This document shows positions 1-64,000 of a DNA stretch of 64,000 nucleotides, piece by piece; the first letter of the stretch is position 1; each line of letters starts with the position of its first letter. A model generated the notes under the pieces. That model was given only the letters and a program-made list of their open reading frames with translations, was not told the origin of the DNA and made no database searches. This DNA comes from Okamejei kenojei (lineage: Eukaryota). Made by a program: the position numbers and the translations under genes. The stretch lies in contig CM069154.1 in NCBI GenBank assembly GCA_035221665.1, forward strand, positions 6,200,001-6,264,000. The letters are read 5' to 3'.

Positions 1-2009
1 CTGGTCCAACAATGGCAATGACTGCACTTCAGACTAAAATCATTGGGGAAAACGGCTGAAAAGGCCCATGCATGGAGAGGGAGCGCAAATTGGTGGCTGA
101 CCAAGGAGGCTTCCATAAACAAGGTATACAAAGAGTCACTATGTATATGGCACCGACTTACAAACTATTCATTACATCCCTATTGGTCCCCCTTTGTTCT
201 CGTCTCCCCCACCCACCCCCCCCCCCCCACCCCCACTCCATGACCCCCTTTTGTTAACACACCCCCACCCCACGCCAGGTCTGCTATGTTCTCAGCAGCC
301 CCCTACCTGGACCAGTGCTGTGTGTTGCCCCATCTTTGTGCCATAGTTGCATTGAAGGTTTCTCTGCTGTAATCGACAAATCTACTTACTTTGAAGAAGG
401 GACTCGACCTGAAACGTCACACATCCCTTCTCTCCAGAGATGCTGCCTGACCCACTAAGTTATTCCATAACTTTGTCTCCTTAGTTTGCAAACCAGCTTC
501 TGCAGTTCCTCATTTTTCCTTCCTTGTTCCCAATGATCAGCAATTGCCATTAAATTACTGAATCTGGGTCAGCTATGCAAATAGCAGCCATTTTGCTCAA
601 TGCATTGAACGATGCAGTCTCCTTCCTCACACCCATCCCCAACATAGACTGAGAGGAGTTATGTTACAGTGCAAACATCTTCTCTCTACAACTCAAGGTT
701 GTGGGTTCAAATCTCATCACAGCACCTGAGCAAGTAACCCACCTGAACACTTGAGTGCAGAATGAGTGAGCGTGTCGATCTACAAGGCACCTCCAGCATC
801 GCAGGAGACACAGAAAAAAAGGAAACACAAGTTAGAGATGGCAAATATTGCATATTGAAGATGATGAATGTGTACTTGCGCAGAGAATGTTTCTGCTTCC
901 AAGAAAAGCCACGCTGAGATCATGTTGAATATTGAGATTAATAAGACACAATAAAGCTTTTTTTTCTCTTCACTTGTGATAATTTTTGACGAGAGTCAAG
1001 GGCGTTTTATTGTCATATATCCGGTAATAGAACAATAACATTCTTGCTTGTAGCAGTAAAACAGGTTTGTAACCACAGTTTCAGAGTCCGTTTCAGTTTA
1101 GTTTATTGTCACGTGTACTGAGGTACAGTGAAAAGGTTTTGATGTGTGCTCATCAGTCAGCAGAAAGACAGTACATGCTTTCAATTGAGCCATTACAGTG
1201 TATAGATACATGATAAGGGTATAACATTTAGTGCTAGGTTAAGCCAGCAAGTGCTCAATGGATAATATAACAAACAAGTTCAACAAATAAATATAATAGT
1301 GCCTATTGGGATCCATATTCAAACCACTCCTAAAGCCCTGGGTTATCAGCTGCATAGCAGGGTGAGCTGTGAAGAGGATATAGAGAGACATTGTGGAATG
1401 CAGTTTGGTTATGTGATGCACGAGGATGTGGGACAACAGGTGAAGAAAGCAGAAATGCTGAACGGTTTTATAAACGACAAGAGATTGAAATGTCTTCATG
1501 TTTAGTTTAGAGATACAGCGTGGAAACAGGCCCTTCGGCCCACCGAGTCTGCACCACCAGCAATTAACTCTACCCTACACACACTGGGGACAATTTACAA
1601 TGTTACCAAGCCAAATATCCTGCACCTGTATGTCGTTGGGTAAAGGAGCAAACCGGAGATCTCAAAGCAAATCCACGTGGTCACGGGGAGAATGTACATA
1701 CTCTATACAGACAGCACCTGTAGTAGGGATCAAAGGTAGACAAAAGTGCTGGAGAATCTCTTCAATCTCAGTGGGTGCAGCAGCATCTATGGAGCGAAGG
1801 AAATAGGCAACGTTTCGGGCCGAAACCCTTCTTCAGACCTGGGTCTCTGGCGCTGTAAGGCAGTAACTCCACCGCTGCGCCTCCGTGCTGTCGAGCAGAA
1901 GGGCACAGATATCCCTGTACATGAATCATTGAAAGTTGACCAATTGTGCAGATATTAGGAAGGCAAACAGCAAGTTGGAAATTCTTGCAAGAAATTTGAG
2001 ACATTGGAC

Positions 2010-3315
2010 AAAGTCAGCATGGACTTACGAAAGGTAAATCATGTCTGACGAATCTTATTGAATTTTTTGAGGATGTAACTAGCAGAGTGGATAAGGGAGA
2101 AGCAGTGGATGTGTTATATCTGGACTTTCATAAGGCTTCCGACAAGGTCCCACATAAGACATTAGTATACAAACCTAAAGCACACGATATTGGCGGTTCA
2201 GTATTGATGTGGATAGAGAACTGGCTGACAGACAGGAAGCAAAGTTTAGGAGTGAATGGGTCCTTTTCAGGATGGCAGGCAGTGACTAGTGGGGCGCCGC
2301 AAGGCTCAGTGCTGGGATCCCAGCTATTTACAATATATATTAATGATTTGGACGAGGGAATTGAATGCAACATCTTGAAGTTTGCGGATAACACTAAGCT
2401 AGGGGGCGGTGTTAGCTGTGAGGAGGATGCTAGGAGGCTGCAAGGTGACCTGGATAGGCTGGGTGAGTGGGCAAATGCATGGCAGATGCAGTATAATGTG
2501 GATAAATGTGTGGTTACCCACTTTGGTGGCACAAAACAGAAAGTAGACTATTATTTGTATGGTGGCCGATTAGGAAAAGGGGAGATGCAACGAGACCTGG
2601 GTGTCATGGTACACCAGTAATTGAAAGTAGGCATGCAGGTGCAGCAGGCAGTGAAGAAACGAATAGTATGTTAGCATTCATAGCAAAAGGATTTGAGTAT
2701 AGGGGTAGGGAGGTTCTACTGCAGTTGTACAGGGTCTTGGTGAGACCACACCTGGAGTATTGCGTACTGTTTTGGTCTCCAAATCTGAGGAAATACATTC
2801 TTGCGATAGAGGGACTACAGAGAAGGTTCACCAGACTGATTCCTGGGATGGCAGGACTTCCATATGAAGAAAGACTGGATAGAATCGGCTTGTACTCGCT
2901 ATAATTTAGAATATTGAAGGGGGATCTTATAGAAACTTACAAAATCCTTAAGGGGTTGGACAGGCTAGATGCAGGAAGATTGATCCAGATGTTGGGGAAG
3001 TCCAGGACAAGGGATCACAGTTTAAGGATAAGGGGGAAATCTTTTAGCACCGAGATGAGAAAATTATTTTTCACACAGAGAGTGGTGAATCTCTGGAATT
3101 CTCTGCCACAGAAGGTAGTTGAGGCCAGTTTGTTGGCTATATTTAAGAGGGAGTTAGATGTGGTCCTTGTGGCTAAAGGGATCAGGGGGTATGGAGAGAA
3201 GGCAGGTAAGGGATGCTGAGTTGGATGATCAGCCATGATCATATTGAATTGCGGTGCAGGCTCGAAGGGCCGAATGGCCTACTCCTGCACCTATTTTCTA
3301 TGTTGCTATGTTTCT
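2010..3315 (+). mobile_element. CR1 LINE, 5'-truncated (RT and 3' UTR)
   Basis: YLDFHKASDKVPH, SGAPQGSVLG, KFADNTKL, LVRPHLEYC; tail ttttctatgttgctatgtttcta. Confidence 0.9.
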
Positions 3316-5332
3316 AAGTATATTGACACTTTGGTTCAATTATATAGGGTTCTGTTGAGACTGCATCTGGAATGTTTTGCATGTTTGGTCACCATATTTA
3401 ATGATGGATATACTTGCAAATAGTGCAGTCAAGATTCATCAGAGCTGCTGCCTCACAGAACCAGAGGCCCAGGTTCAATTCTAACGATAGGTTCTGTCTG
3501 TGAAGATTTTGCATATCCTCCCTGTGACTGAGTGGGTTTTCTCTGGGTGCTCTGGTTTCCTCCGGCATTCCAAAGTTTTGTAGGTTGTTTGGCTTCTATA
3601 ACTTCTCCCCAGTTTGTAAGATGTGAAAGTGGGATCACATAGAACTAATACAAAGGTATAAGATGGTCCGCATAGTGGGCCAATGAGCCGGTTTCAACTG
3701 TATTTAAACTAAACTAAAAATTCAGCGGTCTATAGTCTGATGAAGAAGGGTCTTGACCCAAAACATCACCTATTCATTTTCTTCGGAAAGCTGCAAAATG
3801 TTCAGCGCATAATAATAGGGCCAGTATTGGAATATAGTCACGTAAACACACTCTCTCTGTAACATGGTACTGCACAAATCATCACCAATGTGTCCAATGT
3901 GTACTTCAAATAGCCCTTGCTTTACCTCTGTCTCCATCCCCTCCCCTTTCCCAGTTCCCCGACCAGTCTTACTGTCTCCGACTGCATTCTATCTCTGTCC
4001 TGCCCAATCCCCTGACATCAGTCTGAAGAAGGGTCTCGACCCGAAACTCTACCCTTTCCTTCTCTCCAGAGATGCTGCCTGTCCCGCTGAGTTACTCCAG
4101 CATTAGTGTCTACCAGCGGTATGATTATTGATTTCTCTAACTGCAAGGAACCGTTGCATTCCCTCTCTCTCCTTCTCCCTCCCCCACCCAAATCTTCTTG
4201 CTAATTTCACCGTTTTTTATTCCATCATTATCACCTCATCCCCAGCCAACAATGGACCATTGTGGACACTACCTTTCTTGAGTTATCGATGTGGACTCTG
4301 CGTTGTTCTGTACTTTCCCATACCTCTAGTTTCCCCCTCCCTGACTCACAGCCTGATGAAGGGTCTCGACCCAAAATGATTCCTATGCCAATTTCTCCAG
4401 AGATGCTGCCTGACTCGCTGAGTTACTCCAGCATTTTGTGTCTATCCTAGACTATGATTGATTGTGAAATAAGCAATATGGGAGTTTATTTTTAGAAAGT
4501 TTATCTAAGTAATAGCTTCAAAGTGTAGATGCACCCATTCCGTTTTGTAAACACTTTAACAGTTTCCTAGTTCTTATTAAAAGCTGTTGTGGAATAACAT
4601 TGTCTCCACATAGGTTATCTCCAAATTATACTACACCGATTATTTAATATATGATGTATGAAAGATAAAATGGCTCCAGATCATGGGTGAAGAAATGAGA
4701 AACTTGACTGTTTCAACAGCATTCTCGACATTAGTAATGAGTTTTCATGTATCATATATATGGTCTATGGTATACAGACGCAGTTAGCTTTTACCTCTTG
4801 TTCTGTATTATGTTTACATAATCTGTTGTGCTGCAGCAAGCAAGAATTTCATTGTCCTATCTGGGACACATGACAATAAAACTCTCTTGACTCTTGACTC
4901 TTTTTCCATTCTTTGCTAATCTTGGTGTAGTACACGGTAACCCTTCTGTCTCCTTTGTCAAATGGAACCTGCCAATGTCACTGATTGTCAAAGCCATATT
5001 GTATGGCCTTGAACTCAATGTCCTTCTTGGCCATTACAGGCAGACAATTAGTGGTCACACATTTTGGTGGGTTTGGAAGGTGACATAAAGAGGAGAGAGG
5101 GAGAGGGGGGGGGAGCTGAGACAGGGGCAGTTGGTGGCAGATGCACCCAGAGAAAGTGAGGGATGATGGGTGGAAGATGAGGAGGGGTGAGATTTGAGAC
5201 AAGAGGCCAGTGTCTGGTTGGGGAAAAAGACAAAGGAATAAACAAGGTTCAAGTGAATTAGATGGAGATATCTGGTGGTCTTTAGACTCACCGTGCAACA
5301 GTACCTCCAATACTACCTCACTCTCTCTGTAG

Positions 5333-5645
5333 GTAGCACGGTGGCACAGGGGTAGAGTTGCTGCCTCACAGCTCCAGAGACCCAGGTTTGATCTTGACTA
5401 CAGGTGCTGTCTGAAAGGAGTTCGTACGTTCTCCCTGTGACCATGTGGGTTTTCGCCACTTGCTCCGATTTCCTCCCACGCTCCAAAGACGTGCAGGTTT
5501 GTAGGTTAATTGACTTCACTAAAAATGTAAATTGTCCCTAGTATGTGTAGTGGGATAGTGCCAGTGTCGGGAGATCACTAGCTAATGTGGACTTGGTGGA
5601 CAGAAGATCCTGTTTCCGCGCTGTATCTTGAAAGTAAAGTGTAAA
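5333..5645 (+). mobile_element. tRNA-derived SINE (HE1/V-SINE-like); related copies near 1500-1890, 3445-3720, 9357-9670, 14140-14415, 28710-28980, 43240-43445 and 58225-58495
   Basis: gcacggtggcacaggggtagagttgctgcctcacagc head with a B-box-like ggtttgatc; short-repeat tail. Confidence 0.75.
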
Positions 5646-6836
5646 GTCAGTTCTTCAAGGCAGTGGAGGGTGACCCAGGGATTCATCCTAGATCTCTGGA
5701 GTGGAAAGTAACCCTAGAATGTACTGACCCGGGTGGGGGGAGTACAGACATGGCTGGTCCAACAATGGCAATGACTGCACTTCAGACTAAAGTCATTGTG
5801 GCTGAAAAGGGCCATGCATGGAGAGGGAGAGCAAATTGGTGGATGATCAAGGAGGCTTCCCCTCCCCCCCTCTCATTACCACCTCCCCCTCCCTTTACTA
5901 CACCCCCCCCCCCCCACCACCACCCCTCTCTGCCAGCTTTCCCCTTCCTACTAAAGTTTGCCTGGATAAAGGTCCTGACACAAATCATCACCTGCCCATT
6001 CCCCCCACAGATGCTGCCTGATCTGCTGAGTTACACTTTTTTTTAAATACAAATACTTTTACTCAGAAACAAAACAAACATACAAAAAGAAGTAACACGA
6101 TCAAAACAGCCTTTGTGCCATGTTACAAAACAACAGTCATCAATTTAAAAATAACGTTGTCATCATCGGTATTACATTCGACCTCCCGCGGCGACCAGCG
6201 TTCATGGAAGGCCTGCAAAGTCACTGAGTTACACCGGGACTTTGTGTTGGGCTCAAAGGTAAGTGAATGTCCAGACACGGGTTCGACCATTCGGCCCCAC
6301 GCTAACAGCCATTTCACCCATGCCTCTTCCTCCCTTTCCCCCCAGTCTACTGCCAAATATACCCCTCCCTCTGACTTTACATTTCGCTTCTCTGCTCTCT
6401 TACCTTACAACCTTTGGACCAATTTTCACCTCCAGTCTTTGTCCACCCGTGAACCAGTCAAAATTACCCCCTCATCTGTGTCCACTTGTTGTGATGCCTG
6501 TCCCGCTGAGTTACTCCAGCATTGTGTCCCTATCTTTCACCTGTCACTTGCCAGGCTTTATCCCATCTCCACCTCTCTGCTAGCTTTCCCCCACTCTACT
6601 TTAATCAGTCTGAAGAAGGGTCCCAACCCGACACGTCACGAGTCCATTCCCTCCACAGATGCAGTCTGATCTGCTGAGTTACACCGGCACTTTGTGTTTG
6701 GCTCAAGGGTAAGTGAATGTCCACACACGGGTTGGACCATTCGGCCCATCGTTGCTTCGGGGAAGAGTGGGTGGGCCAGCATAAGCTGTGTTAAGTAGAT
6801 TTGTCCTGTACATGTTCTGAACATTTTTCCTCTCAG

Positions 6837-7157
6837 TTTCAGGTGCACTGTGGGCAACGAAAACTGTAAGAGGAGTTGTGGGAAAAGATATCACAATCGA
6901 TTGTTACTATGCAGCAGTGCACCGCTCATCCACAAAGTACTGGTGTCACGGGTGGACTCGCTGGTGCACAGTTTTAGTGGAAACAAAAGGGCAACACGGA
7001 CGGAGTGGAAGAGTGTCAATCGCAGATGACAGGGCACGAGGAATATTTACTGTGACTGTGGAGGATCTTCACTCTGGAGATACAGGATGGTACAGCTGTG
7101 GAATTACTACACCTGACCTTGATCCAATGTTTGAGGTTCATCTCCAAGTATCTGACG
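6837..7157 (+). CDS. Gene 1 V-type Ig exon, CD300/pIgR-like (MDIR-like receptor)
   Basis: Acceptor tttttcctctcag|TTTCAG (alternative in-frame AG at 6842); donor GAC G|gtacgt; phase 1/1. Encodes (V)SGALWATKTVRGVVGKDITIDCYYAAVHRSSTKYWCHGWTRWC...DTGWYSCG...LQVSD, with the KYWC-x6-C extra cysteine pair typical of CD300/pIgR V domains. Confidence 0.9.
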
Positions 7158-7734
7158 GTACGTTTCGCAGCGATTGACTTGACGTCTCCACTGAAATGCC
7201 TAATCCATGTTTTCTCCGGGAAGGGTTAGGGCAGCCCCGATACCCCGAGGCTCCGCAGCAGTGCAGAGACCTGCGGGGAGCGGGCGGGGGTCGGGAAACC
7301 CCAACTCATGTTGCTCTCACCCAGTGCGGGCTCTGTCCCACTGAGCGGCCACCGACTTCCACTGGGAAGCTCAGCACATTCCCGGCCTCTGAACTGTATG
7401 AAATGTCACTCTGTCAGAGGTTTGCATTCCGACTCAAACTAATAATCGGACAGGAACAGATCAGTGAGAAACAAGTGCATCAAATGTATCAAAATGTCCT
7501 TACTGTCCTGGGACTCCTCCGTTGCTAGAGTGAGGCCAGACGCGAACTGGAGAAACAACACTTCATATTTCACTCGGACAGCTTGAGCGTTGAATTCTCC
7601 ATTTTTAACTAACGAACAAATCCTGCCCCATTTCCATCCAATCTGAATGTGCACACATGTCTTCCACATTCCCATCCTCCGCTCCCCCTCCGTCCATTCC
7701 CTGGCAATCCCCATCTCCAAGGTCCATCTCCATC

Positions 7735-8485
7735 CACTGTGGCAAGAGCAGGAAGTCAGATTATTATCTCAATGGTAGATTAGGAGAAGGGGAGTTGCAA
7801 CGAGACCTGGGTGTGCTTGTACATCAGTCACTGAAAATAAGCCTGCAGGTACAGCAGGCAGTGAAAAAAGATAATGGCATGTTGGCCTTTATTGGGAGAG
7901 GATTTGAATTTAGGAGCAAGGAGTTACACAGGGCCCCGGTGGGACCGGGAGTATTATGTGCAATTTTGGTCCCCCAATTTGATGAAGGACATTATTGCTA
8001 TTCAGGAAGTGCAGCGTAGGTTCACCAGGTTAATTCCCGGGATGGCGGGACTGACATATCATGAAAGAGTAGATCGACTGGGCTTGTATTTGCTGGAATT
8101 TAGGATGAGAGGGGAATATACAGAAACATATAACATTCTTAGAGGATTGGACAGTGTAGATACAGGAAAATGTTGAGTGAGTCCTGAATGTTGGGGGAGT
8201 CCAGAACCAGGGGTCACATTTTCAAAATAAGGACTGAGATGAGGAAAAACTTTTTCAGCCAGGGAGTTGTGAATCTGTGGAATTCTCTGCCACTGAAGAC
8301 AGTGGAGGCCAATTCACTGGATGTTTCCAAGATATAGTTTGATTTAGCTCTGAGGGCGAAGGGAATCAAGGAATAGGCAAAAAGCCAGAACGGGGTACTG
8401 ATCAACCATGATCATATTATATGGCGGTGCTGAATCGAAGGGCAGAATGGCCTGCTCCTGCATTTATTTTCTATGTTTCTATGGC
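7735..8485 (+). mobile_element. CR1 LINE 3' fragment
   Basis: QRDLGVLVH, QRRFTRLIPGM and CR1 3' UTR. Confidence 0.85.
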
Positions 8486-8513
8486 ACCTATGTCCCTTCC
8501 TCTCAACCTCTGC

Positions 8514-9355
8514 CTCACCTGGAATGACTGCTTAGGTTCTTGGATGAAGTTAAGGGGGGAGGTAAAGCGACAAGTGTAGCATGCCCTGGAGTTGCAAGGG
8601 AAAGTACCATGGGAGGTGGTTTGGGTGGGAAGGGACGAATTGACCAGGGAGTTACGGACGGAGCGGTCTCTGCAGAAAGCCGAAATGGGAGGAGATGAGA
8701 AGATATGGCCAGAGAAGTGGGATCCCGTTGGAGGTGGAGAAAATGTCGGAGGACGACATTATCAGTTGAACGACAGATAATCAACAGATTATCAAAAGAT
8801 AATCCTCCGACATTTTCACCACCTCCCCATATGCAGTCTTTCCAGGTGAGGCAGAGGTTCACCTGCACCTCCTCCAACTTCATCAATTGCATCCACTGCT
8901 CTGGGTGTCAACTGCTCTACATCGGTGAGACGAAGCGCGGGCTTGGTGATCGGTTCGCCCAACACCTCACACAGTTCGCATTAACCAACCTGATCTCCCG
9001 GTGGCTCAGCACTTCAACTCCACCTCCCATTCCGAATCTGACCTTTCTATCCTGGGCCTCCTCCATGGCCAGAGTGAGTCCCACTGCAAATTGGAGGAGC
9101 AGCACCTCATATTTTGCTTGGGCAGTTTACACCCCAGCGGTATGAACATTGACTTCTCCAATTTCAGGCAGTCCCTGCTTTCTCCCTCTTCCCCCTCCTC
9201 TTCTCAACTCTCCCACAGCCCACTGTCTCCGCCCCTGCCTTTCTTCATCCCCACCATCGGTCTGAAGAAGGGTCTCGACTCGAAACGTCGCCTATTTCCT
9301 TCGCTCCATAGATGCTGCCTCACCCACTGAGTTTCTCCAGCATTGTTGTCCACCT
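8514..9355 (+). mobile_element. Penelope-like element fragment (GIY-YIG) with an inverted 5' part
   Basis: CSGCQLLYIGETKRGLGDRFAQH, KLEEQHLIFCLGSLHPSGMNIDF; 8514-8770 is in the opposite orientation. Confidence 0.8.
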
Positions 9356-9672
9356 TCAGTTTAGTTTAGAGATACAGCACGAAACAGGCCCTTCGGCCCA
9401 CCGTGTCCGCGCCAAACAGCAATCCCCGCACATTAACACCATCCTACACCCACTATGGATATTTTTTACATTTACCAAGCCAATTAACCTACAAACTTGT
9501 ACGTCTTTGGAATGTGGGAAGTAACCGAAGATCTCGGAGAAAACCCACGCAGGTCACGGGGAGAACGTACAACTTCTGTACGGACAGCACCCATAATCGG
9601 GATCGAACCCGGGTCTCTGGCGCTGCATTCGCTGTAAGTCGGCAACTCTACCGCTGCGCCACCGTGACTGCC

Positions 9673-9720
9673 GAAACAAATGAGCAACATGGATGCAGTG
9701 GAAGAGTGTCAATGACAGAT
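9673..9720 (+). pseudogene. Fragment of a V exon
   Basis: ETNEQHGCSGRVSMTD matches ETNGQHGRSGRVSITD of the intact V exons; no splice sites; abuts a SINE. Confidence 0.75.
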
Positions 9721-9849
9721 CAAGGGTAACCCAGACATGGGTTGGACCATTCGACCCATCGTTGGGTAGGGGAAGAGTTGGTGGGCCAGCAAACGCTGTG
9801 TAATCCTGTCATGCCACCCCCCTTTTTGAAAAGCTTCGCCTGGGCCCGC

Positions 9850-10600
9850 GGTAAGCAGATTAAACTCATCTTTCGCCCCATTAGCCATCGCACACAGCAT
9901 ATAATCCTCTAACATTTTCGCCACCTACAACGGGATCCCACAACTAGCCACATCTTTCCATCTCCACCTCTTTCTGCTCTCGAGATCGTTCCCTCCGCAA
10001 CTCCCTGGCCAACTCGTCCTTTCCCACCCAAACCACCCCGTCCCCAGGTACCTTCCCCTACAACTGCAGCAGATGCAACACCTGTTCCTATACTTCCTCC
10101 GTCCACTTCGTCCGCTCCGTCCTAGGAATCCAACAGTCTTTTCAGGTGAGGCAGAGGTTCACTTGCATCTCCTCTAACCACATCTACTATATCCGCTGCT
10201 CCAGGTGTGAACAAGCGGATATAGTAGATGGGAGACCAAGCGCAGACTCGCCGATCGTTTCGCTCATCAACTCCGCTCACTCTGCCTCGGCCTACGCTAC
10301 TTCACGATTGCTAAGCACTAATTCCCCCTCCCAGTCCCAAACTGATCTTTCTGTCCTGGAACTCCTCCACTGTTAGGGTGAGGCCAAATGCAAATTAGAG
10401 GAACAGCACCTCATATTTCGCTTGGGCAGCTTACAACCCAGCGGTTTAAATATTCACTTCTCAAATTTCAAGTAACCATTGCTTTACTCCTGTCTCCACC
10501 TCGCCCTGGTTCTCCATTTAGTTTCACTGTCCTCCTGATTATATTTTACTGATTGCATGCCTCGTTGTCACCTTCCCTTCATCTGACAATGATCCATTCC
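9850..10600 (+). mobile_element. Penelope-like element fragment
   Basis: RQRFTCISSNHIYYIRCSRC; shares a diagnostic variant with 53255-54190. Confidence 0.8.
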
Positions 10601-10714
10601 GTGTGCGGACGCGGCGCCGACAGACAAGAAGCAAAGAAGCCGAAGCAAAGAAGCCGAAGCCAGTCCAGTCACCTATGGCTTGTGTGTGGGGAAATTAACC
10701 CCACGATCCCGTCT

Positions 10715-10821
10715 CCGCCTTCTCTCTTCCCTCTTCTCTCTCTCCCCCCTCTCTCTCCTCCCCTCTTATCTCTCTCCTCCTCTCTCTCCCCTCTTCTCTC
10801 TCTTCCCCTCCCCATCTCCCC

Positions 10822-10870
<49 letters not shown>

Positions 10871-10925
10871 TCCCTACCTCCTCACTCTCTCCCTTTCTCT
10901 CCCCCTTCTCTCTCTCCTCCGTCTC
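10715..10925. repeat. CT-rich and poly-C low-complexity tract
   Basis: (CT)-rich run with a long C homopolymer around 10823-10868. Confidence 0.9.
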
Positions 10926-11929
10926 CACCCGCGGGAGCGTCCCCACAGTCACTGACCGCGATGCACCGCTATCGGACCCCACCCTACACACCAGGGTGAT
11001 CCCCGCCCCCCCACCCCCCCCCCTCCGACCCCGGACTTTGTCACCCACACCAGGGTGATTCACCCCGGCCGCGGGGACAGACGGTTTATTTATTACCATC
11101 TCGGTGTTTGCTGAACGCACCCAAGCTCCCACGCACAAAACAGACAGCATCTCTTTTTAAGGCAGAAGGCAGTAATTTGATGGAATGCCGTTGCGATAAG
11201 TGCTGGTCATTTATAACCAAGGATATACAATTTCACGATCATGGCAGGATTACAAACGTGTTAGTTTGTGTGAATCTGTGGAGGAACTCCAGTAATCTCA
11301 CAAAATTTAAGTGAGTCTACTTGCACGTCGGTACATAAATTATAACTCTTATTTTTCTCAAAGTGAGTTGTGAAACGTAGCTCCCAGCTGGCGTGGAGAC
11401 GCTCAGAGGGGAAGTCCAGAAGAGAATGTGAATGGTTTACATCAGCGAGGCCAAGCAAATCCTCGGCCACAGTTTCGCTGACCACTTGTGCTTGGTCTGT
11501 CATGACCCAGAATCGCGCTTGACAGACACCCCATCCTCAACCTCCCCCGCTGATGCAGAGCAGCAGCAGTTTGCACCATCTGCACAATGCACTGCAGCAA
11601 CTCACCAAGACTCCCCAGGCAGCGCCTTCCAATTGCAACAGGCTCCGTGTTCAATGCATTGTTCTTCCCCATTCACACCCACATTGGCTGGGAAGCGATT
11701 TGGAACGACCTGTGCAGATGGTGAGGGACGGTGTACAGTATCTGTCTCTCATCGCAATCTAGGTGGAATTCAACAGAGTCACTATCAACAATTTTATACA
11801 AGGAAATTAAAAAGTTGTTGATAGTGATACTTTTGCACTAATTGCGTGTTTGAATGTTGGTATTGTAGAATTGTGGCAGAGTTTCAGATTCAAAGAAGAT
11901 TAACTGCAGATGCTGGAATTGTAAAACAA

Positions 11930-12317
11930 AAGGAGATGGTGCTGCTGTGTACTGGTACAGTGGCACACATGGTAGTTCTGGCAGCTGGGAGGATGGAGAG
12001 ACACTGACATGTATAAATCTGGTAAATGGGTTGTGAGGAGAAGGAGCTTTCTGACGGGTAATTTGGCTGTCGCTTTGAAATGTAACGTTTGAGTAGCTGA
12101 CATTGTCCTCCTTTGCACTAGGAGTGTCCCTGTCGATTTCCTTCATAATTGCACTGCTGCATACACAGTTTGATTTTGATTAGACAAATGGGCACCTTCC
12201 TTGTTGCTTTCATGTCCGACAGTGTTGCAGTGGTGTTGGCTCGAAGGGCCGAATGGCCTCCCCTGCACCTATTTTCTATTTTCTATAACCAATGCTCCCT
12301 TTTCCTGCTGGCAACTC
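11930..12317 (-). pseudogene. Inverted relic cytoplasmic exon encoding ITSM/ITIM motifs
   Basis: Minus-strand acceptor tcattttctcttttattttccag|GA GTT GCC...; GVASRKREHW-[short CR1 3' tail]-CNTVGHESNKEGAHLSNQNQTVYAAVQ-(frameshift)-MKEIDRDTPSAKEDNVSYSNVTF; the lower-coordinate end is approximate. Confidence 0.7.
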
Positions 12318-12379
12318 CTGGAAAATAAAAGAGAAAATGAGCTTTATATGATGATTTGTCTGATTTGTGATCGGTTTTA

Positions 12380-12885
12380 ATCAACATGTTGTAGGAAAGA
12401 TGTCAAGTTGAAAAGGGTGAAGAGAATATTTACAAGAATGTTGCCAAAACTTGAGGGCCTGACCCAGAGGGAAAGGTTGAGCAGGCTAGGACTTTATTCC
12501 TTGGAGCGCAAGAGGATGAGGGGTGATCTTATAGAAGTGTACAAAATCATACGAGGAAGAAATCAAGTAAATGCACAGAGCCTTTTGCCCAGGGCAGATG
12601 AATCGAGAACCAGAGGGCATTGTTTTAAGTGGAGGGGGTTATGATATAACAAGATCCTGGGGAGTAACTTTTTTTTAAACAAAGGGTGGTGGGTAGATGA
12701 AATGAGCTACTGATGGAGGTAGTTGAGGCAGGCACGTTTATGAAACATTTGGACAGGTACATGAATCGGATAGGTTTAGACGGTTATGGGCCATGCACAG
12801 GCTTGTAAGACAAGTGTCGATGGGGTGTGTTGGTCAGCGCGGGCAATTTGGGCGGAAGGGCCCGTTTCTACGCTGTATGTATCTG
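12380..12885 (+). mobile_element. Old CR1 3' fragment upstream of the C2 exon (same insertion at about 56480-56960 and partly 21745-22640)
   Basis: RLGLYSLERKRMRGDLIEVYKI; same position relative to C2 in all three genes. Confidence 0.75.
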
Positions 12886-13003
12886 TGCCAATATGAAAGA
12901 TTCCAAACTGGTGGCTCTGGCTGAGATAAAGATGAGGTGAAAATTGTAGTGTCTCATTTTCAAATGCTCACTCAGTGTCTCACTACCTGCTCCATTCCCA
13001 CAG

Positions 13004-13324
13004 AAACCCTGTCTGCTCCTGTGCTTGGATTTCTGTCACCAGCCAATGTCTCCTGTCTTGGGGGCTCAGTGACAGTGTCCTGTGAGTCGGTGCGGGGATC
13101 CCTTCCCATTGGCTACGCCTGGTATGAAAAGACCCCATCTGTGGATTCAAAGATCTCTGACCACTATGCCCTGGATCTACATTGTCAATCATTCAAACAC
13201 CAACACCATCAATATTATTGCACAGCCTCAAATAAATGTGGATCAAAATCCAGTGAAATGGTCAATGTGTCCATCTCCAGCAATGACGGTCCCTGCAGTT
13301 TCCTTGTGAAAATCGACGGCACTG
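13004..13324 (+). CDS. Gene 1 C2-type Ig exon (FCRL-like)
   Basis: tccattcccacag|AA ... ACT G|gtaagt, phase 1/1; ETLSAPVL...VSCESVRGSLPIGYAWY...YYCTASN...PCSFLVKIDGTG. Confidence 0.9.
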
Positions 13325-14599
13325 GTAAGTAGTGGTGGGAATGAGGAGAAGAAGGGGAAGTGGGGATGGGTGGTACATAAGATCACAAGTGTAGAAGCAG
13401 AAATAGACCATTCAATTATGGCTGATCTATCTTCCCCTCTTCGCCCCATTCTGCTGCCTTCTCCCCATAACCCCCGTCACCATGAAATCCATGCACGTTA
13501 TTTAATTAACTTACCAATATTAAAATCATGAAATTATGGCACATTTGTCAATACTTGGTTGTTGGGCTCCAGAAATAGATTTCCCAGTGCTGGTGTAGGC
13601 CAGCTTCCTGACTACAACTACCTCTTATGTTCACACAGCTTTAAACTAGGTTTGCAGTGACATCAGTCCAACCACATTCACTTTCCCACCTACATCTCCA
13701 CATAATCCACACTCAGATATGATAAGGGATCAGAAGTTATCAGTAAATGTTGCCACAGTTATCTTCTAGATGATGGTATCAGATTTGGTCCACTGTGTTA
13801 ATGTTGACCGTTCAGTACCATCGATACTAATCCCATTTACCAGCACCTCGTCCATTGTGGCTATTCAGGTATCTTCTCGGTTTAAAAATATTTCTTGATA
13901 ACCTTGAAACATCCTGCCCCTTTACCTAACCACGTGTTCTCCACTTTTACACACATCTGCCGTGCAATATGTTCCAAAAATACCCTGTCTCTGCTGCTCA
14001 GAGTTTTACACATCTGTAATAGGTTCTCCCTTGCTCACCTGTTCTGCATGGAATTTTATAAACCCTTATACAGCCCCTCCCCATAATTATAATGTTTCAT
14101 CCCAAGCAATACACTAAATGTGAAATTGCACCCTTTTGATTAGTTTATGGATACATCGTGGAAGCAGGCTCTTCGGCCCACTGAGTACGCAACGTCCAGT
14201 AGCCACCAGTACACTAGTTCCATGGGGACAAGTTATAGAAGCCAATTAACCAACAATCTTGCAAGACTTCAGAATGCGGGAAAACTGGAGTGCTTGGAGA
14301 AAACGCACGCAGTCACAGGGAGGAGGTACAAATTCCGTATAGACAGCATCCGTAGTCAGGATCGAACCCATGCCTCTGGCGCTGTAAGCAGCAACTCTAC
14401 CGCTGCGCCACCGTGCTGTCTACACCTGGCACCAGCACGCCTGCTTGTTTTGATAACATCTCCCATTTGCTGCAAATCAAACTGAAGAAGCATCACCCTC
14501 TGTTAAGCCTATCAACTCCTTGCATCGGAAAATCATACTCTCTTGTTCAACTGCAAGTGAAAAGCAGTGAAACTGACTTTCATTTCCTTGTTCCAACAG

Positions 14600-14648
14600 G
14601 TCATGAATATTCTTGTGAACATTCGATAACACCCAATTACTCTGCAAG
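14600..14648 (+). CDS. Gene 1 stalk micro-exon
   Basis: ttccttgttccaacag|GT CAT GAA TAT TCT TGT...GCA AG|gtaaag; 49 nt, phase 1/2; GHEYSCEHSITPNYSA; paralogous copies at 29150 and 58691. Confidence 0.8.
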
Positions 14649-16401
14649 GTAAAGCGCTCTGTTTCCAATGAAAGTTACATTGTACTAATTGCTGGTGTGC
14701 TAATTCGGAATGGTTTAATTGGGAGAAAGTTGTGCCTTCCTTTCACTGGCACATGCGTGAGAGTATTGATCTGAATGCTCAGTGGCACAGCCTGTAGAAT
14801 CACAGCCTCACAGCGCCAAGACATAGGTTCATTAGGTGCTGTACTGCTGTCTATGTGTGGTCTGTAAGTTTTGCCTTCAATTGTGTTGGTTTCATGTAAG
14901 TGCGCCAGTTTCCTCCCAGCTCCCAAAGGCGTGTCAGTTGTAAATTTGGACGGTAGTGGTAGTTGATGAGAAAGTGGGGAAAATAAAAATAGGATTGACA
15001 CAGGAATCGTGTGAATGCAGTTGACTGAACGGCCAAATGACCTGGTGCTATACTGTGTTTCTCTATGGGTCTTTGATCCAAGGAACCCAAATATCAGGAA
15101 GCATAATCAATGTTTGTACATGTTTCAAGCCTGACACAAATATAAATGTATCTCTTAAATATAATTTAGTAATATATATAATTTGCAAACCAGTTATTAG
15201 TTAGCTCATCAGAACTGGGTTTACATCTCATTGTGGTGTGTATATGCTTGGACGACAAGAACAAGTTCCTCCATTTGCTGTTTTTCAGAGAGCACTCCCT
15301 GCGGTATTCACCATGACTTATCCATCACTAACCTCATTCCATGCTGTGAGACGAATATAGTTGTCAAACCCAAGTCTTGCCGTTTACCTTTGCCGAGACT
15401 TGCTCTGGTGTGGTGCTGATAGGAAAATGCATTATGAATTATGGGCTAAGACACCCCCCTTGATATCACTTGTGGCAAAACCTTGCTATTGATGGGATCA
15501 TACACCAAAAATTCGCTGGCGCAGAATGTGAGAAGACAGTCTTGAATCAGACCGAAATCAGCGAACTCAGTTAACTGACCCTCTCTTACATTGAACCTTG
15601 AAACCATTAAAAAAATATTATCCTTGAATATTCCATCACAATATCGTCATGAAAGTGGGAACACTTTGTTATTTATCTTATTACAATTGAAATAGGCCTG
15701 GCTTTCCATCACACTCTTGTGTGATATTTGCGTTAGGAAATAAGAATGTTAATAAAAGGCACGCCGTTATGAGCGAACCTTTAACCAAGCACGATTTCCC
15801 CATCCACACACCTACCGCGTTAATCCAAGTAATAACGAGGGTGTGAGATTAAGTATTATCATGTTTAATTACTTTTGTTAATTGGCCTCACCTGTTTCCA
15901 TATCTATTGCCTCACCTCCCTTCCACCATTAGAATTGATCCGTTTTTATCATTCCTGTCTATCCATATGGATTTTATTATAATCTTCCTAGCAGCTGCAT
16001 TTTCTTTCTTCCATGGTATTACACAGTTCTTTGTATCCTTACACATGCACAGTTTCCCTCTCCCATGACTCCCAGGCGGAAGAAGGTCTCGACCCAAAGC
16101 CTCACGCATTCCTTCTCTCTAGAGATGCTGCCTCTCCTGCTGTGTTTCTCCAAAATTTGTGTCTATCTACTCATTCTCAGTCTTATAGCCGTGCTCCAGC
16201 AATGAGGTTAGTGTTAGTGATGATGTGTTGTCCCTGCCCCCAGTCCAACACCCGTTATTTCTGCAAACTGATCTCCATTGGCTCTGCTGCCTCGCGCTGC
16301 TCCACTTCACCAAGATTATGGAGCAAATAACAGGTAAATGTTTTAAATATAAACCGTCACATTTTCTTCCATTGATTCAGTATCTCTTGCTCTTTGCCCA
16401 G

Positions 16402-16492
16402 TTACATCTCATGGAGAGTGGGGCGCTGGCTGCTCTTTCTCCTGCTTGTGATCTGGAGTATCTCAACCGCGGTGTTCACAAGAGGCTCTAAG
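16402..16492 (+). CDS. Gene 1 transmembrane exon with Arg (activating type)
   Basis: ctctttgcccag|T TAC...AAG|gtaggt; phase 2/0 fits the stalk exon; (S)YISWRVGRWLLFLLLVIWSISTAVFTRGSK. Confidence 0.85.
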
Positions 16493-17111
16493 GTAGGTTT
16501 TATTGTCATCATGGTCATAAATGAGAGGAGCAGAATTAGGCCATTCAGCCCATCATATCTGATCCGCCCCCAATCACGGCTCATCTATTCTTCCCTCTCG
16601 ATCCCATTTCCCTGCCTTCTCCCCATAACCCTTGACATCCTTATTTATCAAGAATATGAAAATCTGCCGCTTAAAAATATCAATCGATTTGGATATATAC
16701 AAAAATGCTGAAGTAACTCAGTGAAACAGGCAGCATCTCCGAGGTGAATTGACTTGGCCTCCACGGCGTCCTGTGGTAATGAAATACATACATTCAGCAC
16801 CCTCTGGCCAAAGCAATCCATTCTCATCGCCGAATGTATCCAAACGGTTTCCATTACTGCTTTCCAAAATCCTGTCCATTGACAGAAACAAAAACCATGC
16901 ACGTTTTCATATCCTGACGTCAAATCAAATCACTATGTAGATGATATCACGAGTTTTTGTCAGATTGTACGTGTGCAGCGTGGATTTCTGTGCCCGGTGT
17001 GGATTCATTGGGGTCTGTCTTCCAGACAGCAATGTGTTGGGAGCGGTCAGGACAAATAAAGTGTGGTTCTCACTATCAGTGAGTCTGATGACTTCATATT
17101 TTCTTTTGCAG

Positions 17112-17159
17112 AGACGTGATGAGTTAGAACCTCGCCACTCGGCCCACGAATTACAATGA
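17112..17159 (+). CDS. Gene 1 terminal coding exon, short cytoplasmic tail without tyrosine
   Basis: ttttcttttgcag|AGA CGT GAT...CAA TGA, phase 0; RRDELEPRHSAHELQ*; paralogue at 31573. Confidence 0.8.
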   Translation, partial: RRDELEPRHSAHELQ

Positions 17160-17543
17160 AGACTCCGAGCTTGCACCATCAGTGAGGGAATTCTGCACCG
17201 CGATGAAATATGTATGCATTATCCTGCTTTGTCAACTCATATCAAATGGACAGAATACATGTCTCTTGCAATTCACTAATGAGTTCATGAAAGTGACTTC
17301 AAAGCAATGTTCCAAACTTTCCAAACCATATCTGTTTCCAAATCTCATTTCCCGCACTGATTTTAATTTTCGTCACATTTTCCAAGGTTTCTTTCTTCAC
17401 CTTCGAACTGTTGTTTTAACCTTTGCATCGTTTCTGTTGCTCCAGCATCTTATACTCTGTTAAACTATATTATATGCGTTCAACTTCCTGGAAAAAAATG
17501 TTTTTCACTGATTAATGAATATTAATGCATCAGAATGCTTCTT

Positions 17544-17549
17544 AATAAA
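17544..17549 (+). terminator. Candidate polyadenylation signal, gene 1
   Basis: AATAAA about 385 nt after the stop, followed by T/G-rich sequence; conserved in the gene 2 3' region (32004-32009). Confidence 0.5.
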
Positions 17550-17619
17550 TTGTTATTGTCGATAAATGGTTTGTCTAATTTGTTTTAAGATGAGAGATTG
17601 TTTTAAGATAGTTTTAAGA

Positions 17620-18950
17620 TGTATAAAAGATGAGATAGCCGCACATTTGGAAAGCAGTAACAAGATCGGTCCGAGTCAGCATGGATTTATGAAGGGGAAA
17701 TCATGCTTGACTAATCCTGTAAATTTTTGAAGATATAACTAGGAAAATGGACAAGGGAGAGCCAGTGGATGTAGTGTACCTGAACTTTCAGAAAGCATTT
17801 GATAAGGTCCCACGTAGGACATTAGTGGGCACAATTAGGGCACATGGTATTGGGGGTAGAGTGCTGACATGGATAGAGAAGTGGTTGGCAGACAGGAAAC
17901 AAAGAGTAGGGATTAATGGGACCCTTTCCGAATGGCAGGCAGTGACTAGTGGGGTACCGCAAGGCTCGGTGCTGGGACCGCAGCTATTTACAAAATACAT
18001 CAATGATTTGGATGAAGGGATTCAAAGTAACATCAGCAAATTTGCAGATGACACAAAACTGGGTGGCAGTGTCAACTGTGAGGAGGATGCTATGAGAAAG
18101 CAGGGTGACTTGGACAGGTTGGGGGAGTGGGCATATGCATGTCAGATGAAGTTTAATGCGGATAAATGTGAGGTTATCCACTTTGGTAGCAAAAACGGGA
18201 AGGCAGAGTACTATCTAAATGGCGTCAAGTTGGCAAAAGGGGAAGTACAACGAGATCTGGGGATCCTTGTACATCAGTCTATGAAACTAATCATGCAGGT
18301 ACAACAGGCAGTGAAGAAAGCGAATGGCATGTTGGCCTTTATAACAAGAGGAATCGAATATAGGAGCAAAGGGGTCCATCTGCAGGTGTACAGAGCCGTA
18401 GTGAGACCACACCTGGAGTATTGTGTGCAGTTTTGGTCCACAAATTTGAGGAAGGATATTCTTGCTATTGAGGGAGTGCAGCGTAGGTTTACAAGGCTAA
18501 TTCCCGGGATGGCGGGACTGTCATATGCTGAGAGAATGGAGCAGCTGGGCTTGTACACTCTGGAGTTTAGAAGGATGAGACGGGATCTCATTGAAACATA
18601 TAAGATTGTTATGGGCTTGGACACGCTAGGGGCAGGAAACATGTTCCCGATGTTGGGGGAGTCCAGAACCAGGGGCCACAGTTTAAGAATAAGGAGCAAG
18701 CCATTTAGAATGGAGACGAGGACACATTTTTTCTCACAGAAAGTGGTGAGTCTGTGGAATTCTCTGCCTCAGAGGGCGGGTTCGCTAGGTGCTTTCAAGC
18801 GAGAGCTAGATAGGACTTAAAAATAGCGGAGTCAGGGGATATGGGGAGAAGTCGGGAACGGGGTACTGATTGGAGATGATCAGCCAAGATCACATTGACT
18901 GGCGGTGCTGGCTCGATGGGCCAAATGGCCTACTCCTGCACCTATTGCCA
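17620..18950 (+). mobile_element. CR1 LINE, 5'-truncated, with a 357 aa intact RT ORF
   Basis: ORF 17747-18820: [29 protein letters not shown]. Confidence 0.92.
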
Positions 18951-20429
18951 ATTGTGTGTGCAGGGTAGTGTTAATGTGCGGGGATTGCTGGTCAGTGTGG
19001 ACTTGGTGGGCGGAATGGCCTGTTTCCTCGCGGTATCTCCAAACTGAACTAAACTAAACTAAACTAGTTGAAAGTTTATTCTTGTGCAGAACAAAATGGT
19101 TGCGTTGCAGCTTGCAAAGCGCGGGGTGTGAAACTGCAAATACATTATGTTGCTTTCCTCAGTCTGACTTGTGACTGTAACCCCGCCCATGAAAGAACAG
19201 TGAAGGATGTTATTTGAAAATAAGAAATGGTGACCTGCAATAACGGAGTAACCACCACAAAGCTCAGAAAGAGTCAAGGATTGCTTTGGTTAAAATGTCC
19301 CACTGACAAATATAAATATTCTCCACACGGTAAGCGGGGAGACGAGGAAATGAGACGAGAGGCTGCTTTGAACTCACAAGCCCCCCAGGTCAGGGATATC
19401 CGATGGGTGCTGAATAGCCAGAGATCTTTGCAGATTCTGTGGTCACACTGATGCTGCCTGACTCTCAAATAGAGCTTGTTAATGATTCAATGGGCAAATG
19501 ATCTTGAATTTGAGCTTTTTCCCGCTGCAAAACATCCCAAAGTGCATCACAGATAGTGAGGGATAAACGGTCTGAGATGACACAGAGAGACACAACATAC
19601 TGCAGCAACTCAGCGGGACAGGCACCCTTGTTATTAGAGGTGGGTACAGGTTTGGAATGTACTTTAATTTAAAATGTTCAAACACTAATTTCTTTCTTTA
19701 CACTGAATTGTTCGGCAGTGCTGACACTTTGCTCGCGCTGCTGATACTAGGGTGTGTAGATTCGTATCTCTGAACCGTGTCTTGCGAGCAGCTCGTACTG
19801 TTTCCTGAGCAATGTTTTGCAGAAGTCATGGGTCAAAGCAGGACGAGGATTAAAATAAATTGGTTTGCAGCATCGCCGGTTCCTCTTTGCAGTGTTTTTG
19901 GGAGGAAAAGGGAAATAGCCAAGAACCAAAAGATCATTTTCTGAGGGTCGCCAACGCTCAGCTAACATCAGTGGCGGGCACATCAGTGTGTTACACCGAC
20001 ACCACGTGATGCACAACATTGCCACAGATGTACACAACCCGAATAAACTGCACTGATCCCCTGAATGTAACACACCCAGAACAATAGCCCGCAGCAGATG
20101 GCAGGTTATATTATCATGCAACCATTTTCGTACATTTAAATTATTCGTAGCAAACTGATGTACAAAGTCAGCAAATGACATGTACAAGAACACAACTCTG
20201 CTAATTTATTAGCTCTGAATTACAATTGGGCAGGCCCATGGATAGGAAAGGTTTGGGGAGATATGGGTCAAGCGTGGGCAATTTTGACTAACTTAGATAA
20301 GCATCTTCGTCTAACGCGTTGGGGAGAAGTGCCTGTTTCCGCACTATATGTCTCCGTTACAATCTGACCCAACCATTTGTTAAATATAACCTGGAACATT
20401 TCACACTGTAACGTGTGGAGCTGCCGCTG

Positions 20430-20480
20430 GCTCACTGTGGTTCACGATCTGACTTCCTGATCCTATCTTCCTCATTGCTA
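20430..20480 (+). promoter_or_regulatory. Candidate myeloid-type proximal promoter of gene 2 (RUNX and ETS/PU.1 motifs)
   Basis: TGTGGTT 20436-20442, ACTTCCTG 20452-20459 and CTTCCTCATT 20467-20476, 75-115 nt before the leader ATG; homologous block at 44900-44950. Confidence 0.4.
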
Positions 20481-20550
20481 TTAGAGAGATGTGTTTGTAT
20501 CTGAGAGCTCAGAGCTGAGCGACAGAGAGACAAGTGCTGGCATTGCCACT

Positions 20551-20599
20551 ATGGATAAAACAATGTGGATTCCCATTCTCCTCATCTCCTCGCTGCGTG
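20551..20599 (+). CDS. Gene 2 leader (signal peptide) exon
   Basis: ATG GAT AAA ACA ATG TGG ATT CCC ATT CTC CTC ATC TCC TCG CTG CGT G|gtgagt = MDKTMWIPILLISSLR, phase 1; the second ATG (20563) is the one conserved in gene 3. Confidence 0.8.
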
Positions 20600-20864
20600 G
20601 TGAGTGATAGCCAGAACTGAATATTCTAATAATCAATGTTAGTTGGGGCCCCGTGTATTCTTTCCACAGCAGAGATGGATACATATGTGTAGACATGTAA
20701 TGGGGGCAATGGAACTCAGTGCATTTTTTTTAAAGAAGGAACTGCAGATGCTGGAGAATCGAGGGTACACAAAAAGCTGGAGAAACTCAGCGGGTGCAGC
20801 AGCATCTAAGGAGCGAAGGAGATAGGCGACGTTTCGGCATATACTCCAAGACAATTGTACCAAT

Positions 20865-21745
20865 AGTCAATAGGTCCAAGAGTAGGCTATTCCGCACTTC
20901 GAGGCAGCACCGCCAATCACTGTGATCATTAATGATCATCCACAAGCAGTACCCCCTTTCTGCTTTCTCCCCATATGCCCCCACTCCGCATTCTTTAAGA
21001 TCTCTATCTCTCTCTTGTGAAAGCATCCAGAGAATTGGCATCCACTGCGCCGCCTAGGATTGTTGAAAGGCAGCTCATAGAAACATAGAAACATAGAAAA
21101 TTGGTGCATGAGGAGGCCATTCGGCCCTTAGAGCCAGCACCACCATTCATTGTGATCATGGCTGATCGTTCCCAATCAATCAATTGTGCCTGCCTTCTTC
21201 CCATATCCCTTGATTCCACTAGGCCCCAGAGCTCTATCTAACTATCTCTTAAATCTATCCAGTCACTTGACCTCCACTGCCCTCTGTGGCAGGGAATTCC
21301 ACAAATTCACAACTCTCTGGGTGAAAAAGTATCTTCTCACCTAAGTATTAAATGGCTTCCACTTTATTCCTAGACTGTGGCCTCTGGCCTCTGGTTCTGG
21401 ACTCGCCCAACATTGGGAACATTTTACCTGCATCTAGCTTGTCCAGTCCTTTTATAATTGTATATGTTTCTATAAGATATCCCCTCATCCTTCTACACTC
21501 CAGTGAATACCAGCCTAGTCTAATCAATCGTTCCTCATATGACAGTCCCGCCATCCCAGGGATCAATCCCGTGAACCTACGCTGCACTGCTGCAATCACA
21601 AGGATATCCTTCCGCAAATTAGGAGACCAAAACTGGACACAATACTCCAGATGTGGTCTCACCAGAGCCCTATACAACTGCAGACGAACCTCTTTACTCC
21701 TTTATTGAAATCCTCTTGTTATGAAGGCCAATATTCCATTAGCTT
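20865..21745 (-). mobile_element. CR1 LINE 3' fragments
   Basis: ORF 21348-21677 LVRPHLEYCVQFW; atagaaacatagaaacatagaa tail. Confidence 0.85.
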
Positions 21746-22769
21746 GAAATGATTTCACAAGAGCAACTTATTTACACAAAGGTTGGCAGGTATATGAAAG
21801 GAACTGCCCCGGAAGTGATTATGGGAGGTACTATCGCAACATTTAAGAAACATTTAGACAGCTACATGAATAGGATAATGTTAGAGGGTTAAGGGCCAAG
21901 CGAGTCAAAGTCAAAAGTCAAAGTATCCTTTATTGGTCAGAACGAAATTTCGTTGCCTTGCAGTCATCCATATAATAAAAAACAAAACACACAATAAGTA
22001 CAAATTTAACATCCACCACAGTGAGTTCAACAGGCACCTCCTCACTGTGATGAAAGGCAAAAGTCTTAAAGTCTTTGTCCCTTCCCTCCTTGTTCTCCCT
22101 CTGCGCTGAGGCGATCCATTTCTCCGATGTTATCATCCACTGGACCCGCGACCGAGCCTCCAAAGTCGGGCCGCTGCTACCGCAGCCGCTGGAACGCCGG
22201 AAGTCCGGAACGCTGCCACAGCTCCGAAGTTGGGCCGCCGCCGCCGGAACGCCGCCAGGGCCCGAGGCCGCCAGCTCCACCATTAGGTCTCAGCGCAGAC
22301 GGAGACGGGGGACAAGACAAGAAAAAGTCGAATCCACCAGAAGGAAGAGACAAAAACCATGCCCCCCCCCCCCCCCCTCCCCTCACACACACACCATTAC
22401 ACAACCTAAGAAACTAAATGTAACTAAAACAGACAAAAGAAAACAACAACAAATGTGGGTCCCTTGAAGGTAGACATGGGTGAAATTATTATGGGCAGCA
22501 AATAAGTGGCAAAAGAGTTGAATAGGCCAGGCAGTGCCGCCACTTCCGGAGTGCAGATGGAACTAGTGTACATTGGGTGTTTTGGTCAGCGTGGGCAAGT
22601 TAGACCAAAGGGCCTGTTTCTAAGCTGTTTGACTTTCTGACTCGATGTAGATGGATGGGTCAGATTCCAACCTGGCGGCTCCAGCTAAGATACAGAGATG
22701 GTGGTTATTGGCGAGTGTTTGATTTTCAGATGTTCACGCAGTGTCTGACTGTTTGCTCCTTTCCCACAG

Positions 22770-23090
22770 AACCCATGTCTGTTCCTGTGCTTGGATTTCT
22801 GTCACCTGCCACTGCCTTCTGTCTCGGGGGCTCAGTGTCAGTGTCCTGTGAGTCGGTCAGGGAATCCCTTCCCATTAGCTACAGCTGGTATGAAAATACC
22901 CCATCTGTGGAATCAAAGATCTCAGACAACAGTGTACTGGATCTACATCGTCAAGCCTTCCAAAACCAGGCCCGTCAATATTATTGCACAGCCTCAAATA
23001 ATAATGGATCAAAATCCAGTGAAATGGTCAATGTGTCCATCTCCAGCAGCGACGTTCCCTGCAGTATCATAGTGAAAATCAACGGCACTG
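22770..23090 (+). CDS. Gene 2 C2-type Ig exon
   Basis: ctttcccacag|AA CCC ATG...ACT G|gtaagt; open frame, paralogous to 13004-13324. Confidence 0.85.
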
Positions 23091-23927
23091 GTAAGTAGTG
23101 GAGAGAACATGGAGAAAAAGGGGAAATGGAGGTGGAGTGGTTCATATGATCACAAGTGAGAGAAGCAGAAATAGACAATTCAATCATGGCCTAGCTATCT
23201 TCCGTTCTTCACCCCATTCTCCTGCCTTCTCTCCAAAGCCCAGACACCATGACATAAATGCACGTTATTTAATTAACTTATCAAGATAAAAATGATGGAA
23301 TTATGGTCCATTTGTCAATATTTGATTGCTGGGCTCCTGAAATGGATTGCCCACTGCTGGTGTGTCAACTTCCTAGCTAGAACTACCTCTAATGTTTACA
23401 AAGCTTTTTATCTAGATTTGCAGTGACATCAGTCCCTTCATCATCTCCACATAATCCACACTCAGATCTGGTAAGGGAATGATATTATAGCAGTAAATGT
23501 GGCCACAGTTATACCCCTTTGACGACGGTATCATATTTGGCTACTGTGTTAAATGTTGACCATGCAGTACCATTGATACTCATCCCATTTACAAACACAT
23601 CGTCCATTCTGGCAATTCAGGTACCTCCACCTTCTAGATTTAAAAATATTCCTTGAAACATCCTGCTCTAAAACTTAACCATATCTTATCCACTTTTTTA
23701 CATATATCTGCCGTGCAGAATGTCCCCAAAAAATACCCTATCTATGCCTGCTCACAATTTTGAACACCTGTAATAGGTTCCTCCCTTCCTCCGCCTGCTC
23801 TGCAGGAATTTTTATTTTGTAGTAAAAACCCCTATCCAGCCCCTCTCCATACAGTGTAAAGTTTCATCTCAAGCAATACTCCTCTCAAATGAAAATTGGA
23901 CACTTTTTGATCAGTTTATGGATACGT

Positions 23928-26900
23928 AGAAGAAATATAGAATATAGAGAAACAGAAAATAGGTGCAGAAAACTATTTAACACAAAAATTGAACCCCAAT
24001 ACAGAATTGATTATCTTTGGATCAATGGAAAAGGGAAGCAAACTAACTATATTCCAAGAATCTTTTCTTAATTATGGTCCTAATAACAGCAAAAAAACAT
24101 ACTTAAAATTTTGGAAAAATGCACCCTACACCAACATTCAAAATGTGGATCTCAAACACGTTCCTGTAAACGCTACATCTTGAAGAAAGAAAGAAATGAG
24201 ATTCCTCCTACTAGGCAAAGTAGACCAATTCTTAAAGATTTGGTCTCCTTTTATCAACTTTTTACAAGCATATGGTTTGCAATATAACATAAACCTTAGA
24301 AATTAAATGGTTCAGAAACTGCGTGGACGGATGGGATGGGCAAAAATATTACAAGATAGGTAGATCGCTCTCTAATCTCTCTTTTCTTTACTTTTTCCTT
24401 TTCTTTCAATCTTTTAACTTCTCATCTCTGTCCTTTATTTCTTTTGCTTTCTGTTTCTACTCGCTTGTTTATCTATTCCGACACTCTTTATTTATTTTTT
24501 CTCTCACTGTTCTTTTATTATTGAACCAAAAGTATGAAGTTGTACAAGAATGAAAATATGTATTTATGTATTAGGTACTTAAGTACCAGACTATTGTGCT
24601 TACTTCTAACGAAAATAAACAAACAAAAAAAAAGAAAATAGGTGCAGGAGGAGGCCATTCGGCCTTTCGAGCCAGCGCCGCCATTCATTGTGACCATGGC
24701 TGATCGTTCCCTATCAATAACCCGTGTCTACCTTCTCCCCATATCCCTTGACTCAACTAGCATCTAGAACACTAACTCTCTCTTAAATCCATCCAGTGAC
24801 TTGGCCTCCATTGCCCTCTGTGGCAGGGAATTCCATAAATTCACAACTCTCTGGGTGGGATGGTGATGTGGAAAAACGGTTTTTTCTCCACCCCAGTCTC
24901 TCAAATGACCTCCCCTTTATTCTAAGACTGTGGCCCCTGGTTCTGGACTCGCCCAACATTGGGAACATTTTTCCTACATCTAGCTTGTCCAGTCATTTTA
25001 TAATTGTACATGTTTCTATAAGATATCCCCTCATCCTTCTAAACTCCAGTGAATACAAGCCAGGTTATTCAATCTTTCCAAATATGACAGTCTCACCATC
25101 CATGAACCTACGCTTGCACTGCCTCAATCACAAGGATGTCCTTCCTCAAATTAAGAGACCAAAAAGTTACACAATACTCCAGATGTGGTCTCACCAGAGC
25201 CCCATACAACTGCAGAAGATCTTCTTTACTCCTATACTGAAATCTTCTTGTTATGAAGGCCAACATTCCATTAGATTTCTTCACTGCCTGCTGTACCTGT
25301 AAGCCAACCTTCAGTGACCGGTGTACAAGGACAACCAGGTCTCGCTGTAACCCCCCCCCCCCCCTTACCTAACTTAACCTCATTGAGGTAATAATATGCC
25401 CCCTTGTTTTTGCCGCAAAAGTGGATAACCTCACATTTATCGATATTATACCACCTCTGCCACGCATCTGCCAACTCACTCAAACTGTCCAGGTCACCCT
25501 GCAACTTCCTACCATCCTCTTCACAGTTCACACTGCCACCCAGCTTTCTGTCATCCGCAAACTTGCTAGTGCTGCTCCTGATTCCCTCTTCCAAATCATT
25601 AATATATGTAAACAGTTGCGGCCCCAACACCGAGACTTGCGGCACTCCACTGGCCACTGCCTGCCATTCTGAAAAGGAACCGTTCACTCGTACTCTTTGC
25701 TGCCAACCAACTTTCTATCCATGTCAACACCCTACCCCCAATACCATGTGCTCTAATTTTAGTCACCAGTCTCCCGTGCGGGACCTTATCAAAGGCTTTC
25801 GGAAAGTCTAGATACACTACATCCACTGGCACCCCTTCATCCATTTTGCTTGTCACGTCCTCAAAACATTCCAGAAGATTAGTCAAGCAGGATTTCCCTT
25901 TCATAAATCCATGTTGACTTGGACTAATCCCTTTACTGCTATCCAATGCCCCATTATTTGAGATGCAGACCATCAGGCCCAGGGGGTTTGCCATCCTTCA
26001 GTCCCATTAGCCCACCCAATTTACTATTTCTCGCCAAATTAAAATTTATTTCAGTCCCTCTACTACCTTAGATCCTCTGTCCTCCAGTACATCTGGGTGA
26101 TTGTATGTGTTTTTCCTTAATTACCTATTCTGCCATTTCTTTGTTGCCCATAATAATTTCACCCGTGTCTGCCTTCAAAGGACCCACATTTGACTTTGGT
26201 ACTCTTTTTCCCTTAACATTTCTAAATAAGCTTGTCCTTTATATTCCTGACCAGCTTCCCTTCGTACTTCAGCCGGTATTGCCCGTTTTGTTTCCTTCCT
26301 ATGAAAGTTTCCCAATCCTCTTGCTTCTGGCTACTCTTTGCTGTGTTATTCAACTTTTCTTTTAGTTTTATTCTATCCCTAACTTCTCTTGTAAGCCACG
26401 GTTCCACCGTCATTCCCTTTCGAGTCTACCTTGGCCAGCTCCCCTCTCATGCCTTCATAGTCCCCTTTGTTCAACTGCATCACTGACACTTCCGATTTAA
26501 CTTTCTCCTTCTCAAATTGCAGATTAAAACTAATCATATTATGATCACTACCTCCAAGCAGTTCCTTTACATCCATTTCTCTTATCAAATCTGGTTCATT
26601 GGACAACACTAAATCCAGATTTGCCTTATTTCTGGTCGGCTCCATTACAAGCTGCTCTGAGAATTCATCTTGGAGGCATTCTACAAACCTTCTTTCTTTG
26701 GGTCCTGAACCAACCCTGATTTTCCCAGTCTACCTGCATATTGAAATCCCCCATCACCATAGTGGCATTACCTTTGTTACATGCCAGTTTTAGCTCCTGC
26801 TGCAACTTACACCCTACATCCGGGCTACTATTTGGGGGTTTGTAGATAACACTAATTAGTGTCTTCTTGCCTTTACAATTCCTCAACTCAATCCACAGTG

Positions 26901-28160
26901 ACTCTACCTCGTCAGTCCCTAGGTCTTCCCTTGCAAGGGACTGAATTCCATCCCTCACCAGCAGAGCAACCCACCCCCCCACCCCCCTCCTCTGCCCATC
27001 TGTCTGTACCTTTGGTAGGATGTATAACCCTGAATATTAAGTTCCCAGGCCAGATCCTCCTGCAGCCACGTCTCAGTAATCCCCACAATGTCATATCTAC
27101 CAACCTCTAACTGAGCCTCAAGCTCATCTACTTTACCTCTTATACTTCGCGCATTCATATACTAATACTTTTAATTTTCTTACGCATCTCCCCTTTCACA
27201 TCGATCCCTATTACACTTGGCCATACTCTCCTATCCCTCTTGTGAGCCTCCTTTCCGTTATTTCTGGGGTCATTAACTATCCCTTTACTCTCTTTCCCTT
27301 TAACTCCATCCTCGACTATCCCATTTGACATCCCACCCCCCTTTTTCAGTTTAAAACCACCCGTGTAGCAGTGGCAAACCTGCCTGCCAGAATGCTGGTC
27401 CCCCACTTGTTAAGATGCAATCCGTCCCTATTGTACAGTTCCCCCTTACTCCAAAACAGTCCCCAGTGATCTAAGAATCGAAATCCCTGCCCCCTGCACC
27501 AGTTCCTCAGCCACACATTCAGGTCCCGTATCTCGCCAGCACGATGTTCCTGCCAGCACGAGGAACTAGAACCAAACTGGAGAAAACCACACTTCTGGTC
27601 CAGCTTTTCAGCTCTCTAAAGTCACGCTGCGGAATATTCATCTCCTTCTTTCCGACATCGTTTGTGCCGACATGCATTTCGCGCTTGAGGATTTTCTGCA
27701 CTCTGTCCGTGACATCCTGGATCTTTGCACCAGGAAGGCAGCACACCATCCTCGAATCCCGTCTGTTCCTGCAGAAACCCTTGTCCGTACCTCTCACAAT
27801 GGAGTCTCCAACTACAATGGCGTTGCCATACATTGGCCTCTTTGGTTTTGGCTCAACAGCCGTTTTTGCTTCGCAAGCCAGTCCGCGGCTCAGTGTGATA
27901 ACGTCTTCTGTCCCGACGGCTTCTAAGTAGGTGAACCTGTTCACAAAAGGGACAACACCCGGGGATGTTTGAATTCTTTGTTTCCCTCCCATTCCCACCG
28001 TCACCCACCTTCTCTCTTCCAAAACCTTAGGTGTAATAATCTTACTGTAGGACTTGTCAAGGAACGACTCAGTTTCTTGGACGAACCTGAGGTCATCCAC
28101 TTGCTTCTCCAGTTCCCGAAACACGGTCCTGCAGCAGATGTGCCTGGATGCACTTCTCAC
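23928..28160 (-). mobile_element. Near full-length degenerate CR1 LINE (ORF1 esterase-like, APE endonuclease, RT)
   Basis: ORF1 GDSIVRG..VCCLPGA..HVGTND (27519-28160); endonuclease NARSI..GITETWL..MGDFN..GSDHN; RT fragments 25271-25994; its 3' tail is split by an L1 insertion. Confidence 0.9.
23969..24632 (+). mobile_element. L1/Tx1-like 3' fragment nested in the CR1 tail
   Basis: 15-bp target duplication agaaaataggtgcag (23954-23968 and 24633-24647); AATAAA plus A-rich tail; PNTELIIFG-type ORF2 end. Confidence 0.7.
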
Positions 28161-28164
28161 ATGT

Positions 28165-28705
28165 GTGATACATCGTATAATACATTCTATAATACGCTCA
28201 TATTGCCATATGTGAGTTACTGTGTGGAGATATGGGGTAACACCTACAAAACAAACCTACAGCCGTTATGCACATTACAAAAAGAGCAAAAAGAATTATC
28301 AATAACGTTGGATATCTTGAACATACCAATTTATTATTCTTAATAGTCACATACACTGAAGTTCACCGATCTGGTTCAATTTAAGACTGCACAAAGCAAG
28401 AAATAATTTACTTCCAGGAAATACAAAAACTGTTTATGGAAAGACAGGGCGGGTATAATTTGAGAGGGGAACATAATTTAAAAAAACTCAATTTTGCTAA
28501 ATTTGTATAAGATAATTATAAGCAGTTGAATAAAGGGTGGGAATTAATAAGCTTTGGCTTCTTCCTGCTCCTTTTTGGATACGATTTCATTAATTTATAG
28601 ATATTGTTTATGACACTTTATATTCTTGGTTTTTTTTTGTATGCTGTTTCACACTTACTCTTTATTATTTTATTCTGTTCGAAATAAAGAATTAAAAAAA
28701 AATTA
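28165..28705 (+). mobile_element. L2/Crack-clade LINE 3' fragment
   Basis: YNTLILPYVSYCVEIWGNTYKTNL; AATAAA and A-rich tail. Confidence 0.65.
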
Positions 28706-29149
28706 AATCGTGGAAACAGGCTCTTCGGCCCACTGAGTACACAACGGCTGTTAATCAACAGTAGACAAGTTCCATGGGGACAATTTACAGAAGTGCCCCG
28801 TGTGTATAGGAACCAACAAACCTGCACGACCAGATTGCTGGGGACATTGGAACGCTTTGAGAAACACCACACATTCACAGGGAGGAGGTACAAATTCCAT
28901 ACAGACAGCATCCGTCGTCCGGATCGAACCCGTGCCTCTGGCGCTGTAAAGCAGCAACTCTACCGCTGCGCCACCGTCCCGTACTCGCCTGCTTGTCATG
29001 ATAACATCTTCCATTTGCTGCAAATCACACTGAAGAATCATTACCCTGTATCTTAAGCCTATCAACTCCTTACATCAGACACCCATACTCTCTTCTTCAA
29101 CTGCAAGTGAAAAGCAGTGAAACTGACTTTTATTTCCTTGTTCCAACAG

Positions 29150-29198
29150 GTCATGAATATTCTTCTGAAAATTCGATAACATCCAATTACTCTGCAAG
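29150..29198 (+). CDS. Gene 2 stalk micro-exon
   Basis: ccaacag|GT CAT GAA TAT TCT TCT...GCA AG|gtaaac; GHEYSSENSITSNYSA (Cys replaced by Ser relative to gene 1). Confidence 0.75.
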
Positions 29199-30092
29199 GT
29201 AAACCGCTCTGTTTCCAATGAAAGTTACAAAGTACTAATAGCTGGTTTTTTGATTGGGAAAGCTTTAATTGGGAGGTAGTTGAACCTTACTTTCGCTGGT
29301 ATTGAATGTCGTGAGAGTATAGATCTGAATGCACAGTGGCACAGTCTGTGGAATCACAGCCTCACAACGCACGACCCTGGTTCATTAGGTGCTGCCTATG
29401 TGTGGTCTCATGTATTTCCTTTAATTGTGTTGGTTTAATTTAAGTGCTCCAGTTTCCTTCCAGCTCCCAAAGATGTGCCAGTTGTAAATTGCCCCATGTG
29501 TACAGGAAAGCGGTTTAATCTGTGGATATAAGAACGTTAATACCGCCGATATGAGCGAACATCTAACCGAAATTTCGAACACGATTCCTCCATCCACACA
29601 CCTACCGCGTCAATCCAAGTAATATCGAGGATGTGATATTGAGCATTATCATTTTAAATTTATTTCATTAATTGGCCTCATCTGTTTCCATATTTATTGC
29701 CCCACCTGCTTTCCAACATTAGAATTGATCCTTTTTAATTATTCCTCTCTATTCATATGGATATTATTATAATCTTCCTTGCAGCTGCATTTCCTTTCTT
29801 CCAGGGTAGTACACTGTTCTTTCTATCCTTACTCATCCCCAGTTTCCCTCTCCCGTGACTCCCAGTCTGAAGAATGGTCTCGACCCGAAACTTCACGCAT
29901 TCCTTCTCTCCAGAGATGCTGCCTCTCCCGCTCTGTTTGTCCAGCATTGTGTGCATATCTACTCTGTATTCGCTGTATTCACTGCTCCATCTCATGACTT
30001 GTTTCCCTGTCTTCTCCGAATCCATTTAACCGTGTAATCTCTCATTCCCAGTCTTGTAGCCATGCTCCAGCAATGAGGTCAGTAATTGGTGA

Positions 30093-30221
30093 NNNNNNNN
30101 NNNNNNNNNNNNNNNNNNNNNNNNNNNNNNNNNNNNNNNNNNNNNNNNNNNNNNNNNNNNNNNNNNNNNNNNNNNNNNNNNNNNNNNNNNNNNNNNNNNN
30201 NNNNNNNNNNNNNNNNNNNNN
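30093..30221. other. Assembly gap
   Basis: Run of N. Confidence 1.
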
Positions 30222-30367
30222 CGTCTTTCTCCAAACTGATCTCCGTTGACGCTGCTGCTTCGCCCCGCTCCACTTCACCAAGATAATGAAGCAAATAACA
30301 GGTTAATGCTTCAAAGATTAACCGTCTCGTTTCCTCCCAGTGACTGAACCTCTTGCTCTTAGCCCAG

Positions 30368-30458
30368 TTACATCTCATGGAGAGTGGGGCGCTGGCTGCT
30401 CTTTCTCCTGCTTTTGATCTGGAGTATCTCAACCGCGGTGTTCACAAGAGGCTCTAAG
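30368..30458 (+). CDS. Gene 2 transmembrane exon with Arg
   Basis: cttagcccag|T TAC ATC TCA TGG AGA GTG GGG CGC...AAG|gtaggt; YISWRVGRWLLFLLLLIWSISTAVFTRGSK; lies just after an N gap. Confidence 0.8.
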
Positions 30459-31070
30459 GTAGGTTTTATTGTCATCATGTTCGTAAATTATATGAGCAGA
30501 ATTGGGCCTTTCTGCCCATCATATCTAATCCGCCCACAATCACGGGTGATCTACCCTTCCCTCTCGATCCCATGCTCCTGCCTTCTCCCCAAAACTCTTG
30601 ACATCCTTATTTATCAAGAATATGAAAATCTCCGGCTTTAAAATATCAATTGATTTGGACAGATACAAAAATGCTGAAGTAGCTCGGCGGGACAGGCAGC
30701 ATCTCCGGTGTGAATTGACTTGGCCTCCACAGCCTCCCGTGGTAATGAAATCCGTAAATTCACCACCCTCTGACCAAACAATCACTTCTCTTCGCCGAAT
30801 GTTTCCAAACGGTTTCCATTAATGCTTTCGAATATCCTGTCCATTGATAGAAACAAAAACCGTGCACGTTTTCATATCCTGAAGTTTAACCAAACGTGTA
30901 TGTGGATGATATCACGAGGTTTTGTCAGGTTGTACGTGTGCAGGGTGGAATTCTGTACCCGGTGTGGGTTCATTGGGGTCCATCTTCCAGACAGCATTAT
31001 GTTGGGGGTACACAAAAGGCTGGAGAAACTCAGCGGGTGCAGCAGCATCTAAGGAGCGAAGGAGATAGGC

Positions 31071-31147
31071 GACGTTTCGGGTCGAGACCCTTCTTCAGAC
31101 CAGGGTGGGACAGGGTGGCGACGTTTCGGGTCGAGACCCTTCTTCAG
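31071..31147 (-). ncRNA. Tandem pair of minimal hammerhead motifs
   Basis: Two exact copies of the reverse complement of CTGAAGAAGGGTCTCGACCCGAAACGTC at 31071-31098 and 31120-31147. Confidence 0.55.
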
Positions 31148-31572
31148 ACATGACCAGGGTGGGACATGTCTTTGATTATGGTTTTGTCAGTTTTGGTCTC
31201 CTAATCTCAGTTTTGGTCTCCTAATTTGAGGAAGGACATCCTTGTGATTGAGGCAGTGCGGCGAAGGTTCGCGAGATTGATCCCTGGGACGGGGGGACTG
31301 TCATATGAGGAAAGATTGAAAAGACTAGGCTTGTATTCACTGGAGTTTAGAAGGATGAGGGAGAATCATATAGAAACATATAAAATTATAAATGACTGGA
31401 CAAGCTATTTGATGCTGCTGCACCCGCTGAGTTTCTCCAGCCTTTTGTGTACCCTCGATTCTCCAGCATCTGCAGTTCCTTCTTTAACAGCATTGTGTTG
31501 GGAGCGGTCGGGTCAAATAAAGCGTAGTTCCCACTGTCAGTGAGTCTGATGACTTCACATTGTCTTTTGCAG

Positions 31573-31620
31573 AGACACGATGAGTCAGAATCTCGCCACT
31601 CGGACCACGAATTACAATGA
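31573..31620 (+). CDS. Gene 2 terminal coding exon, short tail
   Basis: tcttttgcag|AGA CAC GAT...CAA TGA = RHDESESRHSDHELQ*. Confidence 0.75.
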   Translation, partial: RHDESESRHSDHELQ

Positions 31621-32634
31621 AGATTCCTAGCTTGCACCAGCATTGAGGGAATTCTGCACCGCGATGAAATATTTATGCATCGTCCTGCTTTGTCAGCAGA
31701 TATCTACTGGACAAAATATACGTCTCTTGCAATTCAACCAATTTCATGAAAGTGACTTCAAAGCAATGTTCCAAACTTTCCAAACTATATCTGTTTCCAA
31801 ATCTCATTTCCCGCACTGATCTTAATTTTTGTCACCTCTTCCAAGGTTTCTTTCGTCACATTCAAACTATTGTTTTAACATTTGCATGGTTTCTGTTGCT
31901 CCAGCATCTTATACTCTGTTAAACTATATTATATGCATTCAACATAAAGGGAAAAAAATGATTTTCACTGATTAATGAACAATAATGCATCAGAATGCTT
32001 CTTAATAAATTGTTATTGTCGATAAATCGCTTGTCCAATTTGTTTTGTGTAGACTGCAACTTTAGTGATGAAGAACAGACTGCAATCAGACTGCTGGATA
32101 ATCCTCCTGTTGTCAAACATTAAAGGCGTTTAGGAAAGGCAATCAATGAATCTTTTAACCATGCTATTCTATCAGGACAAAATTATGCAACGACATTGTT
32201 CAGACGATTAGCATTATTTTTCACTCCACATATGTTGACTGACGCGCTAAGCACATCCAACATCTGCAGATTTAATTTCCGATATGTAGCAAATGTTTAG
32301 GTAGGAAGGAACTGCAGATGCTGATTTAAACTGAAGATACACATCAATTGCTGGGGTAACTCAGCGTGACAGGCGGCATCTGCGGATAGATCAGATAGGT
32401 TTAGGCGGACTGAGCGGCGATGTTCAGCGAAACAATCGCCGAGCCTGCGTTTGTTTTCGCTTCTCGGCGATCGTTTCGCTGAACACCGCCACACAGACGG
32501 CCTAAATCTATCTGATTTCCCGGTCGCTAAACACTTTAACACCCGCTCCCATTCCCACACTGACATTTCAATCCTGGGCATCCTCCATTGTCATAGTGAG
32601 TCCCAGCGCAAATTGGATGAACAGCACCTCATCC

Positions 32635-33400
32635 ATCCGGAAGTGGCGGCGCTGCCTGGCAGCTGCGGCTCGCCTGCAGTCCGTCTGTTTTTTCTTTTCC
32701 TTTTTGTTTTCTTGTGTCTGTTTTAGTTACTGGGGGGGGGGGGGGGGGGGGGGGAGGGGGGGAACAAGGTTTTAGTCTCTCCCTTCGGGGGGATGCGACT
32801 TTTCTTGTCGTGTCCCCCGTCACCGTCTCCGTCTGTGCTGAGGCTGAGGCTGAGGCCTAATGACGGAGCTGGCGACCTCGAAGCTGTGGCGGCGTTCCAG
32901 CGTTATAGCGGCGGCGGCGGCACGGCTTCAGAGCTGTGGCGGTGTTACGGCGGCGGCACGGCTTCAGAGCTGTGGTGCTCCAGCGGCGTTCCAGCTGAGG
33001 CGTTCCAGCGGCGACTCGACTTCAGAACTGTGGGTGTGGCGTTCCAGCGTTCCGGTAGCGGACCCGGCGTCAGAGCTGCGGCGGTGTTCCAGTGTTCCAG
33101 CGGCGGACCAGGCTTCAGAGCAGTGGCGGGGTTCCAGCGTCCCGGCGAGGGCGGTGGCGGCAGCCCGGCTTTGGAAGCTCGGCCGCGTGGACGACAACAT
33201 CGGAGGCCTGGATCGCCTCAGTGCAGAGGGAGAACAAGGAGACTTTAAGACTTTTGCCTTCCACCACAGTGAGGAGGTGCCTGGTGAACTCACTGTGATG
33301 GATGTTAAATATGTGTTTATTGTGTTTTGTTTTTTATTATATATATGACTGCAAGGCAGCCAAATTTCGTTGAATGACAATAAAGGATAGTTTGACTTTG
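32635..33400 (+). mobile_element. GC-rich non-autonomous element with internal tandem repeats (copies at 21905-22550 minus strand and 41905-42668)
   Basis: Starts tccggaagtggcggc, contains ggcggcggcacggcttcagagctgtgg repeats, ends aataaagga..tttgactttga; splits a Penelope fragment. Confidence 0.65.
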
Positions 33401-35859
33401 ATATTTCGCTTGGGCAGCTTACATCCCAGCCGTGTGAACATTGACTTAACTAACTTCAAGTAACCCGTGTGTTTCCTCTCAATCCACCCCTCCCCCCCCC
33501 AACCCCCCCCCCCCCCCCACCCCCCCCCCCCCCCCCCCCACCCCCCCCCCCCCCCTTCCCAGTTCTCGATCAGTCTGACAGTTCGATTACATTTTATCTC
33601 CAATTGCTTTGTTGTTACCTTTCCCTCCCAGCTAACAATGATCTATTCTACATTGTCCTTGACCTCCATCCCTTTGTCCGTTTCCAAACCACGGATACTT
33701 ATCCAAGTATCCTCCTTCTCCCTGGCTTCACCGTTCCTTTCATCCATAGTACTGCCTGTCCGCTGAGTTACTCCCAGCATGTTGTGTAACAATATGTTTT
33801 GGATTATGTGATTGAATGGTACAGCATGAGATACAGACCATTTGGCCCACGAGTTATACGTCAAGCAGCGATCAACCCTTTCAACACTAATTCTATATCG
33901 CCCCCACTTTCGCGTCTTTTGAGTACGGTAATATTGATAAAACATTTTAATGCAGCAAACGAGTTATTCATTTTGTCTACCGTACCAATGAGTTAAAGGA
34001 CAAAACTAAAGGCCACGGTGGCGCGCGGTCGAGTTGCTGCCGTACAGCCATTGCAGCGCCGGAGACCCGGGGTTCGTAGTGTCACGGAGTTTGTACGTTC
34101 TCCCCGTGATCGCATGGGGATTCTTCGCGATCTTCGCCTCTCCCACACTCCAATAGACGTACAGGTATGTTAGGTAATTGGCTTGCTATTATAATGAAAA
34201 TTGTCCCCAGTGTGTATGCTGTGTGTGGATTCGCTGCTGACACTTTGCTCGCGCTGCTGAAACAAGGGTGTGCAGATTCGTATCTATGAACCGCCATTTT
34301 GTGAACGCAAACTCGTTGTAACACTGTTTGATGAACAGTGTTTGCAGAATTCATGGGTCAATGGCGAAATGAAGACAGAAATAAATTGTTTTGGTGCATC
34401 GTCGTCGGGTTCCTCTCTGCAGTGTTTTTACTTGGGCAACTCTAAAACGGAAATAGCTCCTAAAAAAAGATCCTTAACTGAGGGCCGCCAACGACTCATC
34501 TAACATCAGTGGCGGACACATCAGTGTGTTACACAGATACCACGTGATTGTACAACTTTGCCACTGATGGACACAACCGGAATAAAACTGCACTGTTCCC
34601 TGACAGTAACACACCAGAAAACGATAGCCCGCTGCAGATATTAGGTTATAGATTATAATGCAACTATTTGCCGGAACAGATTGAAATGAATCGATGCAAG
34701 CAGTTGTGTAAAAAGTCCGCAACTGACTTGTACATGAACAGAACGCTGATACGGGTTAAGTTAATTAGCTCTGTATTTCCAATGAAGACAAGTTAACAAT
34801 TCAATTCGCCGTGCATATTCTTTCCTTGCTTTAACTTCACTAAGTGTATCACTTCGCCCTTGTTTCAGTTACATTACACTGTCAGCTACACTACCTCATC
34901 CGCTTTCCCAGCTGATCTCCATCATGTGGTCATTCTAGACAAACTTCTTCACAGTCCACTACACCATTAATTGTCATTTTCAAAACGTGGAATAGCATGA
35001 CAATAGTGTTTCAAAGTTTGAATTAAAGAGTTGAAATCAGAGAGGAGAGGGTTCAAACTCCAAATTAACCCCAGCTGATTTCAGGTGAAAAGCCCGTCAT
35101 TCTCTAAACGCCAGCATTCTGTTTTTCCCCTTGTCACCGTAATATGCCACAACAAAGTTTATGATTATATTTTTGATCTGCCGTGTCCATTTACAAAATT
35201 CAACAAGAGGAATTGATCGAAGTGTACAATCTTAGACGTTTAATTACACTTCTAAATGTCAACCTTTTTTCACAATGTATCATTGTGTTACAAGAAGGGT
35301 ACCCGACCCCGGAAAAATATCACCAATCAATTTCATCAGCGGTGCTGCCTGGTCCGCCAGAGTTCTCCTGCATTTTTTTTTTGTTTCTACCATTATTTCC
35401 ACCACCTGTTCAGTGATTAACAGGACGAGACAGAGATAATCGTCCGCTCCAACTTTAACGGATACATCATATTTGACAAAGTGGTTGATGCAGCTGCAAT
35501 AACAACATGTAACGAGCACTTGGACGGGTCCATTATTGGGAAGGTTTGTGGAGTTTCGGGTTTTGAACGTGGGCAATGTGACTAACTTAGATGAGCATAT
35601 TGATCTAAGCGTGTAAGTGAAGGGGCCTGTTTCGTGACGTATGACTCTGTGATCATAGGACCCAACCCATTTGTTAAATATAACCCTGAGCCTTTTGTTC
35701 ACACTGTACGTGTCGAGCGGCTGTTGGCCGCTGTGGTTCAGGAACTGGCGTCCTTGTTCCCTTCCTCCTCATTGCTATTTGAGAGATGCGATGTTTATCT
35801 GAGAGACGCAGAGCTGAGTGTCAGGAGAACAAGTGCTGGCTCGTCATGTGGACACAACA

Positions 35860-38201
35860 ATGTGGATTTCCCATTCTTCTCATCTCCTCGCTGCCCCGGT
35901 GAGTGTAAGCCAGATTCCACATTTGCGGACTGTCCGTGATAAATGAAATGAGATTGGATGGGATGGTGATGGAGATGATAATGATAATAAGGAAGGTTTA
36001 TGATGATAGATGAGCTGATGGGAATAGAATTTGTTTTTTTTATGGCTATGGTTATGGGAATGAGGGATGAAAGGGAATGATAGGATATATGAATTGGGGA
36101 GGGATGATAGGATGATATTGATGAGAATGATGAGGTAGTTTGGAAGAATAAATGATTGATGTTATAGGAGGGGTTGATTTAGGATGGGATTGAATGGGGA
36201 TGTTGGGATTGAAAGGAGGGGGGTTAATATGATTGAAATGAAAAGAATAGATGGATGATGGAGAGATGGTGATATAGTAAGAATATATAGGGTTGAAGGG
36301 AGATGGATGGAATAGATATGAGGAATAGATTAGGAAAATTGATTGTTGATGGATTAGGATTGTGAAATGGAGAGAGAATGGAATATGAGTATAGGAGATG
36401 GAGAATGGATTATCTGAAGGAAATTTAAGGGAGGAGTTGAAAATGATGATGGGATGATTTAAGGGAAAGAGAGGGGATTGAAGTGGAATATGGATAGGAG
36501 ATGATGTAATGGATATATTTGGATGGGAAATATGGAGAGATTTAGGAGTAGAATGGAATAGATGATGATTATATGAGAGAATATTGAAGGATAGGGGGAA
36601 GATGGAGATTGAATGAAGAAGGATATGGATGGATGAAGATGATATTGGTGAAAGGAATGGATGATAATGATGAGGGATGGAGGATATAAGTAGATGGATT
36701 GATTGGGATGTGAACGGGAGGGAGATAGGAAATTGGGATAAGAATTCAATTGGGATATGGGGGATGAAGAAGATGGATAAGAATGAGATAGAGGGATGAT
36801 ATTATATATGAGGATGGATAGGGAGGGGAATAGAATGGATGATTTCCGGGGAGGAATTATGGAATATGAAAGAATATAGATGGGATTTGTATATGATTAG
36901 GGGGGGATATAGAAAGGGGATAGAGGAGTATTAATAGAGATATGATGAGGGAGGAAGGAATGATAAAGGAGAGATGGATATGATATTGAGGGAGGGGGAT
37001 GATGAGGAGTTATGGATGATGGATATGGGGGATATAGCTGATATATGATATTATGAGAATGAGAAGAATAAAGATGAGGAGAGGGATTGAGGAATGATAG
37101 AATATTATAAGGGATGGAGGATGATATGGAGGGATTAGATAGGATGGGGTTTAATATTGAGATATAGGTGATGGGATAGATGAGATGGAGAAGATGAAAT
37201 GATATGGAGAGATATGAGGATTGACTAGGGAATAGAGAGGAAGGAGATGGATAATGGGTAGAGATTTGATGGTATGAATGAGATTGGAAGATATGGATAA
37301 ATAATGGGCTGTTTTAATGGAATGATAATATTGATGATATGTAAAGGAGGGGTAGAATAGGAGAGATTTCATAAATGAAGATAAGAATTGATGAGATAAT
37401 ATTTCCGGGAATCTGGCACCGCCCTGGGTTGAAGACATCCTTGACAAGTATTGTTAAATAGTTGTATAGTAGTTTATTTGTATATATGTTTGTCTGTATT
37501 GTGGTGGTGGGTTCCGTTTTTTGGTTTTATTGTATTGATAAATATTATTGTTAATTTTAATTGAATCAATATTTTGATAATTTAAAAAAAAAACTCGGGT
37601 CCGCCCAGTGTCGGATGAGAGTTGAATTGTGGCAGCGCAGCGGCGGCACGCCAATGAATTCAAATTGGGTATTTCTGTAGGGTGCGAGGCAGGGCACCGC
37701 CTGCACTTCAGACCGGATTCATTGGCCGTGTTTGAAACAATTTGACACTTTATGGAACGTTTTTTGTCATTTCTTTCATGTATAATCTTCAGATGTATTC
37801 TATTACCATTAAACATTTAATTTGCCTTCCCATCTGAAAGTTTCTCCGCTCAGTTTCAGGTGCAGTGTGGGCTAATGTGGGATGTATGTAAGAGGTGATG
37901 TTGGGATAGGGCGATCAACAATCGATTGTCACTATGCAGCAGGTACCGATCAAACACAAATTACTGGTGCCTTGGGAAGGATAGAGTCGATTGAGCAGAG
38001 TTTTAGTGGAAACTTAATGGGCAACACGGACGGTGAGTGGGAGTGACGTAGTATCATCAAAGATAGCCGGCTCGAGGAATATGTTACTGTTCCCTTTGGG
38101 GATCGCTTCTCTCTGCAAGATACAGGGATGGCAACAGCTGTGGGGAATTAAAATTCTGCCGACCATCCAATATTTACGTTTATTCAACGAAGTATTTGAC
38201 G
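35860..38201 (+). other. Error-rich duplicate of gene 3 leader (35860-35898) and V1 exon (about 37854-38201); probable assembly artefact
   Basis: Colinear with 45033-45871 but with dense scattered indels; near a contig end. Confidence 0.65.
35937..37400. repeat. Aperiodic, almost C-free G/A/T low-complexity tract
   Basis: About 1.46 kb with very few C; absent from the duplicate copy at about 45095-45105. Confidence 0.9.
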
Positions 38202-38657
38202 GTTATTTCGCAGCGAATGTCTTGTCCCCAATAAACAGCGAAACTTTGGGCTACTATTTCAGTATAGTTTATTGTAACTGTTTTTTTTTTGAAACGGATG
38301 TACAGTGAAAAAGCTTTTTGGTTGGCCCCCCCCTTACGAAGGCAGCGGAAGGGAAAGACAATACACGATGACAATAGTTCCTCATACAGTGCATAGATAC
38401 TTGAAAAAGGAAATTACGTTTAGTGTATGGCAAAGCAGCAAGTCCGATCAAGGGTGTCCGAGGGTCATCAAAGAGGTAGATTGGAGTTCAGCACTGCTCT
38501 ATGGATTGTGGTAGGATGATTCAGACGCTGTGACAGTTGGGGAAGAAATTGTCCCCGAATCTGCGGTGTGATTTTTCACGCTAATAACGCTCTCGGGTAA
38601 GGGACCTGGAATGAGGTGAGTGAATGGTGCGAGTGGAGAGTATGATGAGTGGGTGGG

Positions 38658-39391
38658 NNNNNNNNNNNNNNNNNNNNNNNNNNNNNNNNNNNNNNNNNNN
38701 NNNNNNNNNNNNNNNNNNNNNNNNNNNNNNNNNNNNNNNNNNNNNNNNNNNNNNNNNNNNNNNNNNNNNNNNNNNNNNNNNNNNNNNNNNNNNNNNNNNN
38801 NNNNNNNNNNNNNNNNNNNNNNNNNNNNNNNNNNNNNNNNNNNNNNNNNNNNNNNNNNNNNNNNNNNNNNNNNNNNNNNNNNNNNNNNNNNNNNNNNNNN
38901 NNNNNNNNNNNNNNNNNNNNNNNNNNNNNNNNNNNNNNNNNNNNNNNNNNNNNNNNNNNNNNNNNNNNNNNNNNNNNNNNNNNNNNNNNNNNNNNNNNNN
39001 NNNNNNNNNNNNNNNNNNNNNNNNNNNNNNNNNNNNNNNNNNNNNNNNNNNNNNNNNNNNNNNNNNNNNNNNNNNNNNNNNNNNNNNNNNNNNNNNNNNN
39101 NNNNNNNNNNNNNNNNNNNNNNNNNNNNNNNNNNNNNNNNNNNNNNNNNNNNNNNNNNNNNNNNNNNNNNNNNNNNNNNNNNNNNNNNNNNNNNNNNNNN
39201 NNNNNNNNNNNNNNNNNNNNNNNNNNNNNNNNNNNNNNNNNNNNNNNNNNNNNNNNNNNNNNNNNNNNNNNNNNNNNNNNNNNNNNNNNNNNNNNNNNNN
39301 NNNNNNNNNNNNNNNNNNNNNNNNNNNNNNNNNNNNNNNNNNNNNNNNNNNNNNNNNNNNNNNNNNNNNNNNNNNNNNNNNNNNNNNNNNN
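38658..39391. other. Assembly gap
   Basis: Run of N. Confidence 1.
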
Positions 39392-40870
39392 TCTTTCTCC
39401 AAACTGATCTCCGTTGACCCTGCTGCGTCGCCCCGCTCACTTCACCCCAGTAATGAAGCAAATTTCAGGTAATGCTTCCAAAGTATTTACCGTCTCGTTT
39501 CCTCCCAGGGACTAACCTCGTGCTCTTAGCCCATGTTACATCTCATGGAGAGTGGGGCGCTGGAGGCTGCTCTTATCCGGCTTGTTGTTCGGAGTATCCT
39601 CATACAGCGTGTGTTCTCCATGAGGCTCGAAGGTAGGTTTTTAGTGTCATTGGTTTCGTTATTAGCTTTAGTGAAGTTATTGGGGCCTTTCTGCCCATCT
39701 TATCTAATCCGCCCACTAATCTCGGAGTGTGCTACCAATTCCGCTCGATCCCTTGCTCGGCCTTCTCCCCTAACTTTGACTTCCTTATTTATCAGTATAT
39801 GAAAAAAAAATCTCCGGCTTTTAAATATCAATGATTTGGACAGTTACAAAGTGCTGATATGTAGCTCGGCGGGGACAGGGCGGCAGCATCTCCGGGGTGA
39901 ATTGGACTTGGACCTCCACAGCCTTCCCGTGGGTAATGAATAATACGTAAAGTCACCACCTCTCCCGACCAAACAATCACTTCTACTTCGCCGAATGTTT
40001 CCTAACGGTGTTCCATTAATGCTTTCGAATTTCTGTCCTTTGATAGTACAAAAACCGTGCATCGTTTTCAGTTCCGAAGTTTTGTAACCAAAGTGTTATG
40101 TGGTTGATATATACGAGGTTTTGTCTAATTGTCCGTGTCAGGTGGAATTCTGTACCCGGGGTGTGGGTTCATTGGGGTACATTCTTCCAGACAGCATTAT
40201 GTTGGGGGTTTCACTAAAGGCTGGAAGAGAAATACTCTGCGGGGTGCTGCAGCTTCTTAGGGGCGTGGAGATTGGCGAGCGTTTCGAGGCGTCGAGACCC
40301 TTCTTCAGAACTAGGGTGGGACCAGGGTGGCGCGACGTTTCGGGTCGGTGACCTTATTCAGAACATGGTTCACTGGGTGTGGGGGACATGTCTTTGATTT
40401 TGGTTTTTTTGGCAGTGGTGGTCTCCGATCCTCATTTTGGTGCTCCCTATATTTTGAGGAAGGACAATCCTTGTGGTATTGAGGCTGTGCGGCGTTGGTT
40501 CGCGCGTGCTTGTTCCTGGGTCGGGGGGACTGTTCTTTGAGGAAAATTTCAAATGTCTAGGCTTGTATTCTCTGGAGTTTTGAAGGATGAGGTGTGGAAT
40601 CGTATTATTTTAGATTCAGATTTAAAATTATAAATGTTGTGACTGGCCTATTTGTTGCTGTTGCCAACCCGCTGAGTTTCTCCAGCCTTTTGTGTTACCT
40701 CGATTCTCCAGCATCTGCAGTTTGGCTTTAACAGCAATTGTGTTGGGAGCGGCGGGTCAAATTAAAGTTTCCCACTGTCTGTGAGTCTGATGACTTCACA
40801 TTGTCTTTTGCAGTGATGAGACACGATGAGTCAGAATCTCGCCACTCGGACCACGAATTACAATGAAGAC
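39392..40870 (+). other. Error-rich duplicate of gene 2 TM and tail exons; probable assembly artefact
   Basis: Colinear with 30225-31620 with dense indels, directly after an N gap. Confidence 0.65.
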
Positions 40871-43800
40871 TCCTAGCTTGCACCAGCATTGAGGGAATTC
40901 TGCACGCGATGATTAATATTTATGGCAATCGTCCTGCTTTTGTCAGCAGAATATCTACTGGACAAAATATACGTCTGCAATTCAACCATTTCATGAAAGT
41001 GACTCTCTTCAAAGCAATGTTCCAAACTTTCCAAACTATATGTTTCCCAATTCTCATTTCCCGCACTGATCTTAATTTGTGTCACCTCTTCCAAGGTTTC
41101 TTTCGTCACATTCAAATATTGTTTTATCATTTGCATGGTTTCTGTTGCTCCAGCATCTTTTACTCTGTTTTAATACTATATTTATATGCATTCAACATAA
41201 AGGGAAAAAAAATGATTTTCACTGATTAATGAACAATAATGCATCAGAATGCTTCTTAATAATTTGTTATTGTCGATTTAAATCGCTTGTCCAATTTGTT
41301 TTGTGTAGACTGCAACTTTAGTGATGAAGAACAGACTGCAATCAGACTGCTGGATAATCCTCCTGTTGTCAAACATTAAAGGCGTTTTAGGAAAGGCAAA
41401 TCAATGAATCTTTTTCAAACCTTGCTTTCTATCAGGACAAAATATGCAACGACATTGTTCAGACGATTAGCATTATTTTTCGCTCCACATATGTTGACTG
41501 ACGCGCTAAGCACATCCAACATCTGCAGATTTAATTTCCGATATGCAACTAATTTTTAGGTAGGAAGGAACTGCAGATGCTGATGATTTAAACTGAAGAT
41601 ACAACATCAATTGCTGGGGTAACTCAGCGTGACAGGCGGCATCTGCGGATAGATCAGATAGGTTTAGGCGGACTGAGCGGCGATGTTCAGCGAAACGATC
41701 GCCGAGCCTGCGCTTGTTTTCGCTTCTCGGCGATCGTTTCGCTGAATACCGCCACATCAGACGGCCTAAATCTATCTGATTTCCCGGTCGCTCAAACACT
41801 TTAACACCCGCTCCCATTCCCACACAGGTGAACAATTTCAATCCTGGGCATCCTCCTTTGTCATAGTGAGCCCCAGCGCAAATTGGATGAACAGCACCTC
41901 ATCCATCCGGAAAGTGGCGGCGCTGCCTGGCAGCTGCGGCTCGCCTGCAGTCCGTCTGTTTTTTTCTTTTCTTTTTGTTTTCTTGTGTCTGTCTTGGGGG
42001 GGGGGGGGGGGGGGGAGGGGGGGAACAAGGTTTTAGTCTCTCCCTTCGGGGGGGATGCGACTTTTCTTGTCGTGTCCCCCGCCACCGTCTTTCTGTGCTG
42101 AGGCCTAATGACGGAGCTGGCGACCTCGAAGTCTGTGGCGGCGTTCCAGCGTTATAGCGGCGGCGGCGGCACGGCTTCAGAGCTGTGGCGGTGTTACGGC
42201 GGCGGCACGGCTTCAGAGCTGGGTGCTCCAGCGGCGTTCCAGCTGAGGCGTTCCAGCGGCGCGACTCGACTTCAGAAACTGTGGTGTGGCGTTCCAGCGT
42301 TTCCGGTAGCGGACCCGGCGTCAGAGCTGCGGCGGTGTTCCAGTGTTCCAGCGGCGGACCAGGCTTCAGAGCAGTGGCGGGGTTCCAGCGTCCCGGCGAG
42401 GGCGGGTGGCGGCAGCCCGGCTTTGGAAGCTCGGCCCGCGTGGACGACAACGTCGGAGGCCTGGATCGCTCAGTGCAGAGGGAGAACAGGAGTACTTTAA
42501 GACTTTTGCCTTCCACCACAGTGAGGAGGTGCCTGGTGAACTCACTGTGATGGATGTTAAATATGTGTTTATTGTGTTTTGTTTTTTATTATATATATGA
42601 CTGCAAGGCAGCCAAATTTCGTTTAGACCGAAAGGTCTGAATGACAATAAAGGATAGTTTGACTTTGATATTTCGCTTGGGCAGCTTACATCCCAGCCGT
42701 GTGAACATTGACTTAACTAACTTCAAGTAACCCGTGTGTTTCCTCTCAATCCACCCCCCCCCCCCCCCCACCCCCCCCCCCCCCCCCCTTCCCAGTTCTC
42801 CGATCAGTCTGACAGTTCCGATTACATTTTATCTCGAATTGCTTTGTTGTTACCTTCTCCCAGCTAACAATGATCTATTCTACATTGTCCTTGACCTCCA
42901 TCCCCTTTGTCCCGTTTCCAAACCACGGATACTTATCCAAGTATCTCCTTCTCCCCTGGCTTCACCCGTTCCTTTCATCCATAGATGCTGCCTGTCCCGC
43001 TGAGTTACTCCAGCATGTTGTGTAACAATATGTTTTGGATTATGTGATTGAATGGTACAGCATGGATACAGACCATTTGGCCCACGAGTACACGTCAAGC
43101 AGCGATCAACCCTTTCACACTAATTCAATATCGCCCCACTTTCGCGTCTTTTGAGTACGGTAATATTGATAAAACATTTTAATGCTGCAACGAGTTATTC
43201 ATTTTGTCTACCGTACAAATGAGTTAAAGGACAAAAATAAAGGCCACGGTGGCGCAGCGGTCGAGTTGCTGCCGTACAGCCCTTGCAGCGCCGGAGACCC
43301 GGGTTCGATGTGTCCGGAGTTTGTACGTTCTCCCCGTGATCGCATGGGGTTTCTTCGCGATCTTTCGCCTCCTCCCACACTCCAAAGACGTACAGGTATG
43401 TTAGGTAATTGGCTTGCTATTAATGAAAATTGTCCCCAGTGTGTATGCTGTGTGTGGATTCGCTGCTGACGCTTTGCTCGCGCTGCTGAAACAAGGGTGT
43501 GCAGATTCGTATCTATGAACCGCATTTTGTGAGCAACTCGTTGTAACACTGTTTGCTGAACAGTGTTTGCAGAATTCATGGGTCAATGGCGAATGAAGAC
43601 AGAATTTAAATTGTTTTGGTGCATCGTCGGTTCCTCTCTGCAGTGTTTTTACTTGGGCAACTAAACAGGAAATAGCTCCTAAAAAAAGATCCTTAACTGA
43701 GGGCCGCCAACGCTCATCTAACATCAGTGGCGGACACATCAGTGTGTTACACAGATACCACGTGATGTACAACTTTGCCACTGATGGACACAACCCGAAT

Positions 43801-44899
43801 AAACTGCACTGTTCCCCTGAAAGTAACACACCCAGAACGATAGCCCGCTGCAGATATTAGGTTATATTATAATGCAACTATTTGCCGACAGATTGAAATG
43901 AATCGATGCAAGCAGATGTAAAAAGTCAGCAACTGACATGTACATGAACAGAACGCTGATAATTTATTAGCTCTGTATTGCAATGAAGACAAGTTAACAA
44001 TTCAATTCGCCGTGCATATTCTACCTTGCTTTAACTTCACTAAGTGTATCACTTCGCCCTTGTTTCAGTTACATTACACATGTCAGTTACACTACACATC
44101 CGGCTTTCCCAGCTGATCTCCACCATGTGGTAATTCTAGACAAACTTCTTCACAGTCCACTACACCATTAATTGTCATTTTCAAAACGTGAATAGCATGA
44201 CAATAGTGTTTCAAAGTTTGAATTAAAGAGTTGAATCAGAGAGGAGAGGGTCAAACTCCAATTAACCTCAGCTGATTTCAGGTGAAAAGCCCGTCATTCC
44301 TAACGCCAGCTTCCTGTTTTTCATCAGTAATATGCCACAACAAAAGTTCTAATGATTATATTTTTGATCTGCCGGTCCACTTACAAAATCAACAAGAGGA
44401 AATGATCGAAGTGTACACATCTTAGACGTTAATACACTTCTAAATGTCACATTTTATCCAATGTATCATTGTTTACAAGAAGGGTCCCGACCCGAAATAT
44501 CACCTATCCATTTCATCCAGCGGTGCTGCCTGGTCCGCAGAGTTCCTCCTGCATTTTTTTTTTTGTCTATCATTATTTCCACCACTGTTCAGTGTTAACA
44601 GACAGAGCACAGAGATAATCGCCGCTCCAACTTAACGGATACATCATATTTGACAAAGTGGTTGAAGCAGCTGCAATAACAACATGTAACGAGCACTTGG
44701 ACAGGTCCATTATGGGGAAGGTTTGTGGAGTTTCGGGTTGAACGTGGGCAAATGTGACTAACTTAGATGAGCATATTGATCTAACGCGTTGAAGAGAAGG
44801 GCCTGTTTCCGTGACGTATGACTCTGTGATCATCTGACCCAACCATTTGTTAAATATAACCCTGAGCCTTTCACACTGTAACGTGTCGAGCTGCTGTTG

Positions 44900-44950
44900 G
44901 CTCGCTGTGGTTCAGGAACTGGCGTCCTGTTCCCTTCCTCCTCATTGCTA
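44900..44950 (+). promoter_or_regulatory. Candidate proximal promoter of gene 3 (RUNX and ETS motifs)
   Basis: TGTGGTT 44906-44912 next to CAGGAA, and CTTCCTC 44934-44940; homologous to the gene 2 promoter block. Confidence 0.35.
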
Positions 44951-45032
44951 TTTGAGAGATGCGATTGTATCTGAGAGCTCAGAGCTGAGTGACAGGCAGA
45001 CAAGTGCTGGCCTCGTCACTGTGGACAAAACA

Positions 45033-45069
45033 ATGTGGATTCCCATTCTTCTCATCTCCTCGCTGCCCG
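45033..45069 (+). CDS. Gene 3 leader exon
   Basis: ATG TGG ATT CCC ATT CTT CTC ATC TCC TCG CTG CCC G|gtgagt; splices to give MWIPILLISSLPVSGA-VW, a typical signal peptide. Confidence 0.85.
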
Positions 45070-45550
45070 GTGAGTGAAAGCCAGATCCACACATGCGCCT
45101 GGGGGATTTCCGGGACATCTGGGCACCGCCCTGGGTTGAATACATCCTTGACAAGTATTGTAACATAGTTGTATAGTAGTTTATTTAGTATATATGTTTG
45201 TCTTGTATTGTGGTGGTGGGTTCCGTTTTGTTTTATTGTATTGTAAATATTATTGTTAATAATTGAATCAATAATTTGATAATTTAAAAAAAACACGGGT
45301 CCGGCCCAGTGTCGGATGAGAGATGAATGTTGGCAGCGCAGCCGGCGGCACCGCCAATGAAATAGCAAATTGGGGTATTTCTGTAGGGTGAGAGGCCGGG
45401 CACCGCCTGCACTTCAGACCGGATACATTGGCCGTGAAACAATATGACACATTATGGAACGTTTTAACTTTTCTTTCATGTAATCTTCAAAATGTATCTA
45501 TTACCATTAAACAGTTAATTTGCCCTCCATCTGAAAGTTTCTCCGCTCAG

Positions 45551-45871
45551 TTTCAGGTGCAGTGTGGGCTAAGTGGGATGTAAGAGGAGATGTTGGAAGG
45601 GCGATCACAATCGATTGTCACTATGCAGCAGAGTACCGCACAAACACAAAATACTGGTGCCGTGGGAAGAGTCGATTGTGCAGAGTTTTAGTGGAAACTA
45701 ATGGGCAACACGGACGGAGTGGAAGAGTATCAATCACAGATAGCCCGGCACGAGGAATATTTACTGTGACTGTGGAGGATCTTCACTCTGAAGATACAGG
45801 ATGGTACAGCTGTGGAATTACAACATCTGCCGACCATCCAATATTTAACGTTTATCTCGAAGTATTTGACG
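45551..45871 (+). CDS. Gene 3 V domain 1 exon (CD300/pIgR-like)
   Basis: ctccgctcag|TT TCA GGT GCA GTG TGG...TTT GAC G|gtacgt; IDCHY..KYWCRGKSRLC..DTGWYSCG. Confidence 0.9.
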
Positions 45872-46299
45872 GTACGTTTCGCAGCGAATGTCTCTGTCCC
45901 CAATAAACAGCGGAACATTGGGCTCCCAATTCAGTATAGTTTATTGTCACGTGTACGGAGGTACAGTGAAAAGCTTTTTTGTTGCGTACTAAGCAGCGAA
46001 GGGAAAGACAATACACGATTACAATCGATCCTCTTACAGTGCATAGATACATGAAAAGGAAATTACGTTTAGTGTAAGGCAAAGCCAGCAAAGTCCGATC
46101 AAGGGTCGTCCGAGGGTCATCAAAGAGGTAGATAGGAGTTCAGCACTGCTCTATGGATGTGGTAGCATGATTCAGATGCCAGATAACAGCTGGGAAGAAA
46201 TTGTCCCCGAATCTGCCGGTGTGCTTTTTCACGCTAATAACGCTGTCCGGTAAGGAACCTGGAATCGGGTGGTGAATGGGCGAGTGGTGAGTAGGTGAG

Positions 46300-47180
46300 T
46301 GGTTGGGTGAGTGGGCAGATGCATGGCAGACGAAGTTTAATGTGGATAAATGTGAGGTTATCCACTTTAGTAGCAAAAGCAGGAAGGCAGATTATTATCT
46401 GAATGGTGTCAGGTTGGGAAAAGGGGAAGTACAAAGAGATCTGGGGGCCCTTGTTCATCACTCACTGAAAGTAAGCAGGCAGTTGCAGCAGGCAGTGAAG
46501 AAAGCTGGTGGCATGTTGACCTTAATAACAAGAGGAGTTGAGTATAGGAGCAACGCGGTCCTTCTGCAGTTGTACATGGCCCGAGTGAGACCACACCTGG
46601 ATAATTGTGTGCAGTTTTGAACTCCAAATTTGAGGAAGGGCCTTCTTGCTATTGAGGGAGTGCAGCGTAGGTTCACAAGGTTAATTCCCGGGATGGCGGG
46701 ACTGCCATGTGTTGATTGAATGGAGCGGCTGCGCTTGTACACTCTGGAATTTAGAAGGATGAGATGGGATCTTATTGAAACATATAAGATTATTAAGGGA
46801 TTGCTAGAGGCAGGAAATATTTTCCCGATATTGGGGAGTCCAGAACCAGGGGCCACAGTTTAAGAATAATGGATAGAACATTTAGAACGGAGATGAGGAA
46901 AAACGTTTTCACCCAGAGAGTTGTGAATCTGTGGAATTCTCTGCCTCAGAAGGCAGTGGAGGTCGATTCCCTGGATGCATTCAAAAGAGAGATAGATAGA
47001 GCTCTTTGGGCTAGCGGAATCAGGGGATATGGGGAAAGGCAGGAACGGGGTACTGATTGTGGATGATCAGCCATGATCACATTGAATGGCGGTGCTGGCT
47101 CGAAGGGCTGAATGGCCTACTACTGCACATATTGTCTATGTATCTGTGTATCTATGTATATATTTATCTATGTATGTATC
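46300..47180 (+). mobile_element. CR1 LINE 3' fragment
   Basis: WQTKFNVDKCEVIHF, RPHLDNCVQF; tatgtatc-type tail. Confidence 0.88.
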
Positions 47181-47830
47181 TACATTTCATTGTGTCTCCA
47201 CATCTCATATTGAAAAGCAAGGTCAATCAAAACTTGAGCAAGAGAGCATTATACCTGTTAGAGAAACTGGGCGCACTGGTTTCCTCATGATTGTTTTCGG
47301 TTATTACTTTTGTATTTGAAATGAACCCTACTGCTGTTAACGACTCGCGACTAATGTTCTCAGTCAGGGCGTTGTAAAAGCTGTGGAGGCGGTGAATGTC
47401 TAAACACGGGTCCGGCCCAGTGTCGGTTGAGAGATGAATGTTGGCAGCGCAGCCGGCGGCACCGCCAATAAAATAGCAAAGTGGGGTATTTCTGTAGGGT
47501 GAGAGGTCGGCACCGCCTGGGATTGTTGAAATGCAGCTCCTGCAACACTGCCGCGCTCCCTCAGTCCCGCACTGCGATCCCAGCCCAGTTTCTGCTCAGG
47601 GATCTGGAGTGGGAAGTGAACCCTAATTGTACTGACCCGGGGACAGAACACTGACACAACAGGGACAATAACAGCACTGTCTGCACTTCAGACCGGAGAC
47701 ATTGGCCGGGAAGCAATATGACACATCATGGAACGATGTAAGTTTTCTTTCATGTAATCTTAAAAATGTTTCTATTTCCATTAAACAGTTCATTTGCCCT
47801 CCGTCTGAAAGATTCTCTCCTCCATTTCAG

Positions 47831-48145
47831 GTGCAGTGTGGGGAGAGACGTATGTAAGAGGAGTTGTGGGAAGGGCGATCACAATCGATTGCCACTATGC
47901 AGCAGAGTACCGCTCACACACAAAATACTGGTGCCGTGTGCGGAGTCGCCAATGTACAGATTTGGTGGAAACAAATGGGCAACATGGACGGAGTGGAAGA
48001 GTGTCAATCACAGATAACCCGGCACGTGGAATATTTAATATGACTTTGGAAGATCTTCACTCTGCAGATACAGGATGGTACAGGTGTGGAATTGCAACAT
48101 CTAACGGCCGTCCAATGTTAAACGTAGAACTCCAAGTATCTGACG
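47831..48145 (+). CDS. Gene 3 V domain 2 exon
   Basis: ctcctccatttcag|GT GCA GTG TGG...GAC G|gtacgt; KYWCRVRSRQC, DTGWYRCG; phase 1/1. Confidence 0.88.
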
Positions 48146-48344
48146 GTACGTTTCGCAGCGATTGACTTGACGTCTCCACTGAAATGACTGATCCATGTTT
48201 TCTCCGAGAAGGGTCAGGGCAGCACCGATATCGCGAGGCTCCGCAGCAGTGCAGAGACCTGCGGGGAGCGAGTGGGGATCGGGAAACCCCACTCATTTTG
48301 CTATCACCCTGTGCGGGCTCTGTCCTACTGAGCGGCCACCCATT

Positions 48345-49785
48345 TAGAAACATAGAAACATAGAAATAGGTGCAGGACGAGGACATTCGGCCCTTCGAGC
48401 AAGCACCGTCATTCATTGGGATTATGGCTGACCGTCCCGAATCAATAACCCGTGTCTGTCTTCTCCCCATATCCATTGATTCCACTAGCCCCTGGAGCTC
48501 TATCTGACTCTCTCTTAAATCCATCCAGTGATTTGGCCTCCACTGCCCTCTGTGGCAGGGAATTCCGCAAATTCACAACTCGCTGGGTGAAGACGTTTTT
48601 TCTCAGCTCAATCTTAAATGGCCTCCCCTTTATTCTAAGACTGTGGCCCCTGGTTCTGGACTCGTCCAACATTGGGAACATTTTTCCTGCATCTAGTTAG
48701 TCCAGTCCTTTTATAATTTTATGTGTTTCTATAAGATCCCCCCTTCCTTCTAAACTCCAGTGAATACAAGCCTAGTCTTTTCAATCTTACCTCATAAGAC
48801 AGTCCCGCCATCCCAGGGATCAATCTCGTGAGCCTACGCTGCACTGCCTCAATCACAAGGATGTCCTTCCTCAAATTATACCAAAACTGTACAAAATACA
48901 CCTGATGTGGTCTTACCAGAGCCCTAATCAACTGCAGAAGGACCTCTCTACTCCTATACTGAAATCCTCTTGTTATGAAGGCCAAAATTCCATTAGCTTT
49001 CTTCACGGCCTGCTGTACCTGCACGCCAACTTTCAGTGACCGGTGTACAATGACACCCAGGTCTCCCTGTACCTCCCCCTTACCTAACCTAACCCCGTTG
49101 AGATAATAATCTGCCCCCTTGTTTTTTCCACCAAAGCGGATAACCTCACATTTCTCCATATTATACTGCATCTGCCACGCAACTGCCCACTCACTCAACC
49201 TGTCCAGGTCACCCTACAACCTCCTAACATCCTCTTCACAGTTCACACTGCCACCCAGCTTTGTGTCATCCGCAAACTTGCTGGTGTTGCTCCTAATTCC
49301 CTCTTCCAAATCATTAATATATATGGTAAACAGTGGCGGCCCCAACAACGAGCCTTGCGGCACTCCACTCGCCACTGCCTGCCATTCTGAAAAGGACCCG
49401 TGCACTCCTACTCTTTGCTTCCTATCTGCCAACCAATTTTCGATCCACGTCAACACCCTACCCCCAATACCATGCGCTCTAATTTTAGTCACCCGTCTCC
49501 CGTGCGGGACCTTTTCAAAGGCTTTCTGAAAGTCTAGATACACAACATCCACTGGCACCCCTTCATCCATTTTACTTGTCACATCCTCAAAAAAATTCCA
49601 GAAGATTAGTCAAGCATGATTTTCCTTTCATAAATCCATGCTGACTTGGACTAATCCTTTTACTGCTATCCAAATGCCCCATTATTACCTCTTTAATAAT
49701 TTACTGCAGCATCTTTCCCACCACCGAAGTCAGGCTAACTGGTCTGTAATTCCCTGTTTTCTCTCTCGCTCCTTTTTTGAAAAGT
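48345..49785 (-). mobile_element. CR1 LINE, 5'-truncated, inserted in the intron after V2
   Basis: RT ORFs 49214-49582 and 48719-49198; interrupts intron sequence that is contiguous at 7340-7460 and 52860-52980. Confidence 0.9.
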
Positions 49786-50179
49786 GGAATTTAACTTCAC
49801 TTGCACTTCACTTTTCACTTCATGTGGGATGCTCAGCACATTTCCATTCCTCTGAACTGTATGAAATTTCACCCCGTCAGAAGTTTGCATTCCGACACAA
49901 ACTAATAATCCGACAGTGAGAAACAAGTGTTGCTCGCGGTCTGAATACCCCGAGAGTTTTTTTTAATCAGTCCCCAGAGCTCAACAGACTGCGATCAGTC
50001 CTCCCGGGGTAGGCCATCCCGCTTCCCGCCACCACCTCAGGGATCAGTCACTCCCTCCCAAACCCCGGGCAATCTCTCTCTCTCTCCCTCTGTCCCGTCA
50101 ATGCGCCCCCACCCCCAGCAGCCACTGTCCACCCACCGCCCGGCAGCCAGCCAGCCTCTCCACCCGGACATTTCCCCGG

Positions 50180-51110
50180 TGGTAAGCAGAATAAGATCAT
50201 CTTTCACCCCATCAGCCGTCGCACACAGCATATAATCCTCCAAAATGTTCGCCACCTAAAACGGGATCCCACAACTAGCCACATCTTTCCATCTCCACCG
50301 CTTTCTGCTTTCCGAAGAGACCGTTCCCTCCTTAACTCGCTGGTCAACCCGTCCATCCACCCCCCCCCCCTCCCAAAAAAAAAACCCCATCCCCTCCCCA
50401 GGTACCTTCCCCGACATCTGCAGGAGATAGATCACCTGTCTGTATACCTCCTTCCTCTACTCCGTCCAAGGACTCCAACAATCTTTTCGGGAGAGGGTTC
50501 ACTTGCATCTCCTCCAAGCTCACCTACTACATCCGCTGTTCCAGGTGTGAACTACTATATATCGGCGAGGCCAAGCGCAGACACGGCGATCGTTTCGCTG
50601 AACAACTCCGCTCAGTCAGCCTCGGCCTACGCTACTTCCCAATTGCCAAACACTTTAATTCCCCCTCCCATTCCCAAGCGCACCTTACTGTCCTGGACCT
50701 CCTCCACTGTCCAAAGTAAATAGGAGGAAAAGCACCTCATATTTCGCTTGGGCAGCTTACAGCCCATCGGTTTGAATATTGACTTCTCTAACGTCAAGTA
50801 ACGCTTGCTTTACTCCTGTCCCCAGCCCGCCCCATCCTAGTTCTCCAATTAGTTGCACTGTCATCCTGATTTTCTTTTACTTATTGTATGCCTCGTTGTC
50901 ACCTTCCCTTCAGTCGACAATAATTAATTCTACCTTTTCTTTTCACCTTTAATCACTTGCTTTCACTCCTTACCTTTCCATTTATCTTCTGTCTCCCGTC
51001 CCATGACTCTCAGGCTGAAGAAGGGTCTCGACCCGAAACGTCACCCATTCCTTCTTTCGAGAGATGCTGCCTGCTCCGTTGCGTTACTTCAACATTTTGT
51101 GTCTATCTTA
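50180..51110 (+). mobile_element. Penelope-like element fragment
   Basis: GIY-YIG-coding sequence (ctatatatcggcgaggccaagcgc) and a hammerhead-bearing tail. Confidence 0.8.
51015..51042 (+). ncRNA. Minimal type I hammerhead ribozyme motif in a Penelope tail
   Basis: CTGAAGA-A-GGGTC TC GACCC-GAAAC-GTC: CUGANGA core, helix II, GAAA core, palindromic ACGU helix III and GUC site. Confidence 0.6.
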
Positions 51111-52364
51111 AAGGGATCGTAAGTTGTTTGCCACAGCAGAGATGGTTAAGTGTGTGTAGACATGTAATGGGGGAAATGGAACTCAGTGCATTGTGGTGAC
51201 GGGTCTGAAATCACACTTGAGAGGTTCCAACGTCATCAGGAAGTTAATTCTACACTTTTAAATTGTGTTTACAACTGAGGGGGAAGTCAGGATTGTGGAC
51301 TCATTATGGCAGTTCAAACCTTCCCTGCATTTGTCCAACTCAACTATGTCGCAAACCCAACAATTCCCTGGAGTCTGAGACTGAACCACTGTCCTCGCTC
51401 TATCCACCCACCTCCAACTCTCTCTCCATCCACTCTCCGATCCGCGGACCAGTCGTGCTGAATTGTAAAGGGCGAGACGCGGTCATTGGGAATAAAACCT
51501 GTCCCCGAAAAGAAGCGGAACATTGGTCTCCCAATTCAGTTTAGTTTATTGTCACGTGTACCGAGGTACAGTGAAAAGCTTTTTTGTTGCGTACTGAGCA
51601 GCCAACGGAAAGACAATACATGATTACAATCGATCCTCTTACAGTGCGTAGATACAGGAAAAGGAAATAACGTTTAGTGTAAGGCAAAGCCAGCAAGGTC
51701 CGATCAAGGATATTCTGAGGGTCATCAAAGATGTAGATAGGAGTTCAGCACTGCTCTCTGGATGTGGTAGGATGATTCAGATACCTGATCACAGCTGTGA
51801 AACTGGCCCCGAATCTGGCGGTGTGCGTTCTCACGCTAGTAACGCTCTCCAGTAAGGGACCCGTTTTATTGTAACCCGTCCGTAATCTGTCCTCAGTCAG
51901 GGCATTGTAAAGGCAGTGGCGGCGGTGAATCTCTAAACACGGGTCCGGCCCAGTGTCGGTTGAGGGATGAATGTTGGCAACGCCGCCGGCGGCACCGCCA
52001 ATGAAATAGCAAAGTGGGCTATTTCTGTAGGGTGAGAGGCCGGGCACAGCCTGGGATTGTTGAAAGGCAGCTCCTGCAACACTGCCGCGCTCCCTCAGCA
52101 CCGCACTGCGATCCCAGCCCAGTTTCTGCTCAGGGACCTGGAGTGGGAAGTGAACCCAAATTGTACTGACCCGCGGACAGAACACTGACACAACTGGTAA
52201 AATAACAGCACTGCCTGCACTTCAGACCGGAGACATTGACCGTGAAGCAATATGACACATCATGGAACGATTTAAGTTTTCATGCAAGTAATCTTCAAAA
52301 TGTATCTATTTCCATTAAACAGTTCATTTGCTCTCCATCTGAAAGTTTTTCCTCTCCATTTCAG

Positions 52365-52679
52365 CTGCAGTGTGGGGAAAGAGTAATGTAACAGGGGTTG
52401 TGGGAAGAGCGATCACAATCGATTGTCACTATGAAGCAGAGCACCGCTCACACACAAAATACTGGTGCCGTGGGAGGAGTCGCCAATGTACAGATATGGT
52501 GGAAACAAATGGGCAACACGGACGGAGTGGAAGAGTGTCAATCACCGATATACCGGCACTAAGAATATTTACTGTATCTGTGGAAGATCTTCACTCTGAA
52601 GATACAGGATGGTACAGCTGTGGAATTGCAACATCTGCCGACCATTCAATGTGCAACGTACATCTCCAAGTATCTGACG
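52365..52679 (+). CDS. Gene 3 V domain 3 exon
   Basis: ctctccatttcag|CT GCA GTG TGG...GAC G|gtacga; KYWCRGRSRQC, DTGWYSCG; extra Cys in HSMCNV. Confidence 0.85.
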
Positions 52680-53254
52680 GTACGATTATCAGTGATTGAC
52701 TTGACGTCTCCCCTTAAATGCCTAATCCATGTTTTCTCCGGGAAGGGTCAGGGCAGCACCGATATCCCGAGGCTCCGCAGCAGTGCAGAGACCTGCGGGG
52801 AGCGGGCGGGGGTCGGGAAACCCCAACTCATGTTGCTCTCACCAAGTGCGGGCTCTGTCCCACTGAGCGGCCACCCACTTCAACTGGGATGCTCAGCACA
52901 TTCCCTGCCTCTGAACTGTATGAAACATCACCCTGTCAGAGGTTTGTATTCCGACTCAAACTAATAATCCGACAGATCAGTGAGAAACAAGTGTTGCTCG
53001 CGGTCTGAATACCCCGAGAATAATGAACAAGGAATCAGTCCGCAGAGTTCAACAGACAGCGTTCAGTCCTCCCGGGGCAGGCCCGTCCGCTTCCCGCCCC
53101 CACCTCAGGGATCAGTCACTCCCTCCCCACCCCGCGCTCTCTCGCTCTCTCCCTCTGCCCCGTCAATGCGCCCCCACTGCCAGCAGCCACCGTCCACCCA
53201 CCGCCCGGCAGCCAGCCAGCCACTCCACCCGGACATCTTCCCGGTGGTAAACAG

Positions 53255-54190
53255 AATGAACTCATCTTTCGTCCCATCAGCCGTCGTACACACCATATAA
53301 TCCTCCGACATTTTCGCCACCTACAACGGGATGCCACAACTAGCCACATCTTTCCATCGTCACCGCTTTCTGCCTTCCGAAGAGACCGTTCCCTCCGCAA
53401 CTCCCTGGTCAACTCGTCCTTTCCCACCCAAACCACCCCGTCCCCATGTACCTTCCCCTTCAACTGCTGGAGATGCAACACCTGTCCCTATATCTCTCCC
53501 ATCTACTCCGTCCAAGGGCCTCAACAATCTTTTCGGGTGAGGCAGAGATTCACCTGCATCTCCTCTAACCTCATCTTCAATATCCGATGTTCCAGGTGTG
53601 AACAAGCGGATATAGCAGATGGGAGACCAAGCGCAGACTCGGCGATCGTTTCGCTGAACAACTCCGCTCAGTCTGCCTCGGTCTTCGCTACTTCCCGATT
53701 GCTAAGCACTGTTATTCCCCCCTCCCATTCCCAAACTGATCTTTCTGTCCTAGACCTCCTCCAGTGTCAGAGTGAGGCCAAAGGCAAATTGGAGGAACAG
53801 CGCCTCATATTTCGCGTGGGCAGCTTACAACCCAGCGGTTTGAATATTGACTTATCTAACTTCAAGTAACCCTTGCTTTACTTCTGTCTCCATCCCGCCC
53901 CCAACCGAAGCTTCCAATTAGTTTCACTGGTTTCCTGATTATGTTTTACTGATTGTCTGCCTCGGTGTCACCTTCCCTTCAGCTGACAATGATCCATTCT
54001 ACATTTTCCTTTAACATTGTCATCTTTGATCACTTGTTTTAACACCTTACCCATCCATTTCTCTTCTGTCACCCCGAACATGACTGTCAGGCTGAAGAAA
54101 GGTCCCGACCCGAAACGTCACCCATTCCTTCTCTCGAGAGATGTTGCCTGCTCCGCTGATTTACTCCAGTAGTTTGTGTCTATCTTAAAG
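53255..54190 (+). mobile_element. Penelope-like element fragment
   Basis: ORF 53537-53869 ending KLEEQRLIFRVGSLQPSGLNIDLSNFK. Confidence 0.8.
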
Positions 54191-55103
54191 CGATCGTGAT
54201 TAGTTCACGCGTTTAAATTTCAAAGCATTGGATAGGGTTATTGGCACGCTGGTCTTCATCAGTGAGAACATTCAGATCATAATTTGGGACAATATGCTTC
54301 AGATGTGCAGATGTTGAGTCCACACTTTGGGAATTGTGTTCAGCTTTCGTTCCACAGCTCCAAGAAAAGTGCCTTTGAGGTGGACGACGCTGCCTGGGCA
54401 GGATGGAATTGACACGGGGAGCGATTTGACAAACTCAGACTACAGTCCTTGGTGTGGAAATGATTGAGCGAGTAACTTATAGAAATGTATCAATCATGAG
54501 AAGCATATTCATTTTCCCACGATGTGTGGAATCAAAAAGTGGAGGACAGACGCAATGGGAACTATTTAAAAGGGGGGAATAGTAAGGAGCCATTGACCGT
54601 AATGGCATGTTTTGCACAGATGAGTGGCCGAAGCTGAACACAATTCGCCCAAGTTCGACCTCATCAACATATGTACAACGGAAACAAAACATCCCAACTT
54701 ATGTTCTGAGGGACAACATTTTCCACACATTGGGTAATATGTACATGGAACCTGCTGCCAGGGGGAATTTGTAGAGGCATTAAGAATAACAGCATTTCAA
54801 ATAAATGTTGGATATTTGCGTAGATTGGGATCATTGCGAGTGATAAATGAGAAACGCGGACATATGGAAATGTTCTAGAAACACATGTTGGTCGGCATTA
54901 ATGAGCTGTTATGATGGGCATCTTTCGGTTCCCTATAACTCAAACCTTCTTCGGTTTCTGTGCTTCGCACACTCATAGAGATGTAGACGAGCCGATGAGA
55001 TATCACCCGGCTCGTCGGGCTGAGATAAAGGGCTGCTGAGATTTAGCATTGTTTGTTTTTAACTGTTCATACAGGTGACTGAATGTTTGCTCCATTCCCA
55101 CAG

Positions 55104-55424
55104 AACCCGTGTCTGCTCCTCTGCTCAGATATCTGTCACCAGCAAATGCCTCACGTCTCGGAGGCTCAGTGTCAGTGTCGTGTGAGTCTGTCCGTGGATC
55201 CCTTCCCATCCAATACACATGGTTTGAGAAGAACGAGTGTTGGGTGTCATCGATCTTGAAAAGCAATCAACTGGATCTGAGTTGTGAAATCCTCAGATGT
55301 GAACACCTTCGATATTACTGCACAGCCTCAAATAATCGTGGGACAAAATCCAGTGAAATAGTCAAGGTGAAAGTCTTCAAAGGAGCAGGAACGTGCAGTT
55401 ATGTGACAGAAATGAACAATGCAG
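55104..55424 (+). CDS. Gene 3 divergent C2-type Ig exon (C2b)
   Basis: tccattcccacag|AA CCC GTG...GCA G|gtgagt; VSCESVRGSLPIQYTWF...YYCTASNNRG; clearly more diverged than the other three C2 exons. Confidence 0.88.
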
Positions 55425-56124
55425 GTGAGTGTTCCTCTCATGTCACTGAACCTGCTGTTATTCACCTTGTGGTGATGTTCGTGGATTTATTGTTAGTTGC
55501 AGACGGCATCATTTCAGCCACCGTGAGCTTATGGTGTAAAATGCGAGAGTGTGTTTGGGGGACTGGCAAATAATTGCCTGTTGCTTTCACCTGGGAGGTG
55601 TTGAGTTTCGAAAGGAGAGAAAGGCCTGCACTTATCACAACGGGTTGAGTGCATTCCATCAAATTCCTGCCTTCTGCCTTAAAAATGATTTTCTGGCTGC
55701 CGCTTAATGTCTCACAGTCTGAGACAGAGAAAGCAACCAAATGCATTATGTTTGGAACCATCATCATTTATTACCAAGGATGTACAATTTCATGATCATG
55801 TTTATGATATTTACTCTGTTAATTTGTGTTAAACTCCAGTAATTTCACAAAATTAAAGTGGAATCTACTTGGCCGTCACTCCATCAAGTATACCCCTTAC
55901 TCTTCGCCATTCACACCCACATTGGCTGGGAAGCGCTTTGGAACGACCTGTGCAGATGGTGAGGGACTGTGTACAGTATCTGACTCTCATCGCAATCTAG
56001 GTGGAATTCTACAGTTAAGAAAATCATTAGGCGGACTCCCCTGTACTCATTGATGTATACTATAATGTATATGTTTGTGAAAGGCTAATTTTGCTCTTCA
56101 ATTTATGAAATATTTTTCCTTCAG

Positions 56125-56442
56125 TTTCAGGTGCACTGTGGGCAGAGAGCGAAGTACGAGGGGTTGTGGGAAGAGCGATCTCAATCGATTGTCACTATGC
56201 AGCAGTGTACCGCTCACACATAAAATACTGGTGCCCTGGGACAAGTCGCCAGTGTACACATGTAGTGGAAACAACTGGGAAACATGGACAGAGCGGAAGA
56301 GTGTCAATCACAGATAACCCGGTACGAGGAATATTTACTGTGACTGTGGAGGATCTTCACTCTGGAGATACAGGATGGTACAGTTGTGGAATTGCTACAC
56401 CTGGCGAACCAACATTTAAAGTACATCTCCAAGTATCTGAAG
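56125..56442 (+). CDS. Gene 3 V domain 4 exon
   Basis: tttttccttcag|TTTCAG GT GCA CTG TGG...GAA G|gtaggt; KYWCPGTSRQC, DTGWYSCG; alternative acceptor at 56130. Confidence 0.88.
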
Positions 56443-57075
56443 GTAGGTTTCAAATCTGGTAAATTGTGAGGAGAAGGAGCAGCGAAGACTTACACGGATG
56501 TTGCGATGACTTGAGGGCCTGACATACAGGGAGGGGTTGAGCAGATTAGGACTTTATTTCTTGGAGCGCAGGAGGAAGAGGGATAATCTTATGGCAGGTA
56601 AAAAATCATGCGAGGAATAGGTCGATTAAACACACAGAGTCTTTTGCCCAGAGTAGGGGAATCGAGAACCGGAGGACAAAGTTTTAATATGAGGGGGGAA
56701 AGATTTGACAGGAATCTGGGGAGTAACGTTTTTACACAAAGGTTTGTAGGTACATGAAATGAACTGCCGACAGAAGTAGTTATGGCAGATACTATCGTAA
56801 CATTTACGAAAATATTGGACAGGTACCTGAATAGGGTATGTTTGGAGGGTTAAGTGCCAATAAAGGGCAGGTGGAACTAGTGTAGATTGGGCATGTTGGT
56901 CAGCGCGGGCAGGTTAGACCGAATGGACTGTTTCTACGCTGTATGACTCTATGATTCTATGTAGATGGATGGGTCAGATTCCAACCTGGCGGCTCTGGCA
57001 GGTATGATGGATATTGGCGAGTGTTTGATTTTCAGATGTTCACCCAGTGTCTGACTGTTTGCTCCTTTCCCACAG

Positions 57076-57396
57076 AACCCGTGTCTGTTCCTGTGCTTGG
57101 ATTTCTGTCACCAGCCAATGACTCCTGTCTCGGGGGCTCAGTGACAGTGTCCTGTGTGTCTGTCCGGGGATCCCTTCCCATTAGCTACAGCTGGTATGAA
57201 AATACCTCATCTGGGGATTCAAAGATCTCAGACCAAAATGCCCTGGATCTACATTGTCAATCCTTCAAACACCAGCACCATCAATATTACTGCACAGCCT
57301 CCAATAATAATGGAACAAAATCCAGTGAAATGGTCAACGTGTCCATCTCCAGCAGTGGCGTGCCCGGCAGTTTTCTAGTGAAAATCAACGGCACTG
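57076..57396 (+). CDS. Gene 3 membrane-proximal C2 exon
   Basis: ctttcccacag|AA CCC GTG...ACT G|gtaagt; close paralogue of the gene 1 and gene 2 C2 exons. Confidence 0.9.
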
Positions 57397-58690
57397 GTAA
57401 GTAGTGGAGGAAAAGAGGAAAAGAACGGGAAGTGGGGTGGGGCGGTTTATCAGATCACAATTGATAGAAGCAGAAATAGACCTTTCAATTATGACTCATC
57501 TATCGTCCCATCTTCACCCCACTCTCCTGTCTTCTCCACATAACCCCGACACCCTGAAATCCATGCACGTTATTTAATGAACTTATCAATATTAAAATTA
57601 TGGTTGATTGCCCATCTGTCAATACTTGGTTGCTGGGCTCCAGGAATAGATTCCCCAGTGCTGGTGGAGGGCAGATTCCTGGCTAGAACTTCCTTCTTAT
57701 GTTTACACAGTTTTAAACTAAGTTTGCAGTGACATCGGTCCAAGCACTTTCACTTTCCCGCCATCATCTCCACATGACCGACACTCAAATATGGGAAGGG
57801 AACAGAAATTATCCGTAAATGTAGCCACAGTTAAATCCTCGAGGACTGTGTCAGCGTTGGTCCGCTGTGTTAATGTTGGCCATTAAGTAGCATCGATACT
57901 AATCCCATTTACCAGCCCCTCACCCACAGTCTTCTCAGACTTGACAATTCAAGTGTCTTCACCGTCTAGGTTTAAAAATATTCCTTGCTCAGATACCCTC
58001 CAAATATTCTACTCCTTAACCCAACCCTATGTTCTCGACTTCTACGCACATCTGCTGTGCTGATGTCCCACAAAGTACCCTATCTATGTTCCTCATAGCT
58101 TTACACACCTGTAATAGGTTCCCCCTTCTTTTCCTGAGTGGATTATAATCCCCATCTATCCAACCTCTCCTTCGAACTGTAATATTTCATCCCAGGCACT
58201 ATCCCTCGCATGCAATCACATCCTTTAGTTTAGTTTAGAAATCCAGCGTGGAAGCAGCTGCCTTTAATCGGTAAACTAATTCCATCCTACTCACTAGGGA
58301 CAATTTACAGAAGGCAATTAACCTAAAAACCTGCACGTCTTTAGAATGTGGGAGAAACCCGGACCACTTGAATAAAACCCTCGCGGTCACATGGAGAACA
58401 TACAAACTCCGTGCAGACAGTACCCGTAGTCAGGATTGAACTCGGGTCTCTTGCGCTGTACGGCAGCAACTCAACAGCTGGGCCACTGCGCCGCCCTACT
58501 GTTGGCGACCTGAGTTGTAACCAGTGGTCCAGCTTATCATGCCAACATCTCCCACTTGCTGTAAATTACACTGAAGAAACATTGCCCTGTCAATTAAACC
58601 TATAAACTCCTTACATCGGACAAACATGCTCTCTTGTTCAACTGCAAGTGAATAGCAGTGAAACGAATTTTTATTTCCTTGTTCCAACAG

Positions 58691-58739
58691 GACTTGAATA
58701 TTCTTGTGAAACTTCGAAAAGAACCAATTATTCTTCAAG
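58691..58739 (+). CDS. Gene 3 stalk micro-exon
   Basis: gttccaacag|GA CTT GAA TAT TCT TGT...TCA AG|gtaaac; GLEYSCETSKRTNYSS; phase 1/2. Confidence 0.8.
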
Positions 58740-58974
58740 GTAAACTACACTGTTTCCAATGAAAGGTGCCATCTACTAATTGCTGGTGTTTTGATTGGGA
58801 TTGCTTCAATTGGGAGAAAGTTGTGTCTTCCGTTCACTGGCATTAAAGGCCCTTGAGAGCATTGGTCTGAATGCACAGTGACACAGCCAGTGAAACCACA
58901 GCCTAACAATGCCAAGACCTTGAACTTAGGTGCCGTCTATGCGTGTTCTGCAAATTTCGCCTTTCATTGTGTTG

Positions 58975-59775
58975 GAAGGAACTGCAGATGCTGGTTTAAA
59001 CTGAATATGGGCACAAAAAACTGAGTAACTCGGCGGGTCAAACAGCACCTTTGGAGAAAAGGGATAGGTGACGTTTCGGTTGAAGTCCCTTCTTCAGAGT
59101 GGAAAGGGAAAAGAGAGCGATATCGACGGTGATATAGAAAGATATAAAACATTGAATGATAGATATGCAACAAAAGTAACGGTGATGAATGAAACGATTC
59201 ATTGTTAGTTGTGGACTAGGTGAAAACGAGTTGTACGGACAATGAGACATTACAAGACAACACTGAAATTCGTACAATGACTAGGGTGGTGGAGGGACGG
59301 AGAGAGAGGGGATGCAAGGGTTATTTGAAGTTATAGAAATCAATATTTATACCGCTTGGCTGTAAGATGCCCAAGCAAAATATGTGGCGCTGTTCCTCCA
59401 ATTTCCATTTGGCCTCACTCTGGCAATGGAGAAAACCCAGAATAGACAAGTCAGTGTGGGAATGGGAGGGGGATTTAAAGAGTTTAGCAACTGGGAGATC
59501 ATATAGTCCCAGGCAGACTGAGCGTATGTGTTCAGTGAAACGATCGTCCAGTCAACGTTTGGTCTTGCTGACGTATACGAGTCCACACCTGATACAATAG
59601 ATGAGGTTCCATGCGGTTCAAATGAACTCTGCCGAACCTCAAATGACTGTTGAGCTCCTTGGACTGTCGAGGGAGGAGTTATAGGGACAGATGTTGCATT
59701 TCCTGTAGTTGAATGGGAAGGTACCTGGGGAGAGGGTGGTTTGGATGGGTAAGGATGAGATCACCAGGGAGGTAT
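58975..59775 (-). mobile_element. Penelope-like element fragment
   Basis: Reverse complement of the same GIY-YIG and tail sequence. Confidence 0.75.
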
Positions 59776-60169
59776 AGGTCATAAGGTCATAAGGGATAGG
59801 AGTAGAATTGGGGCATTCAACAGGGAACGGTCTCCTGCACACCACCTGGCATTCAAATACACTTGAACCATCTCCAAAACCTCCCTCCACTTTCTCGATC
59901 ACACTGTCTACATCACAGGAGATAGACTATCGGTGGATGTCTATTATAAACTGACTGACTCCCACAACTATCTAGACCACACTTCTTCTCACAGGATTTG
60001 TGTAAATGTGGTTGATGGTCAGCGCAGACCTGAAGGGCCAAATGACCTGTTTCCATACTGTGTCTCTCTATGGATCCTATGAGGCCAAATGTCAGAAAAC
60101 ATAACCAATGCTATTGCATGTCTTCAAGCCTGACACCAAAAGATAAATTTATCTCTTAAACATTCTTCT

Positions 60170-60580
60170 AAACAAGAGTTTAGAAGAATGAGGGGGGACC
60201 TCCTTGAGACATACATAATAGTGAAAGGCTTGGATAGAGTGGATGTGGAGAGGGTGTTTCCACCAATGGGAGAGTCTAGGATTAGAGGACATAGCCTCAG
60301 AATTAGATGTTCTTTTTAGGAAGGAGATGATAAATATCTTCAGTTCAAGGGTGGTGAATCTGTGGAATTATTTGCCACAGAATGCTGTGAAGGCCAAGTC
60401 AGTGTACACATTTAAGGCAGAGATAGATAGATTCTTCTTTCGTACAGGTGTTGGAGGTTATGAGGAGAAGGCAGGAAATGGGGTTAGGTGGGAGAGAAAG
60501 ATCAGTCATGATTGTATGGCGGAGTAGACTTGGAGGCAATTGGACCTAATTCTGCTCCTATTCCTTATGACCTTATGATC
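60170..60580 (+). mobile_element. CR1 3' fragment
   Basis: SSRVVNLWNYLPQ; ttatgaccttatga tail. Confidence 0.75.
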
Positions 60581-60726
60581 TTATTCTATAATAATATAAG
60601 TTTATAACTTGCAAACCAGATATTAGTTAACTCATCAGAAGGGAAATTGAACTTGTTTACATCTCATTGTGTCGTGTATCTGCTAGGGTTATAAGAACAG
60701 GATCCTCCATTTGTTGCCATTCATAG

Positions 60727-62505
60727 CCAATACAGGCTGAAAAGATGAAGTACGAGGGAAAGCTGGCCAGGAATATAAAGAAGGACAGTAAAAGCTTATT
60801 TAGATATGTTAAGGGGAAAAGAGTAGCAAAATCAGATGTGGGTCCCTTGAAGGCAGACACGGGTGAAATTATTATGGGGAACAAGGAAATGGCAGAGGAG
60901 TTGAACAGGTACTTTGGATCTGTCTTCACTAGGGGAGACACAAACAATCTCCCAGAAGTACTGGAGGACAGAGGATCAAAGGGGGTAGAGGAACTGAAAG
61001 AAATTATCATTAGGAGAGAAATAGTATTGGTTAGGCTAATGGTACTGAAGGATGATAAATCCCCTGGGCCTGATGGTCTGCATCCCAGGGTCCTCAGGGA
61101 GGTGGCTCTAGAAATAGTGGACGCATTGGTGATCATTTTCCAATGTTCAAAAGATTCAGGATCAGTTCCTGTGGATTGGAGGATAGCTAATGTTATTCCA
61201 CTTTTCAAGAAAGGAGCAAGAGAGAGAAAACGGAAAATACAGACCAATTAGCCTGAATTCGGTGGTGGGAAAGATGCTGGCGTCAATCATTAAAGAGGTA
61301 ATAATGGGGTATTTGGATAGCAGTAAAATAATTAGTCCAAGTCAGCATGGATTTATGAAAGGAAAATCATGCTTGATAAATTTTCTGGAATTTTTTGATG
61401 ATGTGACAAGTAAAATGGATGAAGGGGTGCCAGTGGATGTAGTGTATCTAGACTTTCAGAAAGCCTTTGATAAGGTCCCGCACGGGAGACTGGTGACTAA
61501 AATTAGAGCACATGGTATTGACACGGATAGAAAATTGGTTGGCAGACAGGAAGCAAAGAGTAGGAGTGAACGGGTCCTTTTCAGAATGGCAGGCAGTGGC
61601 GAGTGGAGTGCCACAAGGCTCGGTGTTGGGGCCGCAACTGTTTACCGTATATATTAATGATTTGGAAGAGGGAATTAGGAGCAACACTAGCAAGTTTGTG
61701 GATGACACAAAGCTGGGTGGCAGTGTGAACTGTGAAGAGGATGTTAGGAGGTTGCAGGGTGAACTGGACAGGTTGAGTGAGTGGGCAGATGCGTGGCAGA
61801 TGCAGTATAATATAGATAAATGTGAGGTTATCCACTTTGGTGGCAAAAACAAGGGGGCAGATTATTATCTCAACGGGGTTAGGTTAGGTAAGGGGGAGGT
61901 ACAGCGAGACATGGGTGTCCTTGTACACCGGTCACTGAAAGTCGGCGTTCAAGTACAGCAGGCCGTGTAGAAAGCTAATGGAATGTTGGCCTTCATAACA
62001 AGAGGATTTCAGTATAGGAGTAGAGAGGTTCTTCTGCAGTTGTCTGTTAACACCACATCTGGAGTATTGTGTGCAGTTTTGGTTTCCTAATTTGAGGAAG
62101 GACATCCTTGTGATTGAGGCAGTGCAGCGTAGGTTCACGAGATTGGTCCCTGAGATGGCGGGACTGTCATATGAGGAAAGATTCAAAAGACTAGGTTTGT
62201 ATTCACTTGAGTTTAGAAGGATGAGGGGGGGTCTTATAGAAACATATAAAATTATAAAAGGAAATTATAAAAGGAAATTATAAAAGGACTGGACAAGCGA
62301 GATGCAGCAAAAATGATCCCAATGTTGGGCGAGTCCAGAACCAGGGGCCACAGTCTTAGAATAAAGGGGAGGCCATTTAAGACTGAGGTGAGAAAAAACA
62401 TTTTCACCCAGAAAGTTGTGAATTTGTAGAATTCCCTGCCACAGAAGGCAGCGGAGGCTAAATCACTGGATGGATTTAATAGAGAGTTAGATAGAACTCT
62501 AGGGT
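60727..62505 (+). mobile_element. CR1 LINE ORF2 fragment truncated at both ends
   Basis: KSPGPDGLHPRVL, YRPISLNSV, LDFQKAFDKVPH, GVPQGSVLGP; lacks the normal 3' UTR. Confidence 0.9.
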
Positions 62506-62946
62506 ATATCTAATATATGGTGATTGCTGGTCGATGCAGATTTGGTGGGCCGAAAGTCCTGTTTCCATGCTGTATCTCTAAAATAAAATAAATTAAACTA
62601 AATTAAACTAAACTAAACCAAACTCGGCAGAACTAAACTAAAGTAATCATTGATATTAAAGTGTAACAGTTCCCATTCATTGTTTATGAAGGAGAAGGGA
62701 GGGTTCCTTAATGGTTGGATGCAATAGCTCTTGAACCAGTTTCACGATCGTTGGTCAATGTCACCTTACTGTGAGCAGATTAACTGCTGCATTACACACC
62801 AAAATAAATTCTACACTTCATTTCCTTTGCTGCACACTTCAAAAAAATCATGAAGGGTGCCATATAAATGCTTGACTTTTGTTCTTTACTGAAGGCCAGT
62901 AATCAATAATGAGCCATAACACCCTTCCCTATTCTCTGTCTGGCAG

Positions 62947-63035
62947 GCTCCCTTACATATTTGCGCCTGGTGTCACTGTGTTTCTCCTGATTCTCATCAT
63001 TGCCTTGTTTTGGTACCGAAAACGTAAAACCAAGG
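62947..63035 (+). CDS. Gene 3 uncharged transmembrane exon
   Basis: ctctgtctggcag|G CTC CCT...AAG G|gtgagt; phase 2 start fits the stalk; (R)LPYIFAPGVTVFLLILIIALFWYRKRKTK, a hydrophobic helix followed by a basic stop-transfer. Confidence 0.85.
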
Positions 63036-63240
63036 GTGAGTTTCTGATATCCCTTAAATAATTTCACAGTACATGTCTCAGTTCCTGCAGAATGTCAAGA
63101 GATTTAATTCTGTTCAACAAATGTCCTGCGTTAAAGTAATAAAGTGTAGGAGGAATCATGAACGATCAACAATGCTATCACGTTTGATGCAATCATGGTG
63201 ACTCGGTGACAAAAACTGTTCTTTTAACATCATTGTACAG

Positions 63241-63295
63241 AAACTTTCTGAGTGTGAAATGGCAGAGATGCGTGAGAACTAAGAGGCTAGTAGAA
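63241..63295 (+). other. Candidate first cytoplasmic exon of gene 3 (contains a stop as assembled)
   Basis: cattgtacag|AAACTT...AGAA|gtaaga; phase 1 joining gives ETF*, phase 0 gives KLSECEMAEMREN*EASR. Confidence 0.35.
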
Positions 63296-64000
63296 GTAAG
63301 ATTTACATATATACTCTCATTCTCTCAGCTGTTAGAATATGCTTTGTGTGATTAGCTGTTGTATTTCGAATCAGGTTAAGTCATGTTTATTGTCACATGC
63401 ACTAGCATGGTGAAGTAATTACAATGATGATCACGCTTGCATCCTCACAGGGACATAGACAACGTACAACATACCTGCCGCACACAGAGGGTGGCGGGTA
63501 TATGACAGGAGCTGCCAGAGGAGGTATTTGAGGCAGGGCAGGTCTAGCCTGGACAGGTAATCCAAGATGTGAACGCCCATTACCTTGAAGCTGCCAACTG
63601 TCTCCACCGCCGATGTAAACTTGAAGGTTCACTTAGCTGTTTCTCAGTCAGAGAGCATTAGTGGAAAGTAAAACAATAAACATTTCAGATCCAAGACACA
63701 TCATTACAACTGGGAAAGAGGGAAAAGAGGGGGGAACCTAATTGAAATTAGGTTTCCTCCTCTTTTTTCTACTCCTATCACTTATGAACTTATGAAAACA
63801 TTTTGGAGCAGATAAGGTTAGGGTGATGGACACAAAATGCTGGAGTAACTGAGCGAAACAAGCAGCATCTCTGGAGAGAAGTAATGTGTGATGTTTCAGG
63901 TCGAAACCCTTTTTCAGACTGATGTCAGGCGAGTGGCAGTACAGAGATAAAATATAGTCGGAGACAGTAAGGTTGGTCAGAGAGCAAGGGCTACTTGAAG

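Follow-up and report, generated by a model that had tools for sequence, protein, structure and literature searches.

Among described receptors, the closest to the locus analysed here are two clearnose skate members of the modular domain immune-type receptor (MDIR) family, MDIR3 (ABC86797.1, 701 aa; reportedly from the work of Cannon et al. 2006) and MDIR5 (ABC86800.1, 501 aa). The window, i.e., the whole 64-kb stretch of Okamejei kenojei DNA analysed (GCA_035221665.1 CM069154.1:6200001-6264000), yielded three gene models, referred to as genes A, B and C. MDIR3 resembled gene C in its leader, in the order V-V-C2(inner)-V(inner)-C2(proximal), in the LEYSC stalk and in the neutral transmembrane (TM) module (ending in WYRKRKTK in MDIR3), with 75 to 88% identity per domain and identical position-specific clades. 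It differed in that a third N-terminal V exon was found in gene C only, while the ITIM tail of MDIR3 (ITYAVV, VVYADV, SIYASV) was without counterpart inside the window. MDIR5 displayed the HEYSC stalk and the tail xRDExEPRHSAHELQ of genes A and B, and its Arg-bearing TM segment was identical to the window exon at 30 of 31 residues. It carries four ectodomains (V-C2-V-C2), compared with two in gene A (V-C2) and a single one in gene B (C2). Computed RefSeq models from skates, rays and sharks, named 'polymeric immunoglobulin receptor-like', 'Fc receptor-like protein 5' or 'CMRF35-like' (e.g., XP_078277138.1 from Rhinoraja longicauda and P0167 from Amblyraja radiata), were alike in domain types, stalk and both TM modules.

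The mammalian CD300 (CMRF35) family comprises paired activating members, with a charged TM, and inhibitory members. Its V domain has the same KYWC-x6-C extra disulfide (E 1e-19 to CD300A), but CD300 possesses a single V ectodomain without C2, whereas every model in the window has a C2 domain and gene C has six Ig exons. The polymeric Ig receptor (pIgR) also shows tandem V domains of the same subtype, but its ectodomain is all V-type while the window models interleave C2 with V exons. FCRL5 shares RGSLPIxY with the C2 domains, but FCRL ectodomains are all C2-type, a make-up seen here only in gene B; genes A and C include V exons.

Exons and gene models

Stop-free frames of at least 60 aa were passed through a Cys/Trp/Y-x-C filter, which retained 14 frames, nine of them Ig exons. 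The nine comprise five V and four C2 exons, each of them open and lying on the + strand. Each of the nine followed a pyrimidine tract and AG acceptor and ended on a GT donor, and as read directly from DNA all entered and left in phase 1, as the initial annotation had claimed. Both motifs that it had named were also present, KYWC-x6-C in V exons and GSLPIxYxW in C2 exons. Together with the leader, TM and tail exons located in the window and a stalk exon of 49 nt in each gene, the Ig exons gave three predicted phase-compatible models in three different combinations of V and C2, i.e., variable ectodomains from two subfamilies. The proposed modular cluster with three architectures was thereby recovered.

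Gene A was modelled as V-C2-stalk-TM(Arg)-tail:
6837-7157, +, V exon (V1), CD300/pIgR-type V-set (open frame, splice sites, Pfam, PDB; phase 1/1)
13004-13324, +, membrane-proximal FCRL-like C2 exon (C1) (frame, Pfam; phase 1/1)
14600-14648, +, stalk exon HEYSCEHSITPNYSA (phase 1 to 2; matches MDIR5 stalk HEYSCENPITSSYSA)
16402-16492, +, Arg-bearing TM exon YISWRVGRWLLFLLLVIWSISTAVFTRGSK (MDIR5 match; phase 2 to 0)
17112-17159, +, last exon, short cytoplasmic tail RRDELEPRHSAHELQ and stop (tblastn with MDIR5; acceptor and frame read)

No leader for gene A was detectable in positions 1-6836 of the window. The C1 exon shared 80 to 87% identity with the final C2 domain of MDIR3, MDIR5 and Leucoraja P0156, and the tail exon matched MDIR5 at 13 of 16 residues (81% over 16 aa by tblastn). 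The sole ITIM exon, at 12027-12323 on the minus strand, is inverted and stop-containing.

Gene B was modelled as leader-C2-stalk-TM(Arg)-tail:
20551-20599, +, leader exon MDKTMWIPILLISSLR (leaves in phase 1; donor G|GTGAGT)
22770-23090, +, C2 exon, the sole Ig exon of the gene (frame, Pfam; phase 1/1)
29150-29198, +, stalk exon HEYSSENSITSNYSA (phase 1 to 2)
30093-30221, assembly gap 1, in the stalk-to-TM intron (flanks colinear with the gene A intron)
30368-30458, +, TM exon with Arg (phase 2 to 0)
31573-31620, +, last exon RHDESESRHSDHELQ and stop (MDIR5 tail match; acceptor and frame)

No V exon was found between the leader and the C2 exon of gene B. The contig with the TM exon has a gap at each end, and gene B itself spans gap 1, which ends 146 nt before that exon and is crossed by no reading frame. 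On its two sides, 29524-29964 matched 15736-16172 of gene A, and the sequence from 30226 onward matched that from 16258 onward. The TM(Arg) exon was 98.9% identical in nucleotides between genes A and B versus 83 to 88% for its flanks, a comparison indicating that this exon is under constraint.

Gene C was modelled as leader-V-V-V-C2-V-C2-stalk-neutral TM:
45033-45069, +, leader exon MWIPILLISSLP
45551-45871, +, V exon 1 of 4 (V2), clusters with A. radiata P0167 domain 1 (support 0.87)
47831-48145, +, V exon 2 of 4 (V3), clusters with A. radiata P0167 domain 2 (support 0.98)
52365-52679, +, V exon 3 of 4 (V4), additional V compared with MDIR3, clusters with A. radiata P0170 domain 2 (support 0.98)
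55104-55424, +, inner C2 exon (C3), inner-C2 clade (support 0.999)
56125-56442, +, inner V exon (V5), inner-V clade (support 0.994)
57076-57396, +, membrane-proximal C2 exon (C4), top PDB match FCRL5
58691-58739, +, stalk exon LEYSCETSKRTNYSS (phase 1 to 2; matches MDIR3 stalk LEYSCVTSKRSKYSS)
62947-63035, +, neutral TM exon LPYIFAPGVTVFLLILIIALFWYRKRKTK (phase 2 to 1; MDIR3 TM match)

The V5 exon was 88% identical to domain 4 of MDIR3, and the TM exon 77% identical to the MDIR3 TM over 31 aa. A last exon at 63241-63295, implied by the end coordinate of the initial annotation, was abandoned: read in the phase that the TM exon dictates, it meets a stop after three codons, and it is without homology to the tails of relatives.

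Domain types and family membership

The V domains proved to be of the CD300/pIgR type, as proposed. The two V exons scanned, V1 and V2, matched Pfam V-set (E 1.2e-11 and 8e-14, respectively), and among solved structures V1 was closest to CD300A (74 bits, E 1.2e-19), followed by CLM-1 (1e-18), pIgR D1 (52 bits) and, more weakly, NKp44 and TREM2. All four C2 exons matched Pfam Ig_3, Ig_2 or Ig_C17orf99, some slightly below cutoff. Their FCRL-like character was borne out by C4, for which FCRL5 (9loc) was by far the top solved match (2.2e-39 overall; top single domain E 3e-7, 33.9 bits), with RGSLPI(L/S)Y common to FCRL5 and the window C2 domains; the second protein was titin (3b43; 1e-10 overall, top single stretch 16.0 bits).

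At E<=1e-20 the family search picked up 86 proteins, which belong to skates, rays, sharks and one chimaera and include MDIR3 and MDIR5 by name, in agreement with the resemblance to skate MDIRs first noted. Identity between window exons and MDIR3/MDIR5 domains reached 73 to 88% per domain, and every domain boundary of these two cDNA-derived proteins coincided with an exon boundary predicted in the window, where a charged TM and a gene cluster are both seen. We estimate at roughly 80% the probability that the window is part of a skate MDIR multigene cluster with the signalling roles proposed below.

Architectures were counted in 114 mapped relatives: 13 were annotated as V-C2, 10 C2-only, 6 V-V-C2-V-C2 and 15 (V-C2)x3. 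Alternating six-domain forms are therefore already annotated and common, and with the cDNA-derived V-V-C2-V-C2 of MDIR3 the suggestion that such a form was undescribed found no support. The order V-V-V-C2-V-C2 was displayed by none of the 114. What these relatives lack is this triple-V order only, as predicted from the exons; apart from one additional domain in one gene, the cluster adds an ordinary member to the described MDIR family.

Values of dN/dS among paralogous exons ranged from 0.45 to 0.97, which fits the fast evolution suggested initially. The highest, 0.95 for V3 versus V4 and 0.97 for C1 versus the gene B C2 exon, are compatible with relaxed constraint on some exons. In the per-domain tree, inner-V and inner-C2 domains formed position-specific clades.

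Alternative readings and proposed function

The repetitive nature of the locus brings up the question of its assembly:
38658-39391, gap 2, intergenic
35800-39611, +, degenerate fourth unit around gap 2 (frameshifts, indels)

The degenerate unit comprises a leader with a frameshift near 35860, a V copy riddled with indels (37833-38224) and a frameshifted TM copy (39489-39611). The gap-bounded block 30224-38657 duplicates 39392-46307, and unique, error-like, insertion-biased differences accumulate toward gap 2 from both sides. The flanks of gap 2 are probably error-rich contig ends, the two ends of one locus, and since they resemble such ends the degenerate copies may be assembly artefacts. That the three architectures themselves result from misassembly appears improbable: despite the two gaps and this duplicated block, genes A and C are gap-free, gene B keeps its colinearity with gene A on either side of gap 1, and the paralogues V3 and V4 are distinct, with a separate A. 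radiata counterpart for each. DNA run X1 covered all 30 bins of 52300-58299, but the contigs there reached 604 nt at most, so long-range order is unconfirmed by DNA contigs. No RNA run was found to contain the stretch. Nothing but repeats and a few contigs of 91 to 93% on C2 exons came from three runs presumed to be RNA, of which two were flagged as probably DNA.

Two further alternatives concern single genes. The gene C mRNA could really be five-domain V-V-C2-V-C2, as in MDIR3 and the Amblyraja models, with V3 or V4 skipped, alternative or decaying, and the six-domain form existing on paper only, a reading that we regard as a serious but less favoured one. It fits the 6 relatives with that order, cDNA-derived MDIR3 included, the pairing of V3 and V4 with the second domain of different A. 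radiata models, their dN/dS, the loss in both of the upstream AG of a tandem acceptor kept in V1, V2 and V5, and RefSeq isoforms set apart by entire domain cassettes (P0156 VCVCVC, P0172 VCVC). However, V3 and V4 are both open with all framework Cys and Trp kept, both display a pyrimidine tract with AG acceptor and a GTACG donor, and neither leader nor TM exon lies between them. Likewise, gene B would tentatively be a truncated, decaying copy after loss of its V exon rather than a working C2-only receptor. Besides the dN/dS of its C2 exon, LHRQ replaces LHCQ of C1 and C4, which removes one Cys from a likely extra pair; the final leader residue is Arg and not Pro, a LINE of about 4 kb sits in the C2-to-stalk intron, and LINE debris occupies the expected place of the V exon. 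Against decay, each of the five exons has an open frame and intact splice sites, the TM exon is nearly identical to that of gene A, and among the C2-only relatives the TM(Arg) form is annotated in, e.g., Stegostoma and Mobula.

A multi-V MDIR3-like receptor might also act as the Fc/poly-Ig receptor of cartilaginous fish, binding IgM, IgW or IgNAR through a pIgR-D1-like V and an FCRL-like C2, which we consider unlikely. The pIgR D1 alignment spans the entire V domain, including the CDR1-like stretch preceding KYWC, and FCRL5 is the nearest solved relative of the C2 domain; nevertheless CD300A outscored pIgR D1 in single-domain comparison, CD300 ligands are lipids, and a pIgR-type long tail was not visible in the window. 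Also in favour, according to passages of PMC4016189 and PMC13337447, PIGR and FCRL genes are missing from cartilaginous fish, and the later paper asks how these animals perform PIGR and FCRL functions. Conversely, the C-terminus of shark J-chain is described in part of PMC4279169 as poorly conserved, which argues against mammalian-style transport.

Within the MDIR reading, the receptors would be type I membrane proteins with two kinds of module, each encoded by an exon: a V of the CD300/pIgR type that has an extra C-C' disulfide, and an FCRL-like C2. Because all V and C2 exons are in phase 1/1, module number and order could alter as exons are duplicated, lost or skipped. Ligand binding is predicted to occur via the N-terminal V domains. 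The initial annotation proposed a family of activating and inhibitory receptors, of which the two TM modules, Arg-bearing and neutral, were both found, while the inhibitory nature of gene C is taken from its relatives only: the + strand of 57400-64000 showed no ITIM exon, and 63036-64000 no homology to the tails of relatives, the cytoplasmic tail being absent from the window. Given the ITIM-rich tail of its relatives, gene C is probably the inhibitory partner, and the cytoplasmic exons of this MDIR3-like gene would lie past the window end. Genes A and B, with their conserved stalk, a TM helix whose Arg sits close to the outer end and a tail of 15 residues, would signal, in analogy to other paired receptors, via pairing with an acidic-TM ITAM adaptor.

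Exon structure of the three receptor genes

The cluster belonged to the modular domain immune-type receptor (MDIR) family and displayed a modular exon structure with two alternative signalling ends, an Arg-bearing transmembrane exon, TM(Arg), in genes A and B and a neutral one in gene C. In this vertebrate DNA, where LINE/CR1 reverse-transcriptase debris and segmental duplications were abundant across the window, a filter for the pattern C...W...Y-x-C on stop-free frames of at least 60 aa retained 14 frames, nine of which were immunoglobulin (Ig) exons, all on the plus strand (five V and four C2). As read from the DNA at their borders, all nine were preceded by an AG acceptor after a pyrimidine tract, followed by a GT donor, and in phase 1 on both sides. 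A tandem acceptor (CAGTTTCAG) was found in V1, V2 and V5, and its upstream AG yields the VSGA(L/V)W start of database proteins, in agreement with the start at 6837 in the initial annotation. In V3 and V4 the upstream AG was lost and only the downstream AG was left, 6 nt later and with the phase kept. The remaining exons were located by tblastn of two proteins, one from Leucoraja and one from Mobula, followed by reading of the DNA; the Mobula protein, a match of the V1 exon, has a leader and an Arg-containing TM. Searches of the window were run exon by exon, and the longer queries were database proteins.

Predicted exons of genes A, B and C (position, strand, feature; borders of Ig exons read from the DNA)
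6837-7157, +, V1 exon, gene A
45551-45871, +, V2 exon, gene C
47831-48145, +, V3 exon, gene C
52365-52679, +, V4 exon, gene C
56125-56442, +, V5 exon, gene C
13004-13324, +, C1 exon, gene A
22770-23090, +, C2 exon, gene B
55104-55424, +, C3 exon, gene C
57076-57396, +, C4 exon, gene C
20551-20599, +, leader exon, gene B, ending G|GTGAGT, phase 1
45033-45069, +, leader exon, gene C, ending G|GTGAGT, phase 1
14600-14648, +, stalk exon, first of three 49-nt copies, phase 1 to 2
29150-29198, +, stalk exon, second copy
58691-58739, +, stalk exon, third copy
16402-16492, +, TM(Arg) exon, first of two intact copies, phase 2 to 0
30368-30458, +, TM(Arg) exon, second intact copy
17112-17159, +, last exon, 15 codons
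31573-31620, +, last exon, 15 codons
62947-63035, +, neutral TM exon, gene C, phase 2 to 1

The exon phases chained without a break into three models, V-C2-stalk-TM(Arg)-tail for gene A, leader-C2-stalk-TM(Arg)-tail for gene B and leader-V-V-V-C2-V-C2-stalk-TM(neutral) for gene C, so that exons, phases and splice sites read from the DNA bore out the three architectures with phase 1/1 Ig exons initially proposed. The domain boundaries of the cDNA-derived MDIR3 and MDIR5 all coincided with exon boundaries predicted in the window. This agreement supports the predicted splicing indirectly, but better than any other evidence available. The hydrophobic frame at 14676 and its paralogues (near 29200 and 58773) were rejected as TM(Arg) since this region corresponds to the 49-nt stalk exon; the true TM(Arg) exon was located via the Mobula protein. 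The leader pattern search gave two matches, in genes B and C, and no leader for gene A was detected in 1-6836 by pattern search, sensitive blastn or a signal-peptide/donor scan.

Several other coding-like segments lay around these exons. A plus-strand V-domain fragment of about 25 residues ending in a stop (9661-9744), in the V-to-C2 intron of gene A, probably derives from a V exon that has since been lost. A plus-strand ORF segment at 11486-11593 shared 62% identity with residues 9-45 of P0019, a Rhinoraja RefSeq relative in which they stand between leader and C2; it is either an intronic element that became an exon or the result of a wrongly modelled exon in P0019. Sequences upstream of the leaders (44838-45068 and 20368-20595) shared 76-90% protein identity with the N-termini of the annotated relatives P0167 of Amblyraja radiata and P0005 of Leucoraja erinacea, two RefSeq models in which 5' UTR or upstream sequence seems to have been translated, or neighbouring genes fused.

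Domain identity, relatives and domain order

The two V exons scanned, V1 and V2, matched the Pfam V-set family (E 1e-11 and 8e-14). Among solved structures, pIgR was the best whole-protein match of the V domains (1.3e-46, summed over five domains), with D1 as its best single domain (51.7 bits), while the best single-domain proteins were CD300A (74 bits, 1.2e-19) and CD300LF/CLM-1 (71 bits), NKp44, TLT-1, TIM and TREM2 being far behind these two. The KYWC-x6-C motif was present in all five V exons. The C2-type exons gave Pfam matches near the cutoff (Ig_3, Ig_2, Ig_C17orf99), and their best solved structure was FCRL5 (2.2e-39 overall, best domain 33.9 bits, RGSLPIxY in common), followed by titin (1e-10 overall, best single stretch 16.0 bits). 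Pfam and structure matches thus agreed with the assignment of the initial annotation, CD300/pIgR-type V and FCRL-type C2.

An exhaustive search with the C4 exon retrieved 1876 proteins at E<=1e-3, of which 46 reached E<=1e-30. Its close relatives (50-84% identity) were elasmobranch RefSeq models named 'polymeric immunoglobulin receptor-like', 'Fc receptor-like protein 5', 'CMRF35-like molecule' or 'CXADR-like', or left uncharacterized. With Rhinoraja longicauda XP_078277138.1 (809 aa) as query, 86 proteins were obtained at E<=1e-20 among 8000 candidates scored, from skates, rays, sawfish, sharks and Callorhinchus. The best matches of the window were skates, with up to about 90% amino acid identity to A. 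radiata. Two relatives from the clearnose skate bore family names, MDIR3 (ABC86797.1, 701 aa) and MDIR5 (ABC86800.1, 501 aa), and the window exons mapped onto both, so that the MDIR membership suspected from sequence alone was confirmed. The MDIR3 accession in the database agrees with that quoted in PMC3031540.

Domain trees (FastTree, SH-like support, rooted on a chimaera protein, 12 relatives picked from the 230 fetched) displayed position-specific subfamilies common to four skate species. Inner V domains grouped with V5 (support 0.994) and inner C2 domains with C3 (0.999), while the clades enclosing the membrane-proximal C2 group (C1, the C2 exon of gene B, and C4) had supports of 0.76-0.88. 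V3 and V4 each paired with the second domain of a different A. radiata model (0.981 and 0.982), so that they are old paralogues rather than a fresh duplicate.

The MDIR family was reportedly first described in 2006, in a paper said to report one to six ectodomains, and MDIR-type proteins are now widely annotated. Architectures were mapped on 230 proteins. With a domain called recognisable from 40% identity and 70 aa upwards, 114 of them had one or more. These comprised VCVC (30/114), VCVCVC (15/114), VC (13/114), C only (10/114), VVCVC (6/114, MDIR3 included) and VVVC (1/114), counts that are rough because several long RefSeq models clearly join adjacent genes into one, such as the relative P0007 with a TRIM N-terminus or P0006 with a mid-protein TM segment. 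The VVVCVC order of gene C was found in none of the 114 relatives mapped. The initial interpretation therefore stood as to family and logic, but not in proposing that the alternating six-domain form may be undescribed, since VCVCVC is already annotated and the exact triple-V order alone was absent from these 114. As predicted from its exons, the locus adds a triple-V variant to a known family, not a new kind of receptor.

Signalling ends, selection and candidate ligands

The two named MDIRs carry the same alternative ends as the window. MDIR5 (V-C2-V-C2) combines an HEYSC stalk with a TM(Arg) and a short tail; the TM(Arg) exon of the window matched it at 30 of 31 residues and the tail exon of gene A at 13 of 16. 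The R-W core of TM(Arg) was also present in Mobula, Pristis, Scyliorhinus, Stegostoma and Hemiscyllium models. MDIR3 (V-V-C2-V-C2) has an LEYSC stalk, a neutral TM that ends in WYRKRKTK and, in its tail, the ITIM-like motifs ITYAVV, VVYADV and SIYASV. For gene C, a motif scan of 57400-64000 on the plus strand gave no ITIM, and Smith-Waterman scores of the tails of MDIR3, A. radiata P0167 and the L. erinacea relative P0156 against 63036-64000 were within the range of shuffled controls. The exon that the end coordinate of the initial annotation implies (63241-63295, donor GTAAGA) does not hold, as in the frame dictated by the TM exon it encodes Glu-Thr-Phe and then a stop. The cytoplasmic tail of gene C is either beyond the window or lost, and an inhibitory character for this gene would follow from its relatives.

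An ITIM-type cytoplasmic exon (VSYSNV...RQKAPSPHNP) was found inverted on the minus strand at 12027-12323, within the V-to-C2 intron of gene A. It shared 37-48% identity with the P0006 tail of Rhinoraja, with a stop in one of the two aligned stretches. In gene C, the intron leading from stalk to neutral TM (59990-62900) contained a CR1-type LINE with reverse-transcriptase ORFs at 60745-61970, and in genes A and B the TM(Arg) exon occupies the equivalent position. The LINE and the TM positions fit an exchange of signalling ends at the stalk-to-TM intron.

Between paralogous exons, dN/dS ranged from 0.45 to 0.95 for V and from 0.54 to 0.97 for C2, values that are high, as in fast-evolving receptor families, with some pairs indistinguishable from relaxed constraint (V3/V4, 0.95; C1 and the C2 exon of gene B, 0.97). 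The TM(Arg) exons of genes A and B differed at 1 of 94 aligned positions while their flanks were 83-88% identical, which suggests that purifying selection or gene conversion has acted on the predicted signalling module.

By analogy with KIR, LILR, CD300 and TREM, the Arg in the outer TM would recruit an ITAM adaptor whose TM has an acidic residue, and genes A and B would be activating. On the model of paired IgSF receptors, gene C, like MDIR3, would recruit phosphatases through ITIMs, and the N-terminal V domains would bind ligand. The cluster illustrates cleanly, at the genomic level, how paired receptors arise by exon gain and loss, the ingredients being phase 1/1 Ig exons and interchangeable ends (an Arg-TM with a short tail, or a neutral TM). 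Candidate ligands are lipids, which are the ligands of CD300, and Ig, the ligand of pIgR and FCRL.

Clear pIgR/CD300-type V and FCRL5-type C2 domains, in a family that ranges across skates, rays, sharks and a chimaera, make MDIRs obvious candidates for Ig binding. Homologues of PIGR, FcR gamma, FCRL and classical FcR were not found in shark genomes according to a 2014 survey (PMC4016189), and a 2026 review (PMC13337447) repeats this absence and asks by what means cartilaginous fish achieve opsonic phagocytosis and transport Ig. Given such domains in the MDIR family, this absence holds at most for orthologues and not for homologous domains. That MDIR3-like receptors, with a pIgR-D1-like V and an FCRL5-like C2, are functional Fc/poly-Ig receptors of cartilaginous fish is improbable (about one chance in ten); if true, they would fill the receptor class that both papers describe as missing, and gene C, with its triple V, may be an extreme case among them. 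J-chain divergence, which according to a 2014 review (PMC4279169) makes mammalian-style transport of shark IgM unlikely, counts against a pIgR-like role for MDIRs. A literature search whose coverage left out most subscription papers found no functional study of MDIRs, and this carries little weight.

Read coverage and assembly around the genes

Among 24 sequencing runs listed, 20 held part of the stretch and none was on record as RNA. Reads were examined over 52300-58299 in X22, X23 and X24, guessed to be RNA, the first two being flagged as probably DNA, and in the DNA run X1. Contigs of X22, X23 (both probably DNA) and X24 were mostly repeat pile-ups. Six records fell on C4 (89-93% alike), three in X24 and three in X22, which is probably DNA and gave a further record confined to the last 74 nt of this exon (57325-57398); X23, also probably DNA, gave one 93% record on C3. 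No listed record from these three runs, two of them probably DNA, lay on V4 or V5 or spanned an exon-exon joint. Two contigs stopped at 57398, the exon end plus GT, a coincidence that may simply reflect more divergent paralogous introns. X1 covered all 30 bins, with contigs of at most 604 nt, too short for long-range order.

Two gaps interrupted the assembly. The gap at 30093-30221 lay in the stalk-to-TM intron of gene B and ended 146 nt before the TM exon. Its flanks were colinear with the gene A intron (29524-29964 with 15736-16172, and 30226 onward with 16258 onward), no reading frame crossed it, and no exon is expected within. The gap at 38658-39391 was intergenic, and its flanking blocks (30224-38657 and 39392-46307) were mutual copies agreeing at about 97-98% in mid-block.

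Differences around this intergenic gap, scored as unique by three-way comparison, were clustered close to it on either side.

Unique differences in the copies left and right of the gap at 38658-39391
TM block: left, 0 inserted bases, 0 deleted, 10 substitutions; right, 110 inserted, 22 deleted, 132 substitutions
Leader block: left, 71 inserted, 35 substitutions; right, 6 inserted, 4 substitutions
V block: left (37694-38224), 40 inserted, 59 substitutions; right (V2), 0 inserted, 6 substitutions

Since these insertion-biased differences mass toward the gap from both sides, three degenerate exons, a frameshifted leader near 35860, an indel-ridden V at 37833-38224 and a frameshifted TM at 39489-39611, may be assembly artefacts. 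A real duplication would be uniformly diverged, whereas the pattern looks like a false tandem duplication made by two unmerged, error-rich contig ends of one locus, and an artefact beside the three genes is probable. Real or artefactual, the degenerate exons are outside genes A, B and C. The stretch leading to the gap (36001-38000) displayed a low GC content and a strong G-over-C skew (0.72), and may be part of the low-quality sequence.

Follow-up and report, generated by a model that had tools for sequence, protein, structure and literature searches.

An Antisense Dead Tail Exon of an Inhibitory MDIR-Type Receptor in the V-C2 Intron of Skate Paired-Receptor Genes

Introduction

In the KIR, Ly49 and LILR families, activating receptors with a charged transmembrane segment and their ITIM-bearing inhibitory twins have been reshuffled by recombination and duplication, as described in PMC2213150 and PMC3533184, which also give inverse duplication as the likely origin of the LILR clusters. 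The rule by which a receptor is called activating from a charged transmembrane residue is likewise taken from PMC2213150. The closest described system for the present locus is the skate MDIR family, which contains activating and inhibitory members resembling CD300, TREM and pIgR (PMC3031540); we took its features from that paper and from the deposited sequences, with UniRef records P0042, P0044 and P0099 standing for MDIR5, MDIR3 and MDIR2 of the clearnose skate, respectively.

Here, we analyzed a stretch of 64,000 nt from the skate Okamejei kenojei (contig CM069154.1, positions 6,200,001 to 6,264,000), hereafter the window; C24 is the contig carrying the window, and C24 coordinates are contig positions. 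An earlier note on this DNA had proposed that an inverted, dead ITSM/ITIM exon lies inside an intron of an activating receptor, where it had been captured as the fossil tail of an inhibitory paralogue. The fossil is real, explained and ordinary: several genes of a known paired-receptor family have this antisense pseudoexon in common.

Results

The Host Gene

The exons of the gene hosting the fossil are the following (window positions unless C24 is given):

About C24:6197994-6198051: leader exon, 2 kb before the window.
6843..7157, plus strand: V-type Ig exon, CD300/pIgR-like; Pfam V-set E 1e-11, best PDB hits pIgR and CD300/CLM-1.
13004..13324, plus strand: C2-type Ig exon, 83% identical to clearnose skate MDIR5.
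14600..14648, plus strand: short stalk exon.
16402..16492, plus strand: transmembrane exon with arginines (YISWRVGRWLLFLLL), near-identical to the MDIR5 segment; predicted activating type.
17112..17160, plus strand: last exon, a 15-residue tail without tyrosine.

Leader, V, C2, stalk, transmembrane and tail exons form one open frame to the stop; a putative exon at 16190-16336 was dropped, as the stalk joins the transmembrane exon in frame without it. The host has a V-type Ig domain, modular V and C2 exons and a high identity to MDIR proteins, its C2 domain being 83%, 78% and 64% identical to those of MDIR5, MDIR3 and MDIR2 (121 hits from 189 candidates), and it thus belongs to the MDIR/CD300-pIgR-like receptors. 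It combines a basic residue in the transmembrane segment with a short tail devoid of tyrosine motifs and is, because of the charged-residue rule, likely an activating-type member. The fossil lies antisense in its V-C2 intron, so the location given in the earlier note stands, for a receptor that is activating by sequence type. Contigs of the public runs X2 and X6 cover the C2 exon and not the core of the fossil, and among the RNA runs on record for this species none contained the queried stretch; these gaps weigh neither way.

The Fossil Exon and Its Lesions

The features of the fossil are listed below in window positions, the open copy being the intact exon described in the next section:

12318..12342, minus strand: intronic polypyrimidine tract and AG acceptor accompanying the dead exon; in alignment, the counterpart of the open exon's acceptor, at which the X2 and X6 contigs are spliced.
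12027..12317, minus strand: dead copy of the type-A inhibitory tail exon, from the acceptor to the PHNP codons; 84% identical to the open exon at C24:5881888-5882166, with the motif-4 end missing.
12220..12293, minus strand: relic of motif 1, IGY/ATL (open copy IVYATL); the insert splits the Tyr codon.
12230..12285, plus strand: retroelement 3' end of 56 nt, high copy, in this copy of the fossil only; absent from L002, L003 and L006.
12152..12169, minus strand: motif 2, TVYAAV, ITSM-like (open copy TVYAGV).
12143..12145, minus strand: premature TGA, two codons past TVYAAV (open copy CAA; L002 CGA).
12084..12101, minus strand: motif 3, VSYSNV, ITIM-like (open copy VTYSDV), one frame off motif 2.

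A genome search with 11900-12400 returned 42 matches, 33 of them to the short insert alone; the remaining ones are all on the window's own contig, within 330 kb, and include C24:5881930-5882134 (84% over 206 nt, E 5e-53). One has to keep in mind that the window holds 2 ITSM-then-ITIM pairs against a mean of 3.3 in 30 shuffles, i.e., not above chance; the identity of the fossil is thus proven by homology and not by its motifs. A transposon origin of the motif-bearing part, which would have spoken against the receptor reading, found no support, as every match to that part falls inside this cluster and nothing but the 56-nt insert is dispersed. The fossil was also ruled out as a processed retrocopy, its intronic acceptor standing where a 47-nt exon would be joined; since this acceptor was carried along, the fossil is a copy of DNA and not of a processed mRNA. 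With its homology to a live exon, its preserved intronic flank, its broken frame and its lack of third-position bias, the fossil qualifies as a duplicated, unprocessed pseudoexon. Judged by homology, 12027-12317 on the minus strand is the dead last exon of an inhibitory MDIR-type (CD300/pIgR-like) receptor. The minus-strand acceptor, TVYAAV and VSYSNV were all found where the earlier note had put them; its lower limit of 11930 does not mark the end of the exon, since similarity to the open exon runs out at 12027, short of motif 4.

TVYAAV and VSYSNV are 68 nt apart and therefore in different frames. In total, the fossil carries the insert, two frameshifts (a 1-nt deletion near 12212 and a net −1 shift between motifs 2 and 3, at about 12120-12126) and one stop (TGA), and motif 4 is gone. 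It had been described as broken by a CR1 tail of roughly 57 nt (12231-12287) and a 1-nt frameshift; both lesions exist, with the insert measuring 56 nt at 12230-12285, but the split of motif 1, the deletion near 12212 and the TGA at 12143-12145 had been overlooked. The repeat family of the insert is presumably CR1. Contig depth over it reaches about 1e5-6e5, which marks it as the end of a high-copy repeat, in line with the 33 of 42 genome matches that hit it alone. The three other copies that retain this part of the exon (L002, L003 and L006) all lack the insert, and a contig of X3, a relative, links 12229 directly to 12298 without it (X3 rows were assigned to one contig by their equal depth of 12.5). 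The X3 copy implies that the insert came late and did not kill the exon, contrary to the role first given to it; the insert is probably younger than the capture, as read from these sequences.

The Open Type-A Exon

The open exon, C24:5881888-5882166 on the minus strand, is the last exon of a receptor gene and has 92 codons with four motifs (IVYATL, TVYAGV, VTYSDV and IYATV). It reads ELPT..IVYATL..TVYAGV..VTYSDV..IYATV-stop and joins in frame to the 47-nt exon and a neutral transmembrane exon; a V exon at C24:5903604 heads the gene (C24:5.88-5.90 Mb). Motifs were called with the ITIM/ITSM consensus patterns, and phosphorylated ITIM receptors generally recruit SHP-1/SHP-2. Its neutral transmembrane segment, followed by an in-frame tail with ITIM/ITSM-like motifs, makes the donor-type gene a predicted inhibitory-type member. 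A homologue of the tail, which the earlier note had suggested seeking in the same genome, is thus present and open 330 kb away in the same cluster, and its place as the last exon of a receptor gene supports the reading of the fossil as the tail of an inhibitory paralogue.

Splicing of this exon was read from contig junctions in two of the four public runs: contigs of X2 and X6, which come from two other organisms and two studies and carry no RNA label on record, break off exactly at its acceptor and resume in the 47-nt exon, located 10 kb upstream. X1 contigs cover the inside of the exon only, and X7 gives no coverage. The listed coding differences from the open exon amount to 8 in X2, 6 in X6 and 9 in X1, the frame being open and the covered tyrosine motifs unchanged. 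A protein search with the open exon gave 2 hits among 38 candidates, both of them Rhinoraja models ending in that exon (84%), and all 10 of its protein-level genome matches fall inside this cluster.

The Cluster and the Mosaic Nature of the Host

At 5.87-6.09 Mb the V exons are encoded on the minus strand, at 6.14-6.29 Mb on the plus strand, so that the two halves of the cluster point in opposite directions. Further left, about 30 more distant V exons (30-42% identity) at C24:5114110-5836582 extend the cluster by 700 kb. Four open tails are found in it, namely type A, two of type B (one at C24:6265280) and type C. Types B and C share 80-84% identity with the tails of MDIR3 and MDIR2, and type A is about 33-37% identical to types B and C. 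An intact copy had been thought possible past position 64000, and a real tail does occur 1.3 kb past the window, at C24:6265280, but it is of another subtype (35% identical to the open type-A copy and 80% to skate MDIR3).

Window 52343-63040 and C24:6265280-6265549 together make an MDIR3-like inhibitory-type gene, composed of V, C2, V, C2, stalk, a neutral transmembrane exon and the tail; its motif 1 has no Tyr (IDANL), as in MDIR3. Activating-type pieces occupy window 20503-31640, where a leader, a C2 exon at 22760, a stalk, a transmembrane exon with Arg and a short tail were detected but no V exon, and a more degenerate activating-type set adjoins the second N run at 35801-40890.

The host itself is a chimera with its junction at 11770/11771. 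Left of 11770, it is 94-97% identical to the intron that precedes the second V of four-domain genes, and a second V exon appears, from this alignment, to have been deleted from the host. Given this identity, the deletion or conversion, which removed the second V and one hairpin arm, looks recent. The 5' half of the host is a mirror image of the gene that lies immediately past the open exon: window 113-2001 duplicates, in mirror orientation and at about 86%, C24:5879926-5881802, a segment beginning 86 nt beyond the stop of that exon, and window 4558-6899 is a mirror duplicate (86%) of C24:5871448-5873727. The leader and V of the host descend from this gene adjoining the open inhibitory exon, whose own V is broken.

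Sister Copies, Flank and Hairpin

The 664 kb of cluster contain 18 C2 exons, ten of which form one group (C2a, 92/93 support). The antisense piece precedes seven of these ten, as six clear copies and one remnant, and nothing of it is seen before the other three. Judged by their downstream exons, three of the fossil hosts are of the activating type (the window gene and those at 5954 kb and 6280 kb), two are of the inhibitory type (at 5929 kb and the 56-kb gene of the window) and two are broken (6042 and 6055 kb). The features that accompany the fossils are as follows:

11771..12026, minus strand: flank found, within the 664 kb, in dead copies only (6 copies, each adjoining a fossil); probably an old low-copy repeat.
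11771..11875, no strand assigned: hairpin remnant at the far end of the block; the full form has 145 nt with arms of about 65 nt, one arm being cut short in the window.
12350..12890 (approximate), plus strand: part of an old LINE, truncated at its 5' end, that separates the fossil acceptor from C2 and was inherited together with the fossil.
56449..56480, minus strand: about 30 nt left of the fossil (E 2e-4) where an inhibitory-type gene has its V-C2 intron; one deletion end is shared with L007.

All copies have the same place, the same orientation and the same 3' end, and each is broken differently; L007, for instance, has little of the exon left. At 13 positions the dead copies agree on a state that the open copy does not have, yet in the exon tree open and dead copies are not resolved from each other. 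Among the three longest dead copies, differences by codon position are 10/7/12, 14/8/11 and 20/9/14, with no excess at third positions. In X1, four of the nine differences from the open exon are states common to the dead copies, which suggests that these common states are ancestral.

The 256-nt flank is about 87-92% alike among the dead copies, with one pair at 99%, and part of it matches C33:4740020-4740115 at 73% over about 100 nt. Two candidate identities for it were rejected: as a copy of a common short repeat, it matched a profile of 31 local copies over no more than a 15-nt core, and for a degraded motif 4 the best match was no better than shuffles (23-148 of 300). The full hairpin of L005 folds at −44.3 kcal/mol (z −12.3), the window remnant having a z of −3.2; C33 matches one arm only, at a single locus. 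A high-copy element was also discarded as the source of the hairpin, which has 11 matches, 10 of them at fossils (the search may skip very common words), and a low contig depth.

The six LINE pieces taken from genes bearing a fossil or remnant form one clade (97/98) among 27 copies, with the LINE of the open exon outside; the piece of L007, below the length cut, was left out of the tree. Recombination between the LINE of the open exon and that of the fossil is accordingly unsupported, as the two do not group. Between LINE and C2, window 12600-13003 resembles its paralogues at 76-80%, against 88-92% for the flank and the C2 exon; this segment may, from its lower identity, be a mosaic piece from an earlier-branching gene.

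Origin of the Fossil and Alternative Readings

We consider it likely that a single DNA-level inverted insertion brought an inhibitory tail exon into a V-C2 intron and that gene duplication and neutral decay followed, leaving an inert fossil today. A piece of a type-A tail gene, with acceptor, exon and flank, would have been copied into the V-C2 intron of an ancestor of these genes, possibly during break repair or template switching, in a cluster with two oppositely oriented halves. A fold-back scar may be what the hairpin at the far end of the block represents; the one-armed match on C33 would fit this idea and stems from one locus. In sense, such a copy would offer its acceptor to the V donor, and its stop would cut the receptor short, so that only an antisense copy would be tolerated; being invisible to splicing, it would then have decayed, with the 56-nt insert as a late hit, and have multiplied by duplication of its host. 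Under a single origin, the shared orientation counts as one observation and not seven.

The DNA-like runs X3 and X5 contain the fossil-specific flank and the window-type acceptor context, which makes the capture older than the divergence from those organisms. Since the flank common to the dead copies is missing from the open gene, the true donor may be a lost sister gene. Capture by the window gene in particular, as first proposed, does not survive, for the same antisense piece stands before seven of ten sister C2 exons, two of them in inhibitory-type genes. As for the inversion proposed at the same time, the piece is inverted indeed; an inverted copy fits better than a plain inversion, since the normal position of a tail exon is behind the transmembrane exon and the donor-type gene has kept its own.

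An unlikely alternative holds that the fossil arose in two steps, tandem-gene deletions having first put a tail exon in sense between V and C2, before a small inversion rescued the gene; or else that it is the leftover breakpoint of a large inversion or mirror duplication. The opposite orientation of V exons in the two halves of the cluster (minus at 5.87-6.09 Mb, plus at 6.14-6.29 Mb), the mirror copy of 86.5% over 1.9 kb that window 113-2001 makes of DNA beginning 86 nt beyond the open exon's stop, and the chimeric host with its junction at 11770/11771 all speak for it. More events are needed, however, and in either half of the cluster the fossil runs antisense to its host, which means that it predates the mirror or is independent of it; moreover, an extended mirror block would put the exon on the plus strand near the start of the window, not on the minus strand at 12 kb.

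It is very improbable that the piece regulates, i.e., that the intron RNA of the host, complementary to the inhibitory message, or a small RNA from the hairpin couples activating and inhibitory genes by cross-silencing of the inhibitory twin. The fossil is 84% complementary to a spliced message, the piece is present in seven genes and the hairpin is very stable in several copies; nevertheless, flank copies differ by 9-13%, none of 24 Rfam matches of the L005 hairpin reached the gathering score, including as a microRNA precursor, and erosion has been piecemeal, the window having lost most of one arm and L007 most of the exon, with about 30 nt kept in the 56-kb gene and nothing in three of ten genes. 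Chance motifs in repeat debris would agree with the chance rate of the motif pair in the window, but this reading is refuted by the spliced contigs and by homology to an open receptor exon (DNA match with E 5e-53) whose protein-level genome matches are all (10/10) within the cluster.

Discussion

With an inverted insertion followed by duplication and decay as the preferred reading, the fossil most likely does nothing today. Its interest lies elsewhere: the antisense scar is a marker that tags one V-C2 module through seven genes, and it draws attention to a tail subtype with four motifs that is neither the MDIR2 nor the MDIR3 tail. The fossil had also been seen as a guide to what the inhibitory tail of the family looks like, a use that is not needed, since four open tails exist in live genes, three of them matching the deposited skate MDIR2/3, and the fossil, showing two motifs and not four, adds no tail information. 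Should the antisense piece or the hairpin prove regulatory, it would matter more, as a case of cross-regulation born from an inverted exon. In the literature searched, mostly outside subscription journals, we found no antisense ITIM pseudoexon in the MDIR family.

Among the skate proteins, MDIR5 is nearly matched by the stalk, charged transmembrane segment and short tail of the host, but it is organized as V-C2-V-C2 whereas the host is V-C2. The type-A tail of the donor differs from the MDIR2 and MDIR3 tails, the two with which it was compared, and the fossil, unlike the MDIR proteins, is non-coding. Closest to the donor type are two Rhinoraja longicauda models named "polymeric immunoglobulin receptor-like" (P0002 and P0003), which end in a type-A exon (84% identical across its full 92 residues) and have the same short exon ahead of it, the difference being a Cys in place of the Tyr of motif 3. 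P0003 has two transmembrane segments and the gene order of two neighbors at 5.88-5.94 Mb; from this arrangement, it seems to be a fusion of an MDIR3-like gene with a type-A gene.

Compared with KIR, Ly49 and LILR as described in PMC2213150 and PMC3533184, the skate cluster likewise holds paired activating and inhibitory twins that have been reshuffled. In those families, an activating gene loses its own tail by mutation; the skate fossil, by contrast, is a foreign tail, antisense, upstream of the transmembrane exon and present in inhibitory-type genes too, and it is thus no record of a switch from inhibitory to activating. What the scar does document is the movement of ectodomain modules between tails of the activating and the inhibitory type, a process already known from KIR and LILR.
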